This document shows, piece by piece, positions 1 to 49,765 of a stretch of DNA of 49,765 nt (positions within the stretch are counted from its first letter, which is position 1; every line of letters starts with the position of its first letter). Both the position numbers and the translations under genes were made by a program. The stretch comes from Escherichia phage_vB_EcoD_Punny, in sequence record OL539444.1, one strand, 5' to 3'. Under the pieces are notes generated by a model. The model was not told where the DNA came from. It saw nothing but the letters and a program-made list of their open reading frames with translations, and ran no database searches.

Positions 1-16
1 TGCAACGCAAAAAGAT

Positions 17-40
17 AACCCGCCTTGCGCGGGTTTTTTT
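17..40 (+). terminator. rho-independent terminator
   Basis: Inverted repeat AACCCGC/GCGGGTT with 5-nt loop, then run of 7 T. Near-identical to the terminator at 16219-16242. Confidence 0.6.
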
Positions 41-62
41 GTGTCTGTAATTTAGCTATAAT
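25..62 (+). promoter_or_regulatory. possible late promoter overlapping terminator loop
   Basis: TTGCGC in terminator loop, then TGTAAT (46-51) and TATAAT (57-62). Spacing is not canonical, so weak. Confidence 0.25.
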
Positions 63-89
63 CATGCCTCAACAATGGAGGATTCTATT

Positions 90-614
90 ATGTCGAAAAA
101 AACAGAAGCGCCAGCGGCTGAAAGCCTGAATTTTAAGAAACTATGGAATAAGCAATATTCAGATCTCATTGGCACTAAACTTGATAAGCGCACAACGCTA
201 ACGCCAGAGCAGGTTATGAATTTGATTGTTCAGTATTTTGAATGGGCTGAATCAAACGCAATAAAGGCTGGTGAAACTGCCACATTTCAGGGGCGTGTTT
301 ATCAGGACACGATTCACAAGCCACGCATTTTCACATGGGAAGCGTTGAAGTTGTTTTGTGGTTTTTCCGGCACAGCACTAGCGAAATGGAAATTAAAGCC
401 TGGTTATGATGTTGTAATTGAATTTGCTGAATCGGTAATTAAAGAACAAAAATACCAGTTAGCGGCAAACGGAATGATTAACAGCACAATGATCGCAAAA
501 GAGCTTGGAATTGATAAGGGCGACACGTTCAATATTAGCGCCAATGCTGAAACGGAAGTTAACACGGAAGAAGCAATGAAAAACGCCGTCGCAAGCGTTC
601 TAAGTAAAATTTAA
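90..614 (+). CDS. terminase small subunit (putative)
   Basis: ORF directly upstream of and coupled to the large terminase; GGAGG RBS at 78-82 favours ATG 90 over ATG 75. Assignment is by position only. Confidence 0.5.
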   Translation: MSKKTEAPAAESLNFKKLWNKQYSDLIGTKLDKRTTLTPEQVMNLIVQYFEWAESNAIKAGETATFQGRVYQDTIHKPRIFTWEALKLFCGFSGTALAKWKLKPGYDVVIEFAESVIKEQKYQLAANGMINSTMIAKELGIDKGDTFNISANAETEVNTEEAMKNAVASVLSKI

Positions 615-616
615 AG

Positions 617-2197
617 GTGAATGCTATGTTGATTTGGGAAGATTTAACAAAACTTGAAAAGCTGGCTATTAAGGAATTAAGCACACACGATTTTGATACT
701 TTCGTTAAAATCTGGTTCCCGATCCAGCAGGGCGAAAAATGGATTCCTAACTGGCACCACCTTTATATTGCAAGGGCAATTGATGAAATTATTGAAGGTG
801 TGCGCAAAGATACCATTTTTAACGTAACGCCAGGTTCAGGCAAAACCGAATTACTTTCGATCCACTTTCCGCCTTATTCATATTTGAAATTGAACAAGGT
901 GCGAAATCTGAATATTTCGTTTGCTGATACACTGGTTAAACGTAACAGCAAGCGTGTGCGCGATCTGGTTAACTCGCGAGAATGGCAAGAGCTTTACCCC
1001 GCAAAAACTGGTACAAGCAAGGATGATGAATTCCAGATCCTTAATGACGCTGGCAAAGTTCGCCTGGAAATGATTAGTAAATCAATGGGCGGTCAGATTA
1101 CTGGTAGTCGTGGCGGTTACATCACTCCTGGTGTTTATTCAGGTTGTGTGACGCTTGATGATCCAGAAAAGCCTGATGATATGTTTTCGAAGGTGAAACG
1201 TGAGCGCGGTCAAATGATCGCAAAGAACACAATTCGATCACGTCGCGCACATTCAGAAACGCCGATTATCGTTATTCAGCAGCGTCTACACGCGCAGGAT
1301 ATGACCTGGTTTCTGATGAATGGCGGAATGGGTATTGAATTTGATCAGATATCAATTCCGGCGATGGTTACAGAGGAATACGGGAAATCGCTTCCTGATT
1401 GGTTACAGCCTCATTTTGAAAAAGATGTGCTTTCGTCTGAATACATCGTTATTGACGGCGTGAAGTATTATTCTTTCTGGCCTAGCAAGGAAAGCATTCA
1501 TGATCTTAAAGCGCTACGCGATGCGGATTTGTACACGTTCCTTTCTCAGTATCAGCAAGAGCCAATTGCTCTTGGCGGTAACGCAATTAACGTTGGATGG
1601 TTCCAGTATTACGGAACCGGAGAAAAATCAACGATGCCAAAACCGGATCGCTTTGATTATACGTTTATTACAGCAGATACCGCTCAGAAAGAAGGTGAGC
1701 TAAACGACTACAGCGTTTTATGTTATTGGGGCATGTTCAAAGGCCGTATATATTTTATTGACGGTGTGCGCGGAAAATGGGAGGCGCCAATGTTAGAAAC
1801 ACAGTTTAAAGCGTTTGTTAAACAGTGCTGGAACCGTAACAAAGAATGCGGAAACTTGCGTAAAATTTACGTGGAAGATAAAGCGAGCGGTACAGGTTTG
1901 ATCCAGAATTGCCGCAAAGCATTTCCGATAGAAATTACGCCAGTGCAACGCGATAAAGACAAAGTAACGCGCTGCATGGACGCTCAGCCAGTGATCAAGA
2001 ATGGTTATGTTGTATTGCCTGAATCGCATCACATGCTTGCTGAATTTCTGGCAGAGGCGGCGGCATTCACTTATGATGATAGCCATCCTCATGATGATAT
2101 TATGGATAACCTTTTTGATGCTGTTAATATTGAGCTTAACCTTGCTGATAATGCGGTTGATAGAATGAAGCGTTTAGCTGGATTAGCGAAGCGTTAA
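617..2197 (+). CDS. terminase large subunit
   Basis: 526 aa with Walker A-like TPGSGKT near the N-terminus and an acidic nuclease-like C-terminal half; follows the small subunit. Start is GTG 617 or ATG 626. Confidence 0.8.
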   Translation: MNAMLIWEDLTKLEKLAIKELSTHDFDTFVKIWFPIQQGEKWIPNWHHLYIARAIDEIIEGVRKDTIFNVTPGSGKTELLSIHFPPYSYLKLNKVRNLNISFADTLVKRNSKRVRDLVNSREWQELYPAKTGTSKDDEFQILNDAGKVRLEMISKSMGGQITGSRGGYITPGVYSGCVTLDDPEKPDDMFSKVKRERGQMIAKNTIRSRRAHSETPIIVIQQRLHAQDMTWFLMNGGMGIEFDQISIPAMVTEEYGKSLPDWLQPHFEKDVLSSEYIVIDGVKYYSFWPSKESIHDLKALRDADLYTFLSQYQQEPIALGGNAINVGWFQYYGTGEKSTMPKPDRFDYTFITADTAQKEGELNDYSVLCYWGMFKGRIYFIDGVRGKWEAPMLETQFKAFVKQCWNRNKECGNLRKIYVEDKASGTGLIQNCRKAFPIEITPVQRDKDKVTRCMDAQPVIKNGYVVLPESHHMLAEFLAEAAAFTYDDSHPHDDIMDNLFDAVNIELNLADNAVDRMKRLAGLAKR

Positions 2198-2211
2198 TGT
2201 GTAAAATCAAA

Positions 2212-2235
2212 GGCTGGAATATTCCGGCCTTTTTA
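2212..2235 (+). terminator. rho-independent terminator
   Basis: Stem GGCTGG/CCGGCC around palindrome GGAATATTCC, then TTTTT. Confidence 0.55.
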
Positions 2236-2249
2236 TTATGGGGGTATTT

Positions 2250-3545
2250 ATGAGCGACAAGGTAAAGGCCATTACTAAAGAAGATGGTTACAACGAAATT
2301 TTCGGATCTAAAGATGGAACGTTTAGGCCAAATGCTTTTTACATGCAAAGTGCGGCATTTAAAACGTTATCGCAATTTTATGAAGAAGATGGAATGGCGC
2401 GGCGCATTGTCGATGTTATTCCCGAAGAAATGGTAACGCCTGGTTTTAAAGTTGACGGCGTGAAAAATGAAAAGTCTTTTAAATCGCGTTGGGATGAATT
2501 GCGATTAAACGCTAAAATTATTGATGCGCTTTCATGGTCGCGTTTATTTGGCGGTTCTGCAATTCTTGCTGTTGTTTCTGATAACAGAATGCTGAAATCA
2601 CCTGTAAAGCCTGGTGCACAACTTGAAGATATTCGCGTATATGATCGCTATCAGATCACCATTCAGGAACGTGAAACTAATGCGCGGAGTGTTCGTTACG
2701 GTGAGCCAAAACTTTATAAGATCTCACCTGGCGGAGATATACCGGAATTCTTTGTTCATTACTCGCGTATTTGCATCATTGATGGTGAGCGCGTATCTAA
2801 TGAAAAACGCCGTCAAAATGATGGTTGGGGCGCAAGCATTTTAAACAAGCGTTTGATTGAGGCGATTATTGATTATAACTATTGCCAAGAATTAGCAACG
2901 CAATTGCTACGCAGAAAACAACAAGCAGTATGGAAAGCGCGTGATCTGGCTTTGATGTGCGACGATGAAGAAGGGCGCTATGCGGCGCGTTTGCGTTTGG
3001 CTCAGGTTGATGACGAAAGCGGAGTTGGTAAGGCAATTGGTATTGATGCAACCGATGAAGAATATGAGGTTCTCAATTCTGACGTTTCCGGCGTTCCAGA
3101 GTTCTTGCAGGAAAAGATTGATCGAATTGTTGCACTAACTGGCATTCATGAAATCATCCTCAAAAATAAGAACACTGGCGGCGTTTCAGCGAGTCAAAAC
3201 ACGGCGCTAGAGACTTTCTATAAGTTAATTGATCGCAAGCGCGGAGAGGATTACAAGCCGATTCTTGAATTCCTTTTGCCGTTCATGATCTCAGAAGCGG
3301 AATGGTCGATTGAATTCGAGCCGTTAAGCGTTCCGAGTGATAAGGATAAAGCTGAAATCATGGCTAAAAACGTTGAGTCAATCGTTAAGCTGAAAGCAGA
3401 GCAAGCGATCGATCTTAAAGAAACGCGAGATACTTTGCGATCAATCTGCCCTGACATTAAAATTAGTGATGGTGACAACATTGAACTACCAGATCCAGAA
3501 GAACAGGAACCGGAACCAGGAACGGAGGAATTAAACAATGAATGA
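2250..3545 (+). CDS. portal protein
   Basis: About 430 aa ORF immediately after the large terminase, acidic C-terminus; conserved synteny. ATG 2250 preferred over 2238, which lies in the terminator T-run. Confidence 0.75.
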   Translation: MSDKVKAITKEDGYNEIFGSKDGTFRPNAFYMQSAAFKTLSQFYEEDGMARRIVDVIPEEMVTPGFKVDGVKNEKSFKSRWDELRLNAKIIDALSWSRLFGGSAILAVVSDNRMLKSPVKPGAQLEDIRVYDRYQITIQERETNARSVRYGEPKLYKISPGGDIPEFFVHYSRICIIDGERVSNEKRRQNDGWGASILNKRLIEAIIDYNYCQELATQLLRRKQQAVWKARDLALMCDDEEGRYAARLRLAQVDDESGVGKAIGIDATDEEYEVLNSDVSGVPEFLQEKIDRIVALTGIHEIILKNKNTGGVSASQNTALETFYKLIDRKRGEDYKPILEFLLPFMISEAEWSIEFEPLSVPSDKDKAEIMAKNVESIVKLKAEQAIDLKETRDTLRSICPDIKISDGDNIELPDPEEQEPEPGTEELNNE

Positions 3546-4278
3546 TGTCTCATGGAGATTTCCAGAGGCAACGAGGCGCGACGTTGATCGCGCCTTACAA
3601 TTGCTTGTGAGGGATCTTGTTGTAAGAATGCGCCGTAACACAAAGCGCCTTAAATTTGATGATCAGGTTAGTGAGGCGGCGGCAGATAATGAATTATACG
3701 CAGAGGAATTAATTTCCGCATTCATCGCGCTACTGCCAACTTTCGCGCTATCCATCTATAAATTCAACTCAAAGGAATTTATCAGGATCGCAAATAAGAC
3801 AGGAGGCAAGAATAATTTAGCCGTCCTGTTGCTGATTGGTCGAGGGGCTAACGCTGGTGAATCGTGGTACGCGCCTAAATATCACGTATGGCGGCAAATG
3901 GTGCGCGACTCTATCAGAAAGATGGTTGACAATATTCTTGACGATTGGGAAATGCAAGTAAGGTTAGCCGAATTGCACGAAGCGGATCAGAAAAGATTAA
4001 ACGCAATTATCGAAAGGCGATTTAAGGTCTATAAAAATTGGGCGTCACGCCGCACTTCTGGTATAGTTGGCGCTTGGAATAGCGTGTTAATGTATCAGCG
4101 TTGTGTTGATGCTGGCGTTACCCATTATATTTGGCGCGGTCAGTTAGATGATCGCGAGCGTGAAAAACATTTGATGTGGGAAAAGAAACGGATCGCCTTA
4201 ACATCTAATCACGTTTTTCCTGGTGAGGAATTTAATTGTCGTTGTTGGGCGCAACCGGATTGGGAGACAGCAAAATGA
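3538..4278 (+). CDS. head morphogenesis / minor head protein (Mu F / SPP1 gp7-like)
   Basis: 246 aa ORF overlapping the portal stop (ATGAATGA); the position is typical for this family. Confidence 0.5.
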   Translation: MNDVSWRFPEATRRDVDRALQLLVRDLVVRMRRNTKRLKFDDQVSEAAADNELYAEELISAFIALLPTFALSIYKFNSKEFIRIANKTGGKNNLAVLLLIGRGANAGESWYAPKYHVWRQMVRDSIRKMVDNILDDWEMQVRLAELHEADQKRLNAIIERRFKVYKNWASRRTSGIVGAWNSVLMYQRCVDAGVTHYIWRGQLDDREREKHLMWEKKRIALTSNHVFPGEEFNCRCWAQPDWETAK

Positions 4279-5384
4279 AAAAGGTGCAACGTTTTGATAG
4301 CGTAAGAGTAAAGGCGCATTTTGATGAACATGGTTTTTTAGTTGATCGGCCTATTGTAGCGCGGATTGGTTTGCAGATTTACCAAACGCCATTTGGAGAG
4401 CGTAGAGAGTTCAGGCCAGCAAGCGAAGTATTCAAGGCTGATTCACTGGCAACCTATGCAGGAAAACCAATCACAGTAGGTCACGTCACCGTAACGCCGG
4501 AAAATGCGCGTAATGTCGTTGTTGGTACTTGTTCAGGCGCTGGAATCCCGAACGGGATCGGAGTTGAAGCGCCTTTGAATATTTACGCAAAGGATGCAAT
4601 TGAAAGCGCGAAGAAAAAACAAACGGCTGAAATCAGCGTTGGCTATACTTCAATTGATATTGATAAGCCAGGCTGGGGGTCTAATGAAACGGGCGAATAC
4701 ATCTTTGAAGAAGATCTAAAAGATGGTGAGAAGCCGCCGAAAGATTGGGTTAAGTTTGATGCGCTACAAACAAACATTAGCGTAAACCATATCGCGCTTG
4801 TTTTTAAAGGTCGTGCCGGAATTGCAAAATTGAATCTTGATAGCGAGCAGGAATTCCCGTATGATACTGACGTTAAACTAAATAAAGAGGACGAAGTTAT
4901 GACCGTTAAAATTAAACTTGATGGTGCTGTTGAGTTTGACGTGCCAAAAGAAGTTGCCACCTTTATCGAAACCGTAAAGGCAGATGCTGAAAAAGCCAAA
5001 ACCAAAGCCGACAGCCTGGAGGCAGAGCGTGACGCGCTACAGGCGAAAGTTGACGGCATTCCGGCGCAGATTGAAGAAGCTGTGAAAAAAGCAAAAGCTG
5101 ACGCTGATGAACATGCCGCACTGGTCGCTACCGCTTCCGAAGTTGGCGTAAAATGCGACGGCCTAACAGCCAAAGAAATTAAGATCGCATATGTGAAAGA
5201 GGTCATGGGTAATGACATTAGCGCAAAGGCTGATGCATATATTGATACCGCTTTTGATATCGCGAAAGAATCTGATAAAATGGCGGCTCAACGTATCGCA
5301 TTAAAAGGCGATGCAGCAAAAAACAAACAGGATGCAGCGGAAACCATTCTTGATCCTTCCGCACGTCTGAATAAAGCTAAGTAA
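4275..5384 (+). CDS. scaffolding / prohead core protein (putative)
   Basis: ATG 4275 overlaps the upstream stop (ATGA). C-terminal half is Ala/Lys/Glu-rich and coiled-coil-like; lies between portal and capsid genes. Confidence 0.45.
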   Translation: MKKVQRFDSVRVKAHFDEHGFLVDRPIVARIGLQIYQTPFGERREFRPASEVFKADSLATYAGKPITVGHVTVTPENARNVVVGTCSGAGIPNGIGVEAPLNIYAKDAIESAKKKQTAEISVGYTSIDIDKPGWGSNETGEYIFEEDLKDGEKPPKDWVKFDALQTNISVNHIALVFKGRAGIAKLNLDSEQEFPYDTDVKLNKEDEVMTVKIKLDGAVEFDVPKEVATFIETVKADAEKAKTKADSLEAERDALQAKVDGIPAQIEEAVKKAKADADEHAALVATASEVGVKCDGLTAKEIKIAYVKEVMGNDISAKADAYIDTAFDIAKESDKMAAQRIALKGDAAKNKQDAAETILDPSARLNKAK

Positions 5385-5396
5385 GGAGAAAATATT

Positions 5397-5876
5397 ATGG
5401 CTCAGATTTCAGCAAGTTATCATGTTGCAATGGCTCGCGCCTTGCCTGGTCAAGTTTCTGACACTTCCGCGTATAACATCGACGGCGCTTGTGTTCTTGA
5501 TGGTGATGCAGGATCAACAATTTATGTTGGCGTTGGTGTTCAACATGGCGGAGTTAGCGCAAGCGGTGAGAAATTAATTAAGGCTATGGCAGCGTCTGGT
5601 AATGCTTATGGTGTTGCTATTCGATCCAACTTCCAGACCACATCTAAAGATGGTCGCATGGTTTATGAGGCTGGTAGCGGAATTAACGTAATGACTAAAG
5701 GGCGCGTTTGGATGGTATCTGTAGAATCGGAAGCGCCAGCATTCAAAACAGCTATCAAACTTGATAATTCAGGACAGGTTGATTTAACGTCTGGATTAAT
5801 TGAAACCACTTGGATCGCAACTGGAGACTTTACGGAATTCCAAGGTCTAAAACTCGTTGAGGTTCAACTGGTATAA
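5397..5876 (+). CDS. capsid-associated protein, paralog 1 (decoration-like position)
   Basis: 159 aa; shares YNIDG, NV.TKGR.W and a similar C-terminal ...VQL end with the next ORF; occupies the slot between scaffold and major capsid. Confidence 0.35.
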   Translation: MAQISASYHVAMARALPGQVSDTSAYNIDGACVLDGDAGSTIYVGVGVQHGGVSASGEKLIKAMAASGNAYGVAIRSNFQTTSKDGRMVYEAGSGINVMTKGRVWMVSVESEAPAFKTAIKLDNSGQVDLTSGLIETTWIATGDFTEFQGLKLVEVQLV

Positions 5877-5881
5877 TAATA

Positions 5882-5905
5882 AGGCCGGATTATTCCGGCC
5901 TTTTA
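5882..5905 (+). terminator. rho-independent terminator between the two paralogs
   Basis: Stem AGGCCGGA/TCCGGCCT, loop TTAT, then TTTT. Confidence 0.6.
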
Positions 5906-5919
5906 TATATGGTGGTTTT

Positions 5920-6360
5920 ATGTCTGATTACGGTTCTATAATAGGTATAGTTGAAAATGGGTGCTTGGTAGATTCAAGCCTTTATAATATAGATGGCTCG
6001 CCAGTTATGGATGTTTCAGCCGTGATAGGTAAGGCCGTATGTGTTGATCGCATATCTTGCGGTTACAAAATAATCAGCCACAATTTTAATGAAAACTCAA
6101 ATCATTACGGAATCGTTACGCGTGATTATATGGATTTTTGCAAAGAATATTACGACGCCGGAGATCCGGTTAACGTAATAACTCATGGTCGAATTTGGGT
6201 AATCACTCAGGACGAACATGATATTCCATCGTATAAAGATCCTGTTTTTGTTAAAGACAATGGCTCTATATCAACAAGTGGATTTCCTACTAGTTGGTTT
6301 TTTACTGGCGAATACGTAAGATATTCACACGGATATATTTTACTATCAGTTCAGTTGTAG
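5920..6360 (+). CDS. capsid-associated protein, paralog 2
   Basis: ATG 5920 after the terminator; paralog of 5397-5876 (YNIDG, VNVITHGRIWV, C-terminal SVQL). Confidence 0.35.
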   Translation: MSDYGSIIGIVENGCLVDSSLYNIDGSPVMDVSAVIGKAVCVDRISCGYKIISHNFNENSNHYGIVTRDYMDFCKEYYDAGDPVNVITHGRIWVITQDEHDIPSYKDPVFVKDNGSISTSGFPTSWFFTGEYVRYSHGYILLSVQL

Positions 6361-6380
6361 CGTGCTAACACAAAAAACAC

Positions 6381-6409
6381 TTGAACGTTTAACAAAAAAT
6401 GCTATATTA
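6381..6409 (+). promoter_or_regulatory. sigma70-like promoter upstream of major capsid gene
   Basis: TTGAAC, 17-bp spacer, TATATT; followed by hairpin AAGCCGT/ACGGCTT at 6410-6430. Confidence 0.45.
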
Positions 6410-6449
6410 AAGCCGTTATTGTGACGGCTTTTCTATGAGGGGAAATATT

Positions 6450-7427
6450 ATGTCTAAAGAAAAAATTAAATTTGATGAATTTGAAGCGTCTGTGATTTCT
6501 AATCACCTGCAACTGCAAGGCGCTAAAAACGATGCGTCTGATATGGGGATTTGGACGGCTCAAGAGCTACACAAAATTAAGTCTCAGGCTTATGAGAAAG
6601 AATATCCGGCAGGTTCCGCACTGCGTGTATTCCCTGTAACGTCCGAGCTTTCCGATACTGACAAAACTTTTGAATACCAGACTTTCGACAAAGTAGGTCA
6701 CGCAAAAATCATCGCTGATTATACTGATGATCTGCCAACTGTTGACGCGATGATGACTTCTGAATTTGGTAAAGTGTTCCGCCTGGGTAATGCGTTCCTG
6801 ATTTCCATTGACGAAATCAAAGCAGGTCAACGCACTGGCAAGAGCCTTTCCACTCGCAAGGCAAACGCCGCACAGAATGCGCATGATCAGCTTGTCAATC
6901 ACCTGGTTTTCAAAGGCTCTAAGCCGCACAAAATTATCAGTGTGTTTGAACATCCGAACATCACAACTATCAACTCCGCAGGTTGGAACAACGCCGCAGG
7001 TACTGGTAAAAAGCCGAAAACAGCACAGGATGAATTAGAGCAAGCGATTGAAAAAATCGAAACGCTGACCAACGGGCAGCACCGCGCTACTCACATTCTG
7101 ATCCCGCCGTCAATGCGTAAGGTTTTGAGCGTTCGTATGCCGGAAACCACCATGAGCTATCTTGATTACTTCAAGCAGCAGAATGGAGGTATCACTATCG
7201 AATCCATTTCCGAGCTTGAAGATATCGACGGCGCAGGGACTAAAGCGGCGCTGGTTTACGAAAAAGATCCGATGAACATGAGCATTGAGATTCCAGAAGC
7301 GTTTAACATGCTGACCGCGCAACCTAAAGACCTGCATTTCAAAGTGCCTTGCACCTCTAAATGTACTGGCCTGACGATTTACCGTCCGTTGACGCTGGTT
7401 CTGATTAAAGGTCTTGTAGTAGGCTGA
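6450..7427 (+). CDS. major capsid protein
   Basis: About 325 aa ORF with GAGGGG RBS, own promoter and strong terminator immediately downstream; position after scaffold. Confidence 0.6.
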   Translation: MSKEKIKFDEFEASVISNHLQLQGAKNDASDMGIWTAQELHKIKSQAYEKEYPAGSALRVFPVTSELSDTDKTFEYQTFDKVGHAKIIADYTDDLPTVDAMMTSEFGKVFRLGNAFLISIDEIKAGQRTGKSLSTRKANAAQNAHDQLVNHLVFKGSKPHKIISVFEHPNITTINSAGWNNAAGTGKKPKTAQDELEQAIEKIETLTNGQHRATHILIPPSMRKVLSVRMPETTMSYLDYFKQQNGGITIESISELEDIDGAGTKAALVYEKDPMNMSIEIPEAFNMLTAQPKDLHFKVPCTSKCTGLTIYRPLTLVLIKGLVVG

Positions 7428-7443
7428 TAATTCAATTAATATA

Positions 7444-7470
7444 GGGAACCGTTAAAAGGTTCCCTTTTTT
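7444..7470 (+). terminator. rho-independent terminator
   Basis: Stem GGGAACC/GGTTCCC, 7-nt loop, then TTTTTT. Confidence 0.75.
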
Positions 7471-7488
7471 ATATATGGAGAAAAACAA

Positions 7489-7761
7489 ATGGCTAAAGAA
7501 AAAGAAATTACACTGGTTAACACTGGCGTTGCACTGATTATTATTGATCGCGTTGACGTTATGCCAGGTAAAGAAATTACCGTTGCGGAAAGCGTGTTAG
7601 AGCGGCAAGGCACTAAAGCACTTATGGCAGAAGGTAAGCTAACAATCAAAGATAACAGCGATCTCAATGCTGAAATCGTTGAAGCGTTTAAGAGCAAGCG
7701 CAAAAAAGATCCGAACGAAGGCAAGACAAAAAAAGAGCTTGAGGACGGCGGCGAGTATTAA
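7489..7761 (+). CDS. hypothetical protein, monocistronic between two terminators
   Basis: 90 aa ORF with basic C-terminus, flanked by terminators at 7444-7470 and 7769-7793. Confidence 0.5.
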   Translation: MAKEKEITLVNTGVALIIIDRVDVMPGKEITVAESVLERQGTKALMAEGKLTIKDNSDLNAEIVEAFKSKRKKDPNEGKTKKELEDGGEY

Positions 7762-7768
7762 TTAATAA

Positions 7769-7793
7769 AGGCGCTTATTTAGCGCCTTTTTTA
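7769..7793 (+). terminator. rho-independent terminator
   Basis: Stem AGGCGCT/AGCGCCT, loop TATTT, then TTTTTT. Confidence 0.7.
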
Positions 7794-7807
7794 TTGGGGG
7801 GTAAATC

Positions 7808-8212
7808 ATGAATGATATTGAGATCTTAGAGCAAATTTATAAACTTGCTCCAGCATTTAAAAAAGTAGATCCTGAATTGATTCAGGCATGGATCGAATTA
7901 GCAAAAGATTTCGTTTGCGTTAACCACTTCAAAGACAAGTACAATCGCGCTGTTGCTCTTTATACGTTGCACCTGATGACTCTTGACGGCGCAATGAAAC
8001 AGGAAGGTGAAAGCGTAGAAAGCTACTCGCATCGTATAGCGTCATTTTCCCTGACTGGTGAGTTTTCTCAGACATTCAGCAAAGTTAGTGACGACACAAG
8101 CGGTAACACGTTGCGCCAAACGCCGTGGGGTAAAATGTATGAAGTTCTTAACAAGAAAAAAGGCGGCGGATTTGGCCTTACAACTGCCTTTCGTCGGAGG
8201 TGCTCACGATGA
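7808..8212 (+). CDS. head-tail connector / adaptor protein (putative)
   Basis: 134 aa ORF in the head-tail joining slot; assignment by synteny only. Confidence 0.35.
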
Positions 8213-8580
8213 ATTATGAACAAATCAGATCTATGGCATCGGCTGGAATTAATTTTTTTAGCGATGGAACTGGTGAATTTGATTGCATTACTCAACCTGG
8301 AAGCGTTGAAATTGTTGGCGGTATTGAGGTTGAAAAACCTGAAATAAAGGTGAAGATTAAAGGTCTTGTGAGAGCACCACGGACGCGAGAAGTTGACGGA
8401 GAGACAATTAGAGTTACCGACAAGTTAGGCGTTTTTAATGCTGATGTAGAGCTTAAAAACGGATATCAGATTGATATCGACGGCGAGCGTTATGTTATGG
8501 TTGAAACAAGACCAATCAGACCAACAAGCATTACCGTTGCTTACCGTCCAATAATGCGGAGGGTTGCGGTTCATGGCTGA
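8209..8580 (+). CDS. head closure / head-tail joining protein (putative)
   Basis: ATG overlaps the upstream stop (ATGA); synteny. Confidence 0.35.
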
Positions 8581-9013
8581 TTATTCGATCCGAGAATTTC
8601 ATGGCAATGTTGATAAATGGATCGAGCAAGTAGAAAGCGGATTGAATGACGTGATTCAGATTTTTGGTGAAAAGGTTCACGGCGCATTAGTTGATATTGC
8701 GCCAGTGGACACAGGACGATTCAAAGCCAATATGCAGATCACAGCAAACAAGCCGCCTCTTTACGCGCTCAATCAATATGATCCTGATGGTGAGAAAACA
8801 AAGGCGGAAGGTCGCAGGACGCTTTATGCTTTATTGCATGGCGGCGGCGCTATTAAATCAATATACTTTTCCAATATGCTGATTTACGCTAATGCTCTTG
8901 AATATGGTCATTCAAAGCAAGCGCCAGCGGGGGTATTTGGTATCGTTGCGATCCGGTTGCGCTCTTACATGGCGGAAGCGATAAGGGAGGCGAGAAAGAA
9001 AAATGCACTATGA
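8564..9013 (+). CDS. tail completion protein (putative)
   Basis: 149 aa ORF, translationally coupled; synteny. Confidence 0.35.
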   Translation: MRFMADYSIREFHGNVDKWIEQVESGLNDVIQIFGEKVHGALVDIAPVDTGRFKANMQITANKPPLYALNQYDPDGEKTKAEGRRTLYALLHGGGAIKSIYFSNMLIYANALEYGHSKQAPAGVFGIVAIRLRSYMAEAIREARKKNAL

Positions 9014-9395
9014 ATTATCTGTTGCGGTAAGAATGGCTCTGGCTCAAGAATACGAAAGCGAATATATGATCGCTTATGAAAACGTTGAATTTACGCCACC
9101 AAAAGGCGGCGGCATTTGGCTTAAATATGACTACAAAGAAGCAGATACAATAATTCATGATCTGAAAAGGAAATGCATTAGCTATATTGGAATGGTTCAG
9201 ATCGGAATTGAATTCCCGCCAGGATCAGGAATTGACAAGGCTCGCAAGCTGGCAAAAAATATTGCTGATTTCTTTGAAGATGGTAAAATGCTTTCGAATG
9301 GCTATATTTCAGAAGGTGCAAAAGTGCATCAAGTTCAGAAATCAGAATCAGGCTGGTTTTATCCAGTACGTTTTTATGTTCGTTATGATGGTTAA
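9003..9395 (+). CDS. tail terminator / completion protein (putative)
   Basis: 130 aa ORF directly upstream of the major tail protein; synteny. Confidence 0.35.
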   Translation: MHYELSVAVRMALAQEYESEYMIAYENVEFTPPKGGGIWLKYDYKEADTIIHDLKRKCISYIGMVQIGIEFPPGSGIDKARKLAKNIADFFEDGKMLSNGYISEGAKVHQVQKSESGWFYPVRFYVRYDG

Positions 9396-9409
9396 TAAAG
9401 GGGGCTATT

Positions 9410-10072
9410 ATGCACTTACCTAACGGAGCACAGATTTTTATTGAGAATACTCGCGCACAGGCAGTAAGCGCAACCAACGTTAGCAACGCTGAAAAACCGG
9501 AGTTCACTGTTGCAAGTGGCGGAACTGACTTTAAAAAGGGTGATTACATTATCGTTACCGCCTCAAGTTGGGGTAAATTGCTTGATCGCGTTCTGCGTGT
9601 GACGGCGGCTGAAGAAACTAAGGTTACTGTTGAAGGTATCGACACAACCGATACTAACGTTTTCCCGGCTGGCGCTGTAACTGCGAGCTTTGCGAAAATC
9701 AACGGTTGGACAGAGATCCCATGCGTACAGGACTTGGGGCAGGACGGAGGCGAGCAACAGTATTACAATTACCAGTGCTTGAGCGATGACCAGGAGCAGC
9801 AGTTACCAACCTATAAGAGCGCGGTATCACTGACTTACACATTTGCGCATGAATACGATAACCCGATTTATCCGCTATTGCGTAAGGCTGACGAATCCGG
9901 CGACGTTAAAGCATTGCGCATGTATGTACCAAAAGCGAAAGAAATGCGCCTTTGGGCTGGTGTGCTTTCTTTCAACGAGATCCCACAAACGGCGGTAAAC
10001 GAAATGGAAACCGTTTCTTTGTCGGTATCCCTGAAAGGTCGCTTTACTTTCCTCCCTGCTAACCAGGATTAA
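9410..10072 (+). CDS. major tail protein
   Basis: 220 aa ORF immediately upstream of the G/GT chaperone pair and tape measure gene (conserved order), followed by a terminator. Confidence 0.6.
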   Translation: MHLPNGAQIFIENTRAQAVSATNVSNAEKPEFTVASGGTDFKKGDYIIVTASSWGKLLDRVLRVTAAEETKVTVEGIDTTDTNVFPAGAVTASFAKINGWTEIPCVQDLGQDGGEQQYYNYQCLSDDQEQQLPTYKSAVSLTYTFAHEYDNPIYPLLRKADESGDVKALRMYVPKAKEMRLWAGVLSFNEIPQTAVNEMETVSLSVSLKGRFTFLPANQD

Positions 10073-10078
10073 TATTAA

Positions 10079-10102
10079 GGGGCGCATTGCGTCCCTTTTT
10101 TA
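10079..10102 (+). terminator. rho-independent terminator
   Basis: Stem GGGGCGC/GCGTCCC (one G-U pair), loop ATT, then TTTTTT. Confidence 0.55.
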
Positions 10103-10143
10103 TTTGATGTAATATCACCTCAATATTTAACCACTCAGGAGAA

Positions 10144-10464
10144 ATGACAATGGCTAAAATGAAATTGACTCTTGCCCCGCTTCCAGATTTCAAACTTCCA
10201 GTTAAATTTGTATTGCCGGATGGTAACGAGCAAAAAATTGTGTTTACCGTTAAGCATAAAAAGGCCAGCGAGATTCAAGAGCTTTACCAGAAAGAAGGTA
10301 TTAAAGATCCTGAATTCATCATGAATGTTGCCGTGGGTTGGGATCTGGAGGAAGAATTCAACGAAGAAAACGCGCAACTGTTAGTTGATTATTATCCTGG
10401 CGCGGCGCTGGCTCTTATGGGATCTTATTTAAGTGCGCTGGCAGGGCAACGCGTAAAAAACTAA
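10144..10464 (+). CDS. tail assembly chaperone (G-like)
   Basis: 106 aa ORF upstream of the tape measure gene; ends just after slippery heptamer A_AAA_AAC (10455-10461). Confidence 0.7.
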   Translation: MTMAKMKLTLAPLPDFKLPVKFVLPDGNEQKIVFTVKHKKASEIQELYQKEGIKDPEFIMNVAVGWDLEEEFNEENAQLLVDYYPGAALALMGSYLSALAGQRVKN

Positions 10465-10781
10465 AACGGGCGGTTTATCTGTATTATCAGAAACCGCCGA
10501 CAGATGCAGAATTGCAAGCCGTAGGATTAACCCGCGCAGACTATGAAGGAGAAGATCCGCCAGAGGTCATATTTGATGAAAGTATGATGCAATCATGGGA
10601 TATATTTTGCGCGATGGGTACACAGTGGCGTAGTGCTGGCGCTGGTGCTTACGGTTTTGATTATAATGTTTTGCCTATGTTATTCAGAATCTATAAAATA
10701 GACGATGAAGAAATGGCCTTAAATGACTTGCGCATCATGGAACAAAAAGCACTGGAAATGATGCAAGCAAATAACAAATAA
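10144..10781 (+). CDS. tail assembly chaperone GT-like fusion via -1 programmed frameshift
   Basis: The -1 frame from heptamer 10455-10461 is open into ORF 10512-10781; hairpin GGCGGTTT...AAACCGCC begins 6 nt downstream of the heptamer. Confidence 0.6.
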
Positions 10782-10804
10782 AGCGCCTACGGGCGCTTTT
10801 TTTA
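10782..10804 (+). terminator. rho-independent terminator / attenuator before tape measure gene
   Basis: Stem AGCGCC/GGCGCT, loop TACG, then TTTTTTT. Confidence 0.65.
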
Positions 10805-10818
10805 TGAGGGTAAAATAT

Positions 10819-13728
10819 ATGGCTGAACAATTTGCAGGTTTAACACTTGGCGTGAACGTCGAGCAGTTAAACAAAGCTGTTAAGTCGTTACAGGACTTTA
10901 AAAAAGCCAACGACGAAGCAAAGAAAGGCGTTGAGAGCTTTGTTAACGAGGAAGAAGTTGCAAAGCAAAAGGCTAAACAGTTAGCCGATGAATTAGCGAA
11001 ACAGAGCCGTGAATTTAAGAGAATTCAGGATACAGTTGATCCGACAGCGGCAAAAATGCGCAAGCTGTCACAGGCAGCAAGTGATCTTGATAAGCTATGG
11101 CAAAAAGGGATTGTACCTGATGAAACATTCTTCCAATTAGGGAGCATGTTGGAAACTCAGATCAGTAAATTGGAGCGCAACAAAAAGGCGCTTACGGAAG
11201 AAGGCCGCGCAGCGTTGGAAGAATCACGCGCCAAAGAGAAAGCAGCGGCAGCAGGAAAGAGCTTCCTTGCGGATCTAGAATCACAAGCGGCGGCTCTTGG
11301 AAAAACCAAATCTGAATTACTGGAAATGAAAGCCGCGCAACTTGGCGTAAGTGCTCAGGCCGCGCCATTCATTGCACAGCTTAAAGCGCAAGAGCGCCAG
11401 ATGAAATTAACCGGAATTAGCGCAGGGCAATATAACCAGGCAATGCGAATGCTTCCGGCTCAGATCACTGACGTTGTAACGTCGCTGGCTTCCGGTATGC
11501 CTGTTTGGTTGGTTGCAATCCAGCAGGGTGGACAGATTAAAGATTCTTTCGGCGGTGTTGGTAATACGTTTAAAGTGCTGTTGTCGTTTCTGAATCCGGT
11601 AAACGTTGGCCTTGCCGCATTAGCCGTTTCAATGGGTGCTCTTGTTAAGGCTGGTTATGATGCGTATAAGTCGCAACGTGACTTGCAAGAGGCGTTAGTG
11701 CTGACTGGTGGATATGCTGGCACAAACGGCGCACAGTTTGACAAGATGGCGCAGGATATTAATAACAGCACTGATGCGACCATTGGCAGCATTCGCGGCA
11801 TTGCAACAGAGCTTGCAAAATCTGGAAAATACACCATTGATCAGATTAAAGCCATTACGAAAACTACCGCTCAGTGGTCAACGGTAACGGGTGAATCAAG
11901 CGATAAGATTACTGGTTACTTTGATAAGATTGCTGGCGATCCGGTTAAAGGTCTTGCAGAGCTAAACGAGCAATTCAACTTTTTAAGCGAAGGGCAGTTA
12001 ACTTATATTGCAGACCTTGAGAAAACGAAAGGAAAAACGGAAGCAGTGACGGCGGCGACAAAGTTATTTGCTGATGTTATGGATCAGAGATTAGCTAAAC
12101 TGGCAGACTCCGCAACTCCATTAGAAAAGATGTGGACGAACATTAAAAAATGGGCGTCAGATGCTTGGGGATGGGTTGGAGATCATACGCTGGCGGCTCT
12201 TAACCTGATTATCGACGTTGTAGCCGGAACGGTTGAGCAGGTTAGATACTTGCTTAATCAGGGTGATATTCTCATTGGTGAATTTATTGTGTCGGCAACT
12301 AAGACGATGCAAAAAATCCCAGGTCTTGATAATGTTGGCGATTCTGTAATTTCGCAACAACAGAAGATCATTAATAACGCCAAAGAGAACAACAAGGAGT
12401 TATTAAAATCAATTGCCGAACGTAACGAGCGAGTCAAAAAAGGCGAGCAGGGTTACATTGACATGATGAAAAATCGTGCGGCGGTTGAACAGCAATATGC
12501 TACTAAAACAAAGGAGAATATCAGGAAGGAAGCCGAGGAATTAGCCAAACGCGATAAAAAGCAAAAGGCTGAAAAAGTTAAGGTATCGGCTGGCGATAAG
12601 CTGGAAGAACAATATCAGCGTGATATCCTGGCGTTAGAAACTCAATTAAGAGTTTTGAAAGAGCATAAGACGATCACTGATACCATAAGCCAGCAACGTA
12701 AATCTTTATGGGCTGAACAGGCTAAAATTCAGATTCTGCAAGAAGCCTCAACAAAGCGGCAACTTACTGATGAAGAAAAAAGCATTTTAGCCAACAAAGA
12801 TAAGATCCTAGCGATGGCTGAACAAAAAGCTATTTTAGGAGATCAGATTGTTGCACAAACGCGCCTTAATCAGTTGCAAGATAGCTCAATCAAGTTTATC
12901 CAGCAGCAGAAAGCAGCAACAGAAGCACTAGCCAAAACCAGAGGGTTAAGTGAACGTGAAGCAGCAAGAGCGGCGGAACGTGCAAAGGTTGAGGCTGATT
13001 ATCTTGCCAAAGGAGGCAAGGAAGGAGATCCGCAACTCACCGCAATGATGGATGCATTAGACAATCGCTATAAAGAGGAAGATGCTAAACGTGCTGATTG
13101 GTTGGCTGGCGCTAAAAATGCCTTTGCGGAGTACGGCGAGGAAGCAATGAACATGTATGATAATATCGGCAACATTGCTAGCCAGGCGCTAAACGGCCTA
13201 TCGCAACAAATGGCTGATTTTTTGACTACTGGACAAGCAAACTTCAAAGACTTTGCAAAATCGATCATTAGCCTTATTGTTCAGATGATCACAAAGATGG
13301 TTATCTTCAATAGCATTTCCGGCATGATGGGCGGCTCAACCTGGACGCTTGGAAGCCTTTTAAGCGGTGCTGGTTTTGCTGGCGGCGGTTATACTGGCGA
13401 CGGTGGCAAATATGATCCGGCTGGCGTTGTTCATAAGGGTGAGTTTGTTTTCACCAAAGAGGCAACGCAAAGAATCGGAGCTAAAAACCTGTATCGCATG
13501 ATGCGAGGTTATGCAAACGGCGGTCAAGTAGGAAGCGTGACAACTGGCGGCGCTGGCATCAATCGCGGTGCATCGCAATTTGCATTTGGTGATATCAACG
13601 TTAACATTGACAACGGTCAAGATCCAAAAGGGATGGAAACTGGTATCAAGATGATTTTCACTGAAATGATTCAACGGTCATGCTCGCAAGGTGGCGAGGT
13701 TTATAATTTTGTTCATGGGAGGGCTTAA
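10819..13728 (+). CDS. tail tape measure protein
   Basis: About 970 aa, long coiled-coil N-terminal region, Gly-rich hydrophobic segments near the C-terminus; follows G/GT. ATG 10819 preferred. Confidence 0.85.
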   Translation: MAEQFAGLTLGVNVEQLNKAVKSLQDFKKANDEAKKGVESFVNEEEVAKQKAKQLADELAKQSREFKRIQDTVDPTAAKMRKLSQAASDLDKLWQKGIVPDETFFQLGSMLETQISKLERNKKALTEEGRAALEESRAKEKAAAAGKSFLADLESQAAALGKTKSELLEMKAAQLGVSAQAAPFIAQLKAQERQMKLTGISAGQYNQAMRMLPAQITDVVTSLASGMPVWLVAIQQGGQIKDSFGGVGNTFKVLLSFLNPVNVGLAALAVSMGALVKAGYDAYKSQRDLQEALVLTGGYAGTNGAQFDKMAQDINNSTDATIGSIRGIATELAKSGKYTIDQIKAITKTTAQWSTVTGESSDKITGYFDKIAGDPVKGLAELNEQFNFLSEGQLTYIADLEKTKGKTEAVTAATKLFADVMDQRLAKLADSATPLEKMWTNIKKWASDAWGWVGDHTLAALNLIIDVVAGTVEQVRYLLNQGDILIGEFIVSATKTMQKIPGLDNVGDSVISQQQKIINNAKENNKELLKSIAERNERVKKGEQGYIDMMKNRAAVEQQYATKTKENIRKEAEELAKRDKKQKAEKVKVSAGDKLEEQYQRDILALETQLRVLKEHKTITDTISQQRKSLWAEQAKIQILQEASTKRQLTDEEKSILANKDKILAMAEQKAILGDQIVAQTRLNQLQDSSIKFIQQQKAATEALAKTRGLSEREAARAAERAKVEADYLAKGGKEGDPQLTAMMDALDNRYKEEDAKRADWLAGAKNAFAEYGEEAMNMYDNIGNIASQALNGLSQQMADFLTTGQANFKDFAKSIISLIVQMITKMVIFNSISGMMGGSTWTLGSLLSGAGFAGGGYTGDGGKYDPAGVVHKGEFVFTKEATQRIGAKNLYRMMRGYANGGQVGSVTTGGAGINRGASQFAFGDINVNIDNGQDPKGMETGIKMIFTEMIQRSCSQGGEVYNFVHGRA

Positions 13729-14075
13729 TGTTAGATGAATTTACCTGGTGTACGCAGATTCAGAGCGGCGGCGGTGTAATGACAACCACCAATAACGACA
13801 GGGAAGTTGTTTTTGGTAACGGCTATCGCCAAAAGGCATCTTCTGGATTTAACACGGAAAGGAGGGAGTTTTCTATTGTATATGTTGGCAATGATTATAA
13901 GGCTGTTAAAGCATTTATGACGGATCACAGGTTAAAGCCTTTCTTGTGGAAAACTCCAGACGGTAGTTTTGGGTTGTTTACCGTAAAAGCCGGAACGGTT
14001 GGACTAACGCCAATTAGCCGAACCGCTCAGGAAGTCAAAGCAACTTTTACGGAAGAATTTACATCAATGCGATAA
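13728..14075 (+). CDS. minor tail protein (lambda M-like)
   Basis: 115 aa ORF coupled to the tape measure stop; first gene of an M-L-K-I-J-like order. Confidence 0.5.
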   Translation: MLDEFTWCTQIQSGGGVMTTTNNDREVVFGNGYRQKASSGFNTERREFSIVYVGNDYKAVKAFMTDHRLKPFLWKTPDGSFGLFTVKAGTVGLTPISRTAQEVKATFTEEFTSMR

Positions 14076-14080
14076 ATCAA

Positions 14081-14103
14081 AGCCGCCTTGTGCGGCTTTT
14101 TTA
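14081..14103 (+). terminator. rho-independent terminator
   Basis: Stem AGCCGC/GCGGCT, loop CTTGT, then TTTTTT. Confidence 0.65.
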
Positions 14104-14116
14104 TTGTGTCTATAAT
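14088..14116 (+). promoter_or_regulatory. sigma70-like promoter with -35 inside terminator loop
   Basis: TTGTGC, 17-bp spacer, TATAAT; drives 14142. Confidence 0.45.
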
Positions 14117-14141
14117 GGTGCTTTATTGGAGGGCATAGAAT

Positions 14142-14900
14142 ATGGCTGAAAAACAGATCAAAAAGACTTTTGAAAATTGTCTGCAATCGCTTTTTCCTGG
14201 TGAGATTATTACTCTTATCGAAGTTGACGGCACGAAATTTGGTGCTCAGGTTTACCGATTTCACGCTGAAAATATCGCATACACGCCAGAGGAATTAATG
14301 CAAGCGCGTGAAACTGGAATATTGCCTCCGAAAGATATTAAGTTTCGCGGTGAAATTTACGGGGCGCGTCCTTTTGGCATCACAGGGATCGGATTTACCA
14401 GTAACGGGAAAGCAGAAAAACCACAATTAGCGCTTTCTAATTTAGATAGCCGTGTATCTGCTTTAATCAGATCCTATAATGGCATGATGCAAGCAAAGGT
14501 TACAATATGGGTTACATCGGCTGATTTAATTGATGATGAAGGTAATGTGGAGGACGGCGCATATAGAAAGTTGGTTTATTATATTGAGCGTCCGAATTTT
14601 GTTAATCAGACAGTTGCACGTTTCGAATTAACATCCCCTTATGATATGGATGGAATTATGATCCCGCCGCGACTCACTCAAAGCGTTTGTTATTGGGCGC
14701 AACGCGGATGGTATAGAAGCGGTAAAGGTTGCGGATATAACGGATCAGCAATGTTTGATAAAGACAATAATCCGGTAACAGATCCGAGTAAGGATTATTG
14801 CGCCGGAACGGTAACAGCTTGCAAATTGCGCTTTGGTGAACAAAATGAATTAGACTTTGGCGGTTGTGCTGTTGCTTCACTGTTGAGGAAAAACCAATGA
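14142..14900 (+). CDS. minor tail protein (lambda L-like)
   Basis: 252 aa ORF with Cys-rich C-terminus, in the L position. Confidence 0.5.
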   Translation: MAEKQIKKTFENCLQSLFPGEIITLIEVDGTKFGAQVYRFHAENIAYTPEELMQARETGILPPKDIKFRGEIYGARPFGITGIGFTSNGKAEKPQLALSNLDSRVSALIRSYNGMMQAKVTIWVTSADLIDDEGNVEDGAYRKLVYYIERPNFVNQTVARFELTSPYDMDGIMIPPRLTQSVCYWAQRGWYRSGKGCGYNGSAMFDKDNNPVTDPSKDYCAGTVTACKLRFGEQNELDFGGCAVASLLRKNQ

Positions 14901-15619
14901 TTAATGCAAAAATTAAACTTGAAATTATGCGACACGCTAATGATGTTTATCCTAATGAATGTTGCGGCCTGGTAACTCAAAAGTCGCGCGTTCAGAAATA
15001 TCACCGGATTGATAACGTTAGCAGTGAGCCGGAAAAGCATTTTGAAATGGACGCGATCCAATATGCAGATGTTGAGGATAGCGGCGCGGATATTATCGCC
15101 ATAGTTCACAGCCACACAGGGGAAGGGGCAACCACAATCCCTAGCGCACACGATTTATGCATGTGCGATGAAACTGGTGTTTCATGGATTATCGTGTCTA
15201 TTCCAGAGGGTGACATGCGAATTATAGAGCCTGAATCACGGCCTTTGATTGGTCGCCCATGGTCGCTTGGCGCTTATGATTGTTGGGGGCTGATTATGGC
15301 CTGGCATAAAGAGCAAGGCGTGATCCTGAATGATTTCCGAAAGCCGTATGAATGGTGGAAGCCGGAACATGGTGAAAACCTTTATCAAGATAATTACTTG
15401 AAAGAAGGTTTTATAGAAACAGGAGAGCCACCAAAGCCAGGTGATATGATCATAATGCAGTTGCAAGCGCCAGTATGGAACCACGCAGGAATTTATTTAG
15501 GCAACAATCAACTATTGCATCATGCATTCGGCAAGTTGTCGCGAGTTGATTTATATTCTGGATGGTATCAGGAACACACAACAATGATTTGCAGACATAA
15601 GGATCTGAAAAATGAATAA
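14897..15619 (+). CDS. tail assembly protein (lambda K-like; MPN/JAB + NlpC/P60)
   Basis: HSHTGEG...HDLCMCD JAMM-like motif and a downstream Cys...His (NHAGIYLG) NlpC/P60-like region. ATG overlaps upstream stop. Confidence 0.7.
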   Translation: MINAKIKLEIMRHANDVYPNECCGLVTQKSRVQKYHRIDNVSSEPEKHFEMDAIQYADVEDSGADIIAIVHSHTGEGATTIPSAHDLCMCDETGVSWIIVSIPEGDMRIIEPESRPLIGRPWSLGAYDCWGLIMAWHKEQGVILNDFRKPYEWWKPEHGENLYQDNYLKEGFIETGEPPKPGDMIIMQLQAPVWNHAGIYLGNNQLLHHAFGKLSRVDLYSGWYQEHTTMICRHKDLKNE

Positions 15620-16211
15620 GGTTATAAACGTAAAATTATCAGGCTCATTAGGTCGCCGCTTTGGTGTTTTTCATAAATACGCCGTTGAGAGTTGGCCTGA
15701 ATGCGTAAGGGCATTATCAAGCCAGGTTGAAGGATTCAAAGAATTTATGCAAAGTGAAATCGGATCAAAGATGAAATTTGCAATTTTCGTTGATGGTAAA
15801 AATGTTGGCTTGAATAATGATAGCGCATGGCGTTGCGCTCGCGAGGTTCGAATTGTTCCGGTTCCAACAGGTTCAAAATCTGGTGGTTTATTTCAGGTTG
15901 TTTTGGGTGCTGTTATTATGGTCACTGCGTTTTTCACTGGTGGTGCATCGCTGGCGGCTATGGGTGCTTTTTCATCGGCTGCATTTATGATGGGTGGCGC
16001 AATGGCTCTTGGCGGAGTAATGCAGATGATTAGCCCACAACAAGGAGGAATGAGAATGGAGAGCCAGAGCGCAGCAAATAAACCATCATATGCGTTTGGT
16101 GGTGCTGTTAATACTACGGCGGCAGGTTATCCGGTATGTTTGCCATATGGTTATAGAACGGTTGGAGGCGCTGTATTCAGTGCTGGCTCATACGCAGAAG
16201 ATAAACTTTAA
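15612..16211 (+). CDS. tail assembly protein (lambda I-like)
   Basis: 199 aa with Gly/Ala-rich hydrophobic C-terminal half; in the I position. Confidence 0.5.
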   Translation: MNKVINVKLSGSLGRRFGVFHKYAVESWPECVRALSSQVEGFKEFMQSEIGSKMKFAIFVDGKNVGLNNDSAWRCAREVRIVPVPTGSKSGGLFQVVLGAVIMVTAFFTGGASLAAMGAFSSAAFMMGGAMALGGVMQMISPQQGGMRMESQSAANKPSYAFGGAVNTTAAGYPVCLPYGYRTVGGAVFSAGSYAEDKL

Positions 16212-16218
16212 TTATGTA

Positions 16219-16242
16219 AACCCGCCGTTGCGCGGGTTTTTT
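16219..16242 (+). terminator. rho-independent terminator
   Basis: Stem AACCCGC/GCGGGTT then TTTTTT; nearly identical to 17-40. Confidence 0.6.
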
Positions 16243-16256
16243 GTTACATGTACAAT
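16228..16256 (+). promoter_or_regulatory. sigma70-like promoter with -35 inside terminator loop
   Basis: TTGCGC, 17-bp spacer, TACAAT; drives 16293. Confidence 0.4.
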
Positions 16257-16292
16257 GGCAGCACGTTTAAATAGCACAAAAGGTTAAAAGCT

Positions 16293-19200
16293 ATGATCAA
16301 AAATATGATAACTGGCAGTAAGGGCGGTTCTTCAAAGCCTCATACACCTGTTGAAATGGAAGATAACCTAATTTCAATTAACAGGATCAGAATTCTTTTA
16401 GCCGTTTCTGATGGTGAAGTTGATCCAGACTTTTCATTGAAAGATTTATATTTTGATGACGTTCCGGTTATGAATCAGGATGGTTCACTAAACTTTCAGA
16501 ATGTTAAAGCAGAATTCAGACCAGGGACGCAAACGCAGGATTATATTCAGGGGTTCACTGATACAGCCAGCGAAATTACTGTTGCTCGCGATCTGACGGC
16601 TGCAACTCCTTATATTATTTCCGTGACTAATAAAAACCTTTCCGCGATCCGTATTAAAATTTTAATGCCGCGAGGGTTTACGCAGGAGGATAACGGAGAT
16701 TTAACAGGCGTTCGCGTTGAATATGCTGTTGATATGGCTGTTGATGGTGCTGAATATAAAGAGGTTTTGTATGATGTAATTGAAGGTAAAACAATGAGCG
16801 GTTACGACAGAAGCCGCCGAATTGATTTACCTGATTTCAATGAGCGTGTTTTATTGCGCGTCCGTCGCCTGACAGATAGCACGTCAGCAAGGGTAACGGA
16901 TCTGATTAAAATGCAAAGCTATGCTGAAGTTGTAGACGCTAAATTTCGTTACCCACTGACTGGTTTAGTATATGTTGAGTTTGACAGCGAATTATTCCCT
17001 AATGCGTTGCCGAATATCAGCATTAAGAAAAAATGGAAAATCATTAATGTTCCGTCAAATTATGATCCTATTTCACGCACTTACTCAGGGTCATGGGATG
17101 GAACCTGGAAAAAGGCATGGAGTAATAACCCTGCTTTTGTTCTGTATGATTTGATTACCAATCAGCGTTACGGACTCGATCAAAGAGAATTAGGAATCGC
17201 GCTTGATAAATGGAGCATTTACGAATGTGCGCAGTATTGCGATCAGATGGTTCCAGACGGTAAAGGCGGAACAGAGCCGCGCTATCTTTGCGACGTTGTG
17301 ATCCAGAGCCAGGTAGAAGCGTATCAGCTTGTGCGTGATATTTGTTCAATCTTTCGAGGAATGAGTTTTTGGAACGGTGAGAGCCTTTCAATTGTGATCG
17401 ATAAGCCGCGCGATGCGTCATACATCTTTACTAATGACAACGTGGTTAATGGTGAGTTTACTTACACGTTTGCCAGCGAGAAAAGCATGTACACGCAATG
17501 TAACGTGACTTTCGACGACGAACAAAACATGTATCAACAGGACGTTGAAGGGGTTTTTGAAACAGAGGCGGCATTACGCTTTGGATATAACAGCACGTCA
17601 ATAACTGCTATCGGTTGCACACGACGCAGCGAGGCTAATCGCCGTGGGCGCTGGATTCTGAAAACCAACGTCAAGAGCACAACAGTAAACTTTGCTACTG
17701 GCCTGGAAGGTATGATCCCAACGGTAGGCGATGTAATTGTTGTTTCGGATAACTTCTGGTCAAGCGCTTTGACGCTGAATCTATCAGGTCGATTGATGGA
17801 GGTTAACGGGTTGCAGGTGTTCACGCCGTTTAAGGTTGACGCAAGAGCGGGTGATCGCATTCTGGTAAATAAGCCTGATGGTAAGCCAGTTGGTCGAACC
17901 ATTGCGCGTGTGAGCGATGACGGCAAAACGCTAACGCTAAACACAACGTTTGGCTTTGACGTTCAGCCTGACACCATTTTTGCAATCGAGCGAACCGATA
18001 TTGCACAGCAACGATATGTTGTAACTGGAATCACTAAGGGTGACGGTGATGAAGAATTTACCTACAACATAACGGCTGTTGAATACGATCCGAACAAATA
18101 CGATGAAATTGATTATGGCGTAAACATTGATGACCGTCCGACTTCAATCGTGCAGCCTGACATTTTGCCAGCACCGCAAAACGTCAAGATCGAATCTTAT
18201 TCGCGAGTTGTCCAGGGCGCGAGCGTGGAAACAATGCATGTTTCATGGGATAAGGTTGAATATGCAAGCCTTTATGAAATGCAGTGGAGAAAAGACAATG
18301 GCAACTGGAACAACACGCCGCGCACAGCCAACAAGGAAACGGAAGTTGAAGGAATTTATGCTGGTAACTATCACGTAAGGGTTAGATCTGTTGCAGCGAA
18401 TGGTTCAGCGTCTGGATGGTCTGCAATCGTAAGCGCAGGATTAACCGGAAAAGTTGGAGAGCCGGAAAAGCCAATTAACCTTACTGCGTCTGACAATGAA
18501 GTTTTCGGAATTCGCGTAAAATGGGGTATGCCAGAAGGAAGCGGAGACACGGCCTATATAGAGTTGCATCAAGCGCCAAACGGTGCTGATGGTCATCCTA
18601 TAGTTGACGAAGCAACGCTATTAACGCTTGTTCCGTTCCCGCAATATGAGTATTGGCATTCAATACTGCCAGCGGGTCATGTTGTCTGGTACAAGGCAAG
18701 GGCAGTTGACAAAATCGGTAACGTTTCTGATTGGACTGATTTTGTGCGCGGCATGGCTTCCGACGATACGAGCATTATCACGGATCATATTAAGGTCGAT
18801 ATTGAAAATTCTGATGGCTATAAGTGGTTGCAGGAAAACGCAATAAAGGCCAATGATAAGATCCACAGCACAGCGGAATCAGTGATTGAAAACGCATTAG
18901 CTAATGATAAAGATGTTCGACGTATGCGAGTTGAAAACGGAAAGCGTAAAGCGGAGTTCTTGCAATCGCTGAAACTCATTGCAGACGAAACAGAAGCTAG
19001 GGTAACGCAGGTCACTCAAATGAGTGCGCAATTTGACGAGAAATTAACGGCTCAAAATAGCGAATTGAGAGAGGTAATTGCTAACAGCACTGAAACCATT
19101 AGCCAAAGGATTGATCAGCTTACAGCTACGTTTGAGAGCGAAATTGATGGTGTTAAGCAGGATATCAAAGCACAGATAACTGATGTTAACCAGGCAATCA

Positions 19201-20069
19201 CCAATGAAGCGGAAGCGCGAGCGTCAGCGGATAGGGCGTTATCAACTCAAATTGGTGATACCCAATCAGCGGTTAACCAGAAACTTGATTCATGGGTTAA
19301 CGGAACAAGCGTTGGTGCGATGTACGGCGTTAAGTTGGGGATCAGGTATAACGGGCAGGAATATAGCGCAGGTATGGCGCTTTCTCTTGTCGCTGATGGT
19401 AGCGGAGTTAAATCACAATTCCTGTTTGATGCTGGACGATTTGCGATCATCAATAATGCTCAAAGCGGAGGTTTTACACTACCGTTTGTTGTTGAGAATA
19501 ATCAGGTGTTTATCAACAGCTTACTTGTGAAAAATGGCTCTATTGGTAACGCTCAGATTGCGGATCAGATTAACTCTAACAACTGGAGCAGCGGCGCGGC
19601 TGGATGGATGATTAATAAGAATGGTTATGCTGAATTTAACCAGATAACGGTAAGGGGTACAGTGTACGCAAACGCCGGATCATTCACTGGTAACGTTTAC
19701 GCTACTGATGGTTGGTTTAGGGGTACTGTTTACGCTGAAAAAATCGAGGGCGACGTTGCAAAGGCTGTTGTGCTTGGGTTTAACGGATCGGTTCACATTC
19801 CGGCAGTAAACTACAACAGACACCTTGTGATCCCTTATGTTGGTATTCACGGGTACACATATTCAGGTGGTACATGGGGCGGCGGTACTGTTTGGGTTAA
19901 TTCAACATATGGCGGTCGCCTTGCTAACGTTCAGGCAACTGCAATGCATGGCGGATCAAGTGGTTATGTTCTGTTGCCAGCGGGTAACGCAACTACGCTT
20001 TCATATGGTGGAAATCTAAACCACGCAAACGCAGTACCGATCTTAACAGTTCTGCTATTCAAAGCATAA
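16293..20069 (+). CDS. host specificity / tip attachment protein (lambda J-like)
   Basis: 1258 aa ORF in the J position, with fibronectin-III-like segments in the middle and a Gly-rich C-terminal domain. Confidence 0.85.
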   Translation: MIKNMITGSKGGSSKPHTPVEMEDNLISINRIRILLAVSDGEVDPDFSLKDLYFDDVPVMNQDGSLNFQNVKAEFRPGTQTQDYIQGFTDTASEITVARDLTAATPYIISVTNKNLSAIRIKILMPRGFTQEDNGDLTGVRVEYAVDMAVDGAEYKEVLYDVIEGKTMSGYDRSRRIDLPDFNERVLLRVRRLTDSTSARVTDLIKMQSYAEVVDAKFRYPLTGLVYVEFDSELFPNALPNISIKKKWKIINVPSNYDPISRTYSGSWDGTWKKAWSNNPAFVLYDLITNQRYGLDQRELGIALDKWSIYECAQYCDQMVPDGKGGTEPRYLCDVVIQSQVEAYQLVRDICSIFRGMSFWNGESLSIVIDKPRDASYIFTNDNVVNGEFTYTFASEKSMYTQCNVTFDDEQNMYQQDVEGVFETEAALRFGYNSTSITAIGCTRRSEANRRGRWILKTNVKSTTVNFATGLEGMIPTVGDVIVVSDNFWSSALTLNLSGRLMEVNGLQVFTPFKVDARAGDRILVNKPDGKPVGRTIARVSDDGKTLTLNTTFGFDVQPDTIFAIERTDIAQQRYVVTGITKGDGDEEFTYNITAVEYDPNKYDEIDYGVNIDDRPTSIVQPDILPAPQNVKIESYSRVVQGASVETMHVSWDKVEYASLYEMQWRKDNGNWNNTPRTANKETEVEGIYAGNYHVRVRSVAANGSASGWSAIVSAGLTGKVGEPEKPINLTASDNEVFGIRVKWGMPEGSGDTAYIELHQAPNGADGHPIVDEATLLTLVPFPQYEYWHSILPAGHVVWYKARAVDKIGNVSDWTDFVRGMASDDTSIITDHIKVDIENSDGYKWLQENAIKANDKIHSTAESVIENALANDKDVRRMRVENGKRKAEFLQSLKLIADETEARVTQVTQMSAQFDEKLTAQNSELREVIANSTETISQRIDQLTATFESEIDGVKQDIKAQITDVNQAITNEAEARASADRALSTQIGDTQSAVNQKLDSWVNGTSVGAMYGVKLGIRYNGQEYSAGMALSLVADGSGVKSQFLFDAGRFAIINNAQSGGFTLPFVVENNQVFINSLLVKNGSIGNAQIADQINSNNWSSGAAGWMINKNGYAEFNQITVRGTVYANAGSFTGNVYATDGWFRGTVYAEKIEGDVAKAVVLGFNGSVHIPAVNYNRHLVIPYVGIHGYTYSGGTWGGGTVWVNSTYGGRLANVQATAMHGGSSGYVLLPAGNATTLSYGGNLNHANAVPILTVLLFKA

Positions 20070-20082
20070 AAGGAGGTAAATC

Positions 20083-20117
20083 AATGCCCTGGCTTAACGG
20101 TCGGGGCATTTTGTTTT
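20083..20117 (+). terminator. terminator-like hairpin after J gene
   Basis: AATGCCC/GGGCATT stem with a long loop, then T-rich run. Confidence 0.4.
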
Positions 20118-20170
20118 CTTTTGTTCTACGGTGTTCACAACTTAATCCGGCGTAAAATAATAAACGTTTG

Positions 20171-20245
20171 CACAACAAAAAGAACAAATAAAATATCTAT
20201 ATAATACATACACTTAAAGAATAATTATTATTATATATCTATATT
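20171..20245. repeat. conserved AT-rich intergenic element, copy A
   Basis: AAAATATCTATATAATACAT and ATAATTATTATTATATATCTATATT are identical to 40685-40704 and 40716-40740; followed by a GT-rich TGATTGATGG tract. Confidence 0.7.
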
Positions 20246-20472
20246 TGTATTCTTATTGTTTCTATTGTTCTCTATGGTTTGTGGTGGTTGTGTGTTTTGT
20301 ATTGATTGATGGTTATATATCACATGGTATGTATTTATATATGGTATGCAGCGTAAATGCGTGAACAATGGAACGCAAAAACAACAATTAGTAAAATCAT
20401 AAACTTACGATGTGATTTTGTTTAAACGCTAGTTGCAAACGTATGCAAGACAAAAAGAACGCTTAAATGGTA

Positions 20473-20500
20473 TTGACTACATGAAACATTCACATATAAT
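20473..20500 (+). promoter_or_regulatory. sigma70-like promoter for recombination module
   Basis: TTGACT, 16-bp spacer, TATAAT; about 28 nt upstream of ATG 20529. Confidence 0.6.
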
Positions 20501-20528
20501 GCAGACATACCAACGAGAGGATGACTAA

Positions 20529-21584
20529 ATGAGCGATTTTAAAGTTTACACCTTTGACCAGTTAACCAACGGTGAATATCACGATCCGAAAGGCTGGGCG
20601 GCTGAATACGTTAGCGGTTCAAGCCTGGCAGAAATCTTTGCAAGTTGTCCGGCAGCATGGAAATACAGACCACGCGAGGAAAGCAAAGCGCTTGTTTTCG
20701 GTACGCAGTCACACACAAACTTCCAGAGTAGTGAGCTATTCGCAAAAGAGTACCGCAGAGCGCCAGCGCCGGAAGATTATGAAAACCTGATTACGAGCCA
20801 GGCAGCATTGGCAGCGAAATTAAAATCTTTTGGCCTGACTGGTACAAACGGGAAAACGTATCCAGATCTGATTAAGATGATGGTTGATTGTGGTGAGGAT
20901 CTAAATGTGCAATGGCTAATTGAAATGATCGCAGAAAGCCAGGCGCGAGCGGATAACGTTGAATTGGTTCCGGCTAAAGATTACGACGCTTGCGTTACCA
21001 TGCGCCGCGTACTGGAAAGCATACCTGAACACAACGCTTGCATGAATAGCCCAACAGCACAACGCGAGCTATCAATTTTCGGCACTATAAAAGGCGTGAA
21101 AGTCAAAGTAAGGCTTGACCATGTTGATATTTGCAAGGATGTGCTTGCAACGGTGATTTCCGGCTATGACGGTGAAGGGAATCCGGTTTATGAAACCACG
21201 CGATTTGATGAAGCGATTGTGATCACTGATTACAAAACAACGTCAAGCGCTAACCCAACGGAGTTTTCACGGCTGGCATTTAATCATGGTTACTACTTAA
21301 AAATGGCATTGCAGCACGACCTATTCAAGAAAGCGTATCCAGAAGAAAAACGACCTGTTGTTGTTCGACTTCTGGCGCAAGAAAAGAAAGAGCCGTTTTT
21401 ACCTATCGCATACCGCATGACAGACGAGCAATTGAAGATCGGACGTCTGCAATACATGAGCGTTATCAACCAGTTTGCAGAATGCCAGGCTAATGACGTT
21501 TGGCCTTCATATGCAAACGGTGAGCCGGAAATTGACCTGCAAACGCCTGATTGGGTACGCAGACAATACAAAGGTTTTTTATAA
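20529..21584 (+). CDS. PD-(D/E)XK family nuclease (recombination exonuclease, putative)
   Basis: VRLDHVD ... IVITDYKTT resembles a D...D/E-x-K nuclease core; adjacent to Erf-like and SSB genes. Confidence 0.5.
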   Translation: MSDFKVYTFDQLTNGEYHDPKGWAAEYVSGSSLAEIFASCPAAWKYRPREESKALVFGTQSHTNFQSSELFAKEYRRAPAPEDYENLITSQAALAAKLKSFGLTGTNGKTYPDLIKMMVDCGEDLNVQWLIEMIAESQARADNVELVPAKDYDACVTMRRVLESIPEHNACMNSPTAQRELSIFGTIKGVKVKVRLDHVDICKDVLATVISGYDGEGNPVYETTRFDEAIVITDYKTTSSANPTEFSRLAFNHGYYLKMALQHDLFKKAYPEEKRPVVVRLLAQEKKEPFLPIAYRMTDEQLKIGRLQYMSVINQFAECQANDVWPSYANGEPEIDLQTPDWVRRQYKGFL

Positions 21585-21627
21585 ATAGCACTTTTTGCTA
21601 AAACAGCCATTCGATGCGTGGTATACT
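21585..21627 (+). promoter_or_regulatory. dyad-motif promoter unit P1
   Basis: ATAGCACTTTTTGCTAAAAC, 17-nt gap, TGgTATACT in the loop of GATGCGTG/CACGCATC; upstream stop abuts the motif. Confidence 0.55.
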
Positions 21628-21658
21628 ACACGCATCAACCAACAAGAGAGGAAATAAA

Positions 21659-21950
21659 AATGGAACAGCAATTCAATGAACAAGACACTCAAGACGTGCG
21701 CGATCATGTAGGCGGATTTGTAAACGCATTAGGCATTATGCAACGCCAGTTCTTACGAGTAATTGATCCAAGCGAATCACCGGAAACTATTGAATACGTT
21801 CGCAAGGTTGCATATTCGATTGATAACGTTGTGTTAACAGTTCTTCAAATGGAGAATAACGAAGAACACCGCAAGATGATTAATCAGGCAAGTGAAATCA
21901 TGATCCAGAATTTGATTGATTATCACAACGAGAACAAAGAAAAGCATTAA
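21659..21950 (+). CDS. hypothetical protein
   Basis: 97 aa ORF with GAGAGGA RBS, 31 nt downstream of the P1 -10. Confidence 0.5.
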
Positions 21951-21996
21951 TTAACACGGCGGCGCAAGCCGCCATTATTAAACCGGAGTCAATGAA

Positions 21997-22659
21997 ATGA
22001 AATTTTCCGATCAAAACGCAAACGTAATTAAGGCATTGTTTGAGGCGCGTCAGTTATTCACAAAAGTAAAAAAGGATAAGCAAAACACGCACCTTAAAAA
22101 CAAATATGCAACTCTTGACAGCGTTCTTGATGCTATTATGCCTGGCCTTACTGATAAGGGTTTATTCCTTACTCAAGATCAGAAAGTTGGCGAAGATTTG
22201 AAATCAATGACGGTTTTAACTCGCTTCATTCACGTTGAATCAAATGAATGGGTTGAATATAGTTTCACGTTGCCAATGCAGAAATTAGATCCACAAGGCG
22301 GCGGCTCAACAAACAGCTATGCGAGACGTTATGCTCTTTGCACGGCTCTTGGCCTGGCAACGGCTGACGATGACGCAAATCTTGCCACCAAAAACGCGCA
22401 GGATTGGAAAAAAGATCTTGATGCTTGCGATAACCTTACAGACTTGCAAGAAACGTTTAAAACGGCTTACAAGCAATCTGACGCGGCTAACAGGAGAATC
22501 ATTAAAGAGCATTACGACAAGCTAAAAGCAAAAATGGAAATCGGAAAGGCTCGCGGTTTTAATCCGGCAGCGCCAGCGGCTAATGTTGCGAAGAAGGAAA
22601 ATGTTGAAAACGAGCCGCAACAGGAAGTAAAATCTCAATCTATCACAGACTTTGAATAA
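21997..22659 (+). CDS. Erf-like single-strand annealing protein
   Basis: N-terminal region (KNKYATLDSVLDAIMP...) resembles the ERF family; adjacent to SSB. Confidence 0.55.
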   Translation: MKFSDQNANVIKALFEARQLFTKVKKDKQNTHLKNKYATLDSVLDAIMPGLTDKGLFLTQDQKVGEDLKSMTVLTRFIHVESNEWVEYSFTLPMQKLDPQGGGSTNSYARRYALCTALGLATADDDANLATKNAQDWKKDLDACDNLTDLQETFKTAYKQSDAANRRIIKEHYDKLKAKMEIGKARGFNPAAPAANVAKKENVENEPQQEVKSQSITDFE

Positions 22660-22697
22660 ATTAACGTGGGGCGGTAACGCCCCAATAAGGATTAAGA

Positions 22698-23123
22698 ATG
22701 CACGTAATCACCGGAGAAATTCGCAAAGAGCCATTTGTAAAGCAAGGCGCAAACGGCACATTATACATCGTTGAGCTTTCGGAGTCATTTAAAGATCGTG
22801 AAGGTAATCGACAATACACCAATTACAAATTCTTCTTTAATGCTAAAAGCGACGGCATGAATAATTGGTATCGTGAAGCATTTCAGCAGGGTAAAGTTAT
22901 TTCTGTATCATGCGATCAGTTACGCATTGATAGCCAGGAATACAACGGGCAGATTTATAACACATTGACGGCGGCGGGCTTTCCTAATCTTTTATTCAGT
23001 CAACGCGGAGAAGGGCAGGCGCCACAACAGCAGCAACCTCGACAGCAACAACAATCGCCACGCCAGCAAGCGCCTCAAAACAACGAGCCGCCTATGGATT
23101 TTGATGATGATATCCCATTCTGA
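22698..23123 (+). CDS. ssb: single-stranded DNA-binding protein
   Basis: OB-fold-like N-terminus, Gln/Pro-rich linker and acidic C-terminal tail DFDDDIPF typical of SSB. Confidence 0.8.
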   Translation: MHVITGEIRKEPFVKQGANGTLYIVELSESFKDREGNRQYTNYKFFFNAKSDGMNNWYREAFQQGKVISVSCDQLRIDSQEYNGQIYNTLTAAGFPNLLFSQRGEGQAPQQQQPRQQQQSPRQQAPQNNEPPMDFDDDIPF

Positions 23124-23126
23124 TAA

Positions 23127-23155
23127 AATAAAACCCCGCAATGCGGGGTTTTTTA
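23127..23155. terminator. bidirectional rho-independent terminator
   Basis: CCCCGC/GCGGGG stem, 3-nt loop, flanked by an A-run and a T-run; sits between convergent SSB and tail fibre genes. Confidence 0.75.
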
Positions 23156-25438
23156 TTACTTAGTAAGCTGAACAAGCATTGCTTGCATTTCCGCAATTGC
23201 GGCTTTCATTTCTGCGATCTCGTTTTTCAACTCTTTAATTTCCTCCTGTTGAGCCTGAATAGTTTTATTCTGCTTATCTGAATCATCAATCATTTCATTG
23301 ATCGCGTTAACCAAAAGAGCAGTAATACCGCCATAGCTAACACCTAAATATTCTGAATCTGAAATCTTGTAAACCGCTTCCGGTAAAACAGTTTGCACGT
23401 CTTGAGCTATTACACCAGCCTCCTCCGAATAGAAAGAATATTCATCTTCATCAAGATTGTTGCGCTTAAAATAAGTGTAACCTTTTATTGATTTCACTTT
23501 TTCTTTAGCGCTTTCAATCTCTTTTAGGTTTGTTTTCAGGCGAATATCGGAAGTGTTAACCCATTGCACAGCAGACGCATAACCAGCATCGTTAAACCCA
23601 TAAACAGCGCCCCTTACATTAAAATGAGCCTCGCAACCTCCAGCGCCATATCTGGCAACATCTATACCAAAAGCCCAATCACCACCCCACCTTACAACCT
23701 TAACAACGTTAACGGCTACATCATCGCTTGGAAGTTCAACAAGCATACCAGCGGCGCGATCACGCCATGCAGTAAAAGCACCACCCTCAACATTTCCACC
23801 TATAAAGCAATTAGCGACACCGCGTCTAACTCCTTCAACATAAGCGAATCTAGCATCTTCTGGAGCAAGTGATTGAATAGTTCTGTATGCAATATTGCCA
23901 CTTTTTGTAAATGCAAACATCACTTGACTATCAGCAATTGCTTGAAGAATCCCATCTCCATTTTGCCTAAATCCAGTGTCTGTATCACCAATTACTAACG
24001 CATTACTTCCAAGCGCATTACCAATACCCCTACCGATAACTATTGAATTGTAATTTATCGCGTTACCGCTTTCATCAAATTGATAATAGTTTGTATCACC
24101 TCCTTCCCTAGTGACTTGTATTGTTGTTTTTGCTAATCCACCTTGAATTTCGTTGTAAATTCTTGAGTATGAAAGCTGTACATCTTCTGGACTTTTGTTT
24201 ATTAAATAAAGAATTCCAGAGTTTACAGAGTTTTTTTCTGTTAGTCTTATTCCTCTAAAAACAGGTATATCAGCCTCACCAATGCCAAAATTATTCCTTG
24301 CTTGGCTTACGTTTGCTGCACCTGTGCCGCCCTGTAGAATTCCAAGAGGAATATACTGTTGCGATGCGATATTCCAGTAACCCCAACCATCGTTACCAAC
24401 TGTAAGGTATTTGATCTTATCCGGCGACCGAATAAACGTTTCACCATCGCCCTGATCAAATCGGTCAATCTGGAAATTAATTCTTGCTTGCGTTACGTTT
24501 TCCGCACCAGTACCGCCAGCACCAACAGAAAGAGCGGATGTGCTGTTATCGCTATTTCTTGCAACTCGCCACTCGCCGTTGTTTGCGATCCGTAATTCAT
24601 AAGTCCATGCAGGGTTACGAAATGAGTTATAATCACCTGGATTTTGACCCTTAACTGAATTAACAGCCTCAACTTTCAGCGCCTCCCTTGCTAAATCTTT
24701 ATTAGCAAGATCATTAAGATTCTGATCCTTATGCAGAAGGTTTTCAGGGTTAACTTGTTGTGCCCATTGGCGAGCTTCATCACGCGCAGTTTCAGCGCCT
24801 TGTTTAGCGTTTCCGGCTGCATCGCGAGCATTAACAGCCTCGTTTTTAATTGATCCAATTTCAGCAACGGCGCTATCTTTTATTTGTTGCGTCTGCGTTT
24901 TTATTGCGTCAGTGTCTGCCTTAATCTGATTGGTTTCATTGACGGCAGCATCCTTAATCTGTTGAGTCTCAGATACAGCAGAATCCTTAATCTGTTGCGT
25001 TTCATTTTTTAGTTGCTCAGTTGCTGCTTTGTCGTTTGCTACCTGTTGAGCATCAGCATTAACCTTGTTAACTAAATCTTGCAATGTTTTCAGATCGAAG
25101 TTTTTAAAGAATTCAATTGCTTCCTCGATAACTGTTTCTTTACTTTGGTAATAACGCAGAGTTTCCGCTACATCTTGCGCCATTCCATCGACAGTTAACG
25201 AGTCATTCAACAGGATCACATAATTTCCGTTTTCTACTGGATCTCCGTCAGTCTGGATCGCTTTCATTTCCGTGTCGCTTACAATATCGCTGATAACCGC
25301 CAGCTTTAAAGGCGTGGTTAAAAAAACGATTGTTGCGCCAGTGCGAATAAGAGAAAGCGGCTCACGCCATTTTGTGCCAGTACCAGTGATAACGCCTTGC
25401 GCGTCCATCGCGGCGGTTCCAGTGCGATATAAAGCCAT
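23156..25438 (-). CDS. tail fibre with C-terminal intramolecular chaperone (S74-like) domain
   Basis: 760 aa; N-terminal 11-aa tandem repeats ([10 protein letters not shown]); C-terminal [12 protein letters not shown] region resembling self-cleaving chaperone domains. Confidence 0.7.
24872..25016 (-). repeat. 33-bp tandem coding repeats in tail fibre
   Basis: About four imperfect copies of ATCCTTAATCTGTTG..., encoding QQIKD-type repeats. Confidence 0.55.
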
Positions 25439-25474
25439 AATTTCACCTCATTGCTTGTTTAAAATAGTGTAGTG

Positions 25475-25503
25475 ATTATGCGACATTGCTATGTTACATG
25501 CAA
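25475..25503 (-). promoter_or_regulatory. sigma70-like promoter for tail fibre gene
   Basis: On the minus strand TTGCAT, 17-bp spacer, CATAAT; about 35 nt upstream of the start at 25438. Confidence 0.6.
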
Positions 25504-25528
25504 TAAAAAAACCCCGCATAGCGGGGTT
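25504..25528 (-). terminator. rho-independent terminator after primase gene
   Basis: On the minus strand AACCCCGC/GCGGGGTT then TTTTTTT. Confidence 0.65.
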
Positions 25529-25592
25529 CGTCAACGACAACGAGAAGTCAATGAAACAGATTCATCGAAAAGTGTTAGTAGCATGATGAATA

Positions 25593-26519
25593 TTATAATA
25601 AGTCACTTGCCTTGTAAAGCCTCCGCTCTATTCCATTTTTGAATTTACCGTTAATTGGTAACATTACGTCTAATTCGCGATCATCAGCAGCAATCAAAGT
25701 ATCGCGATCATTAGCATGGCACACAACGCGCATTTTGCGATCTCCTTTGTATCTGTATGCAACAATTTCAAGATTTGAAGGTGAGAAACACGCCCATACT
25801 TCTTGCCCCGTCGCCAGGTGTATATGTTGCGCATCAATCCAATCAACGCAAAGGTAAATTGTTTTGTCAGTCTTGCCAGTTACTGCAACGCTTCCGCGCG
25901 TGTAATCTTTCGCGTAAAAACTGCTTTTACCTTCCTCATTGACGAAAAGAATATTGCACATGTCATCATCCAATTCATCACTATGCACCAGGTGGCAAGG
26001 AATAGCGTGTATATGCTCGCAATATCCATTGTCATGAGTTTTTACGCCAACTTGATACGATTCGCCGTCTAATGGATAAAACGCCTCAAAAACGCTTAGA
26101 TTTGTTATTTCCATGCGTTCAGTTTTATCCATCACCTCAACACATTTTTCATGTGGTGCTTGCGATCCGAAATTGTAACCGGAGTCACGTTTTGCCGCTT
26201 TGTTAGCCTTGTTGACAACCTCAACCGGAACCAGGTTTAACCATTCGCCTAGAGTGTCGATTGCTTCACTGTAATTTTCACCACGTATTCGCATGAATAA
26301 TCCGATCCCTGAATCATTCCCGCATTGGTTGCAAATGTTGCCGCCGTCGCCTTTCTCGTTGATTTTGTCAGTCCAACGAAAGCGATCTTTACCTCCGCAA
26401 TAAGGGCAAGGTTGATGCTTTCCGTTAAAGGTTAATTGAGGAATATCGCAAAGTTTCATTAATGCCGCTTGCCACATGCCGCGCATCTTTGGGATCACTT
26501 CTTCTTTTTGATAATGCAT
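25593..26519 (-). CDS. DNA primase (zinc-ribbon + TOPRIM-like), putative
   Basis: N-terminal CPYCGG...CNQCGN zinc ribbon, acidic DxD-like segments downstream; sits in the replication block. Confidence 0.5.
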   Translation of the reverse strand: MHYQKEEVIPKMRGMWQAALMKLCDIPQLTFNGKHQPCPYCGGKDRFRWTDKINEKGDGGNICNQCGNDSGIGLFMRIRGENYSEAIDTLGEWLNLVPVEVVNKANKAAKRDSGYNFGSQAPHEKCVEVMDKTERMEITNLSVFEAFYPLDGESYQVGVKTHDNGYCEHIHAIPCHLVHSDELDDDMCNILFVNEEGKSSFYAKDYTRGSVAVTGKTDKTIYLCVDWIDAQHIHLATGQEVWACFSPSNLEIVAYRYKGDRKMRVVCHANDRDTLIAADDRELDVMLPINGKFKNGIERRLYKASDLL

Positions 26520-26577
26520 TTCTCAACCTCCAAATAAAAAACCTGGCACGATGATAAACCATGCCAGGCCGTAATTT

Positions 26578-27186
26578 TTAGCAATCAGTGCTATCGACGG
26601 AAATCACAACGCGTTTCTTCTGATTGGCTTCCTTTGCTTTGCGCCGTTCTTCTTTCGCCTTGTCGCGTTCAGCTTTGCGCCGCGCTTTCTCCTTCTCGCG
26701 TTCTTCTGGAGGCATAGACCGTAACGGATCGTAAGGCCGGACAAATCCGCGAGCCTCCGCTTCTTCTTTTGTGACAAATCGCATGAGCTTTCTGTTGCTG
26801 CAACGATTCTCTAATGGCTTGCCGTTGTTGTCAAAGCGCAAATCTGGACGGCAATATGAAGCGCGGAAACCGTTAAAACCTTTGCGGCGGTAATCCTTTT
26901 GGATCAGTTCAGCGCCTTTAGCTGAAATCATGCCGCGCTCTTTCCATCCCCACACTGTTTTAAGGTTAACGCCAATCTCACGCGCCAACGCAGCACAGCC
27001 GCCATAAGCGCTAACCACTTCATCAAGCCTAGCTTTTAATCCTGCCCTTACTTCTTCCTTTAGTACCAGATAACCGCTAACAGGTGCGCGGCGCTTCCGG
27101 TCTTTACCACGCCTTACGCCGTTGTTACCATTGATTGTGCGTTTGTCGATTTCGCCCGTTGAGGCCGCAATTTTGATTTCGCTCAT
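26578..27186 (-). CDS. HTH DNA-binding protein with basic C-terminal tail
   Basis: GGCAALAREIGVNLKTVWGWK resembles a Cro/YdaS-type helix-turn-helix; Lys/Arg/Glu-rich C-terminus. Trimmed to ATG 27186 (GGTGA RBS) because the longer ORF translates the dyad motif. Confidence 0.45.
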   Translation of the reverse strand: MSEIKIAASTGEIDKRTINGNNGVRRGKDRKRRAPVSGYLVLKEEVRAGLKARLDEVVSAYGGCAALAREIGVNLKTVWGWKERGMISAKGAELIQKDYRRKGFNGFRASYCRPDLRFDNNGKPLENRCSNRKLMRFVTKEEAEARGFVRPYDPLRSMPPEEREKEKARRKAERDKAKEERRKAKEANQKKRVVISVDSTDC

Positions 27187-27196
27187 ATTTTCACCT

Positions 27197-27239
27197 ATAG
27201 CACTTTTTGCTAAAACTATTGAGTAAGTTTGTGTATGAT
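27197..27239 (+). promoter_or_regulatory. dyad-motif promoter unit P2
   Basis: ATAGCACTTTTTGCTAAAAC, 17-nt gap, TATGAT; no clear hairpin; drives 27275. Confidence 0.45.
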
Positions 27240-27274
27240 ATGGTGCAAATGGCATTTAGTCAAAAGGATAAGTA

Positions 27275-28162
27275 ATGATTCCTAACATTGAAAAACAGAT
27301 TGAAGAACTTGGAGCGGAAAAGATAAAGGCAATACAAAAACGCTTCACAGTTGGTGAAATTGTGCCTTACGAATATCAATGCGTTGCATACGCTGAAATC
27401 GCAAAGCGCTTGAGTAAGTATGTTGATCCGTTTTTCGTAAAAGCGGCGGTATCGGCTGGTAAAACAATCATCTTTGCTATGGTTGCGGCTCAGTGCCGTA
27501 AAATGGGGTTGAAAGCGTTATTTCTGGCGCGTCAATCTGAAATTGTGGATCAGGATTCAAAAGAGATTAGCGCCTTTGGTGTTCCGAATTCCGTTTATTG
27601 CGCTGGCCTGAATACCAAAAGCGCTTATTTCCCGATTGTTGTCGGATCGGAAGGCACTGTAATTGGTGGATTGAATAAAGCGTTGGGTGATTACGTCCCA
27701 CAAGTTTTAGGTATAGACGAATGTCATCAAGTCAACTGGAATGATATTGTTGAAGCCGAGGAAAACGGCGAAAGCATAGAGCAAATGATGACACCGAAAG
27801 GTGAACCAGTTGAAGGGAATCCGTTGCTGATTGGTTCAGGCCGCGCACAATACACCATTATCATTGCAGAAATGCGCCGCCGTTGCCTTGAGACTTACGG
27901 TCATCAGTTGCGCATATTTGGAATGACAGGATCGGAATATCGCGGAATTGAGCCGATACTTGTCGAAGATAAAAGAATTCCTGGGTTTTGGCGTGAGCAG
28001 ATCACAAACATTGATACTGATTACCTGGTAAAATTTGGTTCAGTTGTTCCCACTTATTTTGGCAATGTTGGTGATTTGGGTTACGACTTATCAGAATTTA
28101 CGCCAGTGAATGAATTTGGCGTTGCTGATTATGACCAGAAGCAATATAAAGGCCATGAGTGA
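27275..28162 (+). CDS. helicase ATPase domain protein (SF2-like, Walker A and DECH)
   Basis: AAVSAGKT Walker A and GIDECHQ motif II. Confidence 0.6.
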   Translation: MIPNIEKQIEELGAEKIKAIQKRFTVGEIVPYEYQCVAYAEIAKRLSKYVDPFFVKAAVSAGKTIIFAMVAAQCRKMGLKALFLARQSEIVDQDSKEISAFGVPNSVYCAGLNTKSAYFPIVVGSEGTVIGGLNKALGDYVPQVLGIDECHQVNWNDIVEAEENGESIEQMMTPKGEPVEGNPLLIGSGRAQYTIIIAEMRRRCLETYGHQLRIFGMTGSEYRGIEPILVEDKRIPGFWREQITNIDTDYLVKFGSVVPTYFGNVGDLGYDLSEFTPVNEFGVADYDQKQYKGHE

Positions 28163-29249
28163 CAAGATTCACCAATCAGGAACCATGACGCAGAAAATAA
28201 TGCAGATGGTTCACGAGGTGATGAAAAACCGCTTGTGCGCTCTTGTTACTTGCGCTGACGAAAGGCACTGCAAAGAGGCGGCGGCGGCGCTTCCGCCTGG
28301 CACGAAATATCACATTATCACCGGAAAAACTGGAGAGAAACAGCGGCGCTTATGGCTTGAGGATGCATATGAAGGGCGCGTTAAATACATCTTCCAGGTT
28401 CAGGCGCTAACAACTGGCGTGAACGTTCCTCCGTGGGATACTTCTGTTATTTTGCGCAAGATCGGAAGCCTGACGCTATTAACTCAGCTTTTGGGGCGCG
28501 GTATGCGTCAATTAAAAACTTACCATAAAGAAGTATTGGGAATGCACAAAACAGATCATCTTGTTTTGGACTTTTCCGGCACGATGTTTGAAATGGGTAA
28601 TTTGTATTTCGATCCAATGCTTGAGCAAGCGCAATTCCAGTTGCGTAAATCGCAGGATAAAGATCCGAAATTTTGCCCGATTTGCGGCACAGAAAATTCA
28701 TTCTATGCTCGCCGTTGCATTAATGAAGATGAAAATGGAAATCGTTGTGAGCACTTTTGGACGTTTCAAACGTGTGAGGATCAGATTGATGACCACACAA
28801 AGAAAGTTATTGTAAAAGGTTGCGGCGCAAAAAATGACGTTGCAGCGCGTGTATGCCGTTGCTGTAATGTTCAGTTACGCGATCCAAATGATAATTTATC
28901 CGGCAAGATGTACCGCAAAAATGATTGGTGCGACGTGTTAGATTTTAATGTGACGCTGACAAAAAACCAGGCTGGCGTAATATTCTGCTACACGTTGCGC
29001 GATAGTGGCGGCGTAGAATTCAGGGCATACGAAAAATATTTCCCTGAATCAGAACACAAGATATGCAAAACGCTTTGGACAAAGGCTGTTAGAACACACG
29101 TTATAGATCGCCAGGCCGCAAATTATATGATCACTTGCCGCAACGCAATTAAGATCATGAGTTATGCTGGACAAATATTGCCACCAAAGCGCGTTACGCA
29201 TCGCAAGAACACAAAGAAAGAAGATTTAATAGCACAGAAGGAATTTTAA
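28155..29249 (+). CDS. helicase C-terminal domain protein with zinc ribbons
   Basis: QLLGRGMRQ motif VI-like, then CPICG...RRC and CRCCN Cys clusters. ATG overlaps upstream stop in ATGAGTGA. Confidence 0.5.
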   Translation: MSDKIHQSGTMTQKIMQMVHEVMKNRLCALVTCADERHCKEAAAALPPGTKYHIITGKTGEKQRRLWLEDAYEGRVKYIFQVQALTTGVNVPPWDTSVILRKIGSLTLLTQLLGRGMRQLKTYHKEVLGMHKTDHLVLDFSGTMFEMGNLYFDPMLEQAQFQLRKSQDKDPKFCPICGTENSFYARRCINEDENGNRCEHFWTFQTCEDQIDDHTKKVIVKGCGAKNDVAARVCRCCNVQLRDPNDNLSGKMYRKNDWCDVLDFNVTLTKNQAGVIFCYTLRDSGGVEFRAYEKYFPESEHKICKTLWTKAVRTHVIDRQAANYMITCRNAIKIMSYAGQILPPKRVTHRKNTKKEDLIAQKEF

Positions 29250-29250
29250 T

Positions 29251-29658
29251 ATGGTTACTGATAAAGGCGATTATCTGGAGTATTACGACAAGTCAGATCC
29301 AGACGATAGGAAGGAGGAAGCGCACCAGGTTGATTCTTATTCATGGTTAACATATGAGTTTCCAATGTGGCTTGTTTGGCACACTAAAAACGAAGGGAAG
29401 AAAACAATAGGCACAGCAGTAAAGGATCAGCAAGCAGGTGTAAAAAAGGGAGTAAGCGACATTCTAATCCTGACTGGTTTTATTGGCTGCAAATATGCAT
29501 TCATTGCAATTGAGCTTAAACGAGCCAACAAGAAAGGAACGAAAGTAAGCCAGGAACAAAGGGAATTCTTGCGCCGCGTTAGGGAATGCGGAGGATTTGC
29601 CGCCGTATGCTATGGAGTAGAGCAAGTAAAATTGGCTATCGCAGACGCTACAAAATAG
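29251..29658 (+). CDS. VRR-NUC domain nuclease (putative)
   Basis: DILIL...IAIELK...EQ arrangement resembles the VRR-NUC D/E-K core; stop codon is the TAG of the next dyad motif. Confidence 0.5.
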   Translation: MVTDKGDYLEYYDKSDPDDRKEEAHQVDSYSWLTYEFPMWLVWHTKNEGKKTIGTAVKDQQAGVKKGVSDILILTGFIGCKYAFIAIELKRANKKGTKVSQEQREFLRRVRECGGFAAVCYGVEQVKLAIADATK

Positions 29659-29698
29659 CACTTTTTGTTAAAACAGGCGCAACGGAATGCGCCATAAT
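29655..29698 (+). promoter_or_regulatory. dyad-motif promoter unit P3
   Basis: ATAGCACTTTTTGTTAAAAC, 18-nt gap containing GGCGCA/TGCGCC hairpin, CATAAT. Confidence 0.55.
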
Positions 29699-29729
29699 GC
29701 ACCCATCAGAACGAAACGGAGAATTAACC

Positions 29730-30008
29730 ATGAAAAAGATGTTATCAGTAGTTGCTTTATCACTTGCTCTTGTCGGTTGCATGGATAAACCCAAAACATA
29801 TATTTGCGGAAATGAAGCGTTTGAGGTTACAAGCGAATATATGAAAGTTGTGCAAGGCAAAAGCACAGGCGTTGTAATGGATAATATCAGCAAAAATCAA
29901 TATAAGTTGTTTACGCCAATTGGAACGGCTTTCTACACAGTTAATGAAAACACAATTGATATTAAAGTTGGCGTTTATCAGAACACTCTAACTTGCGAGG
30001 TAAAATAA
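29730..30008 (+). CDS. lipoprotein (possible Cor/Llp-like superinfection exclusion protein)
   Basis: Signal peptide MKKMLSVVALSLALVG-C with lipobox; about 92 aa. Track ORF from 29586 rejected because it spans the promoter unit. Confidence 0.55.
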   Translation: MKKMLSVVALSLALVGCMDKPKTYICGNEAFEVTSEYMKVVQGKSTGVVMDNISKNQYKLFTPIGTAFYTVNENTIDIKVGVYQNTLTCEVK

Positions 30009-30009
30009 A

Positions 30010-30747
30010 ATGGCTAAAGACATTCAGGACAAAACCACAATTGACACTTTCGCACAGGAAATGGATTTTCATGAGCTACAACACGGCAGATATTCAGATA
30101 TTGCGTTGCGTTCAGGTGGTCATTATCAGCCAGTTAGAGAAAATACTTTCCTTAAAGTTAGCGGCAACCGATACGCCGGAAGTAAAACGCCTGACGTAGT
30201 GCGCGATTTGTGGGAAACGCCAGATGAAATTGTTGAATATCTTGCTGAACGTTACGGGAAATATGATCTTGATGCAGCAGCAAGCGAAAACAACAAAAAA
30301 TGCGATAAGTTTTACAGCAAAGAGACAAACTGCTTAAAGCGTTGGTGGGGTAGCAATAAGCATGTTTGGTTAAATCCACCATACAGCAATCCAGATCCAT
30401 TTATCAAAAAAGCAATTGAGCAGATGGAGCACGGAAACCAGATTGATATTTTACTTCCGGCTGATAATTCAACTGCATGGTTTAGCGATGCGCAAAAGAA
30501 TGCAGCGGAAATAATCTGGATCACTGGCGAAACATGGGAGGATGACGGCAAGGAATATTCCCGCACTGGTCGATTAGCGTTTATTTCTGGCCTGACAGGT
30601 GAACCAGTACAAGGCAACAATAAAGGCAGTGTTATTTTTATCATGCGTCAACTTAAAGAAGGTGAGCAACAGCAAACACATTATGTGAAGATTAGCGATA
30701 TTTGCCCTTCTGTAAAAAATAAACGAGCCAAAGCGCGGAGTATTTAA
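30010..30747 (+). CDS. DNA N6-adenine methyltransferase (Dam-like)
   Basis: WLNPPYS matches the (D/N)PPY catalytic motif of amino-methyltransferases; 245 aa. Confidence 0.65.
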   Translation: MAKDIQDKTTIDTFAQEMDFHELQHGRYSDIALRSGGHYQPVRENTFLKVSGNRYAGSKTPDVVRDLWETPDEIVEYLAERYGKYDLDAAASENNKKCDKFYSKETNCLKRWWGSNKHVWLNPPYSNPDPFIKKAIEQMEHGNQIDILLPADNSTAWFSDAQKNAAEIIWITGETWEDDGKEYSRTGRLAFISGLTGEPVQGNNKGSVIFIMRQLKEGEQQQTHYVKISDICPSVKNKRAKARSI

Positions 30748-30749
30748 TA

Positions 30750-31007
30750 ATGGAAAATATGACAGTTTATTTAATTGAATTTGGAGAGTGGTTGCTTTAT
30801 CGCGGCCTTGTGTGTGAAATGATCACAAAAGAGGGTCATCTAGAAAAGATCGATTGTGATTTATGGGAATTTACCGAATCTCTTGATATGAGTTTTGACG
30901 AAATAAAGGAATTACCGATTGAAGAATGGCCGATTAAAGTAAAAGCTGATCTTGATGAATTCGTTAAAGACTGGGAAATGAGAAACGGAATGATGAGAGC
31001 AGAATAG
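30750..31007 (+). CDS. hypothetical protein
   Basis: 85 aa acidic ORF; stop is the TAG inside the next dyad motif. Confidence 0.45.
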   Translation: MENMTVYLIEFGEWLLYRGLVCEMITKEGHLEKIDCDLWEFTESLDMSFDEIKELPIEEWPIKVKADLDEFVKDWEMRNGMMRAE

Positions 31008-31047
31008 CACTTTTTGTTAAAAATGCCCCGCGAAAGTGGGGCATAAT
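31004..31047 (+). promoter_or_regulatory. dyad-motif promoter unit P4
   Basis: ATAGCACTTTTTGTTAAAAA, 18-nt gap with TGCCCCGC-GAAA-GTGGGGCA hairpin (GNRA loop), CATAAT, leader CAACGAAACGAAA. Confidence 0.55.
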
Positions 31048-31079
31048 CATTTCAACGAAACGAAATTAGGATTTGCAAA

Positions 31080-31244
31080 ATGAAAATTGTTAATGTTGAA
31101 TATTTCAAAGATGCTCAATGGTTGTCTAAAGAATCCTTATTCATGCTTGATCGCAAAAATCCAAAGGTTATTGCACAAATACTTTGGAATGACGCAATGG
31201 AGTTACTTAAAAAGGCTTACGGTTATGAAAGTGAAGAAAGGTAA
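31080..31244 (+). CDS. hypothetical small protein (54 aa)
   Basis: ATG 32 nt after the P4 -10; below the ORF-track length cut-off. Confidence 0.35.
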   Translation: MKIVNVEYFKDAQWLSKESLFMLDRKNPKVIAQILWNDAMELLKKAYGYESEER

Positions 31245-31467
31245 AAAGGAAACTTGGGAGCTTGCTAAAAAAGGCGGTCTTGATGAAGGGATCGCCAAAA
31301 TAGCAAAGTATTTCGATATTAAAGACGTGTGCGTTATTGCTGGTGACGAAATGGCGTATGTTGAAGAAAAGCCGCGACGTGTTCACCGTGTTCCAGCAAT
31401 ACCAACAACAATCGACTATAAAGCAGTTATTAACAAAACCAAAGAGCAGAAGAAATATTACAAATGA
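31225..31467 (+). CDS. hypothetical protein (80 aa)
   Basis: MKVKKGKK... ORF overlapping the 3' end of 31080-31244 in another frame. Confidence 0.35.
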   Translation: MKVKKGKKETWELAKKGGLDEGIAKIAKYFDIKDVCVIAGDEMAYVEEKPRRVHRVPAIPTTIDYKAVINKTKEQKKYYK

Positions 31468-31550
31468 GATACATTTCTGTTATTTTGTTGCCGCCTGTTA
31501 TCGCTTGGGTTATTATGTACGCCGTTGTTATGAATTAAGAGGATGTTAAA

Positions 31551-32666
31551 ATGAGTTTAAAAAAGATTACCGACGAGCAATTGATCGCTGAACGTGAGGC
31601 GGGTTTAAAACTGCGTGAGATTGCGGAGAAATACGGAATGAGCTTGCGCCAGGTTGAGCACCGCCACAGCAAATTAGCAAAGCGTGGCGAGATCTCAACT
31701 ATCGGATCACCTGGCTTTGCGGTAATTGGCGAGTCAAAGTTAGTTGATAAAAACGGCAATACTAAACTAACCTGGATTAAGACGCACAAAGATAAAGACC
31801 AGTTAGAGGCAATAATGCAAGCGGCTATGGCTGCATTTTCTGACGAATTGCCACGCCTGGAACCACAGCCGGAAAAGATTACTGACTACTCGAAAACCCT
31901 TGCGCTATATCCGATCTTTGATATTCATATTGGTGCAATGGCTCATAAGCATGAAAGCGGCGAGAATTACGACACGGCAACGGCAGAAAAGATCATGAAT
32001 GAATTCTTTGATTATGCCGTCGATAAAGCACCGAATAGCGAAAAAGCTGTATTGTTGATTGGTGGTGATATGATTCACAGTGACGGCCTGGAGGCGGTAA
32101 CACCTGCAAGCGGTCACGTTTTGGATCAGGATTCGCGATATGCGAAACTTGTTTATGTTGCCATTCGAGCCACGCGCCGAGCGGTAAGCCGAATGCTTGA
32201 TAAACACAAAGAAGTTGAGATCCAGATTATTGAGGGTAATCACGACCAATCAGGCATGATCTGGTTACGTGCTGCAATGGCTGCGGCTTATGAAGATGAA
32301 CAGCGCGTTCATGTTGACGTTTCGCCGCGCGTAGTGCATCACACGCAGTACGGAAAAACCTTCCTTGCTTATCATCACGGTCACACAGTGCGCAAGCCTG
32401 AAACACTTATGATGATGTGCGCAGCAGATTGGCGGGAGGATTTCGGAAACTCCAATTCAATGTATGCGCATGTAGGGCATTGGCATCATCAGACAGTCAC
32501 AGAAACGAGCCTGGGCATTGTTGAGGTGCATAGCACTATGGCAGCAAAAGACGCTTACGCCGCGCGTGGTGGCTGGCGTTCACGTCGCAGAGCTGCGGTA
32601 ATTATTTACGATAAGGAATATGGAGAAATAGGGCGCTTTATGTTTTACCCTGAAATGATTGCTTAA
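31551..32666 (+). CDS. HTH domain + calcineurin-like metallophosphoesterase
   Basis: N-terminal LKLREIAEKYGMSLRQV HTH-like segment; phosphoesterase motifs DIHIG, GGDMIH, GNHD. Confidence 0.55.
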   Translation: MSLKKITDEQLIAEREAGLKLREIAEKYGMSLRQVEHRHSKLAKRGEISTIGSPGFAVIGESKLVDKNGNTKLTWIKTHKDKDQLEAIMQAAMAAFSDELPRLEPQPEKITDYSKTLALYPIFDIHIGAMAHKHESGENYDTATAEKIMNEFFDYAVDKAPNSEKAVLLIGGDMIHSDGLEAVTPASGHVLDQDSRYAKLVYVAIRATRRAVSRMLDKHKEVEIQIIEGNHDQSGMIWLRAAMAAAYEDEQRVHVDVSPRVVHHTQYGKTFLAYHHGHTVRKPETLMMMCAADWREDFGNSNSMYAHVGHWHHQTVTETSLGIVEVHSTMAAKDAYAARGGWRSRRRAAVIIYDKEYGEIGRFMFYPEMIA

Positions 32667-32777
32667 TTAAATTATCAAGAAAAAGGCTGGCTAAGTGCTG
32701 GCTTTTTTTTGTTTTTGTGGTTAACATATTCACACTAATTTTGGCATTGACATTTTAATTTAATTGAGGATCAGATT

Positions 32778-33002
32778 ATGAGAGACTTTCTTTTAATGGC
32801 GCAAAACTCTTTCGGAGGTGCAACGGTAGTTGGATCTTTTACTGGTGAGTTTTTGCTTGCACTTGCTACGTTTATTTTGTTCGCTATTTTCGGCTGTTGG
32901 GGCGCATGGCTGAAATGGCGTGATAGTAAAGCGATCCGAGAGGCTTTAGATTCAGGGGATTTAAAAACGGCGCTTAATCTACGGCAGAAAGAGAGGGTGT
33001 AA
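32778..33002 (+). CDS. holin (possibly pinholin)
   Basis: 74 aa with two hydrophobic helices and a charged C-terminus; GAGGA RBS; immediately upstream of the lysozyme. Confidence 0.5.
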
Positions 33003-33493
33003 TGACAATCAAGAAAGGTATAGCCGCCACCGTCACAGGGGCGGCTTTAATGTTGGCATCGCCTTTGATTGAAGAAATTGAGGGCGTAAAGTATAAGCCT
33101 TACAAGGATATTGCTGGAATCTGGACGGTATGCCACGGCATCACCGGAAAGGACGTGATTCTTGGAAAGGAATATACCAGGCGAGAATGTGACGCGCTAT
33201 TAGCAAAGCATATGAAAGTAGCGGCTGACGCTGTTGATAAGGCGGTTAAGGTTGAAATTCCTTTATCAATGCGAGCGGCTCTATACTCATTTACTTTCAA
33301 TGCTGGTACTGGTGCGTTTCGTAAGTCAACCATGCTGAAAAAGATCAACAATGGTGATTTATGGGGCGGTTGTGGTGAGCTATGGAACTGGACATATTAC
33401 CGGAACCCTAAAACTGGTAAAAAGGAAAAATCAAGAGGATTGAAGAACCGCCGCGCCGTCGAATATAAATATTGCGTAAGGGATCTTAAATGA
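33002..33493 (+). CDS. endolysin (lysozyme-like, possible SAR type)
   Basis: EEIEG...KPYKD...GIWTVCHG resembles the phage lysozyme catalytic region; the Gly/Ala-rich hydrophobic N-terminus could be a signal-arrest-release segment. Confidence 0.65.
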
Positions 33494-33879
33494 AAAAGAA
33501 ATTAATGGCTGTTTTGATGTGCGTTATGCTTTCCGGTTGTTCTGCTTCGAGCTTGTTACCTGGCCTGATTGGTAGCAAGCCCGATATAACAGCACAGGCA
33601 GGATCTGAAAATGTGAAACAAACTGTTGGTGTAACTGCAAAGCATGATACATCAAGCAAGCAGGAAACCACATTTAAAGAATCGGCTGTTGGAAAGGTTG
33701 ACACGTCGAATAAAAAACAGGTTAGCACTTCAAGCATTAAGGCAGATAACATCACAGCGGAAAGAATAGAGATCCGAAATAATGATGGTCTTAATGTTCC
33801 GGCAATCGCAATGGGTATATTGATGTTTATTGCTGGTATGCTGGCAGGGTGGGCACTTAAACGTAACAAGGCGGCATAA
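33490..33879 (+). CDS. unimolecular spanin (lipoprotein with C-terminal transmembrane domain)
   Basis: Lipobox LSGC after the signal peptide plus C-terminal [22 protein letters not shown]; single gene after the endolysin, as in T1-type lysis cassettes. Confidence 0.6.
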
Positions 33880-33892
33880 GCCGCCTTTTCTT

Positions 33893-34114
33893 TTAAAAAA
33901 TATTGTTCATTAAGTCTTGGAAACTATTACCGCTATAATCCTTTTCCTCAATAATGTGAGCGCCTTTCTTTTTTATATCCCACAGCATTTTTTCATATTC
34001 GCAGCGGTTAATGCCAAACGTACTACCATCATCAACATATGCGGTTCCTTTGTTGTTGAAAACGTCAAATGTAACATTAACAACGCGAATTGTTTTGATA
34101 GTGCATTTTAACAT
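33893..34114 (-). CDS. hypothetical protein
   Basis: 73 aa ORF 36 nt downstream of the M1 -10. Confidence 0.45.
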   Translation of the reverse strand: MLKCTIKTIRVVNVTFDVFNNKGTAYVDDGSTFGINRCEYEKMLWDIKKKGAHIIEEKDYSGNSFQDLMNNIF

Positions 34115-34150
34115 TTTGTTTTCCTTTTGTTGCTACGTTTCGTTAAAACA

Positions 34151-34194
34151 AATATACCCGATACAAGATCGGGTGTTTTAACAAAAAGTGCTAT
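34151..34194 (-). promoter_or_regulatory. dyad-motif promoter unit M1
   Basis: On the minus strand ATAGCACTTTTTGTTAAAAC, 18-nt gap with ACCCGAT/ATCGGGT hairpin, TATATT, leader AACGAAACG. Confidence 0.55.
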
Positions 34195-34388
34195 TCAAAG
34201 CGCCTTACGTGAATTAGTAGTTCACCGTCATCATTTGTTAACTGGTGCTCATTATCTTCAAACGCTCGCATATCACTGTAAAGCAACAACATTAGTGCAT
34301 AGACAAAATCATCATGCGAAATTTGCATTACTGAACTTTCTTTCAAAATAAGATCTATCAAATGCTGGCTTGCTGAATAATTCTTCAT
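34191..34388 (-). CDS. hypothetical small protein (uncertain)
   Basis: 65 aa ORF whose stop is the TAG inside M1, matching the punctuation pattern, but it overlaps 34312-34704 by 77 nt and has a weak RBS. Confidence 0.2.
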   Translation of the reverse strand: MKNYSASQHLIDLILKESSVMQISHDDFVYALMLLLYSDMRAFEDNEHQLTNDDGELLIHVRRFE

Positions 34389-34704
34389 CGCTCATTTTCT
34401 CAATGTTCATCATCTCCCACACATAACGATTGGAATCACCTTCCAGGCTATGCAACTCAAAATTAAACGGCCTTTTCATCTTGTTTTTGCACCAGTACAC
34501 GCAATGAACGCCGTCAAGATATCCATAACCCATCATTCTCGCTATAAACTCTTTGCTTGAGCTTGAAGCGAAATAGCGGGGAGTTACCACCGCATTTTTG
34601 GCGAGCCTTTCACATTCACGGTGACGGAATATAAATCTTGCTAACTCTTGGCGGTTGAATTTCTCGCGAGACTCGCAAAAGCGATACAGATCTAATAAGA
34701 ACAT
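34312..34704 (-). CDS. hypothetical protein
   Basis: 130 aa ORF coupled to the upstream NTPase gene. Confidence 0.45.
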   Translation of the reverse strand: MFLLDLYRFCESREKFNRQELARFIFRHRECERLAKNAVVTPRYFASSSSKEFIARMMGYGYLDGVHCVYWCKNKMKRPFNFELHSLEGDSNRYVWEMMNIEKMSDEELFSKPAFDRSYFERKFSNANFA

Positions 34705-34706
34705 GA

Positions 34707-36287
34707 TTACCCCATTAACGCCGGATTGACATAAACAAATTTACCCACGCTGCAAACATAATTCTTTTCTTCAAGCATTGGCAATAATTGTTCCTCAATT
34801 CGTTTCATCACGCCTGATTGACCTGTAAACGGCTTAACCTTACGCGCACTTTCATAGATAGCTCTTGCATTGGTAACGCCTTTATTTTGACGTGAGATCT
34901 TAATGATGATTTCAATTAACTTGCTCATTTCGGCATCATCGCCAGCGTGACCGGAAGCATTCGCGGCGTTGATATATGTTTTGCTTAATTCGCTGAACAT
35001 CACCAAAGCCTCTTGCATTGTCTCAACTTCAATTTCTCGCGACTTTTGCGGCGTACCGTTTGGATTAAACCAATTGCGGATCGTGTGCAATACTGACGCA
35101 ATGCGGATCACTTGTTTATCCATTTTACCCAAAGCACCACGCAACATTGTATGTGAATATTTTCCGCCGTCTGCTAAATCCGGCTCTAATTGCTGGCGAG
35201 CAATATTAAGAACACGCATTGCAGAACGTGACGGCTTCAATACAACATTTTGCTCAGTCATGATGTTATGAATCAACTGGAAATATTGCGCCTTTAATTC
35301 TTTATCAACTGGCGTGTAATCAAGATCACCATTTTCATCAATAAATACACGCTCGCCTAACATTGTTTTTTCACGTACAAGCAAAAAACGTTCACTAACA
35401 CCGATACCCCGCGCCCCTGCATCCATGATCCCTTTTATCGTTTCATCCTGGGCAATTACGCTCATGCAGCCCAACGCAACAAAACTCATATTGTTTTCAG
35501 AGTTGGCGCGAGCTATTGAAACGTGTCCGGCGTCCCATGCTTTTAGAACCAATTCGCTGTTAGTCTTGCGATCACTATTAGCGTAAGTCAATCCGAGTAA
35601 GCTGTTGATGCTTGTTGCTTCATCGGAAATGACAGCAAAGTTACCCTGGCGATTGTTGATCTTTGCTAACCCTTCCGGCGTGGTGTCTGATACCGGAAAA
35701 ACGATATCGCACATTTTTTCTAACTTTTCCTCTAATTCCTCCTTTTCCTCAAACAACGCCGCTAACTCAGTGCCTGAACGTTCAGCTTTCAATTCCTTTT
35801 CAACGCCTTTTAATTTCGCTGAGATCTTCTTTCGCTCTTTCTTGCGTTGTTCGTTGATTCGCTCAACTTCACAGACCATTGGCGCAATAGCCAGGCTGTT
35901 GATTGCTGATTTACCAGTTGATGGCGGCTGACTGGTTACAACATAAAGCGCCGTTGGTTGTTCAGTGCCGTGGTACTCAACTTGGAAGCGTCCAACCATA
36001 GCGGCGGAAACGCAACCTATGAAATGCATATAGGCCGATGATTCAGGAAATTGAACAGATTGCGCAATGCTACGTGACAGTTTACCCACAACATCAACAT
36101 CATTACCCAAAGAGATCACAGGATAACGGTCATTAGCGCCGTTGATATCCTTCACAGGTTCCCAAAAGCTGGACGATTGGCGGTAGCCGTTCGACTGAAT
36201 AGCAACGCGAAGCGGCGATGTTCCCTGCGATTCTGCAATGGCTATAACTTGTTGAGGTGTCAATTTGTTGGTGTCAAAGTCAAACAT
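34707..36287 (-). CDS. P-loop NTPase-like protein (Walker A/B), function unknown
   Basis: 526 aa; PPSTGKS Walker A-like and VISDEAT Walker B-like motifs; charged coiled-coil insert. Confidence 0.4.
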   Translation of the reverse strand: MFDFDTNKLTPQQVIAIAESQGTSPLRVAIQSNGYRQSSSFWEPVKDINGANDRYPVISLGNDVDVVGKLSRSIAQSVQFPESSAYMHFIGCVSAAMVGRFQVEYHGTEQPTALYVVTSQPPSTGKSAINSLAIAPMVCEVERINEQRKKERKKISAKLKGVEKELKAERSGTELAALFEEKEELEEKLEKMCDIVFPVSDTTPEGLAKINNRQGNFAVISDEATSINSLLGLTYANSDRKTNSELVLKAWDAGHVSIARANSENNMSFVALGCMSVIAQDETIKGIMDAGARGIGVSERFLLVREKTMLGERVFIDENGDLDYTPVDKELKAQYFQLIHNIMTEQNVVLKPSRSAMRVLNIARQQLEPDLADGGKYSHTMLRGALGKMDKQVIRIASVLHTIRNWFNPNGTPQKSREIEVETMQEALVMFSELSKTYINAANASGHAGDDAEMSKLIEIIIKISRQNKGVTNARAIYESARKVKPFTGQSGVMKRIEEQLLPMLEEKNYVCSVGKFVYVNPALMG

Positions 36288-36314
36288 CTGAAAATCTCCT
36301 TCTTGTTGCCGCTA

Positions 36315-36358
36315 ATTATAACGGCAACATTCTACAGCCTTTTAGCAATTCGTGCTAT
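36315..36358 (-). promoter_or_regulatory. dyad-motif promoter unit M2
   Basis: On the minus strand ATAGCACGAATTGCTAAAAG, 18-nt gap, TATAAT inside GTTGCCG/CGGCAAC hairpin. Confidence 0.55.
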
Positions 36359-36603
36359 TTTATCGGCTCAACCCTGGCTAATAACTTTCCGTCTATAATG
36401 CTATGACATTCAAGAGTTTTAGGATCGAATGCAAGCGAACGATGGAACGTATGACCAATCAGCAAATATGAATGCTTATCCCTGATGCGATAGACCGTTT
36501 CACCTTCCTTTAATGACGATATCGCACTAAAAACAACCTTGTAACGGTATTTTTGCATGGCCTCAGAACGGTGAGGAATGTAATCTTTTTCCGGTAAACT
36601 CAT
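36355..36603 (-). CDS. hypothetical protein
   Basis: 82 aa ORF; stop is the TAG inside M2. Confidence 0.45.
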   Translation of the reverse strand: MSLPEKDYIPHRSEAMQKYRYKVVFSAISSLKEGETVYRIRDKHSYLLIGHTFHRSLAFDPKTLECHSIIDGKLLARVEPIK

Positions 36604-36962
36604 GAGTATTTGGCCTCAAACAGATAAGCACCGCCAGCGGCAGAGAATCCAACTTCTTCCCGATACAGCGTGAAACGGTCGCCGTTTTCGTCGAACACGT
36701 ATCCAGCAACAGCACCTAACACGCGGCCTTGTTCGATCTGGTAACGCTTATCAGCTTTGAAAGTTTTCTTGATCTGCATGGAATGGTTTACCCATGTGCA
36801 TTTAATGGTTTTGGTCTTAACATTTCGGAATGTTAATCCGGTTAAGTTGGCGTGAATCCATTTCCCATCTAACTTAACGAAAGTATCATCATTTTCGTCT
36901 ACCCGCGCTTTGTATAGGCGGTTATCAGATCCGATAAGTTTGATTGATTTGAATTTAGCCAT
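36600..36962 (-). CDS. hypothetical protein
   Basis: 120 aa ORF 32 nt downstream of the M3 -10; AAGGAGA RBS. Confidence 0.5.
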   Translation of the reverse strand: MAKFKSIKLIGSDNRLYKARVDENDDTFVKLDGKWIHANLTGLTFRNVKTKTIKCTWVNHSMQIKKTFKADKRYQIEQGRVLGAVAGYVFDENGDRFTLYREEVGFSAAGGAYLFEAKYS

Positions 36963-36994
36963 TTGATTTATCTCCTTTTGTTTTCGTTGAAATC

Positions 36995-37038
36995 ATTATG
37001 CCGGATACGTGATCCGGCGTTTTAACAAAAAGTGCTAT
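36995..37038 (-). promoter_or_regulatory. dyad-motif promoter unit M3
   Basis: On the minus strand ATAGCACTTTTTGTTAAAAC, 18-nt gap with CCGGAT/ATCCGG hairpin, CATAAT, leader TTCAACGAAAAC. Confidence 0.55.
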
Positions 37039-37730
37039 TTCTGATTTGCCAGGCATACAGCAAGCGCAAAGCCGCGCGGAGTGAGTGAGCGGATCAGCTT
37101 TGTTCGCTTAGACTTGCCGCCGAGCTTTTGCCAGCCTGGATTGTTGTTCCCTGTTGGCAATACTGCGTTTGTATCCGGCATTACAAAGCCGTTACCCGTC
37201 CAAAGACAAGTTTTTTTGGTGTACGCATCGCGAGCGGGAATGATTTCAGGAAAGTGAGGATGTTTATCATCTTCCGGCAACAGATCTCCAAACGCGCAAG
37301 GATGAAAGATAAAATCAGGTTGCCGCCACATTGACGACAGAACACTAACAGGATTCTCAATTATGTATGGAACGTTAAACCGATCCGCAATATTGGCAGC
37401 AATCTTTGCCGTTTCAACCGCCTTTTTCTGGAAGTCTGGATCACGTTCACGCTTTGCTGCAAAGTGACGCGATCCGCTAACAGCTAAATCAGTGCATGGA
37501 GGGAATGCAATAATAAAATCTGGAGTGCCAAAGACGCGCATCATTGCGTTATGCTGGAATGATAATCCGATCCACTCATTCAAATAAACGATGTTGGGAT
37601 GAGTCACGCGCACTGATTGGTAATCACCATGATCAGCACCGTCGAAATTAAAGCACAGCACCTTGTGACCACGTTCAGCCCACGGCAACGCAGCATAACC
37701 AGAACCATCAAATAGTGAGAAAATAAGCAT
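37035..37730 (-). CDS. DNA cytosine-C5 methyltransferase-like protein with divergent motifs
   Basis: LFDGSG (motif I-like), FPPCTDLAVSG (PCQ-box-like but Thr for Gln), IENP (ENV-like). Short at about 231 aa. Start ATG 37730 with AAGGA RBS. Confidence 0.4.
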   Translation of the reverse strand: MLIFSLFDGSGYAALPWAERGHKVLCFNFDGADHGDYQSVRVTHPNIVYLNEWIGLSFQHNAMMRVFGTPDFIIAFPPCTDLAVSGSRHFAAKRERDPDFQKKAVETAKIAANIADRFNVPYIIENPVSVLSSMWRQPDFIFHPCAFGDLLPEDDKHPHFPEIIPARDAYTKKTCLWTGNGFVMPDTNAVLPTGNNNPGWQKLGGKSKRTKLIRSLTPRGFALAVCLANQK

Positions 37731-37928
37731 GTTTAAATCCTTTCTGTATGACCTTGTAAGGCGTTTTGTTTGTAGGTGTGGCAATCGTATTGGTTACGGC
37801 CTGAAATCGCGACATAATGCGAAACAGGCCGCTATTTTTTACTTACAGAATGGGCATGTTGTTTTATCCCAGCTTCCTCCGTGTTTTGGACAGCAAATTT
37901 TTTCGATAGGTGTCATTTTAAATACTCC

Positions 37929-38153
37929 TTAGAATGGGAAACAACGCTTGCAAGATGGATCGAAGTTACAACCGCAATCATTGATTATTGCGTTAGGATC
38001 AGCAAGCATCACGCTACTTTCTTGATCCATATCCATAGCGCCTAATGCGTCATCAAGCGTTATTTCAAGATAGGCAACTTTAAGCGCCCATTCCTTGTTG
38101 AGTCCAGCCGCCTCCGCTTCATGTAGGCGAGCAAAGAAAGCATCTTGAACCAT
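37929..38153 (-). CDS. hypothetical Cys-containing small protein
   Basis: About 74 aa, C-terminal CGCNFDPSCKRC. Confidence 0.4.
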   Translation of the reverse strand: MVQDAFFARLHEAEAAGLNKEWALKVAYLEITLDDALGAMDMDQESSVMLADPNAIINDCGCNFDPSCKRCFPF

Positions 38154-38154
38154 A

Positions 38155-38376
38155 TCAACCCCACTTCTCAATAAACATGCTCATTTCGTCAATCATCGCG
38201 TAAGCATCGCTTTCAGTCATGCGACGGATTCTTCCGCCTGGGTGTTCGCCAACAGCGTAACCAGTTTTTACGCGGGTAATCGTTAACTGATGGAATCAAG
38301 AATCGCGATCCATTTTCAAAACTACTTTCCCGTGAGCTTTGACAATGTTCATGATGGATTCAGTTTTCAGTTTCAT
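38155..38376 (-). pseudogene. small ORF interrupted by an in-frame TGA
   Basis: ATG 38376 with GGAGA RBS 31 nt after the M4 -10; reading frame open for 73 codons except a TGA at 38296-38298. Confidence 0.3.
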
Positions 38377-38407
38377 TTTTGATTCTCCATTTTGTTTATG
38401 TGAAAGT

Positions 38408-38451
38408 ATGATACCAATCAGAGCGATATCGTTTTTAGCAATTCGTGCTAT
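38408..38451 (-). promoter_or_regulatory. dyad-motif promoter unit M4
   Basis: On the minus strand ATAGCACGAATTGCTAAAAA, 18-nt gap, TGgTATCAT. Confidence 0.5.
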
Positions 38452-38598
38452 TTACGGCGATAAACGGATATCCTGTTAAATCTGCATTTCTATAACGTGC
38501 AGACCTAACCCAACAGCCGCCTTTGCTCATAATTAAAGCGTTTTTATGGTGAATGTTCACGCGGTAAATTCTTCCGGTTTTTATGTTTTTGAAGTAGG

Positions 38599-38832
38599 TC
38601 ATAATTTAACCTCATGATACTCTATAAACTCTTGCACATATGCGCATTCGCGCGGCGACTCCTGGCCTTTTATCACCTCACAGCCACCATTAAACAGATA
38701 GCAGTGCTGGCAAAGGTTGCCACCTGCGTTTTCCTCAGCGATCTGAATTCCGGTACACAAACCGCCACCAAACCTATGAGGAAAATCGTAAGCCTGGCAG
38801 CGGCACGTTGCTTGATTCCGCTTACGTTTCAT
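38599..38832 (-). CDS. Cys-rich small protein (possible zinc-binding)
   Basis: 77 aa with CRC, C...C..C and CQHC clusters. Confidence 0.4.
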   Translation of the reverse strand: MKRKRNQATCRCQAYDFPHRFGGGLCTGIQIAEENAGGNLCQHCYLFNGGCEVIKGQESPRECAYVQEFIEYHEVKL

Positions 38833-39113
38833 TAGATGTTCTCGCTAATAAACTGGATAACCTGGCGAAGATGTTTTTCATCTTTAATTAATGCTGGCAA
38901 TTCTTCCATAACTTCTTTTTTAAGATAAATGTTTGCATTCCAGGTGAATGAGCCATCACCATTTACGCGGTAAGAGCAAAGCCATTCGCAATCATTATCA
39001 GATTCCCAAATGCACAGCGTTTCAAATTCTTCAAACTTGTTGTAACCCGTTTCAATGCTTAACTCAATGCCACGTTTGCCAGCGAAGTTAGTAGTTGTTT
39101 TTGATACCATCAT
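38832..39113 (-). CDS. hypothetical protein
   Basis: 93 aa ORF 31 nt downstream of the M5 -10; GGAGA RBS. Confidence 0.5.
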   Translation of the reverse strand: MMVSKTTTNFAGKRGIELSIETGYNKFEEFETLCIWESDNDCEWLCSYRVNGDGSFTWNANIYLKKEVMEELPALIKDEKHLRQVIQFISENI

Positions 39114-39144
39114 TTTTAAATTCTCCGGTTCGTTTTGATGAATG

Positions 39145-39189
39145 CATTATGCCAAAACAAACCGGATCGCTTTTAACAAAAAGTGCTAT
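39145..39189 (-). promoter_or_regulatory. dyad-motif promoter unit M5
   Basis: On the minus strand ATAGCACTTTTTGTTAAAAG, 18-nt gap, TGgCATAAT, leader CATCAAAACGAACCGGAGA. Confidence 0.55.
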
Positions 39190-39290
39190 TTAATTAAAAT
39201 ACGAATACCTTTTCGCACGCTTTCCGTCGCCTCCGTAATGGTCATTAGCAACAGCAAGAATCCAAGCGTTAGGAATAAAAAATAGCTTCA

Positions 39291-39485
39291 TCAATCACTC
39301 TCCATGACAATTACAGGCTCCAGGCGCTCAAGCACCACTTTGAAATCGGAGTAAAAAGTAGGGCGACGTTTTGTTAATTCCTCATATGTATCAGTTGCCA
39401 GGCAAGCGCGATCACCTTCATAGCACACAACTCGCTTACCATTTGCGCGACTGATTGCAACGACGCGATAAGTATTATTGATCAT
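39291..39485 (-). CDS. hypothetical protein
   Basis: 64 aa ORF coupled to its neighbours. Confidence 0.4.
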   Translation of the reverse strand: MINNTYRVVAISRANGKRVVCYEGDRACLATDTYEELTKRRPTFYSDFKVVLERLEPVIVMESD

Positions 39486-39718
39486 TTCATCACCTCAATT
39501 GAATAAATACTTTCAACGCCTGGCGCGTATAACCGCTTTCCATCTTCAGTTATGCAAAGACAAAGGGCAAGGCCGCGATTGTCTGAAATATGCAAGTCAT
39601 TTTGTCTATCCATCAAAATTTCATATTCGCGATCTTCATCAAAGCGCCAAACTCTTAACATGCACTTTCCAGATGATTTAACTTTTACTTTCTTTCCGAT
39701 GAAATTTAAACGACTCAT
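39482..39718 (-). CDS. hypothetical protein
   Basis: 78 aa ORF overlapping its neighbours by 4 nt. Confidence 0.4.
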   Translation of the reverse strand: MSRLNFIGKKVKVKSSGKCMLRVWRFDEDREYEILMDRQNDLHISDNRGLALCLCITEDGKRLYAPGVESIYSIEVMK

Positions 39719-39933
39719 TGTGCAGCCTCCACAGTTTCAAATACGGTATTGAATGCCAGAAGTTTAAATTTCTTGCCAGGCTCAACCACTGCGATATTCC
39801 AGGTAATGCCGCCGTGATATGCAACCATATCATCAATATCAACAGTAACCTCAGTACCTTTTTTGAACAATCCTTTTTCGTGGCTCGCATCGCGTACAGT
39901 AACCACAGTTTCGAATTGAGTTTGAATTTCCAT
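39715..39933 (-). CDS. hypothetical protein
   Basis: 72 aa ORF. Confidence 0.4.
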   Translation of the reverse strand: MEIQTQFETVVTVRDASHEKGLFKKGTEVTVDIDDMVAYHGGITWNIAVVEPGKKFKLLAFNTVFETVEAAQ

Positions 39934-40007
39934 CGTTAATCTCCTGATTGGTTTCGATGGGGTAACTATATCAAGATACCCCGATCCTTTTTTAGCAATT
40001 CGTGCTA

Positions 40008-40292
40008 TTAGCCAAACGCTTTAATTTCGAAATCTTCTTCTGCCTGATTAGCAACCGCCGTGAACATTTGCTCAAGAGTTTCAAATCCGAAATGTTTAGC
40101 GATCTCATAAGCCGCTTTACCTTCCGTCTGCATGTTTAGCGCTTCGCAATAGTGCATTTCCAGATTGTTCAGGTATTTGTTGCCAGTTGGGATTGCTGCG
40201 TCGATTTTGTCCCACACGATCCAAAAGTTTGTTTTGTCAGCCGCTGCGAGTACAAAGTTTGTCTTGTCTACTGCAATCACTAAGTTTTCCAT
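40008..40292 (-). CDS. hypothetical protein
   Basis: 94 aa ORF 31 nt downstream of the M6 -10; first gene of the leftward cluster. Confidence 0.5.
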   Translation of the reverse strand: MENLVIAVDKTNFVLAAADKTNFWIVWDKIDAAIPTGNKYLNNLEMHYCEALNMQTEGKAAYEIAKHFGFETLEQMFTAVANQAEEDFEIKAFG

Positions 40293-40323
40293 CGTGTAAT
40301 CCTCAGTTCGTTTCGTTGATGTA

Positions 40324-40368
40324 ATTATAGCAATTCGCGTCTGATTGGTTTTAACAAAAAGTGCTATT
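40324..40368 (-). promoter_or_regulatory. dyad-motif promoter unit M6
   Basis: On the minus strand ATAGCACTTTTTGTTAAAAC, 19-nt gap, TGcTATAAT, leader CATCAACGAAACGAA. Confidence 0.55.
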
Positions 40369-40376
40369 CATGCGAT

Positions 40377-40404
40377 AGACCGATTGGTCTAGACCGTTTG
40401 GTCT
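40377..40404. promoter_or_regulatory. tandem palindromes AGACCGNTTGGTCT x2 (operator-like)
   Basis: Two adjacent 14-bp imperfect palindromes immediately upstream of unit M6. Confidence 0.45.
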
Positions 40405-40407
40405 AAT

Positions 40408-40530
40408 GAACGCATCGTTTTGTGTATCGAACGCATTCACGATCACGTTATACGATCACAATATGATCATGTTGATGATTGATGTGTGAGTTGATGTGAT
40501 TTGATTTGATTAGATTTGATTATATTTGAG
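40408..40530. repeat. GATC cluster and GATTT/TGATG iteron-like tract (possible origin or regulatory region)
   Basis: Repeated GAACGCAT, three closely spaced GATC sites, then TGATGATTGATGTG and five GATT(T/A) pentamers; no ORF. Confidence 0.4.
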
Positions 40531-40667
40531 TAGTGAGAGAGCAGAAATAATCACACCTTGCCGATCAGAGAAAACTTTTCCCGCAAAAAATCACTCCAGG
40601 CTCAGCTCGTTTCGTTTTGTTCCTCGCCGTTCCCATCCCGACCTTCCGCAGTTTAGCGCAACGTTAC

Positions 40668-40740
40668 ACAACACGTATAACAACAAAATATCTATATAAT
40701 ACATTGAAAAGTAAGATAATTATTATTATATATCTATATT
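40668..40740. repeat. conserved AT-rich intergenic element, copy B
   Basis: Matches 20171-20245 (two identical blocks of 20 and 25 nt). Confidence 0.7.
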
Positions 40741-40956
40741 GTTATATAACTTGTTTTGCTTGTTTCTCATGATATTGATACCCCTTCACGGATTTATAGA
40801 GTATAAAATTATAAGATAGGTGCTCTTATTTATTATAGGTGGCGGTGATTTTTAGCGAAATGGTGTAACGATTTAGAACATCGTTGATTTGAAAGGATAA
40901 ATTTTCAATTACTGTTACATTGCGTGATGTTTTTGTTGCCTAATCAAAAATAACAC

Positions 40957-40984
40957 TTGACGCATAAGCCAGGTTTGCTAAGAT
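40957..40984 (+). promoter_or_regulatory. sigma70-like early promoter
   Basis: TTGACG, 16-bp spacer, TAAGAT; about 34 nt upstream of ATG 41019. Confidence 0.5.
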
Positions 40985-41018
40985 TTCTGCATCGAGCAAC
41001 AACGGAGGATAACCAATC

Positions 41019-41306
41019 ATGGTAAGGGGCAAAATCGTAAAGCGTGACCTATCCATAGTTGATGCAACGCCAGAAGATGCAACCAAAGATATCATGCGCC
41101 TAATGTACATAGCGCGGATACTGGAGGCTGCAAAACCAAACAGGCTGTATTACATCGACATTAAGGCATCCGGTCGCGACGTTAATTCATTGCGCCAGGC
41201 AATAAACACGATTGCTAAAGAGGATCGCAGAACAATTAAGACAATAACCACTGATAACGGCTATATCGGCTTTGTTATCATCGACGTTAAAGAAGCGTTT
41301 GTGTAA
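41019..41306 (+). CDS. hypothetical early protein
   Basis: 95 aa ORF with GGAGGA RBS; first gene of the rightward early array. Confidence 0.5.
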   Translation: MVRGKIVKRDLSIVDATPEDATKDIMRLMYIARILEAAKPNRLYYIDIKASGRDVNSLRQAINTIAKEDRRTIKTITTDNGYIGFVIIDVKEAFV

Positions 41307-41317
41307 AGAGGTGAATC

Positions 41318-41761
41318 ATGGAACAAATGACAAGTAAAGAGTTTTGCGAAAAATTGCGCGAAGCTGCAAGAGCCGCTGCAACAGGTGAAGTGATAAAGTT
41401 GCCAGTTGCCTATATCACAATGCACGTTCAGGCAGAGGACGCAAAGAAGCTAAATTCCTCATACATTCGCACGATCATGAATCGCGTACCTGAAGTAAAA
41501 GAGGTTGGATCTGTAAGCGTAAAGAAAAAGACAAGTGATGACGGAGCGGAATATTACGAGATCGCAATCAATCGTGACACAAAGCGCCGCATCGTAACAA
41601 TTAATGACCTTCCGGCAATCAAAGAGCATGAGCGCGAAAAACTGATCGAAAAGATTATGCGCATATCGCCGGACTTCTCACACCTGGACGATGAAAAGGC
41701 ACTTGTTGCAATGCGAGCGGTTGCCACGTTCAAAGATCTGATTAAGGAGATCGCGAAGTGA
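41318..41761 (+). CDS. hypothetical early protein
   Basis: 147 aa ORF. Confidence 0.5.
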   Translation: MEQMTSKEFCEKLREAARAAATGEVIKLPVAYITMHVQAEDAKKLNSSYIRTIMNRVPEVKEVGSVSVKKKTSDDGAEYYEIAINRDTKRRIVTINDLPAIKEHEREKLIEKIMRISPDFSHLDDEKALVAMRAVATFKDLIKEIAK

Positions 41762-41865
41762 AAGCATTCGCATTTATCGCTGCAATGTGGTGCGTTGCAA
41801 TCGGTCATCCTGGCGTGGCGCTTGCGTTGTGCGTATTTATTTTGTTGGGGGTGTTTGATGAATAA
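41758..41865 (+). CDS. small hydrophobic peptide (35 aa, GTG start)
   Basis: AAGGAGA RBS 7 nt upstream; start overlaps the upstream stop; single predicted transmembrane helix. Confidence 0.3.
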   Translation: MKAFAFIAAMWCVAIGHPGVALALCVFILLGVFDE

Positions 41866-41971
41866 GAAACTTTTAGATCATGCCGTGGTGTTCTTTATCG
41901 CTGCTGCTGGATTTTCGCTGTTGTCAATTGCTTTTTCAATCCTTGCTTTTGCCGTGTCAATGCTGAAATGA
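41858..41971 (+). CDS. small hydrophobic peptide (37 aa)
   Basis: MNKKLLDHAVVFFIAAAGFSLLSIAFSILAFAVSMLK. Confidence 0.3.
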   Translation: MNKKLLDHAVVFFIAAAGFSLLSIAFSILAFAVSMLK

Positions 41972-41993
41972 CGGATTACATCCTGATTGGCAA

Positions 41994-42037
41994 ATAGCAC
42001 TTTTTGTTAAAACTCGATTGGGGTAGTTTGGCATAAT
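41994..42037 (+). promoter_or_regulatory. dyad-motif promoter unit P5
   Basis: ATAGCACTTTTTGTTAAAAC, 18-nt gap, TGgCATAAT between GGGGTA and TACCCC, leader CATCGAAACGAAACGAGG. Confidence 0.55.
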
Positions 42038-42068
42038 TACCCCATCGAAACGAAACGAGGAAAACACA

Positions 42069-42227
42069 ATGACTACCTTAATCACCTGGGAACACGAAAC
42101 AAGCCAGCCAGTAACCCGCGAGTTTGAAACTCTTAGCCAGGCTTATCTGCTGGCTGCTAACGGTGGTTATTACAAGGCTCAAGTTATTGATGAAATGGGA
42201 GTGATCGTTTATGAATTCCATGCATAA
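42069..42227 (+). CDS. hypothetical small protein (52 aa)
   Basis: ATG 31 nt after the P5 -10; below the track cut-off. Confidence 0.4.
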   Translation: MTTLITWEHETSQPVTREFETLSQAYLLAANGGYYKAQVIDEMGVIVYEFHA

Positions 42228-42492
42228 TTTCCGCAGCTACACGCAGGAAGTGGATTTTGATGGGATCAAGTTACCACTTCCTAACATATACCGCTATATC
42301 ACTCGTGATGAATACGGATTTATAAACGCATGGCGAGATAAGCCAAAAAAGGTTGGCAATGAATACGGCGACGGCTCAGAGATGCCGATCACGTTAGGTC
42401 ATCAAACTGGCGAAAATGTATCGGCTGTAATGCGCAAATATCGCCGCAGCCGCACAAACTCATTAATTTCTATCTTTGGCATACCGGAGTAA
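42211..42492 (+). CDS. hypothetical protein
   Basis: 93 aa ORF. Confidence 0.4.
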   Translation: MNSMHNFRSYTQEVDFDGIKLPLPNIYRYITRDEYGFINAWRDKPKKVGNEYGDGSEMPITLGHQTGENVSAVMRKYRRSRTNSLISIFGIPE

Positions 42493-42497
42493 TAAAA

Positions 42498-42755
42498 ATG
42501 TTTGAACTGAAACGCGTAACTGTTGAGATCCTGAATGATGGCTCTTACGATGGAATGAAACACTTAACCTTCCCGATCCGCATTGAAAATTGCATTGATT
42601 ATGGGATCGAAGTTGGCATGGTTGACGTTCCGCTTGATGCACTTATCGCGGCTGGCTATGACAAAGAGAAAGGCCAATGTGCTGATATACCGGATAGCTA
42701 TGAAAGCGACACACATTTCCCGTTCACATATGGAGAATGCCGGATTGTTGATTGA
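42498..42755 (+). CDS. hypothetical protein
   Basis: 85 aa acidic ORF. Confidence 0.45.
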   Translation: MFELKRVTVEILNDGSYDGMKHLTFPIRIENCIDYGIEVGMVDVPLDALIAAGYDKEKGQCADIPDSYESDTHFPFTYGECRIVD

Positions 42756-42828
42756 GGTGATAAAGTGAGCAGTTGGCACAATGAGCACGTAATGCAATTC
42801 TACCGCCACAGAATAAAGAAAATGCTAA

Positions 42829-42872
42829 ATAGCACGAATTGCTAAAACTAAATCAGGGGAATTTGTTATAGT
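42829..42872 (+). promoter_or_regulatory. dyad-motif promoter unit P6
   Basis: ATAGCACGAATTGCTAAAAC, 18-nt gap, TGtTATAGT flanked by AGGG/CCCT. Confidence 0.5.
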
Positions 42873-42905
42873 GCCCTCGTTGAGTTAAGCAAAGGAGAAT
42901 CAACA

Positions 42906-43460
42906 ATGTTAAGCATCGAAAAAATCAACTTCCCGATCACATTTAAAAATTGCGCTGACGGTAGAAATATTACATATCACAGTGAATACAGCAACGGCGT
43001 TTGGAGTAGCGGCGAGAAAAGCAGTCTTTCATTGCAATATTTCATTAAGCTGCATAATGAGCATAACCAAAGCAATAGTAATGTGTTGAGGTACTATTAC
43101 GAAATGGCAGAAAAACGCGAGGATAACGATCTGTTAGATGCGATGAAATATTTAAATATCAAGCCTGGCCAGGTTAATTTAAACGGTGCTGTGTTTACTG
43201 CGTCAGTAGGTGCTAAAGATTACGATTACATTTGCAAGGTTGAAAATATGCCAGTTGGCGCAACTCTGTTAGGTGTTCAGCGTGAAAATGGCGAATGGGA
43301 CGAGTTGAAATTTAAACCGCGCCGCATTGAAGTACACGACGATGTTATTTGCTTGCTTTCCGGTTATTCTGGAGGTTACAAGAGCGGCAATAATTACGGA
43401 GCTGAAATCAACATTAAGATCGGTACTAACGTAAAAATCAAAAACAGCACGAATTGCTAA
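42906..43460 (+). CDS. hypothetical protein
   Basis: 184 aa ORF with AAGGAGAA RBS; the C-terminal NSTNC and stop are encoded by the next dyad motif. Confidence 0.5.
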   Translation: MLSIEKINFPITFKNCADGRNITYHSEYSNGVWSSGEKSSLSLQYFIKLHNEHNQSNSNVLRYYYEMAEKREDNDLLDAMKYLNIKPGQVNLNGAVFTASVGAKDYDYICKVENMPVGATLLGVQRENGEWDELKFKPRRIEVHDDVICLLSGYSGGYKSGNNYGAEINIKIGTNVKIKNSTNC

Positions 43461-43486
43461 AACAAATTAACGGCCTTGCGATATAG
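43443..43486 (+). promoter_or_regulatory. dyad-motif promoter unit P7
   Basis: ACAGCACGAATTGCTAAAAC, 18-nt gap, TATAGT in the loop of GGCCTT/AAGGCC. Confidence 0.55.
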
Positions 43487-43519
43487 TAAGGCCATACCAA
43501 ACAAACCGGAGAAGTTAAC

Positions 43520-43696
43520 ATGAAATTATATGGTGTCGCTGGAATCGCTTTCTTTTCTTTGTGGATTGCTGCAATCGCTGGCTGGATCATGAATATCGTT
43601 GAAATGTTTGGCGATATCACAACCAACGAATTAATCATTCGCGCAATCGGGATATTCGTTGCACCTGCTGGCGCATTAATGGGCTGGTTCATGTAA
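43520..43696 (+). CDS. small membrane protein (58 aa)
   Basis: Two hydrophobic segments; CCGGAGAA RBS. Confidence 0.4.
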   Translation: MKLYGVAGIAFFSLWIAAIAGWIMNIVEMFGDITTNELIIRAIGIFVAPAGALMGWFM

Positions 43697-43739
43697 TAGC
43701 ACTTTTTGCTAAAACAAAATTTCGGGGTTGCGGTATAGT
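43696..43739 (+). promoter_or_regulatory. dyad-motif promoter unit P8
   Basis: ATAGCACTTTTTGCTAAAAC, 18-nt gap, TATAGT in the loop of GGGGT/ACCCC. Confidence 0.55.
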
Positions 43740-43769
43740 GACCCCACACAAAACAAAGAGGATCAGATA

Positions 43770-44096
43770 ATGGAATTAGCACGTAACGCAATTTATGGTT
43801 TGCACCTCAAAGGCGGAAAAGGTTTTACTTGTGCCCACCTTTTTCATGTGAATGAGCGTGGTCAGATGGATATCGCAATGTTTGTTGACCAAAGGGTTAA
43901 GAAAGGCGGTGAGGGTGATTGTGATACATTCCGACCGGATTTAGTTGAATACGATCACACATACAGTCATGATCACTGGATTGGTCACGGTCGCAAGTTT
44001 GTAATGGTTAATAGCCACGTTACCGACACAAGCAAAATCACTGCATCGCAGTATAAGCGCATGGCTCGCAAGGTTATGAAGTTAGAAGCGCAATAG
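43770..44096 (+). CDS. hypothetical protein
   Basis: 108 aa ORF with AAGAGGA RBS; stop is the TAG in the next motif. Confidence 0.5.
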   Translation: MELARNAIYGLHLKGGKGFTCAHLFHVNERGQMDIAMFVDQRVKKGGEGDCDTFRPDLVEYDHTYSHDHWIGHGRKFVMVNSHVTDTSKITASQYKRMARKVMKLEAQ

Positions 44097-44136
44097 CACG
44101 AAATGTTAAGCGGTCATGTGTGCTGATTGGTACAAT
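44093..44136 (+). promoter_or_regulatory. dyad-motif promoter unit P9 (degenerate motif)
   Basis: ATAGCACGAAATGTTAAGCG, 18-nt gap, TGgTACAAT within GGTCAT/ATGACC hairpin. Confidence 0.45.
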
Positions 44137-44168
44137 GACCTCATCAAACAACAAGAGAGGATAGAAAA

Positions 44169-44276
44169 ATGTCAAAAGAATCAATTAAGCAGTTTCTGAA
44201 ATACGGCTCTATGATTGTGCTCGCTACCGTTGTGCTGGCTGGTATCGCTTACAGTGTCATTGAATTTGTGGGGTAA
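44169..44276 (+). CDS. small hydrophobic peptide (35 aa)
   Basis: MSKESIKQFLKYGSMIVLATVVLAGIAYSVIEFVG; GAGAGGA RBS. Confidence 0.35.
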   Translation: MSKESIKQFLKYGSMIVLATVVLAGIAYSVIEFVG

Positions 44277-44279
44277 TGG

Positions 44280-44843
44280 ATGTTTAAGATCGAATTGTGG
44301 GGCAAGGAATACACTAATCACTACGTTGCAACAAAACAGCGTTTCGTGATTTTCGACCTGGACGGCACATTGTCAAACGGCATTAACCGTTTGCACCTTT
44401 TGCCAACTGTTGATTTACATCTTACTGAAAGCTGGAGTGAGTTTAATCGCGCCGCAAAGGATGATTTACCATTCAGGGATAACATAGCCGTTTGCAATGC
44501 TATGTTTGATGCCGGATACCTGGTTATTATCCTAACAGGACGTAGTGATGAAGTTGAAGCAGAAACGCGATCCTGGTTAGCTGAAAACGGCGTTTCTTTC
44601 GATTGGCTGATTATGCGCCGCGCGGAGGACAACCGGAAAGATACCGTGATCAAAGAGGAAGTTTTACGCGCTATCGGCCTGGAGAATATCGTTGCATGTT
44701 GGGATGACTCACCAAACGTTATTGCACACCTGCGCGGCCTGGGCTTGACTGTTTACCAGGTCATTGACTACGGCGAGCAGTTACACGATCACTTAAAATC
44801 TCACGGCGTGGAGGAATTGAGCGATGACAGCAAAGCTAATTGA
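44280..44843 (+). CDS. HAD-superfamily phosphatase (polynucleotide 3'-phosphatase-like)
   Basis: FVIFDLDGTLSNG (DxDGT motif I), 187 aa. Confidence 0.55.
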   Translation: MFKIELWGKEYTNHYVATKQRFVIFDLDGTLSNGINRLHLLPTVDLHLTESWSEFNRAAKDDLPFRDNIAVCNAMFDAGYLVIILTGRSDEVEAETRSWLAENGVSFDWLIMRRAEDNRKDTVIKEEVLRAIGLENIVACWDDSPNVIAHLRGLGLTVYQVIDYGEQLHDHLKSHGVEELSDDSKAN

Positions 44844-45012
44844 AGATCGTCATGGTGATAACGTGCTTATTTACATCGAAGGGAAATCGGTTTGGATTGA
44901 CTGCAAATATGAGGATGACACACATTTGCAGTTTCGCGGAATCTTTGACAAGAAAGGCGCGTTAGAGTTAGCAGAACACATCAAGCTGCTTGCGGAAGAA
45001 TTACCGGAATAG
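44824..45012 (+). CDS. hypothetical protein
   Basis: 62 aa ORF overlapping the upstream gene end. Confidence 0.4.
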   Translation: MTAKLIEDRHGDNVLIYIEGKSVWIDCKYEDDTHLQFRGIFDKKGALELAEHIKLLAEELPE

Positions 45013-45022
45013 AGGATTTATT

Positions 45023-45208
45023 ATGTTGACTTTTATCTTGATCGCTATAGTTTTAATTCTGTATATTTGCGGCGCTTTCCTGATGCGAGCGCTACTAAAA
45101 GAGGCTGACGCTGATGATAAGGATAGTTGGAAGCCGATTATTTTATGGCCTGGATATATCATCGTGCCGATTTACGAACTAATCCGCGATGGTGAGTTTA
45201 AGTGGTAA
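45023..45208 (+). CDS. small membrane protein (61 aa)
   Basis: N-terminal transmembrane helix; AGAGGA RBS. Confidence 0.4.
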   Translation: MLTFILIAIVLILYICGAFLMRALLKEADADDKDSWKPIILWPGYIIVPIYELIRDGEFKW

Positions 45209-45252
45209 ATAGCACTTTTTGCTAAAACTTGCTAAGGCACATTTGATAAAGT
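45209..45252 (+). promoter_or_regulatory. dyad-motif promoter unit P10
   Basis: ATAGCACTTTTTGCTAAAAC, 18-nt gap, TGaTAAAGT in the loop of AAGGCACA/TGTGCCTT. Confidence 0.55.
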
Positions 45253-45285
45253 GTGCCTTGTCGAGACAAGCAAGGAGAATGACAC

Positions 45286-45582
45286 ATGAAAGTTTTTATG
45301 ATTAAACAGTTTGGACGCGCTGCATATTATATCATCAACGACGAGGGAGATATTTTCATTTCGAACTATCCGACTCTTGAAGTTGGGCGTCATTTCAGAA
45401 GTTCAGTTGACGAAAAAGGAATTATCAATATGGTTGAGTGTGGAATGATGGTTCCCTTCAATAAAGAAGCGGCTGAATTATTCCAGCAATCACAGATCCG
45501 AAAGCGCAACCGCAATATTATTTGCTTTACCGTCGCAATGGTTGTAACTGTTGGCTCAATCTTACTTGGAGTGTGGGCGTGA
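45286..45582 (+). CDS. hypothetical protein with C-terminal transmembrane helix
   Basis: 98 aa ORF with AAGGAGAA RBS. Confidence 0.45.
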   Translation: MKVFMIKQFGRAAYYIINDEGDIFISNYPTLEVGRHFRSSVDEKGIINMVECGMMVPFNKEAAELFQQSQIRKRNRNIICFTVAMVVTVGSILLGVWA

Positions 45583-45764
45583 TGAATCTTGATAATAAAG
45601 TTGAAACGCAAAAGACGATTGATTATCTGCGTGACCTTGCCGACAAGCTGGAGAATAACCAGATTCATTTAAATGAGATCGTTATTGAATCGCGCAACGT
45701 TTGTTGGAACGTTGAAGAAGAAACATTAACCATGCAAGTTTTAAAGGCGGTAGACAATGGCTAA
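45582..45764 (+). CDS. hypothetical protein (60 aa)
   Basis: ATG overlaps the upstream TGA. Confidence 0.35.
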   Translation: MNLDNKVETQKTIDYLRDLADKLENNQIHLNEIVIESRNVCWNVEEETLTMQVLKAVDNG

Positions 45765-46332
45765 AATTATCATCCTTAACGCGCCTCCAGGTGCTGGTAA
45801 AGACACAATCGGCAAGATGATTTCTTTCTATTCGCCTGGTGAGCAATGCCGCATCATTAGCTTTAAAGAGCCAATGTTTGACATTGCATTAGCTATCCTG
45901 GGCAAAGAGAACTATCAGCGTTTCATGCTGGCTTACGATGACAGAGAGCAGAAAGAAAGGCCACAAACGTTCCTGATGGGTATGTCGCCTCGAGAGTTCA
46001 TGATCTGGATTAGCGAGGATGTGATCAAGCCTAAATTCGGCAAGGATTATTTCGGCGTAAGGTTTAACCAGAAAGTAAAAGAGTGTGATGCTCCTGTTGT
46101 TTGCACTGATGGTGGTTTTCCAGATGAAATTATCGCTCTAATCAATGCTGGTAATGAGGTGAAGTTATGCCGATTGCATCGCGACGGGTTCACGTTTGCA
46201 GGTGATAGCCGCAACTACATTCGAATCAATCCCTATTACCAGAAAAACGGATATAGCGAGCACGATTACTTATTAACCAATGAAAAGCCGATGATTACAG
46301 TTAGCGAAATCATTCGCGATCACCTTAAATAG
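45757..46332 (+). CDS. P-loop kinase (nucleotide/polynucleotide kinase-like)
   Basis: N-terminal Walker A NAPPGAGKDT; 191 aa; near the HAD phosphatase. Confidence 0.5.
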   Translation: MAKIIILNAPPGAGKDTIGKMISFYSPGEQCRIISFKEPMFDIALAILGKENYQRFMLAYDDREQKERPQTFLMGMSPREFMIWISEDVIKPKFGKDYFGVRFNQKVKECDAPVVCTDGGFPDEIIALINAGNEVKLCRLHRDGFTFAGDSRNYIRINPYYQKNGYSEHDYLLTNEKPMITVSEIIRDHLK

Positions 46333-46372
46333 CACGAATTGCTAAAACTTGCGCAAGGCCATTTGTTATAGT
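46329..46372 (+). promoter_or_regulatory. dyad-motif promoter unit P11
   Basis: ATAGCACGAATTGCTAAAAC, 18-nt gap, TGtTATAGT in the loop of AAGGCCA/TGGCCTT. Confidence 0.55.
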
Positions 46373-46407
46373 GGCCTTATTCAAGAGAAGCAACCGAGGA
46401 ATAATCG

Positions 46408-46605
46408 ATGAAAATCAAATGCACCAAATCAAACACCATGAATCTGACAGTTGGCGCAATTTACCACATGGAAGATGGTGTAAACGGATTTAGCCCGACT
46501 GTTACGCATGAATACGGCGGTCACTTCTTCTTAAACGGTAAAGACGGATTATCTGTAAATGTTGGCTCTTTCGTTCTGGCAGAATTTGAGATCGTGGAGG
46601 AATAA
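46408..46605 (+). CDS. hypothetical protein
   Basis: 65 aa ORF. Confidence 0.45.
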   Translation: MKIKCTKSNTMNLTVGAIYHMEDGVNGFSPTVTHEYGGHFFLNGKDGLSVNVGSFVLAEFEIVEE

Positions 46606-46606
46606 A

Positions 46607-46771
46607 ATGTTCTGGATTCATTCGCCGCAAGGATTGCTTTATGTGCCTGGCGTTGAATTGGAAGAACGACGCGACGGCGACACGGTAAACATCATAACGA
46701 AGGATTCAAAAGGCCATACACTAAAAACGTATGTTTTTAACACTCCGGTTAAGGTTGAAAAAGATGATTAG
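46607..46771 (+). CDS. hypothetical protein (54 aa)
   Basis: GGAGG RBS. Confidence 0.35.
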   Translation: MFWIHSPQGLLYVPGVELEERRDGDTVNIITKDSKGHTLKTYVFNTPVKVEKDD

Positions 46772-46946
46772 ATTTATTGGTTTTGTGGCATTGCTTTTGT
46801 GCGGCATATTGCTTACTGACAATGACACTTGGCAAAGTGCTGTTGGCGGCTTACTTATTTTTCTTGCTGGTGGCATGGTTGGCAGTGATGACGCAGCAAA
46901 CAAGAATAAACTTTCAGATCATTTACGCAGAGAGACAAAACGATGA
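46764..46946 (+). CDS. small membrane protein (60 aa)
   Basis: Two hydrophobic segments. Confidence 0.35.
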   Translation: MIRFIGFVALLLCGILLTDNDTWQSAVGGLLIFLAGGMVGSDDAANKNKLSDHLRRETKR

Positions 46947-47188
46947 ATAGAAAAATGCTGGTACGAGCATTCGCAAAGATTGCTAAAAGATGGGGTGATT
47001 CAGCTAAAACGCCTTACACGTTTAGCCGATACGGTTATAAAAATGCTCGCGCCTGGGGTCGCTGCATTGCTGATAACTACAACTCCGAAATGATGGAAGA
47101 TTTTGCAAAGTGGATTGATACGCCTTTGAAGGATTGGTGTCAATTTGACTATGACTATTTCGCAGAAGAAGAAATTTCTTGTTGGTAA
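46943..47188 (+). CDS. hypothetical protein
   Basis: 81 aa ORF. Confidence 0.4.
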   Translation: MNRKMLVRAFAKIAKRWGDSAKTPYTFSRYGYKNARAWGRCIADNYNSEMMEDFAKWIDTPLKDWCQFDYDYFAEEEISCW

Positions 47189-47200
47189 GGAGAATAAAAT

Positions 47201-47698
47201 ATGAAAGCTAAAAATGATTTTTATAACTACCTGACAAAAGGCCGTGACTATACCGTTTTGAATAGCATAGATACTCTTTACCTGGTTGTTGCTGATAATG
47301 GCGTTAGAGTTTGGCTTGATAAAACTCTTTTCGAAAGCGAGCACCTAAGCAACGCAAAGCGGATCGCAGATGAAGCAAGCGCATTAGCAGAGCGTGAACG
47401 AATTCGCGATATAGTAGCGGAGCAGGTTAGAAATTCATGTTCGCCTGGTGGCGATATCTTCAAATCAATGCGCGGTGAAATGACGGTTGGAATTCAAGAT
47501 CGCGTAATTTCAAAGTCAGTTGATTCTGTAATTGAGAATGCGCGATTCAATGCGTTGATTAACTCAGAGCATAACGAATACGTCAAAGCATTAGAGCAAC
47601 TGCGTGAAGTGCTGCGAGTGCCGGAAGGTGAAAATATTGTGACTCATGCAAAGGTTGTAAGAGCGTTGGCTGATGCGCTGATTGGTCTGCAAAAATAG
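47201..47698 (+). CDS. hypothetical protein
   Basis: 165 aa ORF with AAGGAGAA RBS; stop is the TAG in the next motif. Confidence 0.5.
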   Translation: MKAKNDFYNYLTKGRDYTVLNSIDTLYLVVADNGVRVWLDKTLFESEHLSNAKRIADEASALAERERIRDIVAEQVRNSCSPGGDIFKSMRGEMTVGIQDRVISKSVDSVIENARFNALINSEHNEYVKALEQLREVLRVPEGENIVTHAKVVRALADALIGLQK

Positions 47699-47738
47699 CA
47701 CTTTTTGTTAAAACTTCCGCGAGGGCATTTGTTAAAGT
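47695..47738 (+). promoter_or_regulatory. dyad-motif promoter unit P12
   Basis: ATAGCACTTTTTGTTAAAAC, 18-nt gap, TGtTAAAGT in the loop of GAGGGCA/TGTCCTC. Confidence 0.55.
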
Positions 47739-47772
47739 GTCCTCATTGAAGCGAAACACGGAGATTTAGGAA

Positions 47773-47982
47773 ATGGCTGTATACACTGGCAAAATGTTTG
47801 AAAGCGAAAACCCGATTTACGGCGGCACTTATGAGCTAATCATTGATGAAGATCGTGTAATCCTGGCTGACGACGATAACCAGGAATATTACGAAGTAGA
47901 AGCCGATAAATGGGATAACGATGTTATGTTTCTTGTTGATAATAGCCACATCAAGTTTTATGCAGTGGAGGAAGAAGAATGA
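47773..47982 (+). CDS. hypothetical protein
   Basis: 69 aa acidic ORF. Confidence 0.45.
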   Translation: MAVYTGKMFESENPIYGGTYELIIDEDRVILADDDNQEYYEVEADKWDNDVMFLVDNSHIKFYAVEEEE

Positions 47983-48230
47983 TCACAATCAACCTATCAG
48001 AAGAACAAGCGAAATCATTGTTGCGCGGCCTGGGCTGGCGAATGGGTAGCGGTAGCGAGGCGGTTGTAAACATCAAAGAGGAAGTAGCAAAAGAGCTTTT
48101 TGCACAGCTTGAGCATAAACTGATGCCAGCATCAACAAGCGCGGCGGAGTTGGCAGTATGGCGGCATGAAAACGGCCTTAATGAAATGGACGTTGAGAAG
48201 TGGAAACGTAAAAAACGGAAAAGCTGTTGA
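47979..48230 (+). CDS. hypothetical protein
   Basis: 83 aa ORF. Confidence 0.4.
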   Translation: MITINLSEEQAKSLLRGLGWRMGSGSEAVVNIKEEVAKELFAQLEHKLMPASTSAAELAVWRHENGLNEMDVEKWKRKKRKSC

Positions 48231-48281
48231 TAAGGTTGGTTTTGTTGGTCGCTGTATTATGGTTAACGTGGAGAAGTTCAG

Positions 48282-48608
48282 ATGATTTATGTTCACAGTT
48301 ACGGCGTTGGCAAGTTTGGCAGCAAGCAGATCAGAAACATTCACGACACGTTAGAAGAAGCGCAAGCACAGCAACGCGTTTTAGGTGGAGTTGTTCAGGC
48401 TTTCGAACCAGTGGAAGATCTGGAAATGCAAGAGGCCATAAAGGAAATCGTTGTTGATGAAGTTTCATGTATAATCGACGAATTGAGCACTGATGCGCCA
48501 GGGTTCGCAAGAACATTTGAACCAGGCTCAACGCAATGGGATTGCTGGAAGGTGAAAACCTTAAACAACATTCGAGCAATCTTGGATGGAAAATTTAACG
48601 AAAATTGA
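48282..48608 (+). CDS. hypothetical protein
   Basis: 108 aa ORF followed by a terminator. Confidence 0.45.
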   Translation: MIYVHSYGVGKFGSKQIRNIHDTLEEAQAQQRVLGGVVQAFEPVEDLEMQEAIKEIVVDEVSCIIDELSTDAPGFARTFEPGSTQWDCWKVKTLNNIRAILDGKFNEN

Positions 48609-48619
48609 TAGCTCAAATA

Positions 48620-48653
48620 GCGCCTCAATCGCATTCTAAGAGGCGCATTTTTT
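48620..48653 (+). terminator. rho-independent terminator
   Basis: Stem GCGCCTC/GAGGCGC, 13-nt loop, then TTTTTT. Confidence 0.6.
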
Positions 48654-48667
48654 AGGAAGGTGATTCT

Positions 48668-48796
48668 ATGCCTGAATACATAAAACCGTCGCAGTGGTGC
48701 GCACAGAAGCAAGAAGAAGCATTAGAGCGCGGCGACACTGACACAGCATTGCACTACTTTGAAATGTTTCAACTTTGGAAATCAAGAGGACTTTAA
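48668..48796 (+). CDS. hypothetical small protein (42 aa)
   Basis: Plus-strand ORF after the terminator. Confidence 0.3.
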   Translation: MPEYIKPSQWCAQKQEEALERGDTDTALHYFEMFQLWKSRGL

Positions 48797-48797
48797 A

Positions 48798-49025
48798 ATG
48801 TTTGGACTTAATGAGGCTGAATACAACATTGTTAAACGCGCTGCAAAAGAGTGCATGAAGGATCTGAAAGTTGAAATTACGAGTGGCAACAAATACGATC
48901 ATATTGCGGCTGGCATTATCACCAAACATCACACGCCAATTTCTACCTTAATCACTCGCACAAAGTTTGTATGGCTTGCTGGTTATATAGCTGGTCGATG
49001 GGGTAAGCCTGGCGAGTACGAATAA
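48798..49025 (+). CDS. hypothetical protein
   Basis: 75 aa ORF starting MFGLNE, AAGAGGA RBS; the track start at 48759 is probably too long. Confidence 0.4.
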   Translation: MFGLNEAEYNIVKRAAKECMKDLKVEITSGNKYDHIAAGIITKHHTPISTLITRTKFVWLAGYIAGRWGKPGEYE

Positions 49026-49047
49026 TAAGCACTTGAATCAATGAAGG

Positions 49048-49076
49048 TTGACGGCGTGTTGTCTGATTGGTAGATT
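49048..49076 (+). promoter_or_regulatory. sigma70-like early promoter
   Basis: TTGACG, 17-bp spacer, TAGATT. Confidence 0.55.
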
Positions 49077-49207
49077 AAACGCCGTGAACATAAGAGGCTC
49101 AATAGAGCAAAGCGCGGCGTGTTAGCCGTAAAACTTAATCGGATTGGATCGCAAGGCGAATGACAATCGCGGGAACCGTAACCCGCAACCATTCAGGAGA
49201 ATTCACA

Positions 49208-49369
49208 ATGCAAAACAAAGAAATCGCAAAGGTAACAATCATCATTGAACGTGACGGCAAGAAAACGCGATACAAAAAGCGATTTAAACAAGGCGAGGCG
49301 GTATTAGGCCGGATCGGTGATTTCATGGTGAAATTGCAAGAGGATAAGCCGGATGGTATTCAAAGTTAA
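49208..49369 (+). CDS. hypothetical small protein (53 aa)
   Basis: AGGAGA RBS; preceded by a leader of about 125 nt. Confidence 0.4.
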   Translation: MQNKEIAKVTIIIERDGKKTRYKKRFKQGEAVLGRIGDFMVKLQEDKPDGIQS

Positions 49370-49535
49370 GTTAACTATCAGGCGCATGGGTCGTAATTGC
49401 GGATCATGCAAACAGGATTTCGAATGCGAGGTTGCAGCATTTGACGAACATCACGCCGTCAACCTTGCAAAGCGTTTATCTGGTGCTAACCCTGAAACAC
49501 ACCAATTTTCAATTAACTATGTGAGGGCTATATAA
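49353..49535 (+). CDS. hypothetical protein
   Basis: 60 aa ORF with a CGSC...CE motif. Confidence 0.35.
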   Translation: MVFKVKLTIRRMGRNCGSCKQDFECEVAAFDEHHAVNLAKRLSGANPETHQFSINYVRAI

Positions 49536-49765
49536 TGCTGATGTTCATTGCGGGTTTTGGTTTTTGTGCGATTATCTGTTTCTTTCTTTATCTTTGTGTT
49601 TCGTGGGGTGTGCAGCGTTGCGTAAAAGACAACGAATTAGTGATCGCCATTTACGAAAACAAAACTGATAAATGGAAGATTACTAAAAACTTTGAAAAGA
49701 TTGCTGATGAAATTGCATTTCGTCGCAAGTTTGGCAAGCCTGGAAGCATCAAGTATATTGATTGA
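49535..49765 (+). CDS. small membrane protein
   Basis: 76 aa with N-terminal transmembrane helix; the stop is the last codon of the window. Confidence 0.4.
   Translation: MLMFIAGFGFCAIICFFLYLCVSWGVQRCVKDNELVIAIYENKTDKWKITKNFEKIADEIAFRRKFGKPGSIKYID

Follow-up and report, generated by a model that had tools for sequence, protein, structure and literature searches.

In the late gene block, four junctions are probably promoter-coupled intrinsic terminators: one ahead of terS, one behind the major tail protein gene, and two more between tail genes, at M/L and at I/J. We assign a probability of about 0.65 to this reading. The window, i.e., the whole stretch of 49,765 nucleotides that was analysed (OL539444.1), stems from a T1-like phage of the TLS/Stevie group of the Drexlerviridae. 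At each of these junctions, a short GC-rich hairpin with a T-run would stop part of the incoming transcription, and an overlapping host sigma70 promoter would start a new transcript approximately 20-28 bp further downstream. After the major tail protein gene (site D), at M/L (site B), and at I/J (site C), a weak −35 element would be supplied by the loop together with the start of the 3' arm, and the 17-bp spacer by this arm and the T-run, ahead of a near-consensus −10 box. The anatomy of the sites, their conservation, and their register are seen directly in the sequences; termination, initiation by RNA polymerase, and the exact start points at the junctions are what we infer from them.

Hairpins and promoter motifs in the late gene block

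The hairpins A, D, B, and C (Table 1) comprise seven to nine pairs with dG values between −10.4 and −13.5, are followed by runs of T6-T7, and are all situated between plus-strand genes. For sites B and C, the original prediction of TTGTGC or TTGCGC in or next to the loop, followed after 17 bp by TATAAT or TACAAT, was right in both coordinates and motifs. Hairpin C had also been described as near-identical to hairpin A, and a single inserted G is indeed the sole difference between the two. Site D (10077-10115) is a fourth site of the same design, which the original observation had missed. The −35-like hexamers TTGTGC, TTGCGC, and TTGCGT match the −35 consensus at three of six positions (TTG alone) with a spacer of 17 bp, and none of those at sites B, C, and D was listed by a sigma70 consensus scan with a threshold of 9/12. 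The gap between the T-run and the −10 box is 8-9 bp at sites B, C, and D and 16 bp at site A. In the predicted 5' leader of J, a degenerate copy of the dyad motif was detected, which is conserved family-wide and corresponds to DR8 in TLS.

Table 1. Hairpins, promoter-like motifs, and downstream features in the late gene block (SD, ribosome site)
Feature	Position	Strand	Details
Hairpin A, AACCCGC-cttgc-GCGGGTT	17-35	+	RNA dG −10.4; T-run 34-40
Pre-terS −10, TATAAT	57-62	+	predicted start ~69; SD GGAGG 77-81; terS ATG 90
Uncoupled hairpin with T-run	2209-2232	+	portal gene SD within a few bases
Other uncoupled hairpins	5881-5902, 7443-7465, 7767-7789, 10780-10799, 20083-20110	+	comparison class
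Capsid promoter, TTGAAC (6381-86), TATATT (6403-08)	6381-6408	+	spacer 16 bp
Inverted degenerate dyad motif	6387-6405	−	in capsid promoter spacer
Hairpin immediately 3' of capsid promoter	6409-6431	+	dG −11.1
Hairpin D with T-run, AAGGGGCGC-att-GCGTCCCTT	10077-10097	+	dG −13.5; 3' of major tail protein gene
Site D −35-like, TTGCGT	10087-10092	+	within hairpin D
Site D −10-like, TAATAT	10110-10115	+	spacer 17 bp from TTGCGT
Site D downstream		+	predicted start ~10122; tape-measure chaperone gene ATG 10144 or 10150
Hairpin B with T-run, AAAGCCGC-cttgt-GCGGCTTT	14079-14099	+	dG −11.0; between tail genes M and L
Site B −35-like, TTGTGC	14088-14093	+	within hairpin B
Site B −10, TATAAT	14111-14116	+	spacer 17 bp from TTGTGC
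Site B downstream		+	predicted start ~14123; SD 14128-33; gene L ATG 14142
Hairpin C with T-run, AAACCCGC-cgttgc-GCGGGTTT	16218-16239	+	dG −11.6; between tail genes I and J
Site C −35-like, TTGCGC	16228-16233	+	within hairpin C
Site C −10, TACAAT	16251-16256	+	spacer 17 bp from TTGCGC
Site C downstream		+	predicted start A16263; J ATG 16293
Degenerate dyad/direct-repeat copy, ATAGCACAAAAGGTTAAAA	16271-16289	+	2 mismatches; predicted J 5' leader, overlaps J SD

Hairpin A is predicted to be the terminator closing the operon that precedes terS. A TGTA..AAT-like sequence had been reported behind this hairpin as well, and a TATAAT does follow it, but the loop TTGCGC (25-30) is off register. It lies 15 bp from TGTAAT (46-51), which carries a G at the essential second position, and 26 bp from the consensus TATAAT; the −35 element of site A is therefore not in the loop. 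Because the −10 box is located 11 bp further downstream, the T-run occupies the −35 position (34-39; TTTTTT, two of six consensus matches), and the terS promoter would rely on its consensus −10 box and, in relatives, on an extended −10. The pre-terS −10 box is kept in every clade as TATAAT, TAAAAT, or TATACT, and a TGn (extended −10) precedes it in most clades other than that of the source phage. All clades share the unchanged stem AACCCGC/GCGGGTT; their loops differ (cttgc, ttcg, tccg, tacg) and are of the UUCG type (ttcg, tacg, or tccg) in most of them.

The combination reported upstream of the capsid gene is present as located, but its order is promoter, then hairpin, the opposite of that at sites B, C, and D, so that the promoter is not embedded. 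The predicted start at approximately 6415 would lie inside the 5' arm of the hairpin, and RNA started locally would therefore lack three of the four G-C pairs. The capsid site of T1 (TTGACG, 16 bp, TATTAT), which is annotated as a promoter, has the same order as that of the source phage. In Webervirus, the hairpin precedes and the promoter follows about 25 nt later.

Six further late hairpins with the loops atat, ttat, gttaaaa, tattt, tacg, and taac were checked, and neither a −10 box nor a loop TTG in register was found at any of them. Five run directly into the ribosome site of the next gene, and the hairpin at 20083 ends the module. Portal, orf5920, orf7489, orf7808, and the tape-measure gene each head a unit that has a terminator and no promoter of its own. 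Since these five hairpins abut the ribosome sites of essential genes such as portal and tape measure, at least they must be read through. In view of the six hairpins without a coupled promoter, the general statement that the late genes use embedded promoters went too far. The more specific idea of one structure that both stops and restarts transcription is partly supported, namely by the conserved register of hairpin, −10 box, and loop TTG at sites B, C, and D, but site A and the capsid site have no −35 element in the loop. The coupled and the six uncoupled hairpins together would split the 20-kb late block into units with separately settable RNA levels. Constitutive sigma70 promoters alone do not explain the late timing of these genes.

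Conservation of the junctions among relatives

The comparison set consisted of 107 related loci, namely T1 and 106 IMG/VR loci. At three junctions (major tail protein/G, M/L, and I/J), the hairpin, the T-run, and the −10 box are kept among these loci. When a −10 call required at least five of six matches and a distance of at most 30 nt from the hairpin, 78 of 85 clusters had a −10 box across the four junctions, compared with 9 of 55 where the hairpin abuts the SD. The −10 box is conserved in 27 of 30 clusters at M/L and in all 30 at I/J. The M/L clusters lacking it also have no loop TTG, and their SD has moved up to the T-run; the loss was found in L028, L029, L031, and L034 with the loops tagc, taac, ttat, and gtat.

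In the −10-anchored alignment of 66 diverged sequence clusters of the Drexlerviridae, T55, T59, and G47 were counted at −35, −34, and −33. The −10 box of the same clusters showed the profile T58, A66, T41, A57, A64, and T66, in which positions 2 and 6 had been imposed by the choice of sequences and the others had not. An A at 7 nt past the −10 box is enriched (45 of 68 sequences). The spacer between the loop TTG and the −10 box measures 17 bp in 41 of the 66 clusters, 16 bp in eight, and 15, 18, or 19 bp in five, and the TTG is absent in 12. In 49 clusters, it is thus located 16-17 bp from the −10 box, despite freely changing stems. At least nine different stems retain the TTG, and the loops that hold it measure 3-8 nt (cttgt, cattgt, ctttgt, cttttgt, cgttgc, c-att-g, ttgc, ttgt); additional loop bases are always placed 5' of the TTG, which preserves its spacing to the −10 box. 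Coupled junctions have a TTG in the loop in 59 of 77 clusters, uncoupled ones in 8 of 55 (Fisher P = 8.5e-13, uncorrected for phylogeny and inflated because the clusters are phylogenetically related). At the site D junction, all 17 clusters carry it on three different stems, and the −10 box of the relatives (TAAAAT, TAGAAT, CATAAT, or TATCAT) follows at 16-17 bp. The M/L loop tttac of Webervirus gives TTTACG, 17 bp, and TATGAT, with four of six −35 consensus matches. Twelve of the 66 clusters keep the −10 box without a −35-like loop (Webervirus I/J with the loops ata or gta on a long stem, L035/L037, and L038/L045), so either the loop TTG is dispensable or those promoters work differently.

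In each of the 66 clusters, the orthologous place holds a T-run and a GC-rich stem particular to that cluster and at least 5 bp long; the stem types include GCCGC, CCCGC, GGCCCGC, CCCCGC, GCCCC, GCGCCC, CCAGC, GGGGGC, and GGCGGGGC. For the I/J set, RNAalifold returned changes on both sides in four of seven pairs; the M/L set as aligned by MAFFT was out of structural register and gave no consensus. As judged from this comparison, the stem appears to be maintained by compensatory change across the relatives.

T1, whose coding DNA is about 68% identical here, has a hairpin and TTGCGC before both L and J, followed after 17 bp by TAGAAT or TATAAT, and TTGCAC, 17 bp, and TAAAAT after the major tail protein gene. 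Several genera have nearly the same hairpin at I/J as T1, CCCGCCTTGCGCGGG, and it is found again at further junctions of T1 and of the source phage. This degree of conservation at I/J exceeds the need of a stem or of a three-base −35 element. In TLS, hairpin B is annotated as terminator T46 and hairpin C as terminator T49. The T1 records and Table S1 of TLS list only terminators and no promoters at these hairpins, and the careful in silico promoter search of the TLS paper made no calls at these sites.

Other readings of the conserved elements

The clades that keep the −10 box with loops unlike a −35 element would be accounted for if the promoters were real and −35-independent, helped by the T-tract or by a phage activator or polymerase modifier that would also confer the late timing, which is otherwise unexplained. 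The loop (CUUGC and relatives) would then act as RNA, for example, as the target of a termination-modulating factor. We consider this unlikely. An RNA contact would be disturbed by the shifts in loop length from 5 to 7 nt or to 3 nt, whereas the distance from the TTG to the −10 box stays fixed throughout. The divergent loop tttac still reads as a −35 element in register, and loops relax to the UUCG type exactly where the register leaves the loop. It is in agreement with a −35-independent promoter that CCCGCCTTGCGCGGG at I/J is more conserved than the TTG needs and that a degenerate dyad is found just 3' of the I/J −10 box in all clades, which hints at regulation by a dyad-binding protein; however, no candidate factor was identified.

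It is quite improbable that the junctions are terminators or attenuators only. The hexamers would then be A/U-rich elements of the leader in readthrough RNA from far upstream, e.g., from the capsid promoter, with a role in processing (by RNase E or otherwise), in enhancing ribosome loading, or in sigma-dependent pausing. Neither an enhancer nor a cleavage site needs a co-varying TTG 17 bp upstream, and the hexamer varies as sigma70 boxes do, with positions 1, 2, 5, and 6 nearly fixed (2 and 6 through the choice of sequences) and position 3 free. Its distance to the hairpin is fixed in more than 60 clusters, and both it and the loop TTG are lost where the SD reaches the T-run. What speaks for such elements is that six late hairpins are uncoupled and five of these necessarily read through, that the published annotations of T1 and TLS contain terminators only, and that the pattern TTGNG-N17-TANNAT is not enriched in the whole window (5 occurrences versus 2.6 expected, 3 of the 5 on hairpins).

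A chance meeting of AT-rich intergenic sequence with hairpin loops is hardly credible, given the family-wide conservation at orthologous junctions through extensive sequence change, although the window alone, with the above count and P = 0.005-0.017 for two strict sites in shuffling tests of 11 late hairpins, argues only modestly against it and the strong evidence comes from the comparison with relatives.

Relation to known systems

Promoter-coupled terminators have been demonstrated experimentally in E. coli and other bacteria by Fletcher, Forrest, Cooper, Adams, Kapanidis, and Grainger (August 2026; bioRxiv 10.64898/2026.08.19.745784), who mapped 540 such pairs of terminator and promoter in E. 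coli and found by mutagenesis that stem-loop DNA can serve as the −35 element and that the T-tract aids the promoter. The phage sites appear to fit this class, which has not been reported for phages. As in bacteria, an intrinsic terminator lies between tandem, functionally related genes, the −10 box is located just past the T-tract, stem-loop DNA would provide the −35 element and the T-tract part of the spacer, and the start predicted for the E. coli sigma70 holoenzyme would be at most 35 bp past the termination site. The use of terminator DNA as promoter is indicated by sequence and conservation at sites B, C, and D, but not at site A. In contrast to the bacterial examples, the sites belong to the structural operon of a virulent phage and are conserved family-wide; the Fletcher preprint does not mention phages. 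The distance from termination to start, both ends being predicted, is about 20 bp (28 bp at terS) versus a mode of 10 bp in bacteria (window of 35 bp). The phage sites further differ in the approximately 8 bp between T-run and −10 box and in the TTG placed specifically in the loop of a short stem of 5-7 bp.

The description of the "transcriptons" proposed for the late region of T1 (Roberts et al., 2004, as summarised in PMC11447400) would apply to terS-terL, G to M, L-K-I, and J as units if the predicted promoters are active; the TLS authors state that they cannot confirm the transcriptons. An overlap of −35 element and loop is not described in the texts examined. T7 class II terminators, which double as sigma70 promoters of the extended −10 type (Bao and Forster, bioRxiv 10.64898/2026.02.12.705533), likewise combine a terminator and a promoter for the E. 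coli polymerase in one short DNA element, as predicted here. They have no hairpin, act on T7 RNA polymerase, and carry a TGn extended −10 promoter, whereas the late sites have a classical hairpin and T-run for the host enzyme.

The dyad-motif units that serve the non-structural genes in this genome do differ from the late sites, as had been proposed. These units (21-nt direct repeat aaATAGCACnnnTTGnTAAAA in TLS) are confined to 21.5-47.7 kb and carry a 19-nt dyad 22 bp before the −10 box, centred near −42, mostly without a T-run; the late sites have a hairpin and T-run instead of an upstream dyad. What both have in common is a constant spacing between the −10 box and a conserved element upstream, as well as the interweaving with GC-rich inverted repeats. 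Tentatively, and with some doubt, T1-like phages may interweave much of their promoter programme with hairpins in three registers. The −35 element would lie in the terminator loop at the tail-gene junctions, the −10 box in the loop of a terminator or inverted repeat in the primase-side unit (26540-26594, minus strand) and many dyad units, and the start site inside the 5' arm at the capsid gene. The hairpin would in all three cases affect transcripts arriving from upstream, and RNA started locally would lack it or begin past it.

If this three-register programme is correct, its compact stop-and-restart logic would provide the long-missing late promoters of the Drexlerviridae and would set the ratios of their structural proteins.

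Anatomy of the late junctions

Over its first 20 kb, the window matches Citrobacter phage vB_CfrD_BlueShadow at 100% identity and Stevie and TLS at 94–97%; judged by these identities, it is a complete T1-like siphovirus genome (Drexlerviridae). Roughly 830 Drexlerviridae genomes in GenBank gave matches. The packaging, head, and tail genes, named by homology to the annotated T1 genome, lie within bases 1–20,100 and all on the plus strand. The record "Streptococcus phage MBBL140" shares 94% identity with this enterobacterial phage across 97% of the 20 kb, and about 20 "Campylobacter phage" records match at approximately 72%; the host labels of OR786094, MG065671, MG065679, MG065680, and others look doubtful.

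To our knowledge, T1-like phages have neither a polymerase nor a sigma factor of their own. The most recent careful analysis of TLS called only three sigma70-type promoters, none of them in the 20-kb structural block. The sites described here are listed in the TLS paper as terminators T28, T42, T46, and T49, and both T1 GenBank records show terminators only at these junctions. According to the TLS paper, the "transcriptons" proposed for T1 in 2004 were not confirmable (summarised in PMC11447400). No start-site or RNA-seq data were found in the literature on T1-like phages.

At the M/L and I/J junctions (sites B and C), the hairpin, the hexamer TTG(T/C)GC, the 17-bp distance, and the TATAAT or TACAAT are present as the original prediction described them. 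An exact-pattern search of the window returned both sites and also the junction between the major tail protein gene and G (site D), which the prediction did not contain. The motif TTGNG-N17-TANNAT occurs five times window-wide (2.6 expected, not significant); the signal is where the matches fall, not how many there are. Against shuffled loops and downstream sequences of the 11 late hairpins, two strict sites were obtained at P = 0.005–0.017, a modest case against chance inside the window. The standard consensus promoter scan (9-of-12 rule) listed none of the four sites because the −35 matches 3/6 positions only; this is probably the reason that they escaped earlier annotation. The Rfam search of the window matched no known RNA family.

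Features of the late junctions and of the dyad-motif units
Feature	Coordinates	Strand	Composition
Site A hairpin, before terS	17–35	+	hairpin C minus one G
Capsid promoter-like pair	6381–6408	+	TTGAAC, 16 bp, TATATT
Capsid hairpin	6409–6431	+	downstream of the promoter-like pair
Site D promoter-like pair	10087–10092; 10110–10115		TTGCGT, 17 bp, TAATAT, on the hairpin 3' of the major tail protein gene
Hairpin B	14079–14099	+	AAAGCCGC-cttgt-GCGGCTTT, then T-run
Site B promoter-like pair	14088–14093; 14111–14116	+	TTGTGC, 17 bp, TATAAT
Hairpin C	16218–16239	+	AAACCCGC-cgttgc-GCGGGTTT
Site C promoter-like pair	16228–16233; 16251–16256	+	TTGCGC, 17 bp, TACAAT
Late hairpins without coupled promoter	2209–2232; 5881–5902; 7443–7465; 7767–7789; 10780–10799; 20083
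Inverted repeats of dyad units			GGGGTA-gtttggCATAAT-TACCCC; GGGGT-tgcggTATAGTg-ACCCC; AAGGCCA-tttgtTATAG-TGGCCTT
Terminator of the dyad unit	26540–26594	−	GGCCTGGCATGG-tttatcat-CGTGCCAGGTT + T6

The near-identity claimed for hairpins A and C holds, as they are a single G apart. The −35 in the loop does not extend to site A: its loop TTGCGC is 15 bp from TGTAAT (46–51) and 26 bp from the consensus TATAAT at 57–62. TGTAAT was rejected as the −10 box, as relatives carry TGCAAT, TGAATT, or CGCAAT, and position 2 is without the essential A. Unlike 46–51, the hexamer at 57–62 is kept in relatives as the true −10. The "similar combination" claimed for the capsid gene proved to be in reverse order, with the promoter-like pair upstream of the hairpin and the predicted start near 6415, within the 5' arm. 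The order in T1 is as in the window; Webervirus has the promoter approximately 25 nt after the hairpin.

Five strong hairpins without a coupled promoter (2209, 5881, 7443, 7767, and 10780), each with a T-run, are followed by the Shine–Dalgarno (SD) sequence of the next essential gene after 3–12 nt, so that a promoter would not fit; the sixth, at 20083, marks the end of the late module. The position of the five is conserved family-wide, with UUCG-, UACG-, or AT-type loops. As essential genes sit behind them, they must be leaky attenuators or RNA-stabilising 3'/5' structures. The statement that late genes use coupled elements is too broad, as it does not apply to these six hairpins.

Conservation across T1-like phages

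The comparison set comprised phage T1 and 106 related-phage loci from IMG/VR, whose major tail or L proteins are 53–100% identical to those of the window. Ten late junctions were extracted over all loci and grouped into clusters differing by more than four bases. A −10 box (at least 5/6 matches, at most 30 nt from the hairpin) was found in 78 of 85 clusters at the pre-terS, major tail protein/G, M/L, and I/J junctions, and by the same criterion in 9 of 55 at the SD-abutting hairpins (portal, orf5920, orf7489, orf7808, and tape measure). This family-wide conservation excludes chance as the origin of the elements, an explanation of negligible probability. In T1, CCCGCCTTGCGCGGG with T7–8 precedes both L and J, giving TTGCGC, 17 bp, and TAGAAT or TATAAT, and TTGCAC, 17 bp, and TAAAAT follow the major tail protein gene.

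When 66 clusters of the G, L, and J junctions were anchored on the −10 hexamer, positions −35/−34/−33 were T, T, and G in 55, 59, and 47 of them. The −10 profile was T58, A66, T41, A57, A64, and T66, with positions 2 and 6 imposed by the selection and the others not; the seventh base past the hexamer was enriched for A (45 of 68 sequences). The distance from the loop TTG to the −10 box was 17 bp in 41 clusters, 16 bp in 8, and 15, 18, or 19 bp in 5, and the TTG was absent in 12. At G, L, and J, 59 of 77 clusters had a loop TTG, compared with 8 of 55 where the hairpin is uncoupled (Fisher P = 8.5e-13, an upper bound on significance, as the clusters are related). A terminator only, with the hexamer as a leader element, is quite unlikely, because both the sigma70-type variation pattern and the co-varying TTG would be left unexplained.

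The TTG register is kept on varied stems (GCCGC, CCCGC, GGCCCGC, CCCCGC, GCCCC, GGGGCGC, GGGGGC, and GGCGGGGC) and over the loops cttgt, cattgt, ctttgt, cttttgt, cgttgc, c-att-g, ttgc, and ttgt; additional loop bases are invariably located 5' of the TTG, which leaves the distance to the −10 box unchanged. The Webervirus M/L loop tttac gives TTTACG, 17 bp, and TATGAT, i.e., another sequence and a better −35 in the same register. A −10 box but no −35-like loop is found in Webervirus I/J (long stem, loop ata or gta, then TACAAT) and in the locus groups L035/L037 and L038/L045; an extended −10 making up for such a loop was absent from Webervirus I/J and L035/L037. As these clades keep the −10 box, the loop TTG is helpful and not obligatory, or their promoters rely on something else. 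They are in line with a −10-only or factor-dependent promoter whose loop has a role at the RNA level, as is the degree to which CCCGCCTTGCGCGGG is conserved, which is unusually high. Against this explanation, which we regard as unlikely, stand the changes in loop length and the tttac variant.

The terS junction and the loss of the M/L −10 box served as internal controls. Before terS, the −10 box (TATAAT, TAAAAT, or TATACT) is conserved about 20 nt past the stem, usually with TGn in front, and position −35 coincides with the T-run; the stem AACCCGC/GCGGGTT does not vary, and the loops are ttcg, tacg, or tccg in most clades. In the four clades that lost the M/L −10 box (L028, L029, L031, and L034), the SD is shifted up to the T-run and the loops are tagc, taac, ttat, and gtat.

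Weaker hairpins at the coupled sites, as seen in the window (−10.4 to −13.5 vs. −13.1 to −17.7), were rejected as a distinguishing feature, the family mean being −12.95 for both (Mann–Whitney P = 0.39). RNAalifold on the MAFFT alignment of the M/L set gave no consensus structure, as hairpins of unequal length were misaligned; M/L hairpins were detected sequence by sequence, and the consensus structure was taken from the I/J set.

Dyad-motif units and junction insertions

The dyad motif of the non-structural genes, ATAGCACnnnTTGnTAAAA, a direct repeat in TLS, occurs in 19 copies between 21585 and 47713 on both strands (e.g., 29655–29673 and 41994–42012), always oriented along the direction of the genes. 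A −10-like hexamer (CATAAT, TATAAT, TATAGT, or TATCAT) follows TTGnTA after exactly 22 bp in 17 copies and after 21 bp in two. Counted from the predicted start, the dyad centre is near −42, as in a class II activator site; alternatively, the unit may contain a −35 with an abnormal 22-bp spacer. In many units (41994–42050, 43696–43745, 46329–46375, and others), a GC-rich inverted repeat holds the −10 in its loop, so that the predicted start would be in the 3' arm. At 26540–26594, TATCAT stands 22 bp after the motif and forms part of the loop of a full terminator adjoining the SD of the next gene; the T1 counterpart is built alike, with TAACAT as the loop hexamer. RNA begun there would be without the 5' arm and would escape the terminator.

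Degenerate copies are also found in the structural block. One, inverted, is located in the capsid promoter spacer (6387–6405, minus strand), and a protein bound to this putative site would block the promoter. Another, ATAGCACAAAAGGTTAAAA (16271–16289), is located downstream of the predicted J promoter and upstream of the J start codon, where it overlaps the SD; nearly all clades keep it as (A/C)AGCACAAAAGGTTAAAA, and it could act as an operator or at the RNA level. Should the promoters depend on a phage factor, the protein binding the ATAGCAC dyad is a candidate, above all for these two sites. In some relatives, about 0.5 kb is inserted precisely at the M/L or I/J hairpin junction, for example an extra ORF after the hairpin (L028, 2465–3001) or, ahead of J, a segment that has a hairpin of its own and a dyad-like palindrome (TAGCAATTAGTGCTA) (L017/L018, 5050–6041). 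Mobile genes seem to favour these junctions for insertion.

Proposed mechanism and relation to known systems

What is established is the sequence anatomy and its conservation; everything beyond we infer. The best reading, with a probability of roughly 0.65, is that the sites are promoter-coupled intrinsic terminators. Incoming RNA polymerase would meet a short hairpin and U-run (dG −10 to −13.5) and terminate in part, and the duplex of the terminator DNA would serve as a sigma70 promoter. Its −35 would consist of the loop and the initial bases of the 3' arm, and its 17-bp spacer of the remainder of the arm and the T-run; the near-consensus −10 would come next, with a start about 20 bp past the termination point. 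The late block would then be an attenuator chain in which transcription restarts ahead of terS, G, L, and J, and the capsid gene would have a strong promoter of its own. The original idea of one structure that stops and restarts transcription is supported by sequence and conservation at sites B, C, and D and not at the terS and capsid sites.

RNA ends mapped in Acinetobacter, E. coli (540 pairs), and Bacillus revealed starts clustering about 10 bp, and at most 35 bp, downstream of termination sites (Fletcher et al., bioRxiv 10.64898/2026.08.19.745784, August 2026). In these "promoter-coupled" terminators, a −10 follows the T-tract, which helps the promoter; the stem-loop DNA can serve as −35, and an active coupled promoter increases termination efficiency via polymerase collision. 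The phage sites correspond to them structurally; their predicted spacing, about 20 bp, is longer, and phages are nowhere mentioned in that preprint. T7 class II terminators, which act as sigma70 promoters (bioRxiv 10.64898/2026.02.12.705533), represent a related idea but a different element. The principle of coupling itself is no longer new: elements of this kind became known in 2026, and what is new is the phage instance, which is conserved family-wide.

Coupled termination and initiation on shared DNA would thereby be extended from bacterial chromosomes to virulent phages. Pipelines annotating such sites as "terminator" overlook the candidate promoter, and cargo inserted at these junctions by phage engineers would disturb both functions. 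For late-gene transcription in T1-like phages, the hairpin/−10 units, conserved across genera that infect Escherichia, Citrobacter, Salmonella, Shigella, and Klebsiella, provide four testable candidate late promoters, or five with the capsid promoter included.

Follow-up and report, generated by a model that had tools for sequence, protein, structure and literature searches.

Paralogous capsid cement genes of a Tls-like phage share the gene layout of T1, with a minor copy that has no Ig-like domain

Introduction

Why should a phage encode two related proteins side by side, with a terminator-like hairpin between their genes, directly ahead of the gene for its major capsid protein? The question is raised by positions 5397-6360 of a 49,765-nucleotide stretch of Escherichia phage_vB_EcoD_Punny (sequence record OL539444.1; one strand, 5' to 3'), which we analysed as a whole and refer to as the window. 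A sequence-only reading of this DNA had proposed that two open reading frames at this locus, here called ORF1 and ORF2, are paralogs that occupy the decoration-protein slot of lambda-like phages, and that an intrinsic terminator between them should keep the second copy at a lower level.

The closest precedent for such a pair is phage T1, whose T=7 capsid contains 415 copies of the capsid protein together with 80 homotrimers of gp49 and 60 heterotrimers, each built from one gp48 and two gp49 subunits, giving totals of 360 gp49 and 60 gp48 (PMC11945409). [quoted passage not shown] A literature search found no virion proteomics, expression or structural data and no transcript maps for Tls-like phages; it likewise found nothing under the gene names HtjA and HdeC, and no further Drexlerviridae capsid structures. 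We therefore read the locus in the window through comparison with T1, with its relatives in the Drexlerviridae, and with families of known fold.

Results

Genomic setting of the pair

Over positions 4236-7427, the window shows 100% identity to Citrobacter phage vB_CfrD_ZerotoHero and two sister isolates, and 94-97% identity to Tls, Stevie, Sazh, phSE-2 and other members of the genus Tlsvirus; by these matches, the window comes from a Tls-like phage (genus Tlsvirus; Drexlerviridae, Tempevirinae). The sequence of ORF1 and ORF2 is itself already deposited in databases. From the left end, the genes run from the small terminase, large terminase, portal, a Mu-F-like head morphogenesis protein and a DUF2213 protease/scaffold to ORF1, ORF2 and the major capsid protein, followed by DUF7444, a DUF4054 connector and the tail genes. 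The immediate upstream neighbor of the pair is the head maturation protease/scaffold gene (4274-5384, plus strand; Pfam DUF2213; phrog_530; start as annotated in Tls and Stevie), and the downstream neighbor is the major capsid protein gene (6450-7427, plus strand; PF09950, E 1.6e-55; phrog_264), whose product is 76% identical to T1 gp47. An Rfam scan of the whole window returned zero matches.

ORF1 and ORF2 are paralogous cement proteins

Both reading frames lie where the sequence-only reading had put them, on the plus strand, with ORF1 (159 aa) at 5397-5876 and ORF2 (146 aa) at 5920-6360; the ATG of ORF2 at 5920 coincides with the starts annotated in Tls and Stevie. The motifs said to be shared are present as AYNIDGAC and LYNIDGSP near the N-termini, INVMTKGRVW and VNVITHGRIW further on, and LVEVQLV and LLSVQL at the C-terminal ends. 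Pairwise alignment by BLASTP extends this likeness to 143 columns, with 31% identity and 54% positives at an E-value of 2e-19, placing the paralogy beyond chance.

Family searches identify the function of the pair. Taking as the mark of Pfam membership a whole-protein HMM score above the curated gathering threshold (27 bits), we found both proteins in each of two families: ORF1 scores 84.9 bits against PF22758 (Phage_cement) and 57.3 bits against PF23982 (XM1_gp53_minor_capsid), and ORF2 scores 52.2 and 89.4 bits, respectively. The better model is thus Phage_cement, the family of E217 gp24 and Pam3 gp6, for ORF1 (E 7.7e-24), and XM1_gp53_minor_capsid for ORF2 (E 2.8e-25, residues 1-142). A single group, phrog_1989, takes in both. 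Matches to solved capsid chains of T1 and FCWL1, described below, agree with these assignments, and the pair sits between the protease/scaffold and major capsid genes, the slot held by gpD in lambda. ORF1 and ORF2 are capsid cement (decoration) proteins, of the kind that clamps the shell together, as had been suggested from their position. The labels that the two proteins carry in databases vary widely, and include scaffolding protein, zonula occludens toxin, SbcC-like, peptidase and IgG-domain-containing; none of these fits our findings.

ORF1 matches the major cement protein of T1 along its full length

ORF1 aligns with the 158-aa cement chain of T1 and FCWL1 (9kzj/9kmg) from end to end (phmmer E 8.6e-44, residues 1-158 against 1-155), and is 50% identical to T1 gp49, of which it is the counterpart. 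The likeness of its fold to that of gp49 would follow from this full-length match. The corresponding proteins of the other two-copy loci examined here, which we call A-type, are 157-170 aa long and 49-99% identical to ORF1; for the first cement gene of 12 relatives, the identity is 50-71%. Their N-terminus (MAxIxASY..ALPG) is conserved and exceeds that of the second, B-type, paralogs by 4 residues.

ORF2 corresponds to the cement domain of gp48 and has no Ig-like domain

Residues 14-141 of ORF2 align with residues 14-139 of the 255-aa T1 gp48/FCWL1 gp29 (phmmer E 2.8e-13); ORF2 is 28-31% identical to gp48 and to ORF1 alike. An AlphaFold (AF2) model of ORF2 built from an 11-sequence alignment was unusable (pLDDT 41.8), whereas one built from 130 homologs reached a pLDDT of 76.7 and a pTM of 0.75. 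When the latter was compared with solved structures by Foldseek, the best matches were the T1/FCWL1 cement chains (TM 0.75-0.79, rmsd 2.7-2.9 Å; 9kzj_H, TM 0.75), and the next were decoration proteins of XM1, Pam3, Sf11, Borrelia phage BB1, the phi29 head-fibre base, E217 and TW1. The matches to XM1, Pam3 and E217 capsid chains tie the model to the two Pfam families as well. ORF2 is thus predicted to adopt the cement-protein (beta-tulip) fold.

The chief difference from T1 lies at the C-terminus. Gp48 continues into a Big_2 Ig-like domain, whereas ORF2 ends after its cement domain, which fills residues 1-142 of 146; no Big_2 match was found in ORF2 by Pfam at E-values up to 0.1. Only 89 nt separate the ORF2 stop from the start of the capsid gene, leaving no room for a frameshift extension. 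On this sequence evidence, the label "IgG-domain-containing decoration protein" given to Tls HdeC (146 aa) is unsupported. Because the domain is missing, the host-adhesion role proposed for gp48 cannot apply to ORF2, and cannot explain why ORF2 has been retained; a structural role at vertex-adjacent trimers would be the most economical reading of its retention.

Minor paralogs elsewhere differ in just this region. Pfam finds one Big_2 domain in T1 gp48, one in JLBYU07 and two in Sip; the ElisaCorrea protein is extended at its C-terminus by ~115 aa that match no Pfam family, and no extra domain is recognised in the proteins of the window, Tls, Stevie, damhaus, P-K7R and SG01. Those of damhaus (144 aa), P-K7R (168 aa) and SG01 (171 aa) belong to other genera and are 30-39% identical to ORF2, and domain-free forms also occur among metagenomic representatives. 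A word-indexed homolog search with ORF2 had returned 9 clusters only; the family came into view with an exhaustive phmmer search across 1.84 billion representatives, which gave just 41 relatives at E-values up to 1e-3. Many of these start with the B-type signature M(S/A)DYG, and their lengths fall into three groups (138-179, 239-279 and 336-346 aa); Big_2 is found in 7 of 40, and a collagen repeat, a cadherin-like domain and an invasin D4 domain once each. The minor subunit therefore appears, from these comparisons, to be a platform with an optional and variable outer domain, of which the window has the bare form.

The ORF2 reading frame is unbroken, recurs at 95% identity or more in 43 deposited phages, and keeps the invariant motifs of the family. 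Comparison with Tls and Stevie yields only 2-3 nucleotide differences, making dN/dS uninformative. At 37%, the G+C content of ORF2 is the lowest among the neighboring genes (ORF1, 44.6%), and we considered a foreign origin for the gene. We rejected this idea as unsupported: third-position G+C (GC3) is 0.30 in ORF2 and 0.32 in ORF1, a similarity that attributes the low overall value to amino-acid content.

A predicted intrinsic terminator separates the two genes

The terminator proposed between the two genes was recovered both by a consensus scan and by folding. The element spans 5881-5912 on the plus strand and consists of a stem at 5881-5902 followed by a T-rich tail. As delimited by the scan, the hairpin has a stem of 9 bp, 6 of them G-C, closed by a loop of 4 nt and followed by the tail TTATATATGG; the tail reads UUAUAUAUGG, or UUUUAUAUAU when the two closing A-U pairs are counted as tail. 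Its minimum free energy is -17.6 kcal/mol (z = -3.65), and 0 of 200 shuffled sequences fold as well. The U-tract is short, UUUU and then AUAUAU. In sequence, structure and intergenic position, the element has the features of an intrinsic (rho-independent) terminator, and termination is predicted here.

The position of this element is conserved among relatives. A hairpin followed by a T-run comes after the first cement gene in 16 of 16 loci, with stem sequences that are unrelated between genera; at least six unrelated stems occur among the 13 two-copy loci, in which the first spacer folds at -14 to -21 kcal/mol. Between the T1 and Sip stems there is a compensatory T:A to C:G change, and the records of T1, Stevie, Sip and AHS24 annotate a terminator at this site. 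Many other terminator-like hairpins are found in the late region of both the window and T1, including those after the terL, capsid, DUF7444 and tail tube genes. Because the late region is so rich in terminators, some of them ahead of genes with no obvious need for down-regulation, the element is not specific evidence for dosage control, for which the terminator alone is a weak argument.

ORF2 lies between the terminator and a conserved promoter-like element

Downstream of ORF2, at 6381-6408 on the plus strand, a consensus match to a sigma-70-type promoter with an extended -10 element (TTGAAC-16-TGcTATATT) precedes the capsid gene. In 12 phages of several genera, with capsid proteins as little as 54% identical, this element has an invariant A-run, TTG at -35, TTAAC.A in the spacer and TG.TAT..T. 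We considered whether the motif might be a phage-wide late promoter and set this aside, as a search of the window gave this one copy and no others. Right after the -10 element lies a hairpin with a T-run (6409-6431, plus strand; minimum free energy -11.6 kcal/mol, z -3.49), which is found at the same offset in all 13 two-copy loci and is recorded as a terminator in Sip; it may be a terminator of read-through transcripts, or a 5' stem-loop of the capsid mRNA. In promoter-coupled terminators, the termination site lies ~10 bp upstream of the start site (bioRxiv 10.64898/2026.08.19.745784), and we rejected an arrangement of this type because the hairpin here is downstream of the -10 element. The capsid gene unit is closed by a terminator-like hairpin at 7443-7465 (plus strand), detected by the consensus scan and annotated in Stevie and T1.

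Upstream of ORF1, a TG-extended promoter-like element (TTGATA-16-TAAAAT; 5254-5281, plus strand) matches the consensus at 10 of 12 positions. It lies inside the 3' end of the scaffold gene, ~145 nt ahead of ORF1, and a comparable site occupies the same place in 10 of 13 loci. This element is a possible dedicated promoter for ORF1; its conservation is ambiguous, since the sequence is coding and the protein may be the cause. A consensus scan of the plus strand from 5397 to 5920 revealed no promoter-like site.

The Shine-Dalgarno sites of the three genes differ in strength. ORF1 is preceded by a strong AAGGAG, and ORF2 by a weak GGTGG at 5911-5915 on the plus strand; calculated energies of the duplex with the anti-Shine-Dalgarno sequence are -9.2 kcal/mol for ORF1, -5.6 kcal/mol for ORF2 and -8.5 kcal/mol for the capsid gene. 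Of the 9 loci that allowed a score for both paralogs, 7 have the weaker site at the second.

Given the hairpin in the spacer before it and the conserved promoter-like element after it, ORF2 is enclosed by a terminator on one side and the following promoter on the other. Its product is probably less abundant than that of ORF1, as had been expected from the terminator. Indirect support for this view comes from the 360:60 copies per capsid of the T1 homologs, from the presence of the same terminator between the two T1 genes, and from the combination in ORF2 of no promoter-like site of its own with a weaker Shine-Dalgarno sequence. Taken together, the layout features would fit the 6:1 ratio of T1.

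The layout is kept across the Drexlerviridae

We examined the corresponding loci of 17 Drexlerviridae besides the window. Copy number was read from individual loci, as tblastn places proved unreliable, the weaker paralog missing the E-value limit in a large database. The Drexlerviridae examined have two copies, with the exception of Klebsiella phage NJS1 (Webervirus) and Erwinia phage Snitter, which have one A-type gene each. Thirteen two-copy loci (those of the window, Tls, Stevie, T1, CLB_P3, phi2457T, ElisaCorrea, damhaus, P-K7R, SG01, Sip, JLBYU07 and EC195) all share one order: the protease/scaffold gene, the A-type cement gene, a spacer with hairpin and T-run, the B-type paralog, a spacer of ~80-90 nt with the conserved promoter-like element, and the capsid gene. 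The gene order of ADB-2 is the same. In NJS1 and Snitter, the terminator of the A-type gene is followed directly by the same promoter-like element.

In a crude neighbour-joining tree, the A-type proteins of two-copy loci group with the single-copy proteins of NJS1 and Snitter, the B-types form two groups of long branches, and the A-type protein of AHS24 sits on a long branch beside the B-types of the T1 group. This topology fits an old duplication followed by faster evolution of the minor copy, within the resolution of so crude a tree.

The cement pair differs as a block between two close relatives

Comparison of the window with another Tlsvirus, ElisaCorrea, shows 97-100% identity over ~3000-5296 and again over 6380-~8100, with capsid proteins 99.7% identical, and strong divergence over the 5297-6379 interval in between. 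Within this interval there is one island of zero differences, 5393-5470, which covers the first 25 codons of ORF1. Divergence between near-identical flanks suggests, from this one comparison, that the body of ORF1, the terminator and ORF2 were exchanged as a single cassette. The right-hand junction falls exactly at the capsid promoter-like element, and the N-terminal arm of ORF1 stayed with the capsid gene. Such a pattern is what would be expected if the arm touches the capsid protein and the body of ORF1 touches ORF2, although a single pair of genomes is compared here.

Discussion

A two-component cement of the T1 type

We consider it reasonably probable that the window encodes a two-component cement of the T1 type, with ORF2 in vertex-adjacent heterotrimers and a demand of ~6:1 met by gene layout. 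By homology to T1, the capsid would have T=7 geometry and the HK97 fold, with trimers of ORF1 at its three-fold and quasi-three-fold sites and the conserved N-terminal arm tucked beneath the A-domains of the capsid protein. In the 60 trimers next to the vertices, one subunit would be ORF2 and the other two ORF1. The resulting ~6:1 demand would be consistent with a strong ribosome-binding site on ORF1 followed by an intrinsic terminator, beyond which ORF2, with its weaker ribosome-binding site and no dedicated promoter, would be transcribed by read-through only; the capsid gene would be served by its own conserved promoter downstream of ORF2. For ORF2, we infer its presence in the virion, its entry into heterotrimers, their placement next to the vertices, and the transcript and protein ratios by analogy with T1.

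The vertex-adjacent placement has its own basis in lattice geometry. Around each hexon of a T=7 lattice there are two sites next to a penton, three general sites that touch hexons only and one on an icosahedral three-fold axis, and in T1 a hexon is ringed by four homotrimers and two heterotrimers (Figure 2A legend, PMC11945409). As the class next to the pentons is the only one that fits two heterotrimers per hexon and 60 in the whole capsid, we infer, independently of the T1 authors, that the heterotrimers lie at those sites. The portal vertex of FCWL1 (PDB 9kmh), with 5 gp29 chains, is consistent with this placement.

The locus in the window resembles the T1 pair (gp49/gp48, 9KZJ) and the FCWL1 pair (9KMG/9KMH) in gene order, with a terminator between the copies, in the full-length match of ORF1 to gp49, in the match of ORF2 to gp48 residues 14-139, in the predicted ORF2 fold, and in the 76% identity of the capsid protein. 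On the other side, we count it against our favored reading that ORF2 is only ~30% identical to gp48 and is without the domain behind gp48's proposed function, that the U-tract is short, and that the promoters are known as consensus matches only.

Other explanations of the locus

Each part of the T1-type reading can be challenged. The terminator might not be a dosage device for ORF2 at all: it could define or stabilise the 3' end of the abundant ORF1 transcript, or be one of many leaky late-operon terminators, with the amount of ORF2 set mostly by translation or assembly and excess subunits left unincorporated. The many terminator-like hairpins after late genes of the window and T1 suit this idea, as does the promoter-like site at 5254-5281, present in 10 of 13 loci, which would complete a short promoter-ORF1-terminator unit; moreover, the weaker Shine-Dalgarno site of ORF2, seen in most loci, could suffice alone. 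We nonetheless hold it to be unlikely. The two roles are not exclusive, as termination at 5881-5912 lowers ORF2 transcription if no promoter follows, and in all 13 two-copy loci the second paralog sits precisely where dosage control predicts, with the terminator before it and the capsid promoter after it.

What ORF2 does in the particle can also be read otherwise. With an identity of only 28-31% to ORF1 and gp48, and as a member of the fast-evolving B-type lineage, ORF2 could differ from T1 in its oligomeric behavior and enter the virion as homotrimers at distinct sites, such as the 20 icosahedral three-fold axes, which would likewise take 60 copies. This arrangement seems very improbable to us, given that the minor paralog of T1 is seen only in heterotrimers (PMC11945409) and that ORF1 from codon 26 on and ORF2 were swapped together relative to ElisaCorrea, as an interacting pair predicts. 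Slightly more doubtful still is the view that ORF2 is what is left of a decoration gene that once carried an Ig domain, and that it is now decaying, with poor expression and no place in particles. A gene that has no counterpart to the Ig domain of T1, Sip and JLBYU07, has the lowest G+C among its neighbors, and sits behind a terminator with a weak Shine-Dalgarno site might be suspected of decay; against this, the frame is open and at least 95% identical in 43 deposited phages, domain-free versions persist at 30-39% identity in other genera and in metagenomic representatives, the invariant motifs are kept, the model folds confidently like the T1 cement proteins, and the low G+C comes from amino-acid content, with GC3 like that of ORF1.

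Relation to other cement and regulatory systems

The T1-type reading also bears comparison with more distant systems. Like lambda gpD and TW1 gp56, which form trimers at the three-fold sites of T=7 capsids, the pair holds the genomic slot ahead of the capsid gene, and the T1 authors regard their cement fold as analogous to the gpD type, with the same beta-tulip (PMC11945409). In our own searches, the ORF2 model matched TW1 gp56 at a TM of 0.54 (E 0.24), gpD was absent from the top 50 Foldseek matches, and a Pfam scan of ORF1 and ORF2 gave no match to the gpD family at E-values up to 0.1. Lambda differs in having one gene and homotrimers only, and gpD-type proteins bind to the outer surface only, whereas the N-terminal arm of gp49 inserts into the shell (PMC11945409).

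In herpesviruses, every triplex is heterotrimeric and essential for assembly. The triplex, of one Tri1 and two Tri2, offers an analogy of mechanism only, as a 1:2 heterotrimer that holds capsomers together at quasi-three-fold positions; on the T1 pattern, mixed trimers would make up only 60 of 140 here. The T1 authors cite a related fold in this triplex (PMC11945409).

At the level of transcription, leaky intrinsic terminators of phage late operons likewise place a G+C-rich hairpin and U-run between co-oriented genes, with no promoter downstream. The locus in the window would differ from them in having a downstream promoter that restores transcription for the next abundant gene, a feature that its conservation suggests.

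Implications

The main facts of this locus are already known from T1, and the finding is largely an ordinary one. What is new is modest: an Ig-free minor copy, a terminator-promoter layout found family-wide, and a pair exchangeable as a cassette. Beyond what the sequence-only reading contained are the structural characterisation of the pair in T1, the conserved element ahead of the capsid gene, and the absence of the Ig domain from ORF2.

More tentatively, the core job of gp48-type proteins might be structural rather than adhesive, that of a vertex adaptor closing the cement lattice round the pentons and portal, with a share of about one in seven (60 of 420) fixed by the placement of terminator and promoter. 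The same subunit might also be an exchangeable display platform, swapped with the body of ORF1 as the cassette at 5297-6379 while the N-terminal arm of ORF1 and the capsid gene stay fixed. The forms of the minor subunit range from no extra domain through one or two Ig domains, a collagen repeat and a cadherin-like domain to unrecognised C-terminal domains.

For both cement proteins, the findings correct the labels carried in databases. They also bear on the engineering of capsids and on display with T1-like phages; several such phages are used in therapy collections. As a natural Ig-free variant, ORF2 separates the structural role of a minor cement protein from the adhesion role proposed for T1 gp48, which simplifies the interpretation of a knockout or a domain graft. 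The locus provides a simple, testable case in which the proportions of two related capsid subunits might be set by gene layout, with a terminator ahead of the minor gene and, behind it, a promoter serving the next abundant one.

A variable cassette spans the cement genes and stops at the capsid promoter

Alignment of the window with the corresponding loci of another Tlsvirus, ElisaCorrea (records L018 and L004), reveals a variable cassette at 5297-6379 within DNA that is otherwise 97-100% identical. This segment takes in ~90 nt at the 3' end of the scaffold gene, the major capsid cement gene (ORF1, 5397-5876) from codon 26, the intrinsic terminator-like hairpin that follows it (the cement-gene terminator, 5881-5912) and the minor, B-type cement paralog (ORF2, 5920-6360); ORF1 codons 1-25, an island inside this variable stretch, show no differences between the two phages. 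The right junction of the cassette adjoins the -35 element of the promoter-like site that precedes the major capsid gene (the capsid promoter, 6381-6408). Within the cassette, ORF2 has the lowest G+C content among the neighboring genes (37.0%; ORF1 has 44.6% and the window as a whole 42.8%). Because third-position G+C is similar in the two paralogs (0.30 for ORF2 versus 0.32 for ORF1), this low value stems from amino-acid composition rather than from codon choice.

The slot between terminator and capsid promoter holds different genes in the Rogunavirus Escherichia phage AHS24 (L009, 3063-3948), where no B-type paralog is present. Two ORFs overlap in this interval: one of 150 aa, wrongly annotated as a DNA polymerase, contains a collagen triple-helix repeat, and the other, of 148 aa, has no match in Pfam; these ORFs may constitute another, fibre-like decoration. 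Several public records misname the cement genes themselves: the 146-aa product of Tls hdeC (L001, 4697-5137) is labelled an IgG-domain-containing decoration protein and contains no Ig domain, and homologs of ORF1 and ORF2 appear as zonula occludens toxin, scaffolding protein, SbcC-like protein, peptidase or N-acetylmuramoyl-L-alanine amidase, all of which are annotation errors.

Candidate transcription signals around the capsid gene

Upstream of the cement genes, the 3' end of the protease/scaffold gene contains a promoter-like element (TTGATA-16-TAAAAT with a TG extension, 5254-5281), and 10 of 13 relatives have a comparable site in the corresponding place; at the equivalent location in T1, the -10-like hexamer TATCAT is kept despite a K to I amino-acid change. 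The longest capsid ORF begins at ATG 6435 (window 6435-6452); relatives are annotated as starting at ATG 6450, where GAGGGG, at a spacing of 8 nt, provides a good ribosome-binding site. Downstream, a small gene encoding a 90-aa DUF7444 protein (7489-7761) is bracketed by strong terminator-like hairpins at 7443-7465 and 7767-7789, as is gp46 of T1.

Examination of the capsid promoter region (6381-6431) shows that a hairpin with a T-run (6409-6431) begins 1-3 nt past the conserved promoter, and comparison of relatives' loci shows identical promoter-to-hairpin spacing in T1, SG01, Sip and others. In the promoter-coupled terminators of bioRxiv 10.64898/2026.08.19.745784, the two elements come in the opposite order. 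Transcription from the capsid promoter is expected to start ~7 nt past the -10 element, near 6415 and within the 5' arm of the hairpin, so that the resulting transcripts would lack this arm; transcripts reading through from upstream would carry the entire hairpin and could terminate there. The promoter motif occurs once in the genome, as determined by a motif search of the window, and its spacer (GTTTAACAAAAAATGC, 6387-6402) is nearly invariant between genera. On sequence comparison, this conservation exceeds what a sigma-70 spacer would require, and a regulator may bind there.

Follow-up and report, generated by a model that had tools for sequence, protein, structure and literature searches.

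The A_AAA_AAC heptamer at the end of the tail-assembly chaperone ORF of Escherichia phage vB_EcoD_Punny is very probably a -1 programmed ribosomal frameshift site, from which the G/GT chaperone pair of this T1-like siphophage would be produced. The stretch of DNA analysed here (OL539444.1, 49,765 nucleotides; hereafter the window) is from a phage of the Tlsvirus type (T1-like, Drexlerviridae), and the frameshift feature as such is already known, since it is in the public record for near-identical phages. A frameshift of the G/GT type had been proposed in a preliminary description of the window; gene context, conservation and a switch of the constrained reading frame support this reading, and only details concerning the stop codon and the spacer were wrong. 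The features of the locus are listed in Table 1.

Table 1. Features of the tail-assembly chaperone locus; positions are counted from the first nucleotide of the window.
Feature	Position	Strand	Basis or remark
Tail tube gene	9410-10072	–	PF08813
Terminator-like hairpin with T-run, interval between tail tube gene and chaperone gene	10077..10097	+	annotated as terminator in Stevie
Shine-Dalgarno AGGAG of chaperone gene	10137..10141	+	read from sequence
G-like tail assembly (tape measure) chaperone ORF, 104 aa	10150..10464	+	Pfam, phrog_17368, phrog_569
Predicted GT fusion CDS, 210 aa	10150..10781	+	reads 10150..10461, then 10461..10781 for tandem slippage
Slippery heptamer A_AAA_AAC	10455..10461	+	0-frame register, codons GTA AAA AAC
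T-like -1 frame extension (DUF1799)	10461..10781	+	PF08809, E = 1.2e-12; frame analysis
0-frame stop TAA	10462..10464	+	adjoins heptamer; first 3 nt of the 7-nt spacer
Stem-loop, 7 nt 3' of heptamer	10469..10498	+	fold; likely frameshift stimulator
Possible second helix of a pseudoknot (speculative)	10477..10505	+	AUCUGU (10477-10482) with ACAGAU (10500-10505), seen by eye
Terminator-like hairpin with T-run, just 3' of GT stop and 5' of tape measure gene	10780..10799	+	annotated as terminator in Stevie
Tape measure gene	from 10804/10819	–	PF06791, PF09718

Between positions 9400 and 10900 the window is 100% identical to Citrobacter phage vB_CfrD_ZerotoHero, and the same 1.5 kb shows identities of 96.7-99.9% to Stevie, U136B, LL5, TLS and other Tlsvirus phages. 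The order of genes, from 5' to 3', is tail tube, Phage_TAC_4 ORF, DUF1799 ORF and tape measure; two overlapping ORFs between the genes for tail tube and tape measure are a mark of the G/GT class. The chaperone ORF matched PF08748 (Phage_TAC_4) over its full length (Pfam, E = 2.3e-37). In the list of ORFs its longest version starts at 10144 and encodes 106 amino acids. The AGGAG sequence is located 8 nt upstream of the ATG at 10150 and only 2 nt upstream of the ATG at 10144, and this spacing favours 10150 as the true start. An equivalent start is annotated in Stevie and ZerotoHero, while TLS uses 10144. Terminator-like hairpins were more frequent than expected around the locus (4 between 9900 and 10900, versus 1.0 expected); two of them bracket the G/GT cistron, and the sequence at 10780-10799 is so symmetric that its hairpin scored on either strand. 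A search for Rfam families yielded no match in 10000-10900 apart from sub-threshold terminator-like ones.

The heptamer had been placed at 10455-10461, and this was borne out: it is in the X_XXY_YYZ register of the chaperone ORF, is the sole in-frame motif of this kind in that ORF, and lies inside the 76-nt overlap with the -1 frame. The stop codon of the G-like ORF, which was thought to follow four codons later, in fact directly adjoins the heptamer. The statement that the -1 frame is open through 10781 holds as well, the frame being open from 10389 to 10778 and ending with TAA at 10779-10781. No ATG, GTG or TTG is found in the -1 frame from 10389 up to the TTG at 10512, and inspection of the sequence showed no Shine-Dalgarno sequence before that TTG. 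Thus, the -1 ORF overlaps the end of the chaperone ORF and has no credible start of its own, as is typical of the G/GT class. In the long ORFs of the window, in-frame heptamers occurred at a frequency of 0.33% per codon, which corresponds to about 0.08 expected in the 25-codon overlap, and A_AAA_AAC itself was present in frame three times. As an observation from a single sequence, the motif alone is only suggestive; it is considered to be more than chance because it is conserved in relatives. Upstream of the heptamer, AGGG (10443-46) was considered as a Shine-Dalgarno-like stimulator of the dnaX type and rejected, since it is not conserved and T1 contains GCCGGA there; the aligned related loci showed no conserved upstream element of this kind.

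Relatives were collected without conditioning on the motif, in three sets: 39 IMG/VR loci, eight annotated phage regions which spanned the tblastn range down to 26% identity, and 15 further loci seeded from single proteins of a Ralstonia lineage and of the metagenomic locus L042. The heptamer A_AAA_AAC was invariant in 41 of 42 related loci, the exception being a locus with a truncated G ORF, and it was also found in T1, ACG-M12, Pocis76 and slur05. In all Drexlerviridae outside Webervirus, the chaperone ORF ends in A_AAA_AAC, with its final two sense codons, and an immediately following TAA; the same ending is present in the Dhillonvirus slur05 and in L042. In every carrier of A_AAA_AAC, a DUF1799 ORF of about 105 codons is located in the -1 frame. 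The Ralstonia, Vibrio Baybae and L063-65 lineages contain G_GGA_AAC instead, followed directly by TGA or TAG. Thus N_NNA_AAC with an abutting stop recurs down to protein identities of about 26-30%, and the stop is found at exactly this position, as TAA, TGA or TAG, in all lineages sampled. The conservation of the heptamer, on which the proposal had been made to depend, was therefore confirmed for the relatives examined except Webervirus; relatives share both the slip site and the arrangement in two frames, Webervirus keeping only the latter.

Lineages vary in the codon that precedes the heptamer (GTA, GCA, GAA, CGG, ACG or CTG, for V, A, E, R, T or L), and its third base is always the same as X, i.e., A with AAA and G with GGA. 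This identity is not predicted by coding alone and is required by re-pairing in a slippery P site; the exchange of A_AAA_AAC for G_GGA_AAC preserves the logic of ribosomal slippage. Not all of the conservation can be ascribed to slippage, since the C in position Z and the position of the stop are partly forced by dual coding: G must end in Asn, T needs a conserved Leu (CTA or CTG), and the next codon starts with A or G.

Some individual loci deserve mention. The truncated chaperone ORF in Salmonella phage 36 (L024, NC_029071, around 1501-1817; a 41-kb record) has a length of 177 nt despite a DNA identity of about 99%, and an indel or assembly error is probably the reason. Escherichia phage Zar3M (L047, NC_073065) has A_AAA_AAT TAA, with which Asn in G and Leu (TTA) in T are kept; its RefSeq record contains many N bases within tail genes. 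Webervirus has no heptamer, and the homologous site reads GCA AAA GTT TAA, e.g., in Klebsiella phage PhiKpNIH-2 (L045:1010-1060) and, at the same positions, in MezzoGao (L066). About 414 Klebsiella records of this group were matched by tblastn, and the TAC_4 ORF and the -1 DUF1799 frame are retained. The records of PhiKpNIH-2 and MezzoGao contain no annotation of a frameshift, and the downstream region of Webervirus folded no better than shuffled sequences (z = 0.2). Slippage of a single tRNA-Lys on the A_AAA tetramer of Webervirus would yield ..RAK/SLRRAVYL.. (the slash marks the junction, here and below).

The constraint on coding changes its frame at the heptamer. Site entropies were calculated by codon phase for 39 distinct sequences of 250 nt; upstream of the heptamer, the means for the three phases were 1.44, 0.63 and 0.49 and peaked at the wobble base of frame 0, and from +10 to +59 they were 0.38, 0.31 and 0.98 and peaked at the wobble base of frame -1. 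At the heptamer, frame -1 therefore takes over from frame 0 as the frame under purifying selection. The region 10465-10511 evolves with the codon periodicity of the -1 frame and encodes a conserved KRAVYL..Y..PP motif. Since this constraint begins at the heptamer, in a region devoid of start codons, it is not explained by independent initiation.

Downstream of the stop codon a GC-rich hairpin had been described, made up of GGCGGTTT and AAACCGCC. The pairing as such was found again, while the start at 10468 was not: the 5' arm, GGCGGTT(T), occupies 10469-10476 and the 3' arm, (A)AACCGCC, 10491-10498, and an inner UCUG/CAGA helix is optional. Since the stem starts at 10469, the spacer between heptamer and stem comprises 7 nt, and not 6 nt as had been given. 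A fold of 76 nt had a minimum free energy of -18.9 kcal/mol (z = -2.2; 6 of 200 shuffles were as good), and when the -1 frame peptide was recoded synonymously, just 0.4% of the variants folded as well. In a set of 36 distinct sequences the wobble sites of the stem core were frozen, the Ala codon being GCG in 35 and the in-stem Pro codon ending in G in 34; at the next Pro codon, outside of the stem, the wobble base was G in 19, A in 7, C in 9 and T in 1. The frozen four-fold degenerate sites are those within the five G-C pairs of the stem. A valley of variation in the DNA, i.e., a region of high conservation, covered about -5 to +45, counted from the heptamer; in this analysis the heptamer and stop positions themselves were fixed by the way in which the sequences had been chosen.

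Divergent lineages have stems of differing sequence at the same spacing of 7 nt: GGCGGUU/AACCGCC in the window and T1, GGCGGCG/CGCCGCC in slur05, GGUCGG(G)/(C)CCGACC in Baybae and GCUCGG/CCGAGC in L063/64. The stem of most lineages folds better than 99% of synonymous recodings. Thus, the stem is a stable structure at proper spacing and under selection, as is found in canonical -1 frameshift cassettes. The covariation score was 0.104, compared to 0.098 for shuffles, 109 of 500 of which scored as high (ungapped alignment; GC core invariant). This test was not significant because the GC core never varies, and therefore the suppression of synonymous changes and the null model of synonymous recoding were relied on instead. 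No stem was found at the 7-nt position in L021-23, ACG-M12/L025 and L042. The loci L021-L023, L025, L044 and L042/L062 keep A_AAA_AAC TAA yet have no stem at this spacing; in L021, CGC GCC replaces CGG GCG, and in L021 and L062 the best local structure is situated about 30 nt further downstream. In the window, pairing of 10477-82 with 10500-05 might convert the stem-loop into an H-type pseudoknot, which is speculative; across the 36 sequences, 68% of the cells in this candidate helix were paired, and about one third of the Drexlerviridae sequences contained a central mismatch.

With respect to existing annotations, CDSs joined from two pieces, whose span is consistent with a -1 shift, are present in TLS (tfmS), Stevie (CPT_Stevie16) and Hafnia phage Pocis76, and GenBank annotators had likewise inferred a frameshift in TLS, Stevie, LL5, Sazh, U136B and Pocis76. 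By exact-sequence look-up, the 210-aa fusion with the junction ..VK/KLKR.. was traced to the accessions AIX12284.1 (Stevie) and AWY04347.1 (LL5). Fused proteins of 210-212 aa from Sazh, U136B and TLS belong to the same 90% cluster, a sister cluster is headed by Pocis76, and phrog_17368 is the fused family. The join in the GenBank relatives is equivalent to 10150..10458,10458..10781. The K/K junction is also present in AAR09274.1 and QVW27739.1, while tandem slippage after decoding of Asn predicts ..VKN/LK..; the look-up found only K/K versions, and none with the N-L junction (..VKN/LKR..). The genome papers of Stevie and U136B mention the frameshift, the latter as manual annotation "via a slipper sequence". 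A sequence search of the PDB with the fusion protein gave no matches, and a search of the literature on TfmS/TfmA and DUF1799 yielded nothing useful.

Several peculiarities of database records were noted. In ZerotoHero (MW021748.1, gp16) and T1 (MK213796) the T part, which corresponds to 10512-10781 of the window, is a separate small ORF. RefSeq names G, T and GT alike as "tail length tape measure protein". The chaperone of TLS (L002, AY308796) reads ..KIVLPFKHKK.. at residues 33-37 approximately, versus ..KIVFTVKHKK.. in the window and Stevie; judging from the sequences, this block of three residues gives the impression of two indels that compensate each other in the sequence from 2003. Records of "Campylobacter phage" A15b, A120, A118 and A110b and of "Streptococcus phage MBBL140" (MG065637.1, MG065671.1, MG065675.1, MG065688.1 and OR786094.1) match the chaperone locus of Drexlerviridae, with identities of 87-100% for A15b, A118, A120 and MBBL140 and of 58% at the protein level for A110b. 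From these matches the host labels look wrong, or else the records look like contaminants.

Taken together, the locus contains every feature of the G/GT class that can be read from a sequence, and the following course of events is proposed. Most ribosomes would translate the Phage_TAC_4 ORF (10150-10461) and end at the abutting TAA, thereby producing an abundant short chaperone. A minority would move back by one nucleotide on A_AAA_AAC; according to the canonical model, the tRNA-Lys that reads AAA (P site) and the tRNA-Asn that reads AAC (A site) would re-pair to AAA AAA, and CTA (10461-10463), AAA, CGG and so forth would then be read in the -1 frame up to 10781. The expected product is a fusion of 210 aa with the junction ..QRVKN/LKRAVY.., whose C-terminal DUF1799 part matches lambda gpT by position. 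With the heptamer in the P and A sites, the GC-rich stem would be located at the mRNA entrance, where it probably hinders translocation. The adjoining stop marks where G ends and may in addition influence the rate of slippage. A literature search for experimental demonstration, or for proteomic or genetic data, in T1-like phages yielded none.

In E. coli reporters, A_AAA_AAC gave frameshifting of 0.16% alone, 0.19% with the stimulators of IS911 and 0.74% with the pseudoknot of IS3; the respective values for G_GGA_AAC were 0.16, 0.22 and 0.89%, and heptamer versions ending in AAG reached 39-43% (Sharma et al. 2014, Table S3). Frameshifting at the site in the window may therefore be very low. 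Since the heptamer is weak in these reporters (<1%), the conserved stop and the stem may help to set the ratio of the two proteins. The use of a weak heptamer throughout the family would fit a small need for GT, if the ratio of G to GT in lambda, which is about 30:1, is taken as a guide.

The frameshift could also proceed mainly by a post-translocation route, which involves the E and P sites ("shifty stop"). In this case the P site would contain tRNA-Asn while UAA waits in the A site, the tRNAs could slip back owing to slow termination, CUA would be read, and the level of release factor would tune the ratio of G to GT. The conservation of the abutting stop in every lineage, despite its changing identity (TAA, TGA or TAG), and the intrinsic weakness of the heptamer in E. 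coli are in favour of this route, as are the natural cases of abutting stops in RSV and BYDV and the finding that, with the HIV heptamer in E. coli, an intercodon stop can be reached by RF2 before slippage (PMC4373837). In the same bacterial system, however, the stop lowered frameshifting and did not raise it (PMC4373837); the position of the stop is also explained by dual coding and a conserved C-terminus of G, and the 7-nt spacer suits the classical P/A-site geometry. Both routes would lead to the same ..KN/L.. product, so that they are not separable by sequence analysis; we consider the post-translocation route as the main one to be rather unlikely, and slippage in the P and A sites is preferred.

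That the DUF1799 ORF is a separate gene, which starts at TTG 10512 and needs no frameshift, would be in accordance with the annotation of two CDSs in ZerotoHero (gp16), T1 (MK213796), ACG-M12 and many others, and DUF1799-only proteins of 48-99 aa are common in databases. Yet there is no Shine-Dalgarno sequence at 10512, and the annotated starts vary from record to record, hence the range of product sizes from 48 to 99 aa. Moreover, the 50 nt between heptamer and 10512 show the periodicity of the -1 frame, encode KRAVYL..Y..PP and offer no start codon, and the conservation of the X positions of the heptamer would be left unexplained. A separate gene is thus very improbable. Slightly less credible still is transcriptional slippage, by which RNA polymerase would add one A in the run of six A (10455-10460) and ..VKKLKR.. 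would result; this is the K-K junction which the deposited fusions carry. The runs known to permit appreciable slippage by the polymerase comprise about 8-9 residues or more, however (for a review see PMC5009743), and six A fall short of this; the G_GGA_AAC of distant relatives has only three A at the same position, an exchange that suits slippage of ribosomes and not of the polymerase, and a stem at a spacing appropriate for ribosomes would not be accounted for. A coincidence of dual coding, with the -1 ORF as a non-functional remnant, can practically be dismissed even though about 0.08 in-frame heptamers are expected in an overlap of this size, since the DUF1799 frame is under purifying selection in >1000 phage records from several families and the site is conserved with compensating changes of X.

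The ribosomal -1 frameshift which we favour has a well-known counterpart in phage lambda, where G and GT are reportedly produced in this manner (Levin, Hendrix & Casjens 1993; Xu, Hendrix & Duda 2004, 2013, 2014), and a class of such G/GT-type frameshifts is said to exist among long-tailed phages (Xu et al. 2004). In both cases the genes are situated between those for the major tail protein and the tape measure, a short chaperone and a -1 extended fusion are encoded, the slippery heptamer is near the 3' end of G, and the ratio of products is expected to matter; by analogy with lambda, both proteins would function as chaperones of tail assembly. In contrast to the locus described here, with TAC_4 and DUF1799, lambda G and T have Pfam families of their own; the heptamer is G_GGA_AAG in lambda and A_AAA_AAC in the window, where the stop adjoins it and a conserved stem follows downstream. 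To our knowledge, the lambda G/GT frameshift needs no downstream stem.

Closest to the window are TLS tfmA/tfmS, Stevie gp15/gp16, LL5, Sazh and U136B, which contain the same locus at 96.7-100% DNA identity, with identical heptamer, stop and stem; the fusion protein of Stevie and LL5 is identical (AIX12284.1). There is no substantive difference between these Tlsvirus relatives and the window, and ZerotoHero, although 100% identical, lacks an annotated join. The same heptamer occurs in IS1 insA-insB' (A6C motif), where a -1 frameshift of low efficiency on A_AAA_AAC has been proven in enterobacteria (PMC4066793); IS1 differs in that no stimulator is established and that a transposase is regulated, not virion assembly. 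RSV and BYDV share the stop directly 3' of the slippery heptamer, as an "intercodon" (PMC4373837), but depend on eukaryotic ribosomes, other heptamers and stimulators that are long-range elements or pseudoknots. E. coli dnaX is a bacterial -1 frameshift with an A-rich heptamer and a downstream stem-loop; in contrast to the site in the window, it has the highly efficient A_AAA_AAG, an upstream Shine-Dalgarno-like stimulator and a shortened product.

We tentatively suggest that the recoding signal of Phage_TAC_4/DUF1799 loci is a conserved cassette of three parts, i.e., a weak N_NNA_AAC, a stop that adjoins it and, exactly 7 nt downstream, a stem that may form an H-type pseudoknot; there is some chance that this is correct. 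If so, and if the kinetics of termination by RF1 and RF2 help to set the ratio of G to GT, the logic of the signal would be similar to that of RSV and unlike the stimulator-free G_GGA_AAG of lambda. Webervirus, with GCA AAA GTT TAA, would then use a different slip, by a single tRNA-Lys on A_AAA.

For the window, the main value of the finding is one of annotation: one chaperone gene with a -1 frameshifted extension should be described, in place of the separate small T ORF, with its arbitrary starts, that is found in the records of ZerotoHero and many relatives. In lambda the ratio of G to GT is critical for tail assembly. Two points remain of interest beyond annotation: a weak heptamer, a directly following stop and a stem 7 nt away are combined throughout the family, and the Webervirus clade has lost the heptamer. 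If the three elements act together, this phage family, which is large and amenable to experiment (T1, TLS and U136B on E. coli K-12), would provide a convenient bacterial model, which could show how a stop adjacent to the slip site tunes -1 frameshifting; this would be a modest refinement rather than a new principle.

Follow-up and report, generated by a model that had tools for sequence, protein, structure and literature searches.

Paired AT-rich elements in two intergenic regions of Drexlerviridae genomes as candidate replication origins

The window analysed here, the whole 49,765-nucleotide stretch of Escherichia phage vB_EcoD_Punny DNA (OL539444.1), is an almost complete Tlsvirus genome (Drexlerviridae, Tempevirinae) with the gene order given in Table 1. 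Two of its intergenic regions, one upstream of recE and the other in the divergent early region, each carry one copy of an AT-rich element, here copy A and copy B respectively, and intergenic gaps comparable to these two occur nowhere else in the window. The regions surrounding them (19900-20700 and 40300-41100) are 99.9-100% identical to those of Citrobacter phages vB_CfrD_ZerotoHero, BlueShadow and Reinasaurus, with 100% identity to ZerotoHero over the 801 bases compared, and about 95% identical to those of phage TLS.

Table 1. Genes, promoters and sequence features in and around the two element-bearing regions (window coordinates).
Feature	Position	Strand	Basis or remark
Terminase to tail fibre J	75-20069	+	gene order
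Whole cassette A: TTGTTC/GTGTTCAC arms (20121-20138), core, GT tract, second AT patch, GTGAACAATGGAAC (20361-20374), recE promoter	20111-20528	+
Copy A core: A-rich tract, box 1, spacer, box 2	20171-20245	+	alignment to copy B, profile HMM
A-rich left tract, AACAAAAAGAACAAAT	20174-20189	+	consensus AACAAAA..AAC
Box 1, copy A, CTATATAATA	20197-20206	+	alignments; TATAAT at 20200-20205
Box 2, copy A, ATATATCTATATT	20233-20245	+	21-element alignment; family consensus TTATnTATATATnTAT
T/G-rich, C-poor right tract, beginning TTGTTTC-N3-TTGTTC	20246-20343	+	G+T excess
Canonical sigma-70 promoter of the recE-erf operon, TTGACT-16-TATAAT	20473-20500	+	downstream end of cassette A, outside the core; TLS orthologue P51
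recE, erf, ssb	20529-23123	+	gene order
Tail fibre, primase, HTH regulator	after ssb	-	gene order
Helicase, methylase, exonuclease, lysis genes	after the minus-strand tail fibre/primase/HTH block		gene order
Leftward block including DUF3987 helicase	before the rightward early genes		gene order
Two tandem 14-bp palindromes	40377-40404		between leftward promoter and copy B; none at copy A
Three-GATC cluster	40441-40468		between leftward promoter and copy B; none at copy A
GATTTGATT repeats	40478-40535		between leftward promoter and copy B; none at copy A
Whole cassette B, this lineage	40604-41018	+	left arm and core homologous to A; right of ~40745 largely replaced
Copy B core, order and orientation as copy A	40666-40740	+	alignment, profile HMM
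Box 1, copy B, CTATATAATA	40692-40701	+	alignments; TATAAT at 40695-40700
Box 2, copy B	40728-40740	+	alignment, 10-mer position
Rightward early operon, canonical sigma-70 promoter: TG followed by TTGACG-16-TAAGAT	40957-40984	+	TLS equivalent P01
Rightward early genes	from 41019	+	gene order

The first-pass annotation had reported that two blocks are identical in the two copies, 20190-20209 with 40685-40704 (AAAATATCTATATAATACAT) and 20221-20245 with 40716-40740 (ATAATTATTATTATATATCTATATT), that each copy contains a TATAAT and has a CACAACA on its 5' side (20171-20177 and 40667-40673), and that both lie about 300 bp upstream of the first gene of a rightward operon. We confirmed all of these observations, with the copies ending 284 and 279 bp before the ATGs at 20529 and 41019. 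A GT-rich tract containing TGATTGATG, which had been described downstream of both copies, does follow copy A (at ~20300), whereas the corresponding string near copy B is found about 190 bp upstream of it (40476-40484), among pac-proximal repeats. No exact direct repeat in the window is longer than the shared 25-mer; in 30 second-order Markov simulations the longest repeats measured 14-19 nt. Only four instances of the 10-mer ATATCTATAT exist in the 49.8 kb, all of them inside the two elements (two per copy, 42 nt apart), and the second 10-mer of copy A, 42 nt after the first, is evidence for box 2. A profile HMM built from elements of other phages, with no window-like or T1 sequences included, matches the window exactly twice, at 20162-20279 (E 5e-12) and 40654-40771 (E 7.5e-9), and in T1 gives weak matches to the two orthologous sites and nowhere else.

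Homology between A and B extends well beyond these 75 nt. In the window it begins about 70 nt further to the left, and the copy-B regions of Stevie and TLS align with cassette A over its full length, that is, across the entire ~430-nt intergenic region up to the sigma-70 promoter. Stevie-/TLS-type similarity to the window breaks off at ~40603. What is duplicated is a non-coding cassette of ~430 bp whose parts follow one another in a constant order. It opens with TGTTC arms (TTTTGTTC..GTGTTCAC..CCGGCGTA) and an A-rich AACAAAAAGAAC; its middle consists of CTATATAATA, an A-rich spacer, a TTATATAT box, TTGTTTC-N-TTGTTC (TTGTT-N5-TGTT) and a ~100-nt G+T-rich tract of the GTGGTGG type; and its right part contains a second AT patch, GCG.AAAT.CGTGAACA...GAAC, AAAATCAT..ACTTA..TTTTGT, ACAAAAAGAAC and the canonical sigma-70 promoter. 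Cassette A also holds the only TTGTTC cluster of the window (four sites, oriented + - + -), with five TGTTC against about one expected.

Alignments identify which parts of the cassette are conserved. CTATATAATA is the longest invariant block in a five-sequence alignment of A and B cassettes. Among 21 elements from 13 genomes, T1 included, the consensus reads AACAAAA..AAC / CTATATAATA / A-rich spacer / TTA.TTAT.TATATATAT.TAT / T.TTGTT.....TGTT, with box 1 conserved to at least 80% or 60% and TGTT-N5-TGTT to at least 80%. Read on the opposite strand, the TTGTT-type motif of the right side gives the consensus of the left tract, and the AAAAAGAAC part of the left tract ends 14 nt before TATAAT, a spacing that is equal in copy A of the window, TLS-B and Stevie-B. 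On the right, the G+T excess of 0.54 over 20244-20343 is tied for the highest among all 100-nt segments of the genome, and a G+T-rich right flank was present in every one of the 26 elements tested (mean excess 0.43 vs a genome mean of 0.008, sd 0.127), with a mean GC skew of +0.39. The element is polar, as the right flank alone is skewed and the left side is not its mirror image; confinement of the skew to one flank rules out a symmetric AC-to-GT skew switch of the bidirectional-origin type. Both copies are oriented in the same direction as their downstream operon.

The elements are also the weakest duplexes of the genome. The least stable 60-bp segment in the window is 20186-20245 (dG -55.6 kcal/mol) and the second least stable is 40688-40747 (-55.8 kcal/mol), compared with -65.9 for the next-weakest site and a genome mean of -80.9 (sd 4.8). 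At 90% and 88% A+T over 60 bp, the cores are the most AT-rich segments of the genome, so that the easily unwound AT-rich region looked for in iteron-type origins is present in both. The orthologous sites of T1 likewise hold the top two ranks for low stability, and in 20 of 20 paired genomes the element is the weakest segment of the locus at both positions. In the minimum free energy fold of the single strand, the left arm, rich in A, pairs with the T-rich right one. In a search for single-stranded hairpins or a cruciform, folds were no better than those of shuffled sequences (z -1.2 to +0.35).

Loci from IMG/VR (44 flanking recE and 52 flanking the helicase), GenBank records and the window supplied the sequences from which these 20 genomes were paired. 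All 20 Drexlerviridae genomes carry the element at both positions, ahead of recE as well as within the divergent early region. The first-pass annotation had proposed comparison with related phages, absence from relatives counting against the elements; they proved to be conserved family-wide. Around the conserved core, each lineage has short flanking repeats of its own, in inverted orientation. In Tempevirinae the repeat is TGTTC(T)/GAACA (4-7 copies vs 0.1-0.7 expected); around T1-A it is TGTAAC, present seven times vs 0.2 expected in the orientation ++-[core]++-+, the only such cluster of the T1 genome; in other lineages it is GTAATC (8 vs 0.13 expected in one of them) or TATACG. The flanks of T1-B carry a different repeat, CGATTAAC. 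All of these are just 5-7 nt long and, around copy B of the window, weakly represented if at all.

Within a genome, the two copies resemble each other more than they resemble elements of other genomes (similarity 46 vs 37.6 between genomes, sd 8.7), which suggests that one lineage-specific factor acts on both. The positions at which copy A of the ZerotoHero lineage differs from its CF1 and TLS counterparts are exactly those that it has in common with copy B. This pattern points to short-patch gene conversion between copies A and B, which would account for the exact block of 25 nt.

Across the 78 GenBank records that match, the element carries no annotation beyond a handful of dubious "hypothetical proteins", and the T1 record has none at the orthologous sites. 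No plasmid homologues of the cassette were found. The element is not described in the 2024 TLS paper (PMC11447400), in the T1-like taxonomy paper or in the literature on T1-like origins and transcript starts, a survey outside whose scope lay the 2004 T1 genome paper; in the literature, we found no transcript 5'-end data for Drexlerviridae phages. It is of a familiar kind, namely an AT-rich origin-like or promoter-like control element, and appears to be undescribed for Drexlerviridae.

Both downstream operons have their own sigma-70 promoters adjoining the genes (Table 1), and these begin 228 and 217 bp past the ends of the elements. With the -35 hexamers about 260-270 bp away, the element is far outside the position of an UP element (-40 to -60), and a role as UP element of the downstream operons is ruled out. 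The suggestion of the first-pass annotation that the elements are strong promoters or UP elements of the two operons is thus not supported in the form given. The core does contain an exact TATAAT in both copies, conserved in most lineages, as expected of a -10, but the sequence at the -35 position is AAAAAG and CTA precedes the -10, such that both copies lack a -35 at 16-18 bp and a TGn extension. A promoter consensus scan found none in the core that is common to both copies. The other promoters of the genome fall into two classes, either canonical sigma-70 or a 21-nt repeat (aaATAGCACnnnTTGnTAAAA) followed by an extended -10; the 21-nt repeat has 19 copies, each directly upstream of a gene.

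The anatomy of the cassette, with the weakest duplexes of the genome set among inverted short repeats, is that of an unwinding element and is best fitted by a replication signal, which the first-pass annotation had also raised. As judged from sequence, each copy may be the DNA-unwinding core of a transcription-coupled, replication-origin-like cassette, which would give the genome two origins, here named oriA and oriB; we favour this reading while granting it somewhat less than an even chance. Several lines of evidence bear on it. A strong early sigma-70 promoter lies 260-270 bp beyond each core and fires away from it, and copy B, as well as copy A of T1 and of Hanrivervirus, is located between divergent promoters. 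According to the twin-domain model, promoters that fire outward pump negative supercoils into the region behind them. A G+T-rich composition with positive GC skew has been linked to R-loop-prone, transcription-primed origins such as those of ColE1 and T4 (oriF/oriG), and SPP1, with oriL and oriR, and P4, with ori and crr, provide precedents for two similar cis elements in one genome. The phage has genes for a primase with homology to the P4 alpha primase domain (E 2e-14), for two helicases and for an HTH protein (26578-27252, minus strand), none of which could be linked to the flanking repeats. For TLS, the 2024 reannotation reports that no origin was recognised (PMC11447400). A phage with its own P4-alpha-type primase and helicases, a relative in which no origin was found and the lack of any comparable gap together favour the origin reading.

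In the mechanism we propose, early transcription leaving the cassette would generate negative supercoils within it, and the 60-100 bp core, with 84-90% A+T, would melt before any other segment. A putative initiator protein would bind the flanking TGTTC/GAACA sites (TGTAAC in T1); alternatively or additionally, an RNA might start at the conserved TATAAT and hybridise over the GC-skewed tract. Either the bound protein or the RNA hybrid would stabilise the bubble, at which the P4-alpha-type phage primase and the helicases could be loaded. The complete proposal, that these are the T1-family origins, with polar transcription-activated unwinding, a start at TATAAT, an 84-90% A+T core, an R-loop-prone tract, lineage-specific initiator sites and two copies acting as a pair and kept matched by gene conversion, is more tentative still, and we regard it as plausible at somewhat longer reach than the general reading. 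Searches for further parts of such a system were negative. We found no homologue of the C-terminal DNA-binding domain of P4 alpha (Pox_D5) by BLASTP or tblastn, nor with Pfam among ten window proteins; the DUF3987 helicase has no sequence match in the PDB, and an AlphaFold model of the helicase C-terminus, of low confidence (pLDDT 63), gave no significant match with Foldseek. Inspection by eye revealed no convincing DnaA boxes.

Other observations count against an origin. T1-type phages may rely heavily on recombination-dependent replication, and the element lies away from the replication genes. The shortness of the flanking repeats, their poor showing around copy B of the window and the different repeat at T1-B also weigh against it. 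AT-richness and a conserved TATAAT are also promoter-like, and A-B homology that reaches the sigma-70 promoter suits a transcriptional control region at least equally well. The main rival reading, possible though somewhat less likely, makes the element a promoter or control region of the recE and early operons that is non-canonical and lacks a -35, with CTATATAATA serving as the -10 of a second, upstream promoter. In its detailed form, about which we are just as hesitant, such a promoter would need an activator or a modified host RNA polymerase, in the manner of T4 middle promoters with their factor box at -30, would have its operators or activator sites in the flanking repeats, and would be followed by a leader, the C-poor GT tract, onto which Rho could not load. 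The TATAAT-containing CTATATAATA is indeed the longest block invariant across copies and lineages, in an element that is polar and whose orientation always matches the downstream operon, and the conserved cassette takes in the sigma-70 promoter. AAAAAGAAC keeps its fixed distance of 14 nt 5' of TATAAT in several lineages and copies, and a copy of CAAAAAGAAC also occurs 12 nt upstream of the recE -35. In TLS, only three canonical sigma-70 promoters were found (P01, P51 and P57; PMC11447400), and P01 and P51 carry the cassette. However, the third sigma-70 promoter in the window (27235-27263, minus strand) has no such cassette, the element fits neither of the two promoter classes of the genome, and the lack of a -35, of TGn and of a shared core promoter in the consensus scan argues in the same direction. 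Moreover, 60-100 bp at 84-90% A+T far exceeds what a promoter needs, and neither a sigma factor nor a MotA/AsiA-like factor is known in the family (PMC11447400). The promoter and origin readings need not be exclusive of each other, given the example of T4. There, the origins are middle promoters.

The remaining explanations are less likely, and a small remainder of probability is assigned to no reading. The first-pass annotation had also considered a packaging signal, which is conceivable for copy B alone, about 110-200 bp inside the left end; copy A is far from every mapped end. The element would then be a terS recognition site that partners the cleavage site in pacR-like fashion, copy A being a second site or a vestige, and we consider this quite unlikely. 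The left end placed in TLS (position 1 at ~window 40480), T1 (core at T1 205-300) and GS71-type phages (~40547) has copy B ~110-200 bp to its right. The TLS and T1 records open at the mapped pac end, ~190-205 bp left of the copy-B core, the GS71-type starts were checked with PhageTerm, and the cut positions are known at restriction-map or PhageTerm resolution; the LL5 record opens at the element itself (~window 40655). Bent AT-rich DNA is found in known pac and cos sites. Against this, copy A is 20 kb from any mapped end, T1 and TLS yield a single pac fragment (PMC11447400), the pac-proximal GATC cluster and GATTTGATT repeats are not found at copy A, and the element is conserved at both places within a promoter-containing cassette. 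Since the pac-side features are confined to copy B, packaging at best explains that copy. It is improbable, though less so, that the element is an architectural or topological site, bendable and meltable, that binds IHF, Fis or H-NS or absorbs supercoils and thereby tunes or insulates the early promoters while starting neither RNA nor DNA. The lowest duplex stability of the genome and the location between divergent promoters (copy B and T1 copy A) would suit such a site, as would the IHF core consensus (WATCAANNNNTTR), which 16 of 40 elements carry without mismatch at a fixed place between boxes 1 and 2, vs 1.25 expected from shuffles. Yet this consensus is missing from copy A of the window, even with one mismatch allowed, and from T1, and copy B has one-mismatch IHF sites only, including TTTCAATGTATTA on the minus strand in the spacer; an IHF site as a universal feature is thereby ruled out for the window and T1. 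Generic AT-richness would also leave the sequence conservation of CTATATAATA and TTGTT-N5-TGTT, and the polarity, unexplained. Finally, conserved non-coding sequence with a -10-like box on its 5' side might encode a structured non-coding RNA or a small protein, which we judge to be highly improbable. Rfam returned no matches at the gathering threshold in the window and chance-level ones at E<=1, 11 diverse right flanks gave no consensus structure in RNAalifold, and neither single-sequence minimum free energies nor the single-stranded DNA folds were better than those of shuffles, results that effectively reject a structured RNA; the open reading frames are of at most 57 aa, mostly with TTG starts, and indicate no coding potential.

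An origin-like cassette of this kind can be compared with several known systems. Phage P4 also has two separated cis elements per genome (ori and crr), which are bound by the alpha primase-helicase and in which AT-rich DNA adjoins short repeats, oriented either way and spaced by roughly one helical turn. Its type-1 repeat TGTTCACC/GGTGAACA can be set beside the Tlsvirus arms (G)TGTTCAC and GTGAACA (20132-20138; 20361-20367) and CGTGAACACGTGAACAG of TLS-B; the resemblance of GTGTTCAC/GTGAACA to the P4 iteron TGTTCACC is striking, and may be coincidence. Unlike P4, the phage has neither the iteron-binding C-terminal domain of alpha (Pox_D5) nor an SF3 helicase, its helicase being of the DUF3987 type; the repeats are fewer and shorter, becoming TGTAAC in T1; and the CTATATAATA / TTATATAT core has no counterpart in the P4 ori and crr stretches compared. 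Membership of the P4 ori/crr class is not claimed, given that only two TGTTCAC 7-mers flank copy A and none copy B, that the nine present genome-wide are unclustered and that the alpha C-terminal domain is absent. With T4 oriF/oriG, the primary origin of T7 and ColE1 RNA II, the cassette shares a -10-like box, an easily unwound AT-rich segment, a GC-skewed non-template tract and strong promoters nearby, but here the putative promoter has no -35 or known phage factor and the strong promoters are downstream, pointing away. SPP1 oriL/oriR and lambda-type origins similarly have an AT-rich unwinding region beside repeated protein-binding sites, in SPP1 as two distant copies; there, however, the origin occupies or adjoins the initiator gene and its iterons are clear, at 18-20 bp, in contrast to the repeats of 5-7 nt in intergenic early control regions seen here. 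Early promoters of T5 and T7 with UP elements also combine AT-rich DNA and an exact TATAAT upstream of early operons, but have a good -35 and their UP element at -40 to -60, whereas the present element lacks a -35 and lies ~260-270 bp from the real promoters. The 21-nt repeats of TLS and T1 are likewise repeated, intergenic and found in the same phages, and share with the element a ACAAAAAG-like string, but differ from it in sequence and number (19 copies vs two), and the AT-rich element goes unmentioned in the TLS paper (PMC11447400).

On the sequence evidence, the two elements are the best candidates for the replication origins of the family, with an unusual promoter nearly as likely. Drexlerviridae, which are also candidates for therapy, rank with the most common coliphages, and T1 is a member of the classical set of seven T phages. 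A family-wide, two-copy non-coding element with a precise consensus and a distinct physical property, the weakest duplexes of the genome, makes both the origin of T1 and the control of its early units directly testable, and offers genome engineers two regions to leave undisturbed, or to exploit.

Promoters in the window are of two kinds. The 21-nt repeat ATAGCACnnnTTGnTAAAA, already known from the TLS paper (PMC11447400), occurs at 19 sites, each copy being followed after 22–24 nt by an extended -10 (TGnTATAGT or TGGCATAAT); a -35 is absent at all 19. At most copies an inverted repeat holds the -10 in its loop or 3' arm, and the stems vary in sequence from copy to copy while their complementarity is kept. 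To judge from their sequence, these sites look like overlapping modules in which a hairpin or terminator is combined with a promoter. The other kind is canonical sigma-70, and the third such promoter is predicted to serve the operon encoding the HTH regulator and primase; the AT-rich cassette, the ~430-bp region that surrounds each copy of the element, is absent there. This promoter overlaps a rightward 21-nt-repeat promoter, the divergent gap being very short.

Features of the window with their coordinates, strands and sequences
Feature	Position	Strand	Sequence or remark
Third canonical sigma-70 promoter	27235-27263	-	TTGACT-17-TATCAT; TLS P57 equivalent
21-nt repeat, example sites	21585, 29655, 31004, 41994, 45209, 46329, 47695	+	ATAGCACnnnTTGnTAAAA
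21-nt repeat, example sites	40008, 40367	-	ATAGCACnnnTTGnTAAAA
Inverted-repeat stem pairs at 21-nt repeats			AAGGCACA/TGTGCCTT, AAGGCCA/TGGCCTT, GGCCTT/AAGGCC, GGGGTA/TACCCC
Two tandem 14-bp palindromes	40377-40404		AGACCGATTGGTCT and AGACCGTTTGGTCT
GATC cluster and G/T repeats	40441-40535		3 GATC in 28 nt, then GATTTGATT-type repeats
Stretches matching copy B in copy A of the ZerotoHero lineage			GAATAATT and ATATCTATATT

Left of copy B of the element, a leftward 21-nt-repeat promoter (40348-40368) adjoins the two tandem palindromes, which are kept in both Stevie and TLS and resemble an operator for a dimeric DNA-binding protein. The GATC cluster lies farther right, with the contexts CGATCAC, CGATCAC and TGATCAT, and its hexamers are reminiscent of the pac site of phage P1, which is under methylation control. 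The record of TLS was opened at its mapped pac site ('AGATTT') and begins at the position corresponding to ~40480 of the window.

The cassette arms carry TGTTCAC/GTGAACA, found in the window at 20132-20138 (+) and 20361-20367 (-) and in the TLS locus L006 at ~403-420; the P4 type-1 origin repeat TGTTCACC opens with these seven bases. The P4 alpha primase domain has a homologue in the phage primase (25593-26516, -; E 2e-14); no counterpart of the P4 alpha DNA-binding domain was found. In Hanrivervirus-type elements, box 1 and box 2 are separated by a spacer with a perfect match to the IHF core consensus (AATCAATAAGTTA or AATCAATAGTTTA), placed equally in both copies (L063, L101, L081, L100, L080 and L078, with the paired copy-A loci L020-L031 and L051). 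Of the 40 elements, 16 have such a core where 1.25 would be expected; neither the window nor T1 has one in its elements.

The SF2 helicase, a single 672-aa gene in T1, is represented in the window by two overlapping ORFs (27275-28162, ResIII/DEAD; 28110-29249, Helicase_C), a split that could be due either to a sequencing error or to a frameshift, which may or may not be programmed. 'Hypothetical protein' genes annotated in GenBank into or across the AT-rich element (L003, herni gp31; L005, grams gp09; Sephi301i, H67) are probably spurious.

About half of the Tlsvirus records, including Stevie, Sazh, TLS and Mishu, match the window only as far as ~40603, beyond which they have another copy-B cassette and other first early genes; this mosaic breakpoint therefore marks two alternative right-hand modules joined just left of the element. 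Within 20218-20245, copy A of the ZerotoHero lineage departs from that of its nearest relatives, CF1 and TLS (L009, L027), exactly where it is identical to copy B, a pattern that suggests short-patch gene conversion between copies A and B in this lineage.

Follow-up and report, generated by a model that had tools for sequence, protein, structure and literature searches.

Introduction

Middle promoters of phage T4 have a good -10 hexamer and no -35 hexamer; their MotA box, centred near -30, precedes the -10 by 11-13 bp and is a target of phage proteins, with MotA and AsiA acting at a polymerase whose sigma70 region 4 is remodelled. At PRM of phages lambda and P22, cI or C2 bound at OR2 (about -42) contacts sigma region 4, and sigma54 (-24/-12) promoters follow the consensus TGGCAC-N5-TTGC with its GG and GC elements. 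The regulators MarA, SoxS, Rob and RamA act as monomers and read an asymmetric site, the marbox, with two different helix-turn-helix (HTH) motifs (PMC12052159, PMC9178005). At class II promoters a forward marbox lies over the -35 position, a recognisable -35 hexamer is missing and the activator displaces sigma region 4 (PMC12052159, PMC10268841, PMC9178005, PMC8811837). The micF promoter belongs to this class, and its complexes with Rob and with RamA have been imaged by cryo-EM (PMC9178005, PMC8811837).

In phage TLS, German et al. (2024) described 18 intergenic 21-nt repeats with the consensus aaATAGCACnnnTTGnTAAAA, oriented with transcription and located ~76 nt ahead of start codons, and they found the repeat in T1, Rtp and Rogue1 as well (PMC11447400). 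Its role was posed as an open question, with a stoperator, an enhancer site or an UP element under consideration (PMC11447400). Here we analysed a 49,765-nt stretch of phage DNA (the window) for which an original prediction, made from the letters alone, had proposed 18 promoter-like units built on a dyad motif. The phage resembles Citrobacter phage ZerotoHero and belongs to Tlsvirus within the Drexlerviridae.

A repeat family with promoter-like architecture

A pattern search of the whole window with TAGCA-N5-TGYTA returned 30 strand-matches where 0.21 were expected, confirming that the repeat family is real. All 18 copies listed in the original prediction are present in the sequence, 16 of them at the right coordinates and two shifted by one position (the 20-mers lie at 43444-43463 and 40348-40367). 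Two further units, 39989-40008 (-) and 26575-26594 (-), had been overlooked, which brings the total to 20 full units, each consisting of the 20-bp motif, 17-18 nt and a -10 hexamer, and all facing their downstream gene (Table 1). Two additional motif copies, 6386-6405 (-) and 16271-16290 (+), lie among late genes and have no -10 module, so that the proposed confinement to non-structural genes is true of the complete units alone. The motif search in related phages that had been suggested as a check gave 15-23 copies per genome across six genera or subfamilies of Drexlerviridae, and the genomes that carry the repeat all belong to phages infecting Enterobacteria.

The 21-nt direct repeats of TLS are the same element: the window motifs are identical or nearly identical to DR1-DR18, share their consensus and gene co-orientation, and stand 37 + 6 + about 31-36 nt ahead of the start codon, comparable to the ~76 nt of TLS. 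While the TLS study labels two of the unit hairpins as terminators (T57 and T62), it gives neither a fixed -10 nor the marbox match or hairpin covariation, which come from the present analysis (PMC11447400).

Table 1 Promoter-like units and neighbouring features of the window; +1 positions and driven genes are predicted
Feature	Span	Strand	Marbox	-10	Remarks
Unit 1	21585..21634	+	ATAGCACTTTTTGCTAAAAC, 21585-21604	TATACT, 21622-21627	+1 A 21634; 8-bp hairpin flanks -10; small ORF, then Erf recombinase and SSB genes
Unit	26544..26594	-	ATAGCACTGATTGCTAAAAA, 26594-26575	TATCAT, 26556-26551	+1 26544; 13-bp hairpin and T-run (TLS terminator T57); primase gene
HTH protein, Cro/YdaS type	26578..27186	-			202 aa from ATG at 27186
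Unit	27197..27246	+	27197-27216	TATGAT, 27234-27239	helicase gene; -10 overlaps in bases with -10 of divergent HTH-gene promoter
Canonical sigma70 promoter	27235..27263	-			TTGACT-17-TATCAT; HTH gene; P57 of TLS study
Unit	29655..29705	+	present	CATAAT, 29693-29698	GGCGCA/TGCGCC hairpin within 18-nt spacer
Unit	31004..31054	+	present	CATAAT, 31042-31047	8-bp spacer hairpin, GAAA tetraloop, G.U pair
Unit	34144..34194	-	34194-34175	TATATT, 34156-34151	spacer hairpin ACCCGAT/ATCGGGT and ATATTTGTTT, terminator-like score
Unit	36308..36358	-	ATAGCACGAATTGCTAAAAG	TATAAT, 36320-36315	GTTGCCG/CGGCAAC hairpin around -10; ATPase/helicase-like gene
Unit	36988..37038	-	present	CATAAT, 37000-36995	GCCGGAT/ATCCGGC hairpin in spacer
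Unit	38401..38451	-	ATAGCACGAATTGCTAAAAA	TGgTATCAT, 38413-38408	weak hairpin
Unit	39139..39189	-	present	TGgCATAAT, 39151-39146	convincing hairpin absent
Unit	39958..40008	-	ATAGCACGAATTGCTAAAAA, 40008-39989	TGaTATAGT, 39970-39965	GGGGTA/TACCCC hairpin around -10
Unit	40317..40367	-	40367-40348	TGcTATAAT, 40329-40324	first promoter of leftward arm
Tandem palindrome	40376-40405				TAGACC-N4-GGTCTA; distinct from unit motif
Unit	41994..42044	+	present	TGgCATAAT, 42032-42037	14-bp bulged hairpin TCGATTGGGGTAGTT/AATTACCCCATCGA encloses -10
Unit	42829..42879	+	ATAGCACGAATTGCTAAAAC	TGtTATAGT, 42867-42872	
Unit	43444..43494	+	ACAGCACGAATTGCTAAAAC	TATAGT, 43482-43487	GGCCTT/AAGGCC hairpin; C at position where micF likewise has C
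Unit	43696..43746	+	present	TATAGT, 43734-43739	GGGGT/ACCCC hairpin
Unit	44093..44143	+	ATAGCACGAAATGTTAAGCG (weakest)	TGgTACAAT, 44131-44136	polynucleotide kinase cluster
Unit	45209..45259	+	present	TGaTAAAGT, 45247-45252	hairpin AAGGCACA/TGTGCCTT
Unit	46329..46379	+	present	TGtTATAGT, 46367-46372	AAGGCCA/TGGCCTT hairpin
Unit	47695..47745	+	present	TGtTAAAGT, 47733-47738	GAGGGCA/TGTCCTC hairpin with G.U pair
Sigma70-like promoter	6381..6408	+			TTGAAC-16-TGcTATATT; 5' of major capsid gene
Backward marbox	6386-6405	-	ATAGCATTTTTTGTTAAACG		covers spacer and -10 of capsid-gene promoter
Forward marbox-like copy	16271..16290	+	ATAGCACAAAAGGTTAAAAG		no -10 module; directly 5' of tail-fibre gene start

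A -10-like hexamer follows the motif in every full unit, the gap after the 20-mer measuring 18 nt in 18 units but 17 nt in two; the 19-nt spacing that had also been proposed does not occur among the 20. All 20 hexamers fit [T/C]AnnnT (background 3.5% per position), TGn precedes the hexamer in 12, in line with the predicted frequent TGn, and A stands at the predicted +1 in 15. In a set of 100 unique family units, the hexamer never departs from A2 and T6; 81% have G at -14, 42% have TGn and 85% have A at the predicted +1. Start codons lie 26-36 nt past the hexamer by automatic call, close to the proposed 27-36; the only 26 belongs to unit 45209, where the ATG was probably mis-called. The leader described as conserved is a tendency rather than a constant, as CGAAAC occurs in 7/20 units and a start of the type ATCGA, ATCAA or TTCAA in 11/20.

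As predicted, the units have no -35 hexamer: that place reads TAAAAC or AAAACN, and a canonical -35/-10 scan of the window at 16-18 nt spacing called none of the 20. The proposed class II activator geometry was likewise borne out: a -10 is present, a -35 is missing, and an upstream site has its centre at about -41/-42. Taken together, the sequence supports the units as promoter-like modules with a genuine -10. Direct recognition of the motif by RNA polymerase, as an UP element plus an odd -35 and with no accessory factor, is very unlikely. The A/T tracts of the motif are phased at ~10 bp, UP elements are mentioned for TLS (PMC11447400) and TTGCTA and TTGTTA are similar to TTGACA, but 22 bp separate TTGYTA from the -10, more than the 16-18 nt of the canonical sigma70 scan, the actual -35 window is TAAAAC, and the invariant GCAC (about -47 to -44) is not a feature of UP elements.

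Correspondence to the marbox

Conservation of the motif is asymmetric. Several strongly conserved positions have no symmetric partner (C5 0.91, T9 0.97, A15 0.98, A16 0.93, A-1 0.94 and also A17), and the position symmetric to G2 (0.98) is C in 0.59 and T in 0.38 of the phage units. The orientation of the motif relative to the -10 is constant, being forward in 20/20 units of the window and in 105/105 family units with a -10. A two-fold symmetric dimer site of the CRP, FNR or cI type was rejected given this asymmetry of half-sites and flanks, and the asymmetry and fixed orientation lend no support to the idea that a phage-encoded dimer or a modified polymerase recognises a dyad.

On sequence grounds the phage motif appears instead to be the asymmetric Enterobacterial marbox (gcannwwntgnnaaa). 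This published 15-mer (PMC12052159) has 21 matches in the window against 2.09 expected, of which 18 are units and one is a late copy; it is exact in 18/20 units and has one mismatch in the other two. A host-only matrix was built from 70 MarA/SoxS/Rob/RamA ChIP-seq sites of Salmonella (consensus GCACAAATTGCTAAA; Table 1 of PMC10268841), and in the window 19 units took its first 19 places, scoring 16.0-17.5 bits. The phage sites are thus nearer the consensus than the host sites themselves, whose scores with the same matrix have their median at 11.0 and their 90th percentile at 16.6 and reach at most 17.9 bits. Conversely, a matrix derived solely from 94 phage units was run on the E. coli mar and micF regions, and in each the known marbox was the sole positive: at mar it scored 13.5 bits, backward (next best -10.5), and at micF 11.4 bits, forward (next best -7.6). 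The variable phage positions 6, 7, 8 and 12 are the n, W or Y positions of the marbox, with A/T variation only at 7 and 8. At A1, at T9 and in the A run upstream, the phage motif is stricter than the marbox requires, which would allow for a further or an alternative reader.

The class II arrangement is seen throughout the units. All 20 have a forward marbox and no -35, and the hexamer lies at +37 in 18/20 units of the window and 90/105 of the family, the phage starts being predicted. The closest counterpart is the micF promoter of E. coli and Klebsiella, where a 20-bp forward marbox (ACAGCACTGAATGTCAAAAC) likewise takes the place of the -35 and is followed by 18 bp, a -10 (TAGAAT) at +37 from motif position 0 and a start at ~+49/50 (annotated RNA 5' end at +50), with the GCAC and AAA blocks in matching places. 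The phage differs from micF in having ~20 such sites per 50-kb genome, mostly overlaid by an RNA hairpin, and in that its activator is predicted. The class I marbox of marRAB (ATGCCACGTTTTGCTAAATC) faces backward and has a normal -35 downstream of it, whereas the phage units are forward and in place of the -35.

Other systems share single features. T4 middle promoters also combine a good -10, no -35 and an upstream activator box, but the MotA box is a site for a phage protein and the phage-unit box matches that of a host activator; a MotA-type middle promoter was rejected, as 18 bp separate the unit box from the -10 and the centre of the box lies at about -41. PRM of lambda and P22 likewise has an HTH-protein site near -42 (the activator being predicted for the units), although these sites are symmetric and dimer-bound and the phage motif is asymmetrically conserved. 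A sigma54 promoter was rejected too: the motif has AG, not GG, its GCAC-to-TTGC gap is 2 bp shorter than consensus, and a sigma70 -10 lies at fixed distance.

Hairpins within the units

Most units bear a hairpin in the sense-strand RNA around or adjoining the -10, either inside the 18-nt spacer or with arms on both sides of the -10, and some loops are GAAA or UUCG tetraloops. The mean MFE is -10.0 kcal/mol versus -5.3 in shuffles (mean z -2.2), and despite near-balanced composition the sense strand folds more stably than the antisense (z -2.53 vs -1.45, p = 1e-9), as in unit 47695..47745 (-15.6 vs -6.2 kcal/mol). A G+C-rich stem-loop with a U-run, as expected of a terminator, is found in few units (26544-26594, with a 13-bp stem and T6, and 34144-34194), while most hairpins flank the -10, have loops of 6-12 nt and are followed by AUCGAAAC instead of U's. 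Most likely the hairpin would form in RNA arriving from upstream and end or stabilise that message, so that a terminator or stabiliser and a promoter would occupy one stretch of ~50 nt.

It is extremely unlikely that the units are RNA signals only, with the dyad and second hairpin as processing or stability elements of long transcripts and the hexamer as loop sequence. The hairpins are clearly features of the sense RNA, and with either C or T at position 12 a putative UAGCA/UGYUA stem retains its pairing there, as G-C or G.U. Other motif variants disrupt that stem with no compensation, however, and a 5-bp A/U-rich stem is weak. Moreover, the hexamer TAnnnT keeps its distance from the motif whether in or out of a hairpin, and G at -14 and A at +1 are characteristic of promoters.

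Candidate phage-encoded readers

A search of 3188 six-frame ORFs from six Drexlerviridae phages yielded no MarA/SoxS/Rob homologue (best E 0.14). Two HTH candidates had been put forward as the factor. For the N-terminus of 31551-32666 all HTH matches were sub-threshold (E 0.0025). The protein of 26578-27186, conserved across Drexlerviridae with 830 phage records of the family, has a short and weak Cro/YdaS-type match of 26.5 bits, below the Pfam cut-off of 30 (PDB E-values 0.4-0.6), and no tie to the motif; evidence for its dimerisation or specificity was not found.

We consider it unlikely that the motif is read, and its promoters activated, by a phage-encoded protein as originally modelled, be it this Cro-like protein or an unrecognised early protein; such a reader would give an immediate-early to middle cascade. 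The HTH gene has its own canonical sigma70 promoter, and its product could be made first; its mRNA leader contains a perfect palindromic copy of the motif, the core TAGCA-N5-TGCTA is partially palindromic, and both the wide occurrence of the protein in the family and the stricter A1 and T9 relative to host marboxes are consistent with such a reader. Yet the copy beside the gene is simply that of the helicase unit, and the TAGACC-N4-GGTCTA tandem palindrome would be a better-looking dimer operator. Asymmetric conservation and fixed orientation are unlike a symmetric dimer site, and the host ChIP-site match and the micF geometry would have to be coincidence.

Motif copies in the late region

By its placement over the capsid-gene promoter, the backward marbox at 6386-6405 is in a repression-type position. 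The TLS authors raised the idea of negative elements (PMC11447400), in which a bound host or phage protein would block polymerase at intrinsically active extended -10 promoters and cause early shut-off in the manner of a stoperator or operator. This late copy, within a promoter spacer at the classic place for repression, would fit, as would the -10-less copies just 5' of late genes in the window, T1 and Rtp and the TGn of 12/20 units. For the units as a whole we hold the idea to be decidedly improbable: 8/20 lack both a -35 and TGn and would be very weak when unaided, a constant place at -41 in forward orientation agrees with activation, not occlusion, and MarA-type repression uses sites over the core promoter (PMC12052159).

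Possible reading by host activators

We regard it as probable, from the sequence features above, that the units are sigma70 class II marbox-type promoters read by a monomer of the host MarA/SoxS/Rob family. One monomer would bind each asymmetric 20-bp element (A-T-A-GCAC-N4-T-T-G-Y-T-AAA-A-C), with GCAC (about -47 to -44) contacted by one helix-turn-helix and the AAA block (about -35 to -33) by the second, and would occupy the position of the -35 hexamer. Candidates are Rob, MarA and SoxS in E. coli, with RamA in addition in Citrobacter, Klebsiella and Salmonella. The activator would recruit RNA polymerase via sigma70 region 4 and the alpha C-terminal domain, as Rob, SoxS and RamA do on micF, and the polymerase would use the (T)GnTAtaaT -10, 18 bp downstream, and start at the conserved A seven nt past the hexamer.

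Against a host activator, T1-like phages are fast-growing in ordinary broth, and MarA and SoxS are scarce without stress. Rob is largely sequestered in standard growth (PMC10268841). In a screen of Keio single deletions with the Tlsvirus LL5, rob, marA and soxS go unmentioned, although redundancy of the three could hide an effect in such a screen. Perhaps the 12/20 units with an extended -10 might fire without any activator, and a phage protein dissimilar in sequence and of convergent specificity is a possible reader.

If the host-activator reading holds, the lack of a phage-encoded MarA-type activator would mean that ~20 early and middle transcription units, which would comprise host-takeover ORFs, kinases, methylases, helicase, primase and recombination genes, are wired to a host factor. 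This suggests that the early programme of this phage would run on the antibiotic-resistance regulators of the host, MarA, SoxS and Rob.

Repeated promoter-like units in the window

The window is nearly identical to Citrobacter phage vB_CfrD_ZerotoHero (MW021748.1; Drexlerviridae, Tempevirinae, Tlsvirus sazh) and represents a T1-like virulent siphophage of ~50 kb. The core TAGCA-N5-TGYTA gives 30 strand-matches in this DNA against 0.21 in shuffles, and 20 complete units, each consisting of a 20-bp motif and a -10 hexamer at nearly fixed distance, are all oriented toward their downstream gene. The 18 copies of the original prediction are all present, although two coordinates were off by one and two full units had been overlooked (table). 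The predicted hexamer starts 18 nt past the 20-mer in 18 of the 20 units and 17 nt past it in the other two. It reads [T/C]AnnnT in every unit, compared to 3.5% per position genome-wide, and is preceded by TGn in 12. The lack of a -35 element was likewise borne out, with TAAAAC or AAAACN in the -35 window and no unit called by a standard -35/-10 scan. The conserved leader proved looser than described, as CGAAAC occurs in only 7 of 20 window units; leaders (e.g. 42038-42060) tend to open with ATCGAAAC or ATCAAC and are A-rich as far as the GGAG ribosome-binding site. The confinement of the units to non-structural genes holds only with a qualification, since two motif copies lacking the -10 module, 6386-6405(-) and 16271-16290(+), lie among late genes. 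Between 33800 and 49765, canonical -35/-10 promoter-like sites are rarer than chance (23 vs 37.1 +/- 5.6 in shuffles), as though spurious sigma70 promoters were being selected against in this early region.

Features of the window discussed in the text
Feature	Position	Strand	Context
sigma70-like promoter TTGAAC-16-TGcTATATT	6381-6408	+	before major capsid gene
Backward marbox copy	6386-6405	-	covers spacer and first -10 bases of capsid-gene promoter
Marbox-like copy ATAGCACAAAAGGTTAAAAG, without -10 module	16271-16290	+	directly before tail-fibre gene start, after terminator
Motif of full unit missing from the original prediction	26575-26594	-	
Motif of full unit missing from the original prediction	39989-40008	-	
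Tandem palindromes TAGACC-N4-GGTCTA	40376-40405		
ACGATCAC, two copies	40439-40464		
GATTTGATT repeats, 10-bp-phased	40487-40527		
Imperfect inverted repeat, 35 nt	40667-40758		
sigma70 promoter TTGACG-16-TAAGAT with TG	40957-40984		

Conservation across Drexlerviridae

The repeat itself has been described. A 2024 re-annotation of phage TLS reported 18 intergenic 21-nt direct repeats with the consensus aaATAGCACnnnTTGnTAAAA, co-directional with transcription and ~76 nt ahead of start codons, which are also found in T1, Rtp and Rogue1 (PMC11447400). The paper names just three sigma70-like promoters; its authors proposed stoperators, enhancer sites or UP elements and left open what the repeats do. 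A fixed -10 beside them is absent from their account (PMC11447400). A matrix built from the window units and run on six genomes from six genera/subfamilies (the window, TLS, T1, Rtp, Klebsiella phage 1513 and JK06) returned 15-23 copies in each. A TAnnnT-type hexamer is located at +36 to +38 in 105 of these 115 copies and at exactly +37 in 90. Across 100 unique units, the hexamer has an invariant A2 and T6, G occupies -14 in 81%, and 85% have A as the seventh nucleotide past the hexamer (the predicted +1). The discriminator before this nucleotide is C-rich (tACCyC), and the leaders after it are ATCGAAAC-like. Judged by sequence, these are features of promoters, and they place the predicted start at +49 counted from the first T of TAGCAC. 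Among the matches listed in an IMG/VR scan for the full unit, almost only contigs of 41-52 kb appeared, with several units each. A lone match in a 167,773-base contig (1645-1688), too large for a member of Drexlerviridae, lies inside an apparent coding sequence and is probably due to chance.

The motif as a probable marbox

The phage element fits the marbox, the asymmetric binding site of the enterobacterial activators MarA, SoxS, Rob and RamA, on the evidence of pattern matches and of matrices run in both directions. The Grainger laboratory defines the marbox as 5'-gcannwwntgnnaaa-3', explicitly non-palindromic and oriented, and class II promoters carry it in the forward direction (GCAC distal and AAA proximal to the promoter), overlapping the -35 (PMC12052159). 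Used unchanged, this pattern matches the window 21 times (2.09 expected), including 18 units and one late copy. A host matrix built solely from 70 Salmonella ChIP-seq sites of the four regulators (Table 1 in PMC10268841; consensus GCACAAATTGCTAAA) finds 19 units as its 19 best sites in the window. These score 16.0-17.5 bits; under the same matrix, real host sites reach 17.9 bits at most, with a median of 11.0. In the reverse direction, a matrix derived from phage units only was run blind on the E. coli marRAB and micF upstream regions, and its sole positive match in each was the textbook marbox: ATGCCACGTTTTGCTAAATC at marRAB (backward, 13.5 bits; next best -10.5) and ACAGCACTGAATGTCAAAAC at micF (forward, 11.4 bits; next best -7.6). 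A1 and T9 are kept more strictly in the phage motif than in the marbox.

The spacing to the -10 is shared as well. In micF the -10 TAGAAT starts at +37 and the annotated RNA at +50, the same geometry as in the phage units. The micF promoter is the one in the cryo-EM structures of the Rob and RamA activation complexes, where one activator sits on GCAC and CAAA, over the -35, and touches sigma70 region 4 and alpha-CTD (PMC9178005, PMC8811837). The class II geometry proposed in the original prediction was right, with a forward marbox over the -35 and micF-like spacing to the -10. As class II promoters of the MarA/SoxS/Rob/RamA regulon typically have no recognisable -35 (PMC10268841), the missing -35 of the units is accounted for.

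What was not upheld is the dyad as target of a phage-encoded dimer. In the phage matrix, C5, T9, A15-A17 and A-1 reach a conservation of 0.91-0.98 with no symmetric counterpart, and opposite the invariant G2 there is C in 59% and T in 38%. Only A and T occur at positions 7 and 8, which correspond to the 'ww' of the marbox, and the orientation of the motif relative to the -10 is constant in all units. This asymmetric conservation, the fixed orientation and the weakness of the helix-turn-helix (HTH) candidates all speak against a dimer; strong marboxes look palindromic in themselves (GCA...TGC), and this is no evidence for one.

Other readings of the motif were rejected. TAGCAC-N4-TTGC resembles the sigma54 promoter TGGCAC-N5-TTGC, but is 2 bp short, has AG rather than GG and is followed by a sigma70 -10. 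A T4 MotA box would be in the wrong position (-41 instead of -30), TTGYTA as a -35 would leave a spacer of 22 bp, which is too long, and an RNA hairpin formed by the dyad is disrupted without compensation in variants of T1, Rtp and JK06.

Source of the proposed activator

No homologue of MarA, SoxS or Rob was found by hmmsearch and phmmer (MarA, SoxS and Rob-N) in 3188 six-frame ORFs of the six phages (best E 0.14), so the activator would be the host's. Neither candidate factor suggested from the window is convincing. The product of 26578-27186 (-), 202 aa and conserved in 830 phage records, has a Cro/YdaS-type Pfam match below threshold (26.5 bits, cut-off 30) and weak PDB matches, and 31551-32666 gives sub-threshold HTH matches only. 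The former gene lies close to a motif copy, but this copy belongs to the unit of the neighbouring helicase gene, and nothing ties the protein to the motif. This HTH gene has its own canonical sigma70 promoter, TTGACT-17-TATCAT at 27263-27235 (-), which is P57 of TLS, and its -10 TATCAT shares its bases with the -10 TATGAT (+) of the helicase unit, within 27234-27263. The two divergent promoters should exclude each other. The mRNA leader of the HTH gene passes through the helicase-unit marbox. Extending the frame to its longest-ORF start at 27255 (26578-27255 (-)), seemingly GenBank's choice, would overlap both the gene's promoter and the helicase unit; translation more likely begins from the ATG at 27186, which has an AGGTGA Shine-Dalgarno and gives 202 aa.

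Taken from sequence, the units are probably class II promoters that depend on host MarA, SoxS, Rob or RamA. Unstressed cells contain little MarA and SoxS, and under standard conditions most Rob is aggregated (PMC10268841). In a Keio screen with a Tlsvirus, rob, marA and soxS go unmentioned; redundancy could mask the effect of a single host factor. Many units with an extended -10 may also have basal activity.

RNA hairpins within the units

The units are strongly structured between the motif's end and a point just beyond the -10 (mean MFE -10.0 vs -5.3 kcal/mol in dinucleotide shuffles; 97 unique units), with a mean z of -2.2 and z < -1.64 in 59%. Stem sequences vary between units while pairing is kept. 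Folding is stronger in the sense than in the antisense direction (z -2.53 vs -1.45; Wilcoxon p = 1e-9), even though, by composition, antisense should fold slightly better, and this asymmetry together with GAAA/UUCG tetraloops points to RNA made from upstream. The arms flank the -10 in 42 of the 97 units and lie wholly within the 18-nt spacer in 19; hairpins are weak or absent in 34. A few are terminator-like, including 34174-34156, which was flagged by a scan, and two were annotated as the terminators T57 and T62 by the TLS authors (PMC11447400); most lack a U-run. Our inference is that these hairpins terminate or stabilise the message arriving from upstream and draw on the sole unconstrained bases of a very compact junction. 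A link between the inverted repeats around the -10 and the base-pair distortion by MarA (PMC12781870) was dismissed, as the latter work deals with a sigma28 promoter and does not apply here.

Late-region copies and the divergent control region

The backward marbox over the capsid promoter is kept in TLS and T1. According to published rules, marboxes over the core promoter count as repressive (PMC12052159), and by sequence this copy is in a putative repression-type position. A hairpin lies between the capsid promoter and the ribosome-binding site of the gene. A copy similar to that at the tail-fibre gene is located ahead of terS in T1, and T1 and Rtp have one ahead of the side tail-fibre gene, likewise with no -10.

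Between the two early arms, 40370-40984 is a repeat-rich divergent control region, perhaps with operators, an origin or a pac region (table). Its tandem palindrome would suit a dimer better than the unit motif does.

Implications

The repeat was already known; its architecture as a promoter and its identity as a marbox seem to be new. In the openly accessible literature, no paper was found that connects marbox, Rob, MarA or SoxS with T1-like phages. A search for transcript-start maps of Drexlerviridae gave none, and the exact motif string led to unrelated papers only.

Perhaps, though we consider this unlikely, the phage genome serves as a copy-number clock, in which a virulent family has outsourced its early programme to MarA/SoxS/Rob/RamA through super-consensus marboxes and titration shuts it. 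Replication would produce thousands of high-affinity marboxes that titrate a limited activator pool, shutting ~20 early promoters, freeing the major-capsid promoter from its covering marbox and draining activators off host efflux and envelope-defence promoters. If so, bile salts, salicylate and oxidative stress would boost infection, as would the mar/ram-up mutations typical of multidrug-resistant isolates.

The class II marbox reading by itself makes the open question of the TLS paper simple to test. If true, the units would be compact, portable, stress-responsive promoter parts, and the RNA hairpin nested within a promoter spacer is an example of extreme signal compaction. The receptor of TLS and U136B is TolC, which is MarA-regulated. 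Dependence on host activators would matter for phage-antibiotic interactions, as mar/ram-up clinical strains might be better hosts, and would make this an unusual virulent phage family, with ~20 promoters tied to host multidrug-efflux regulators.
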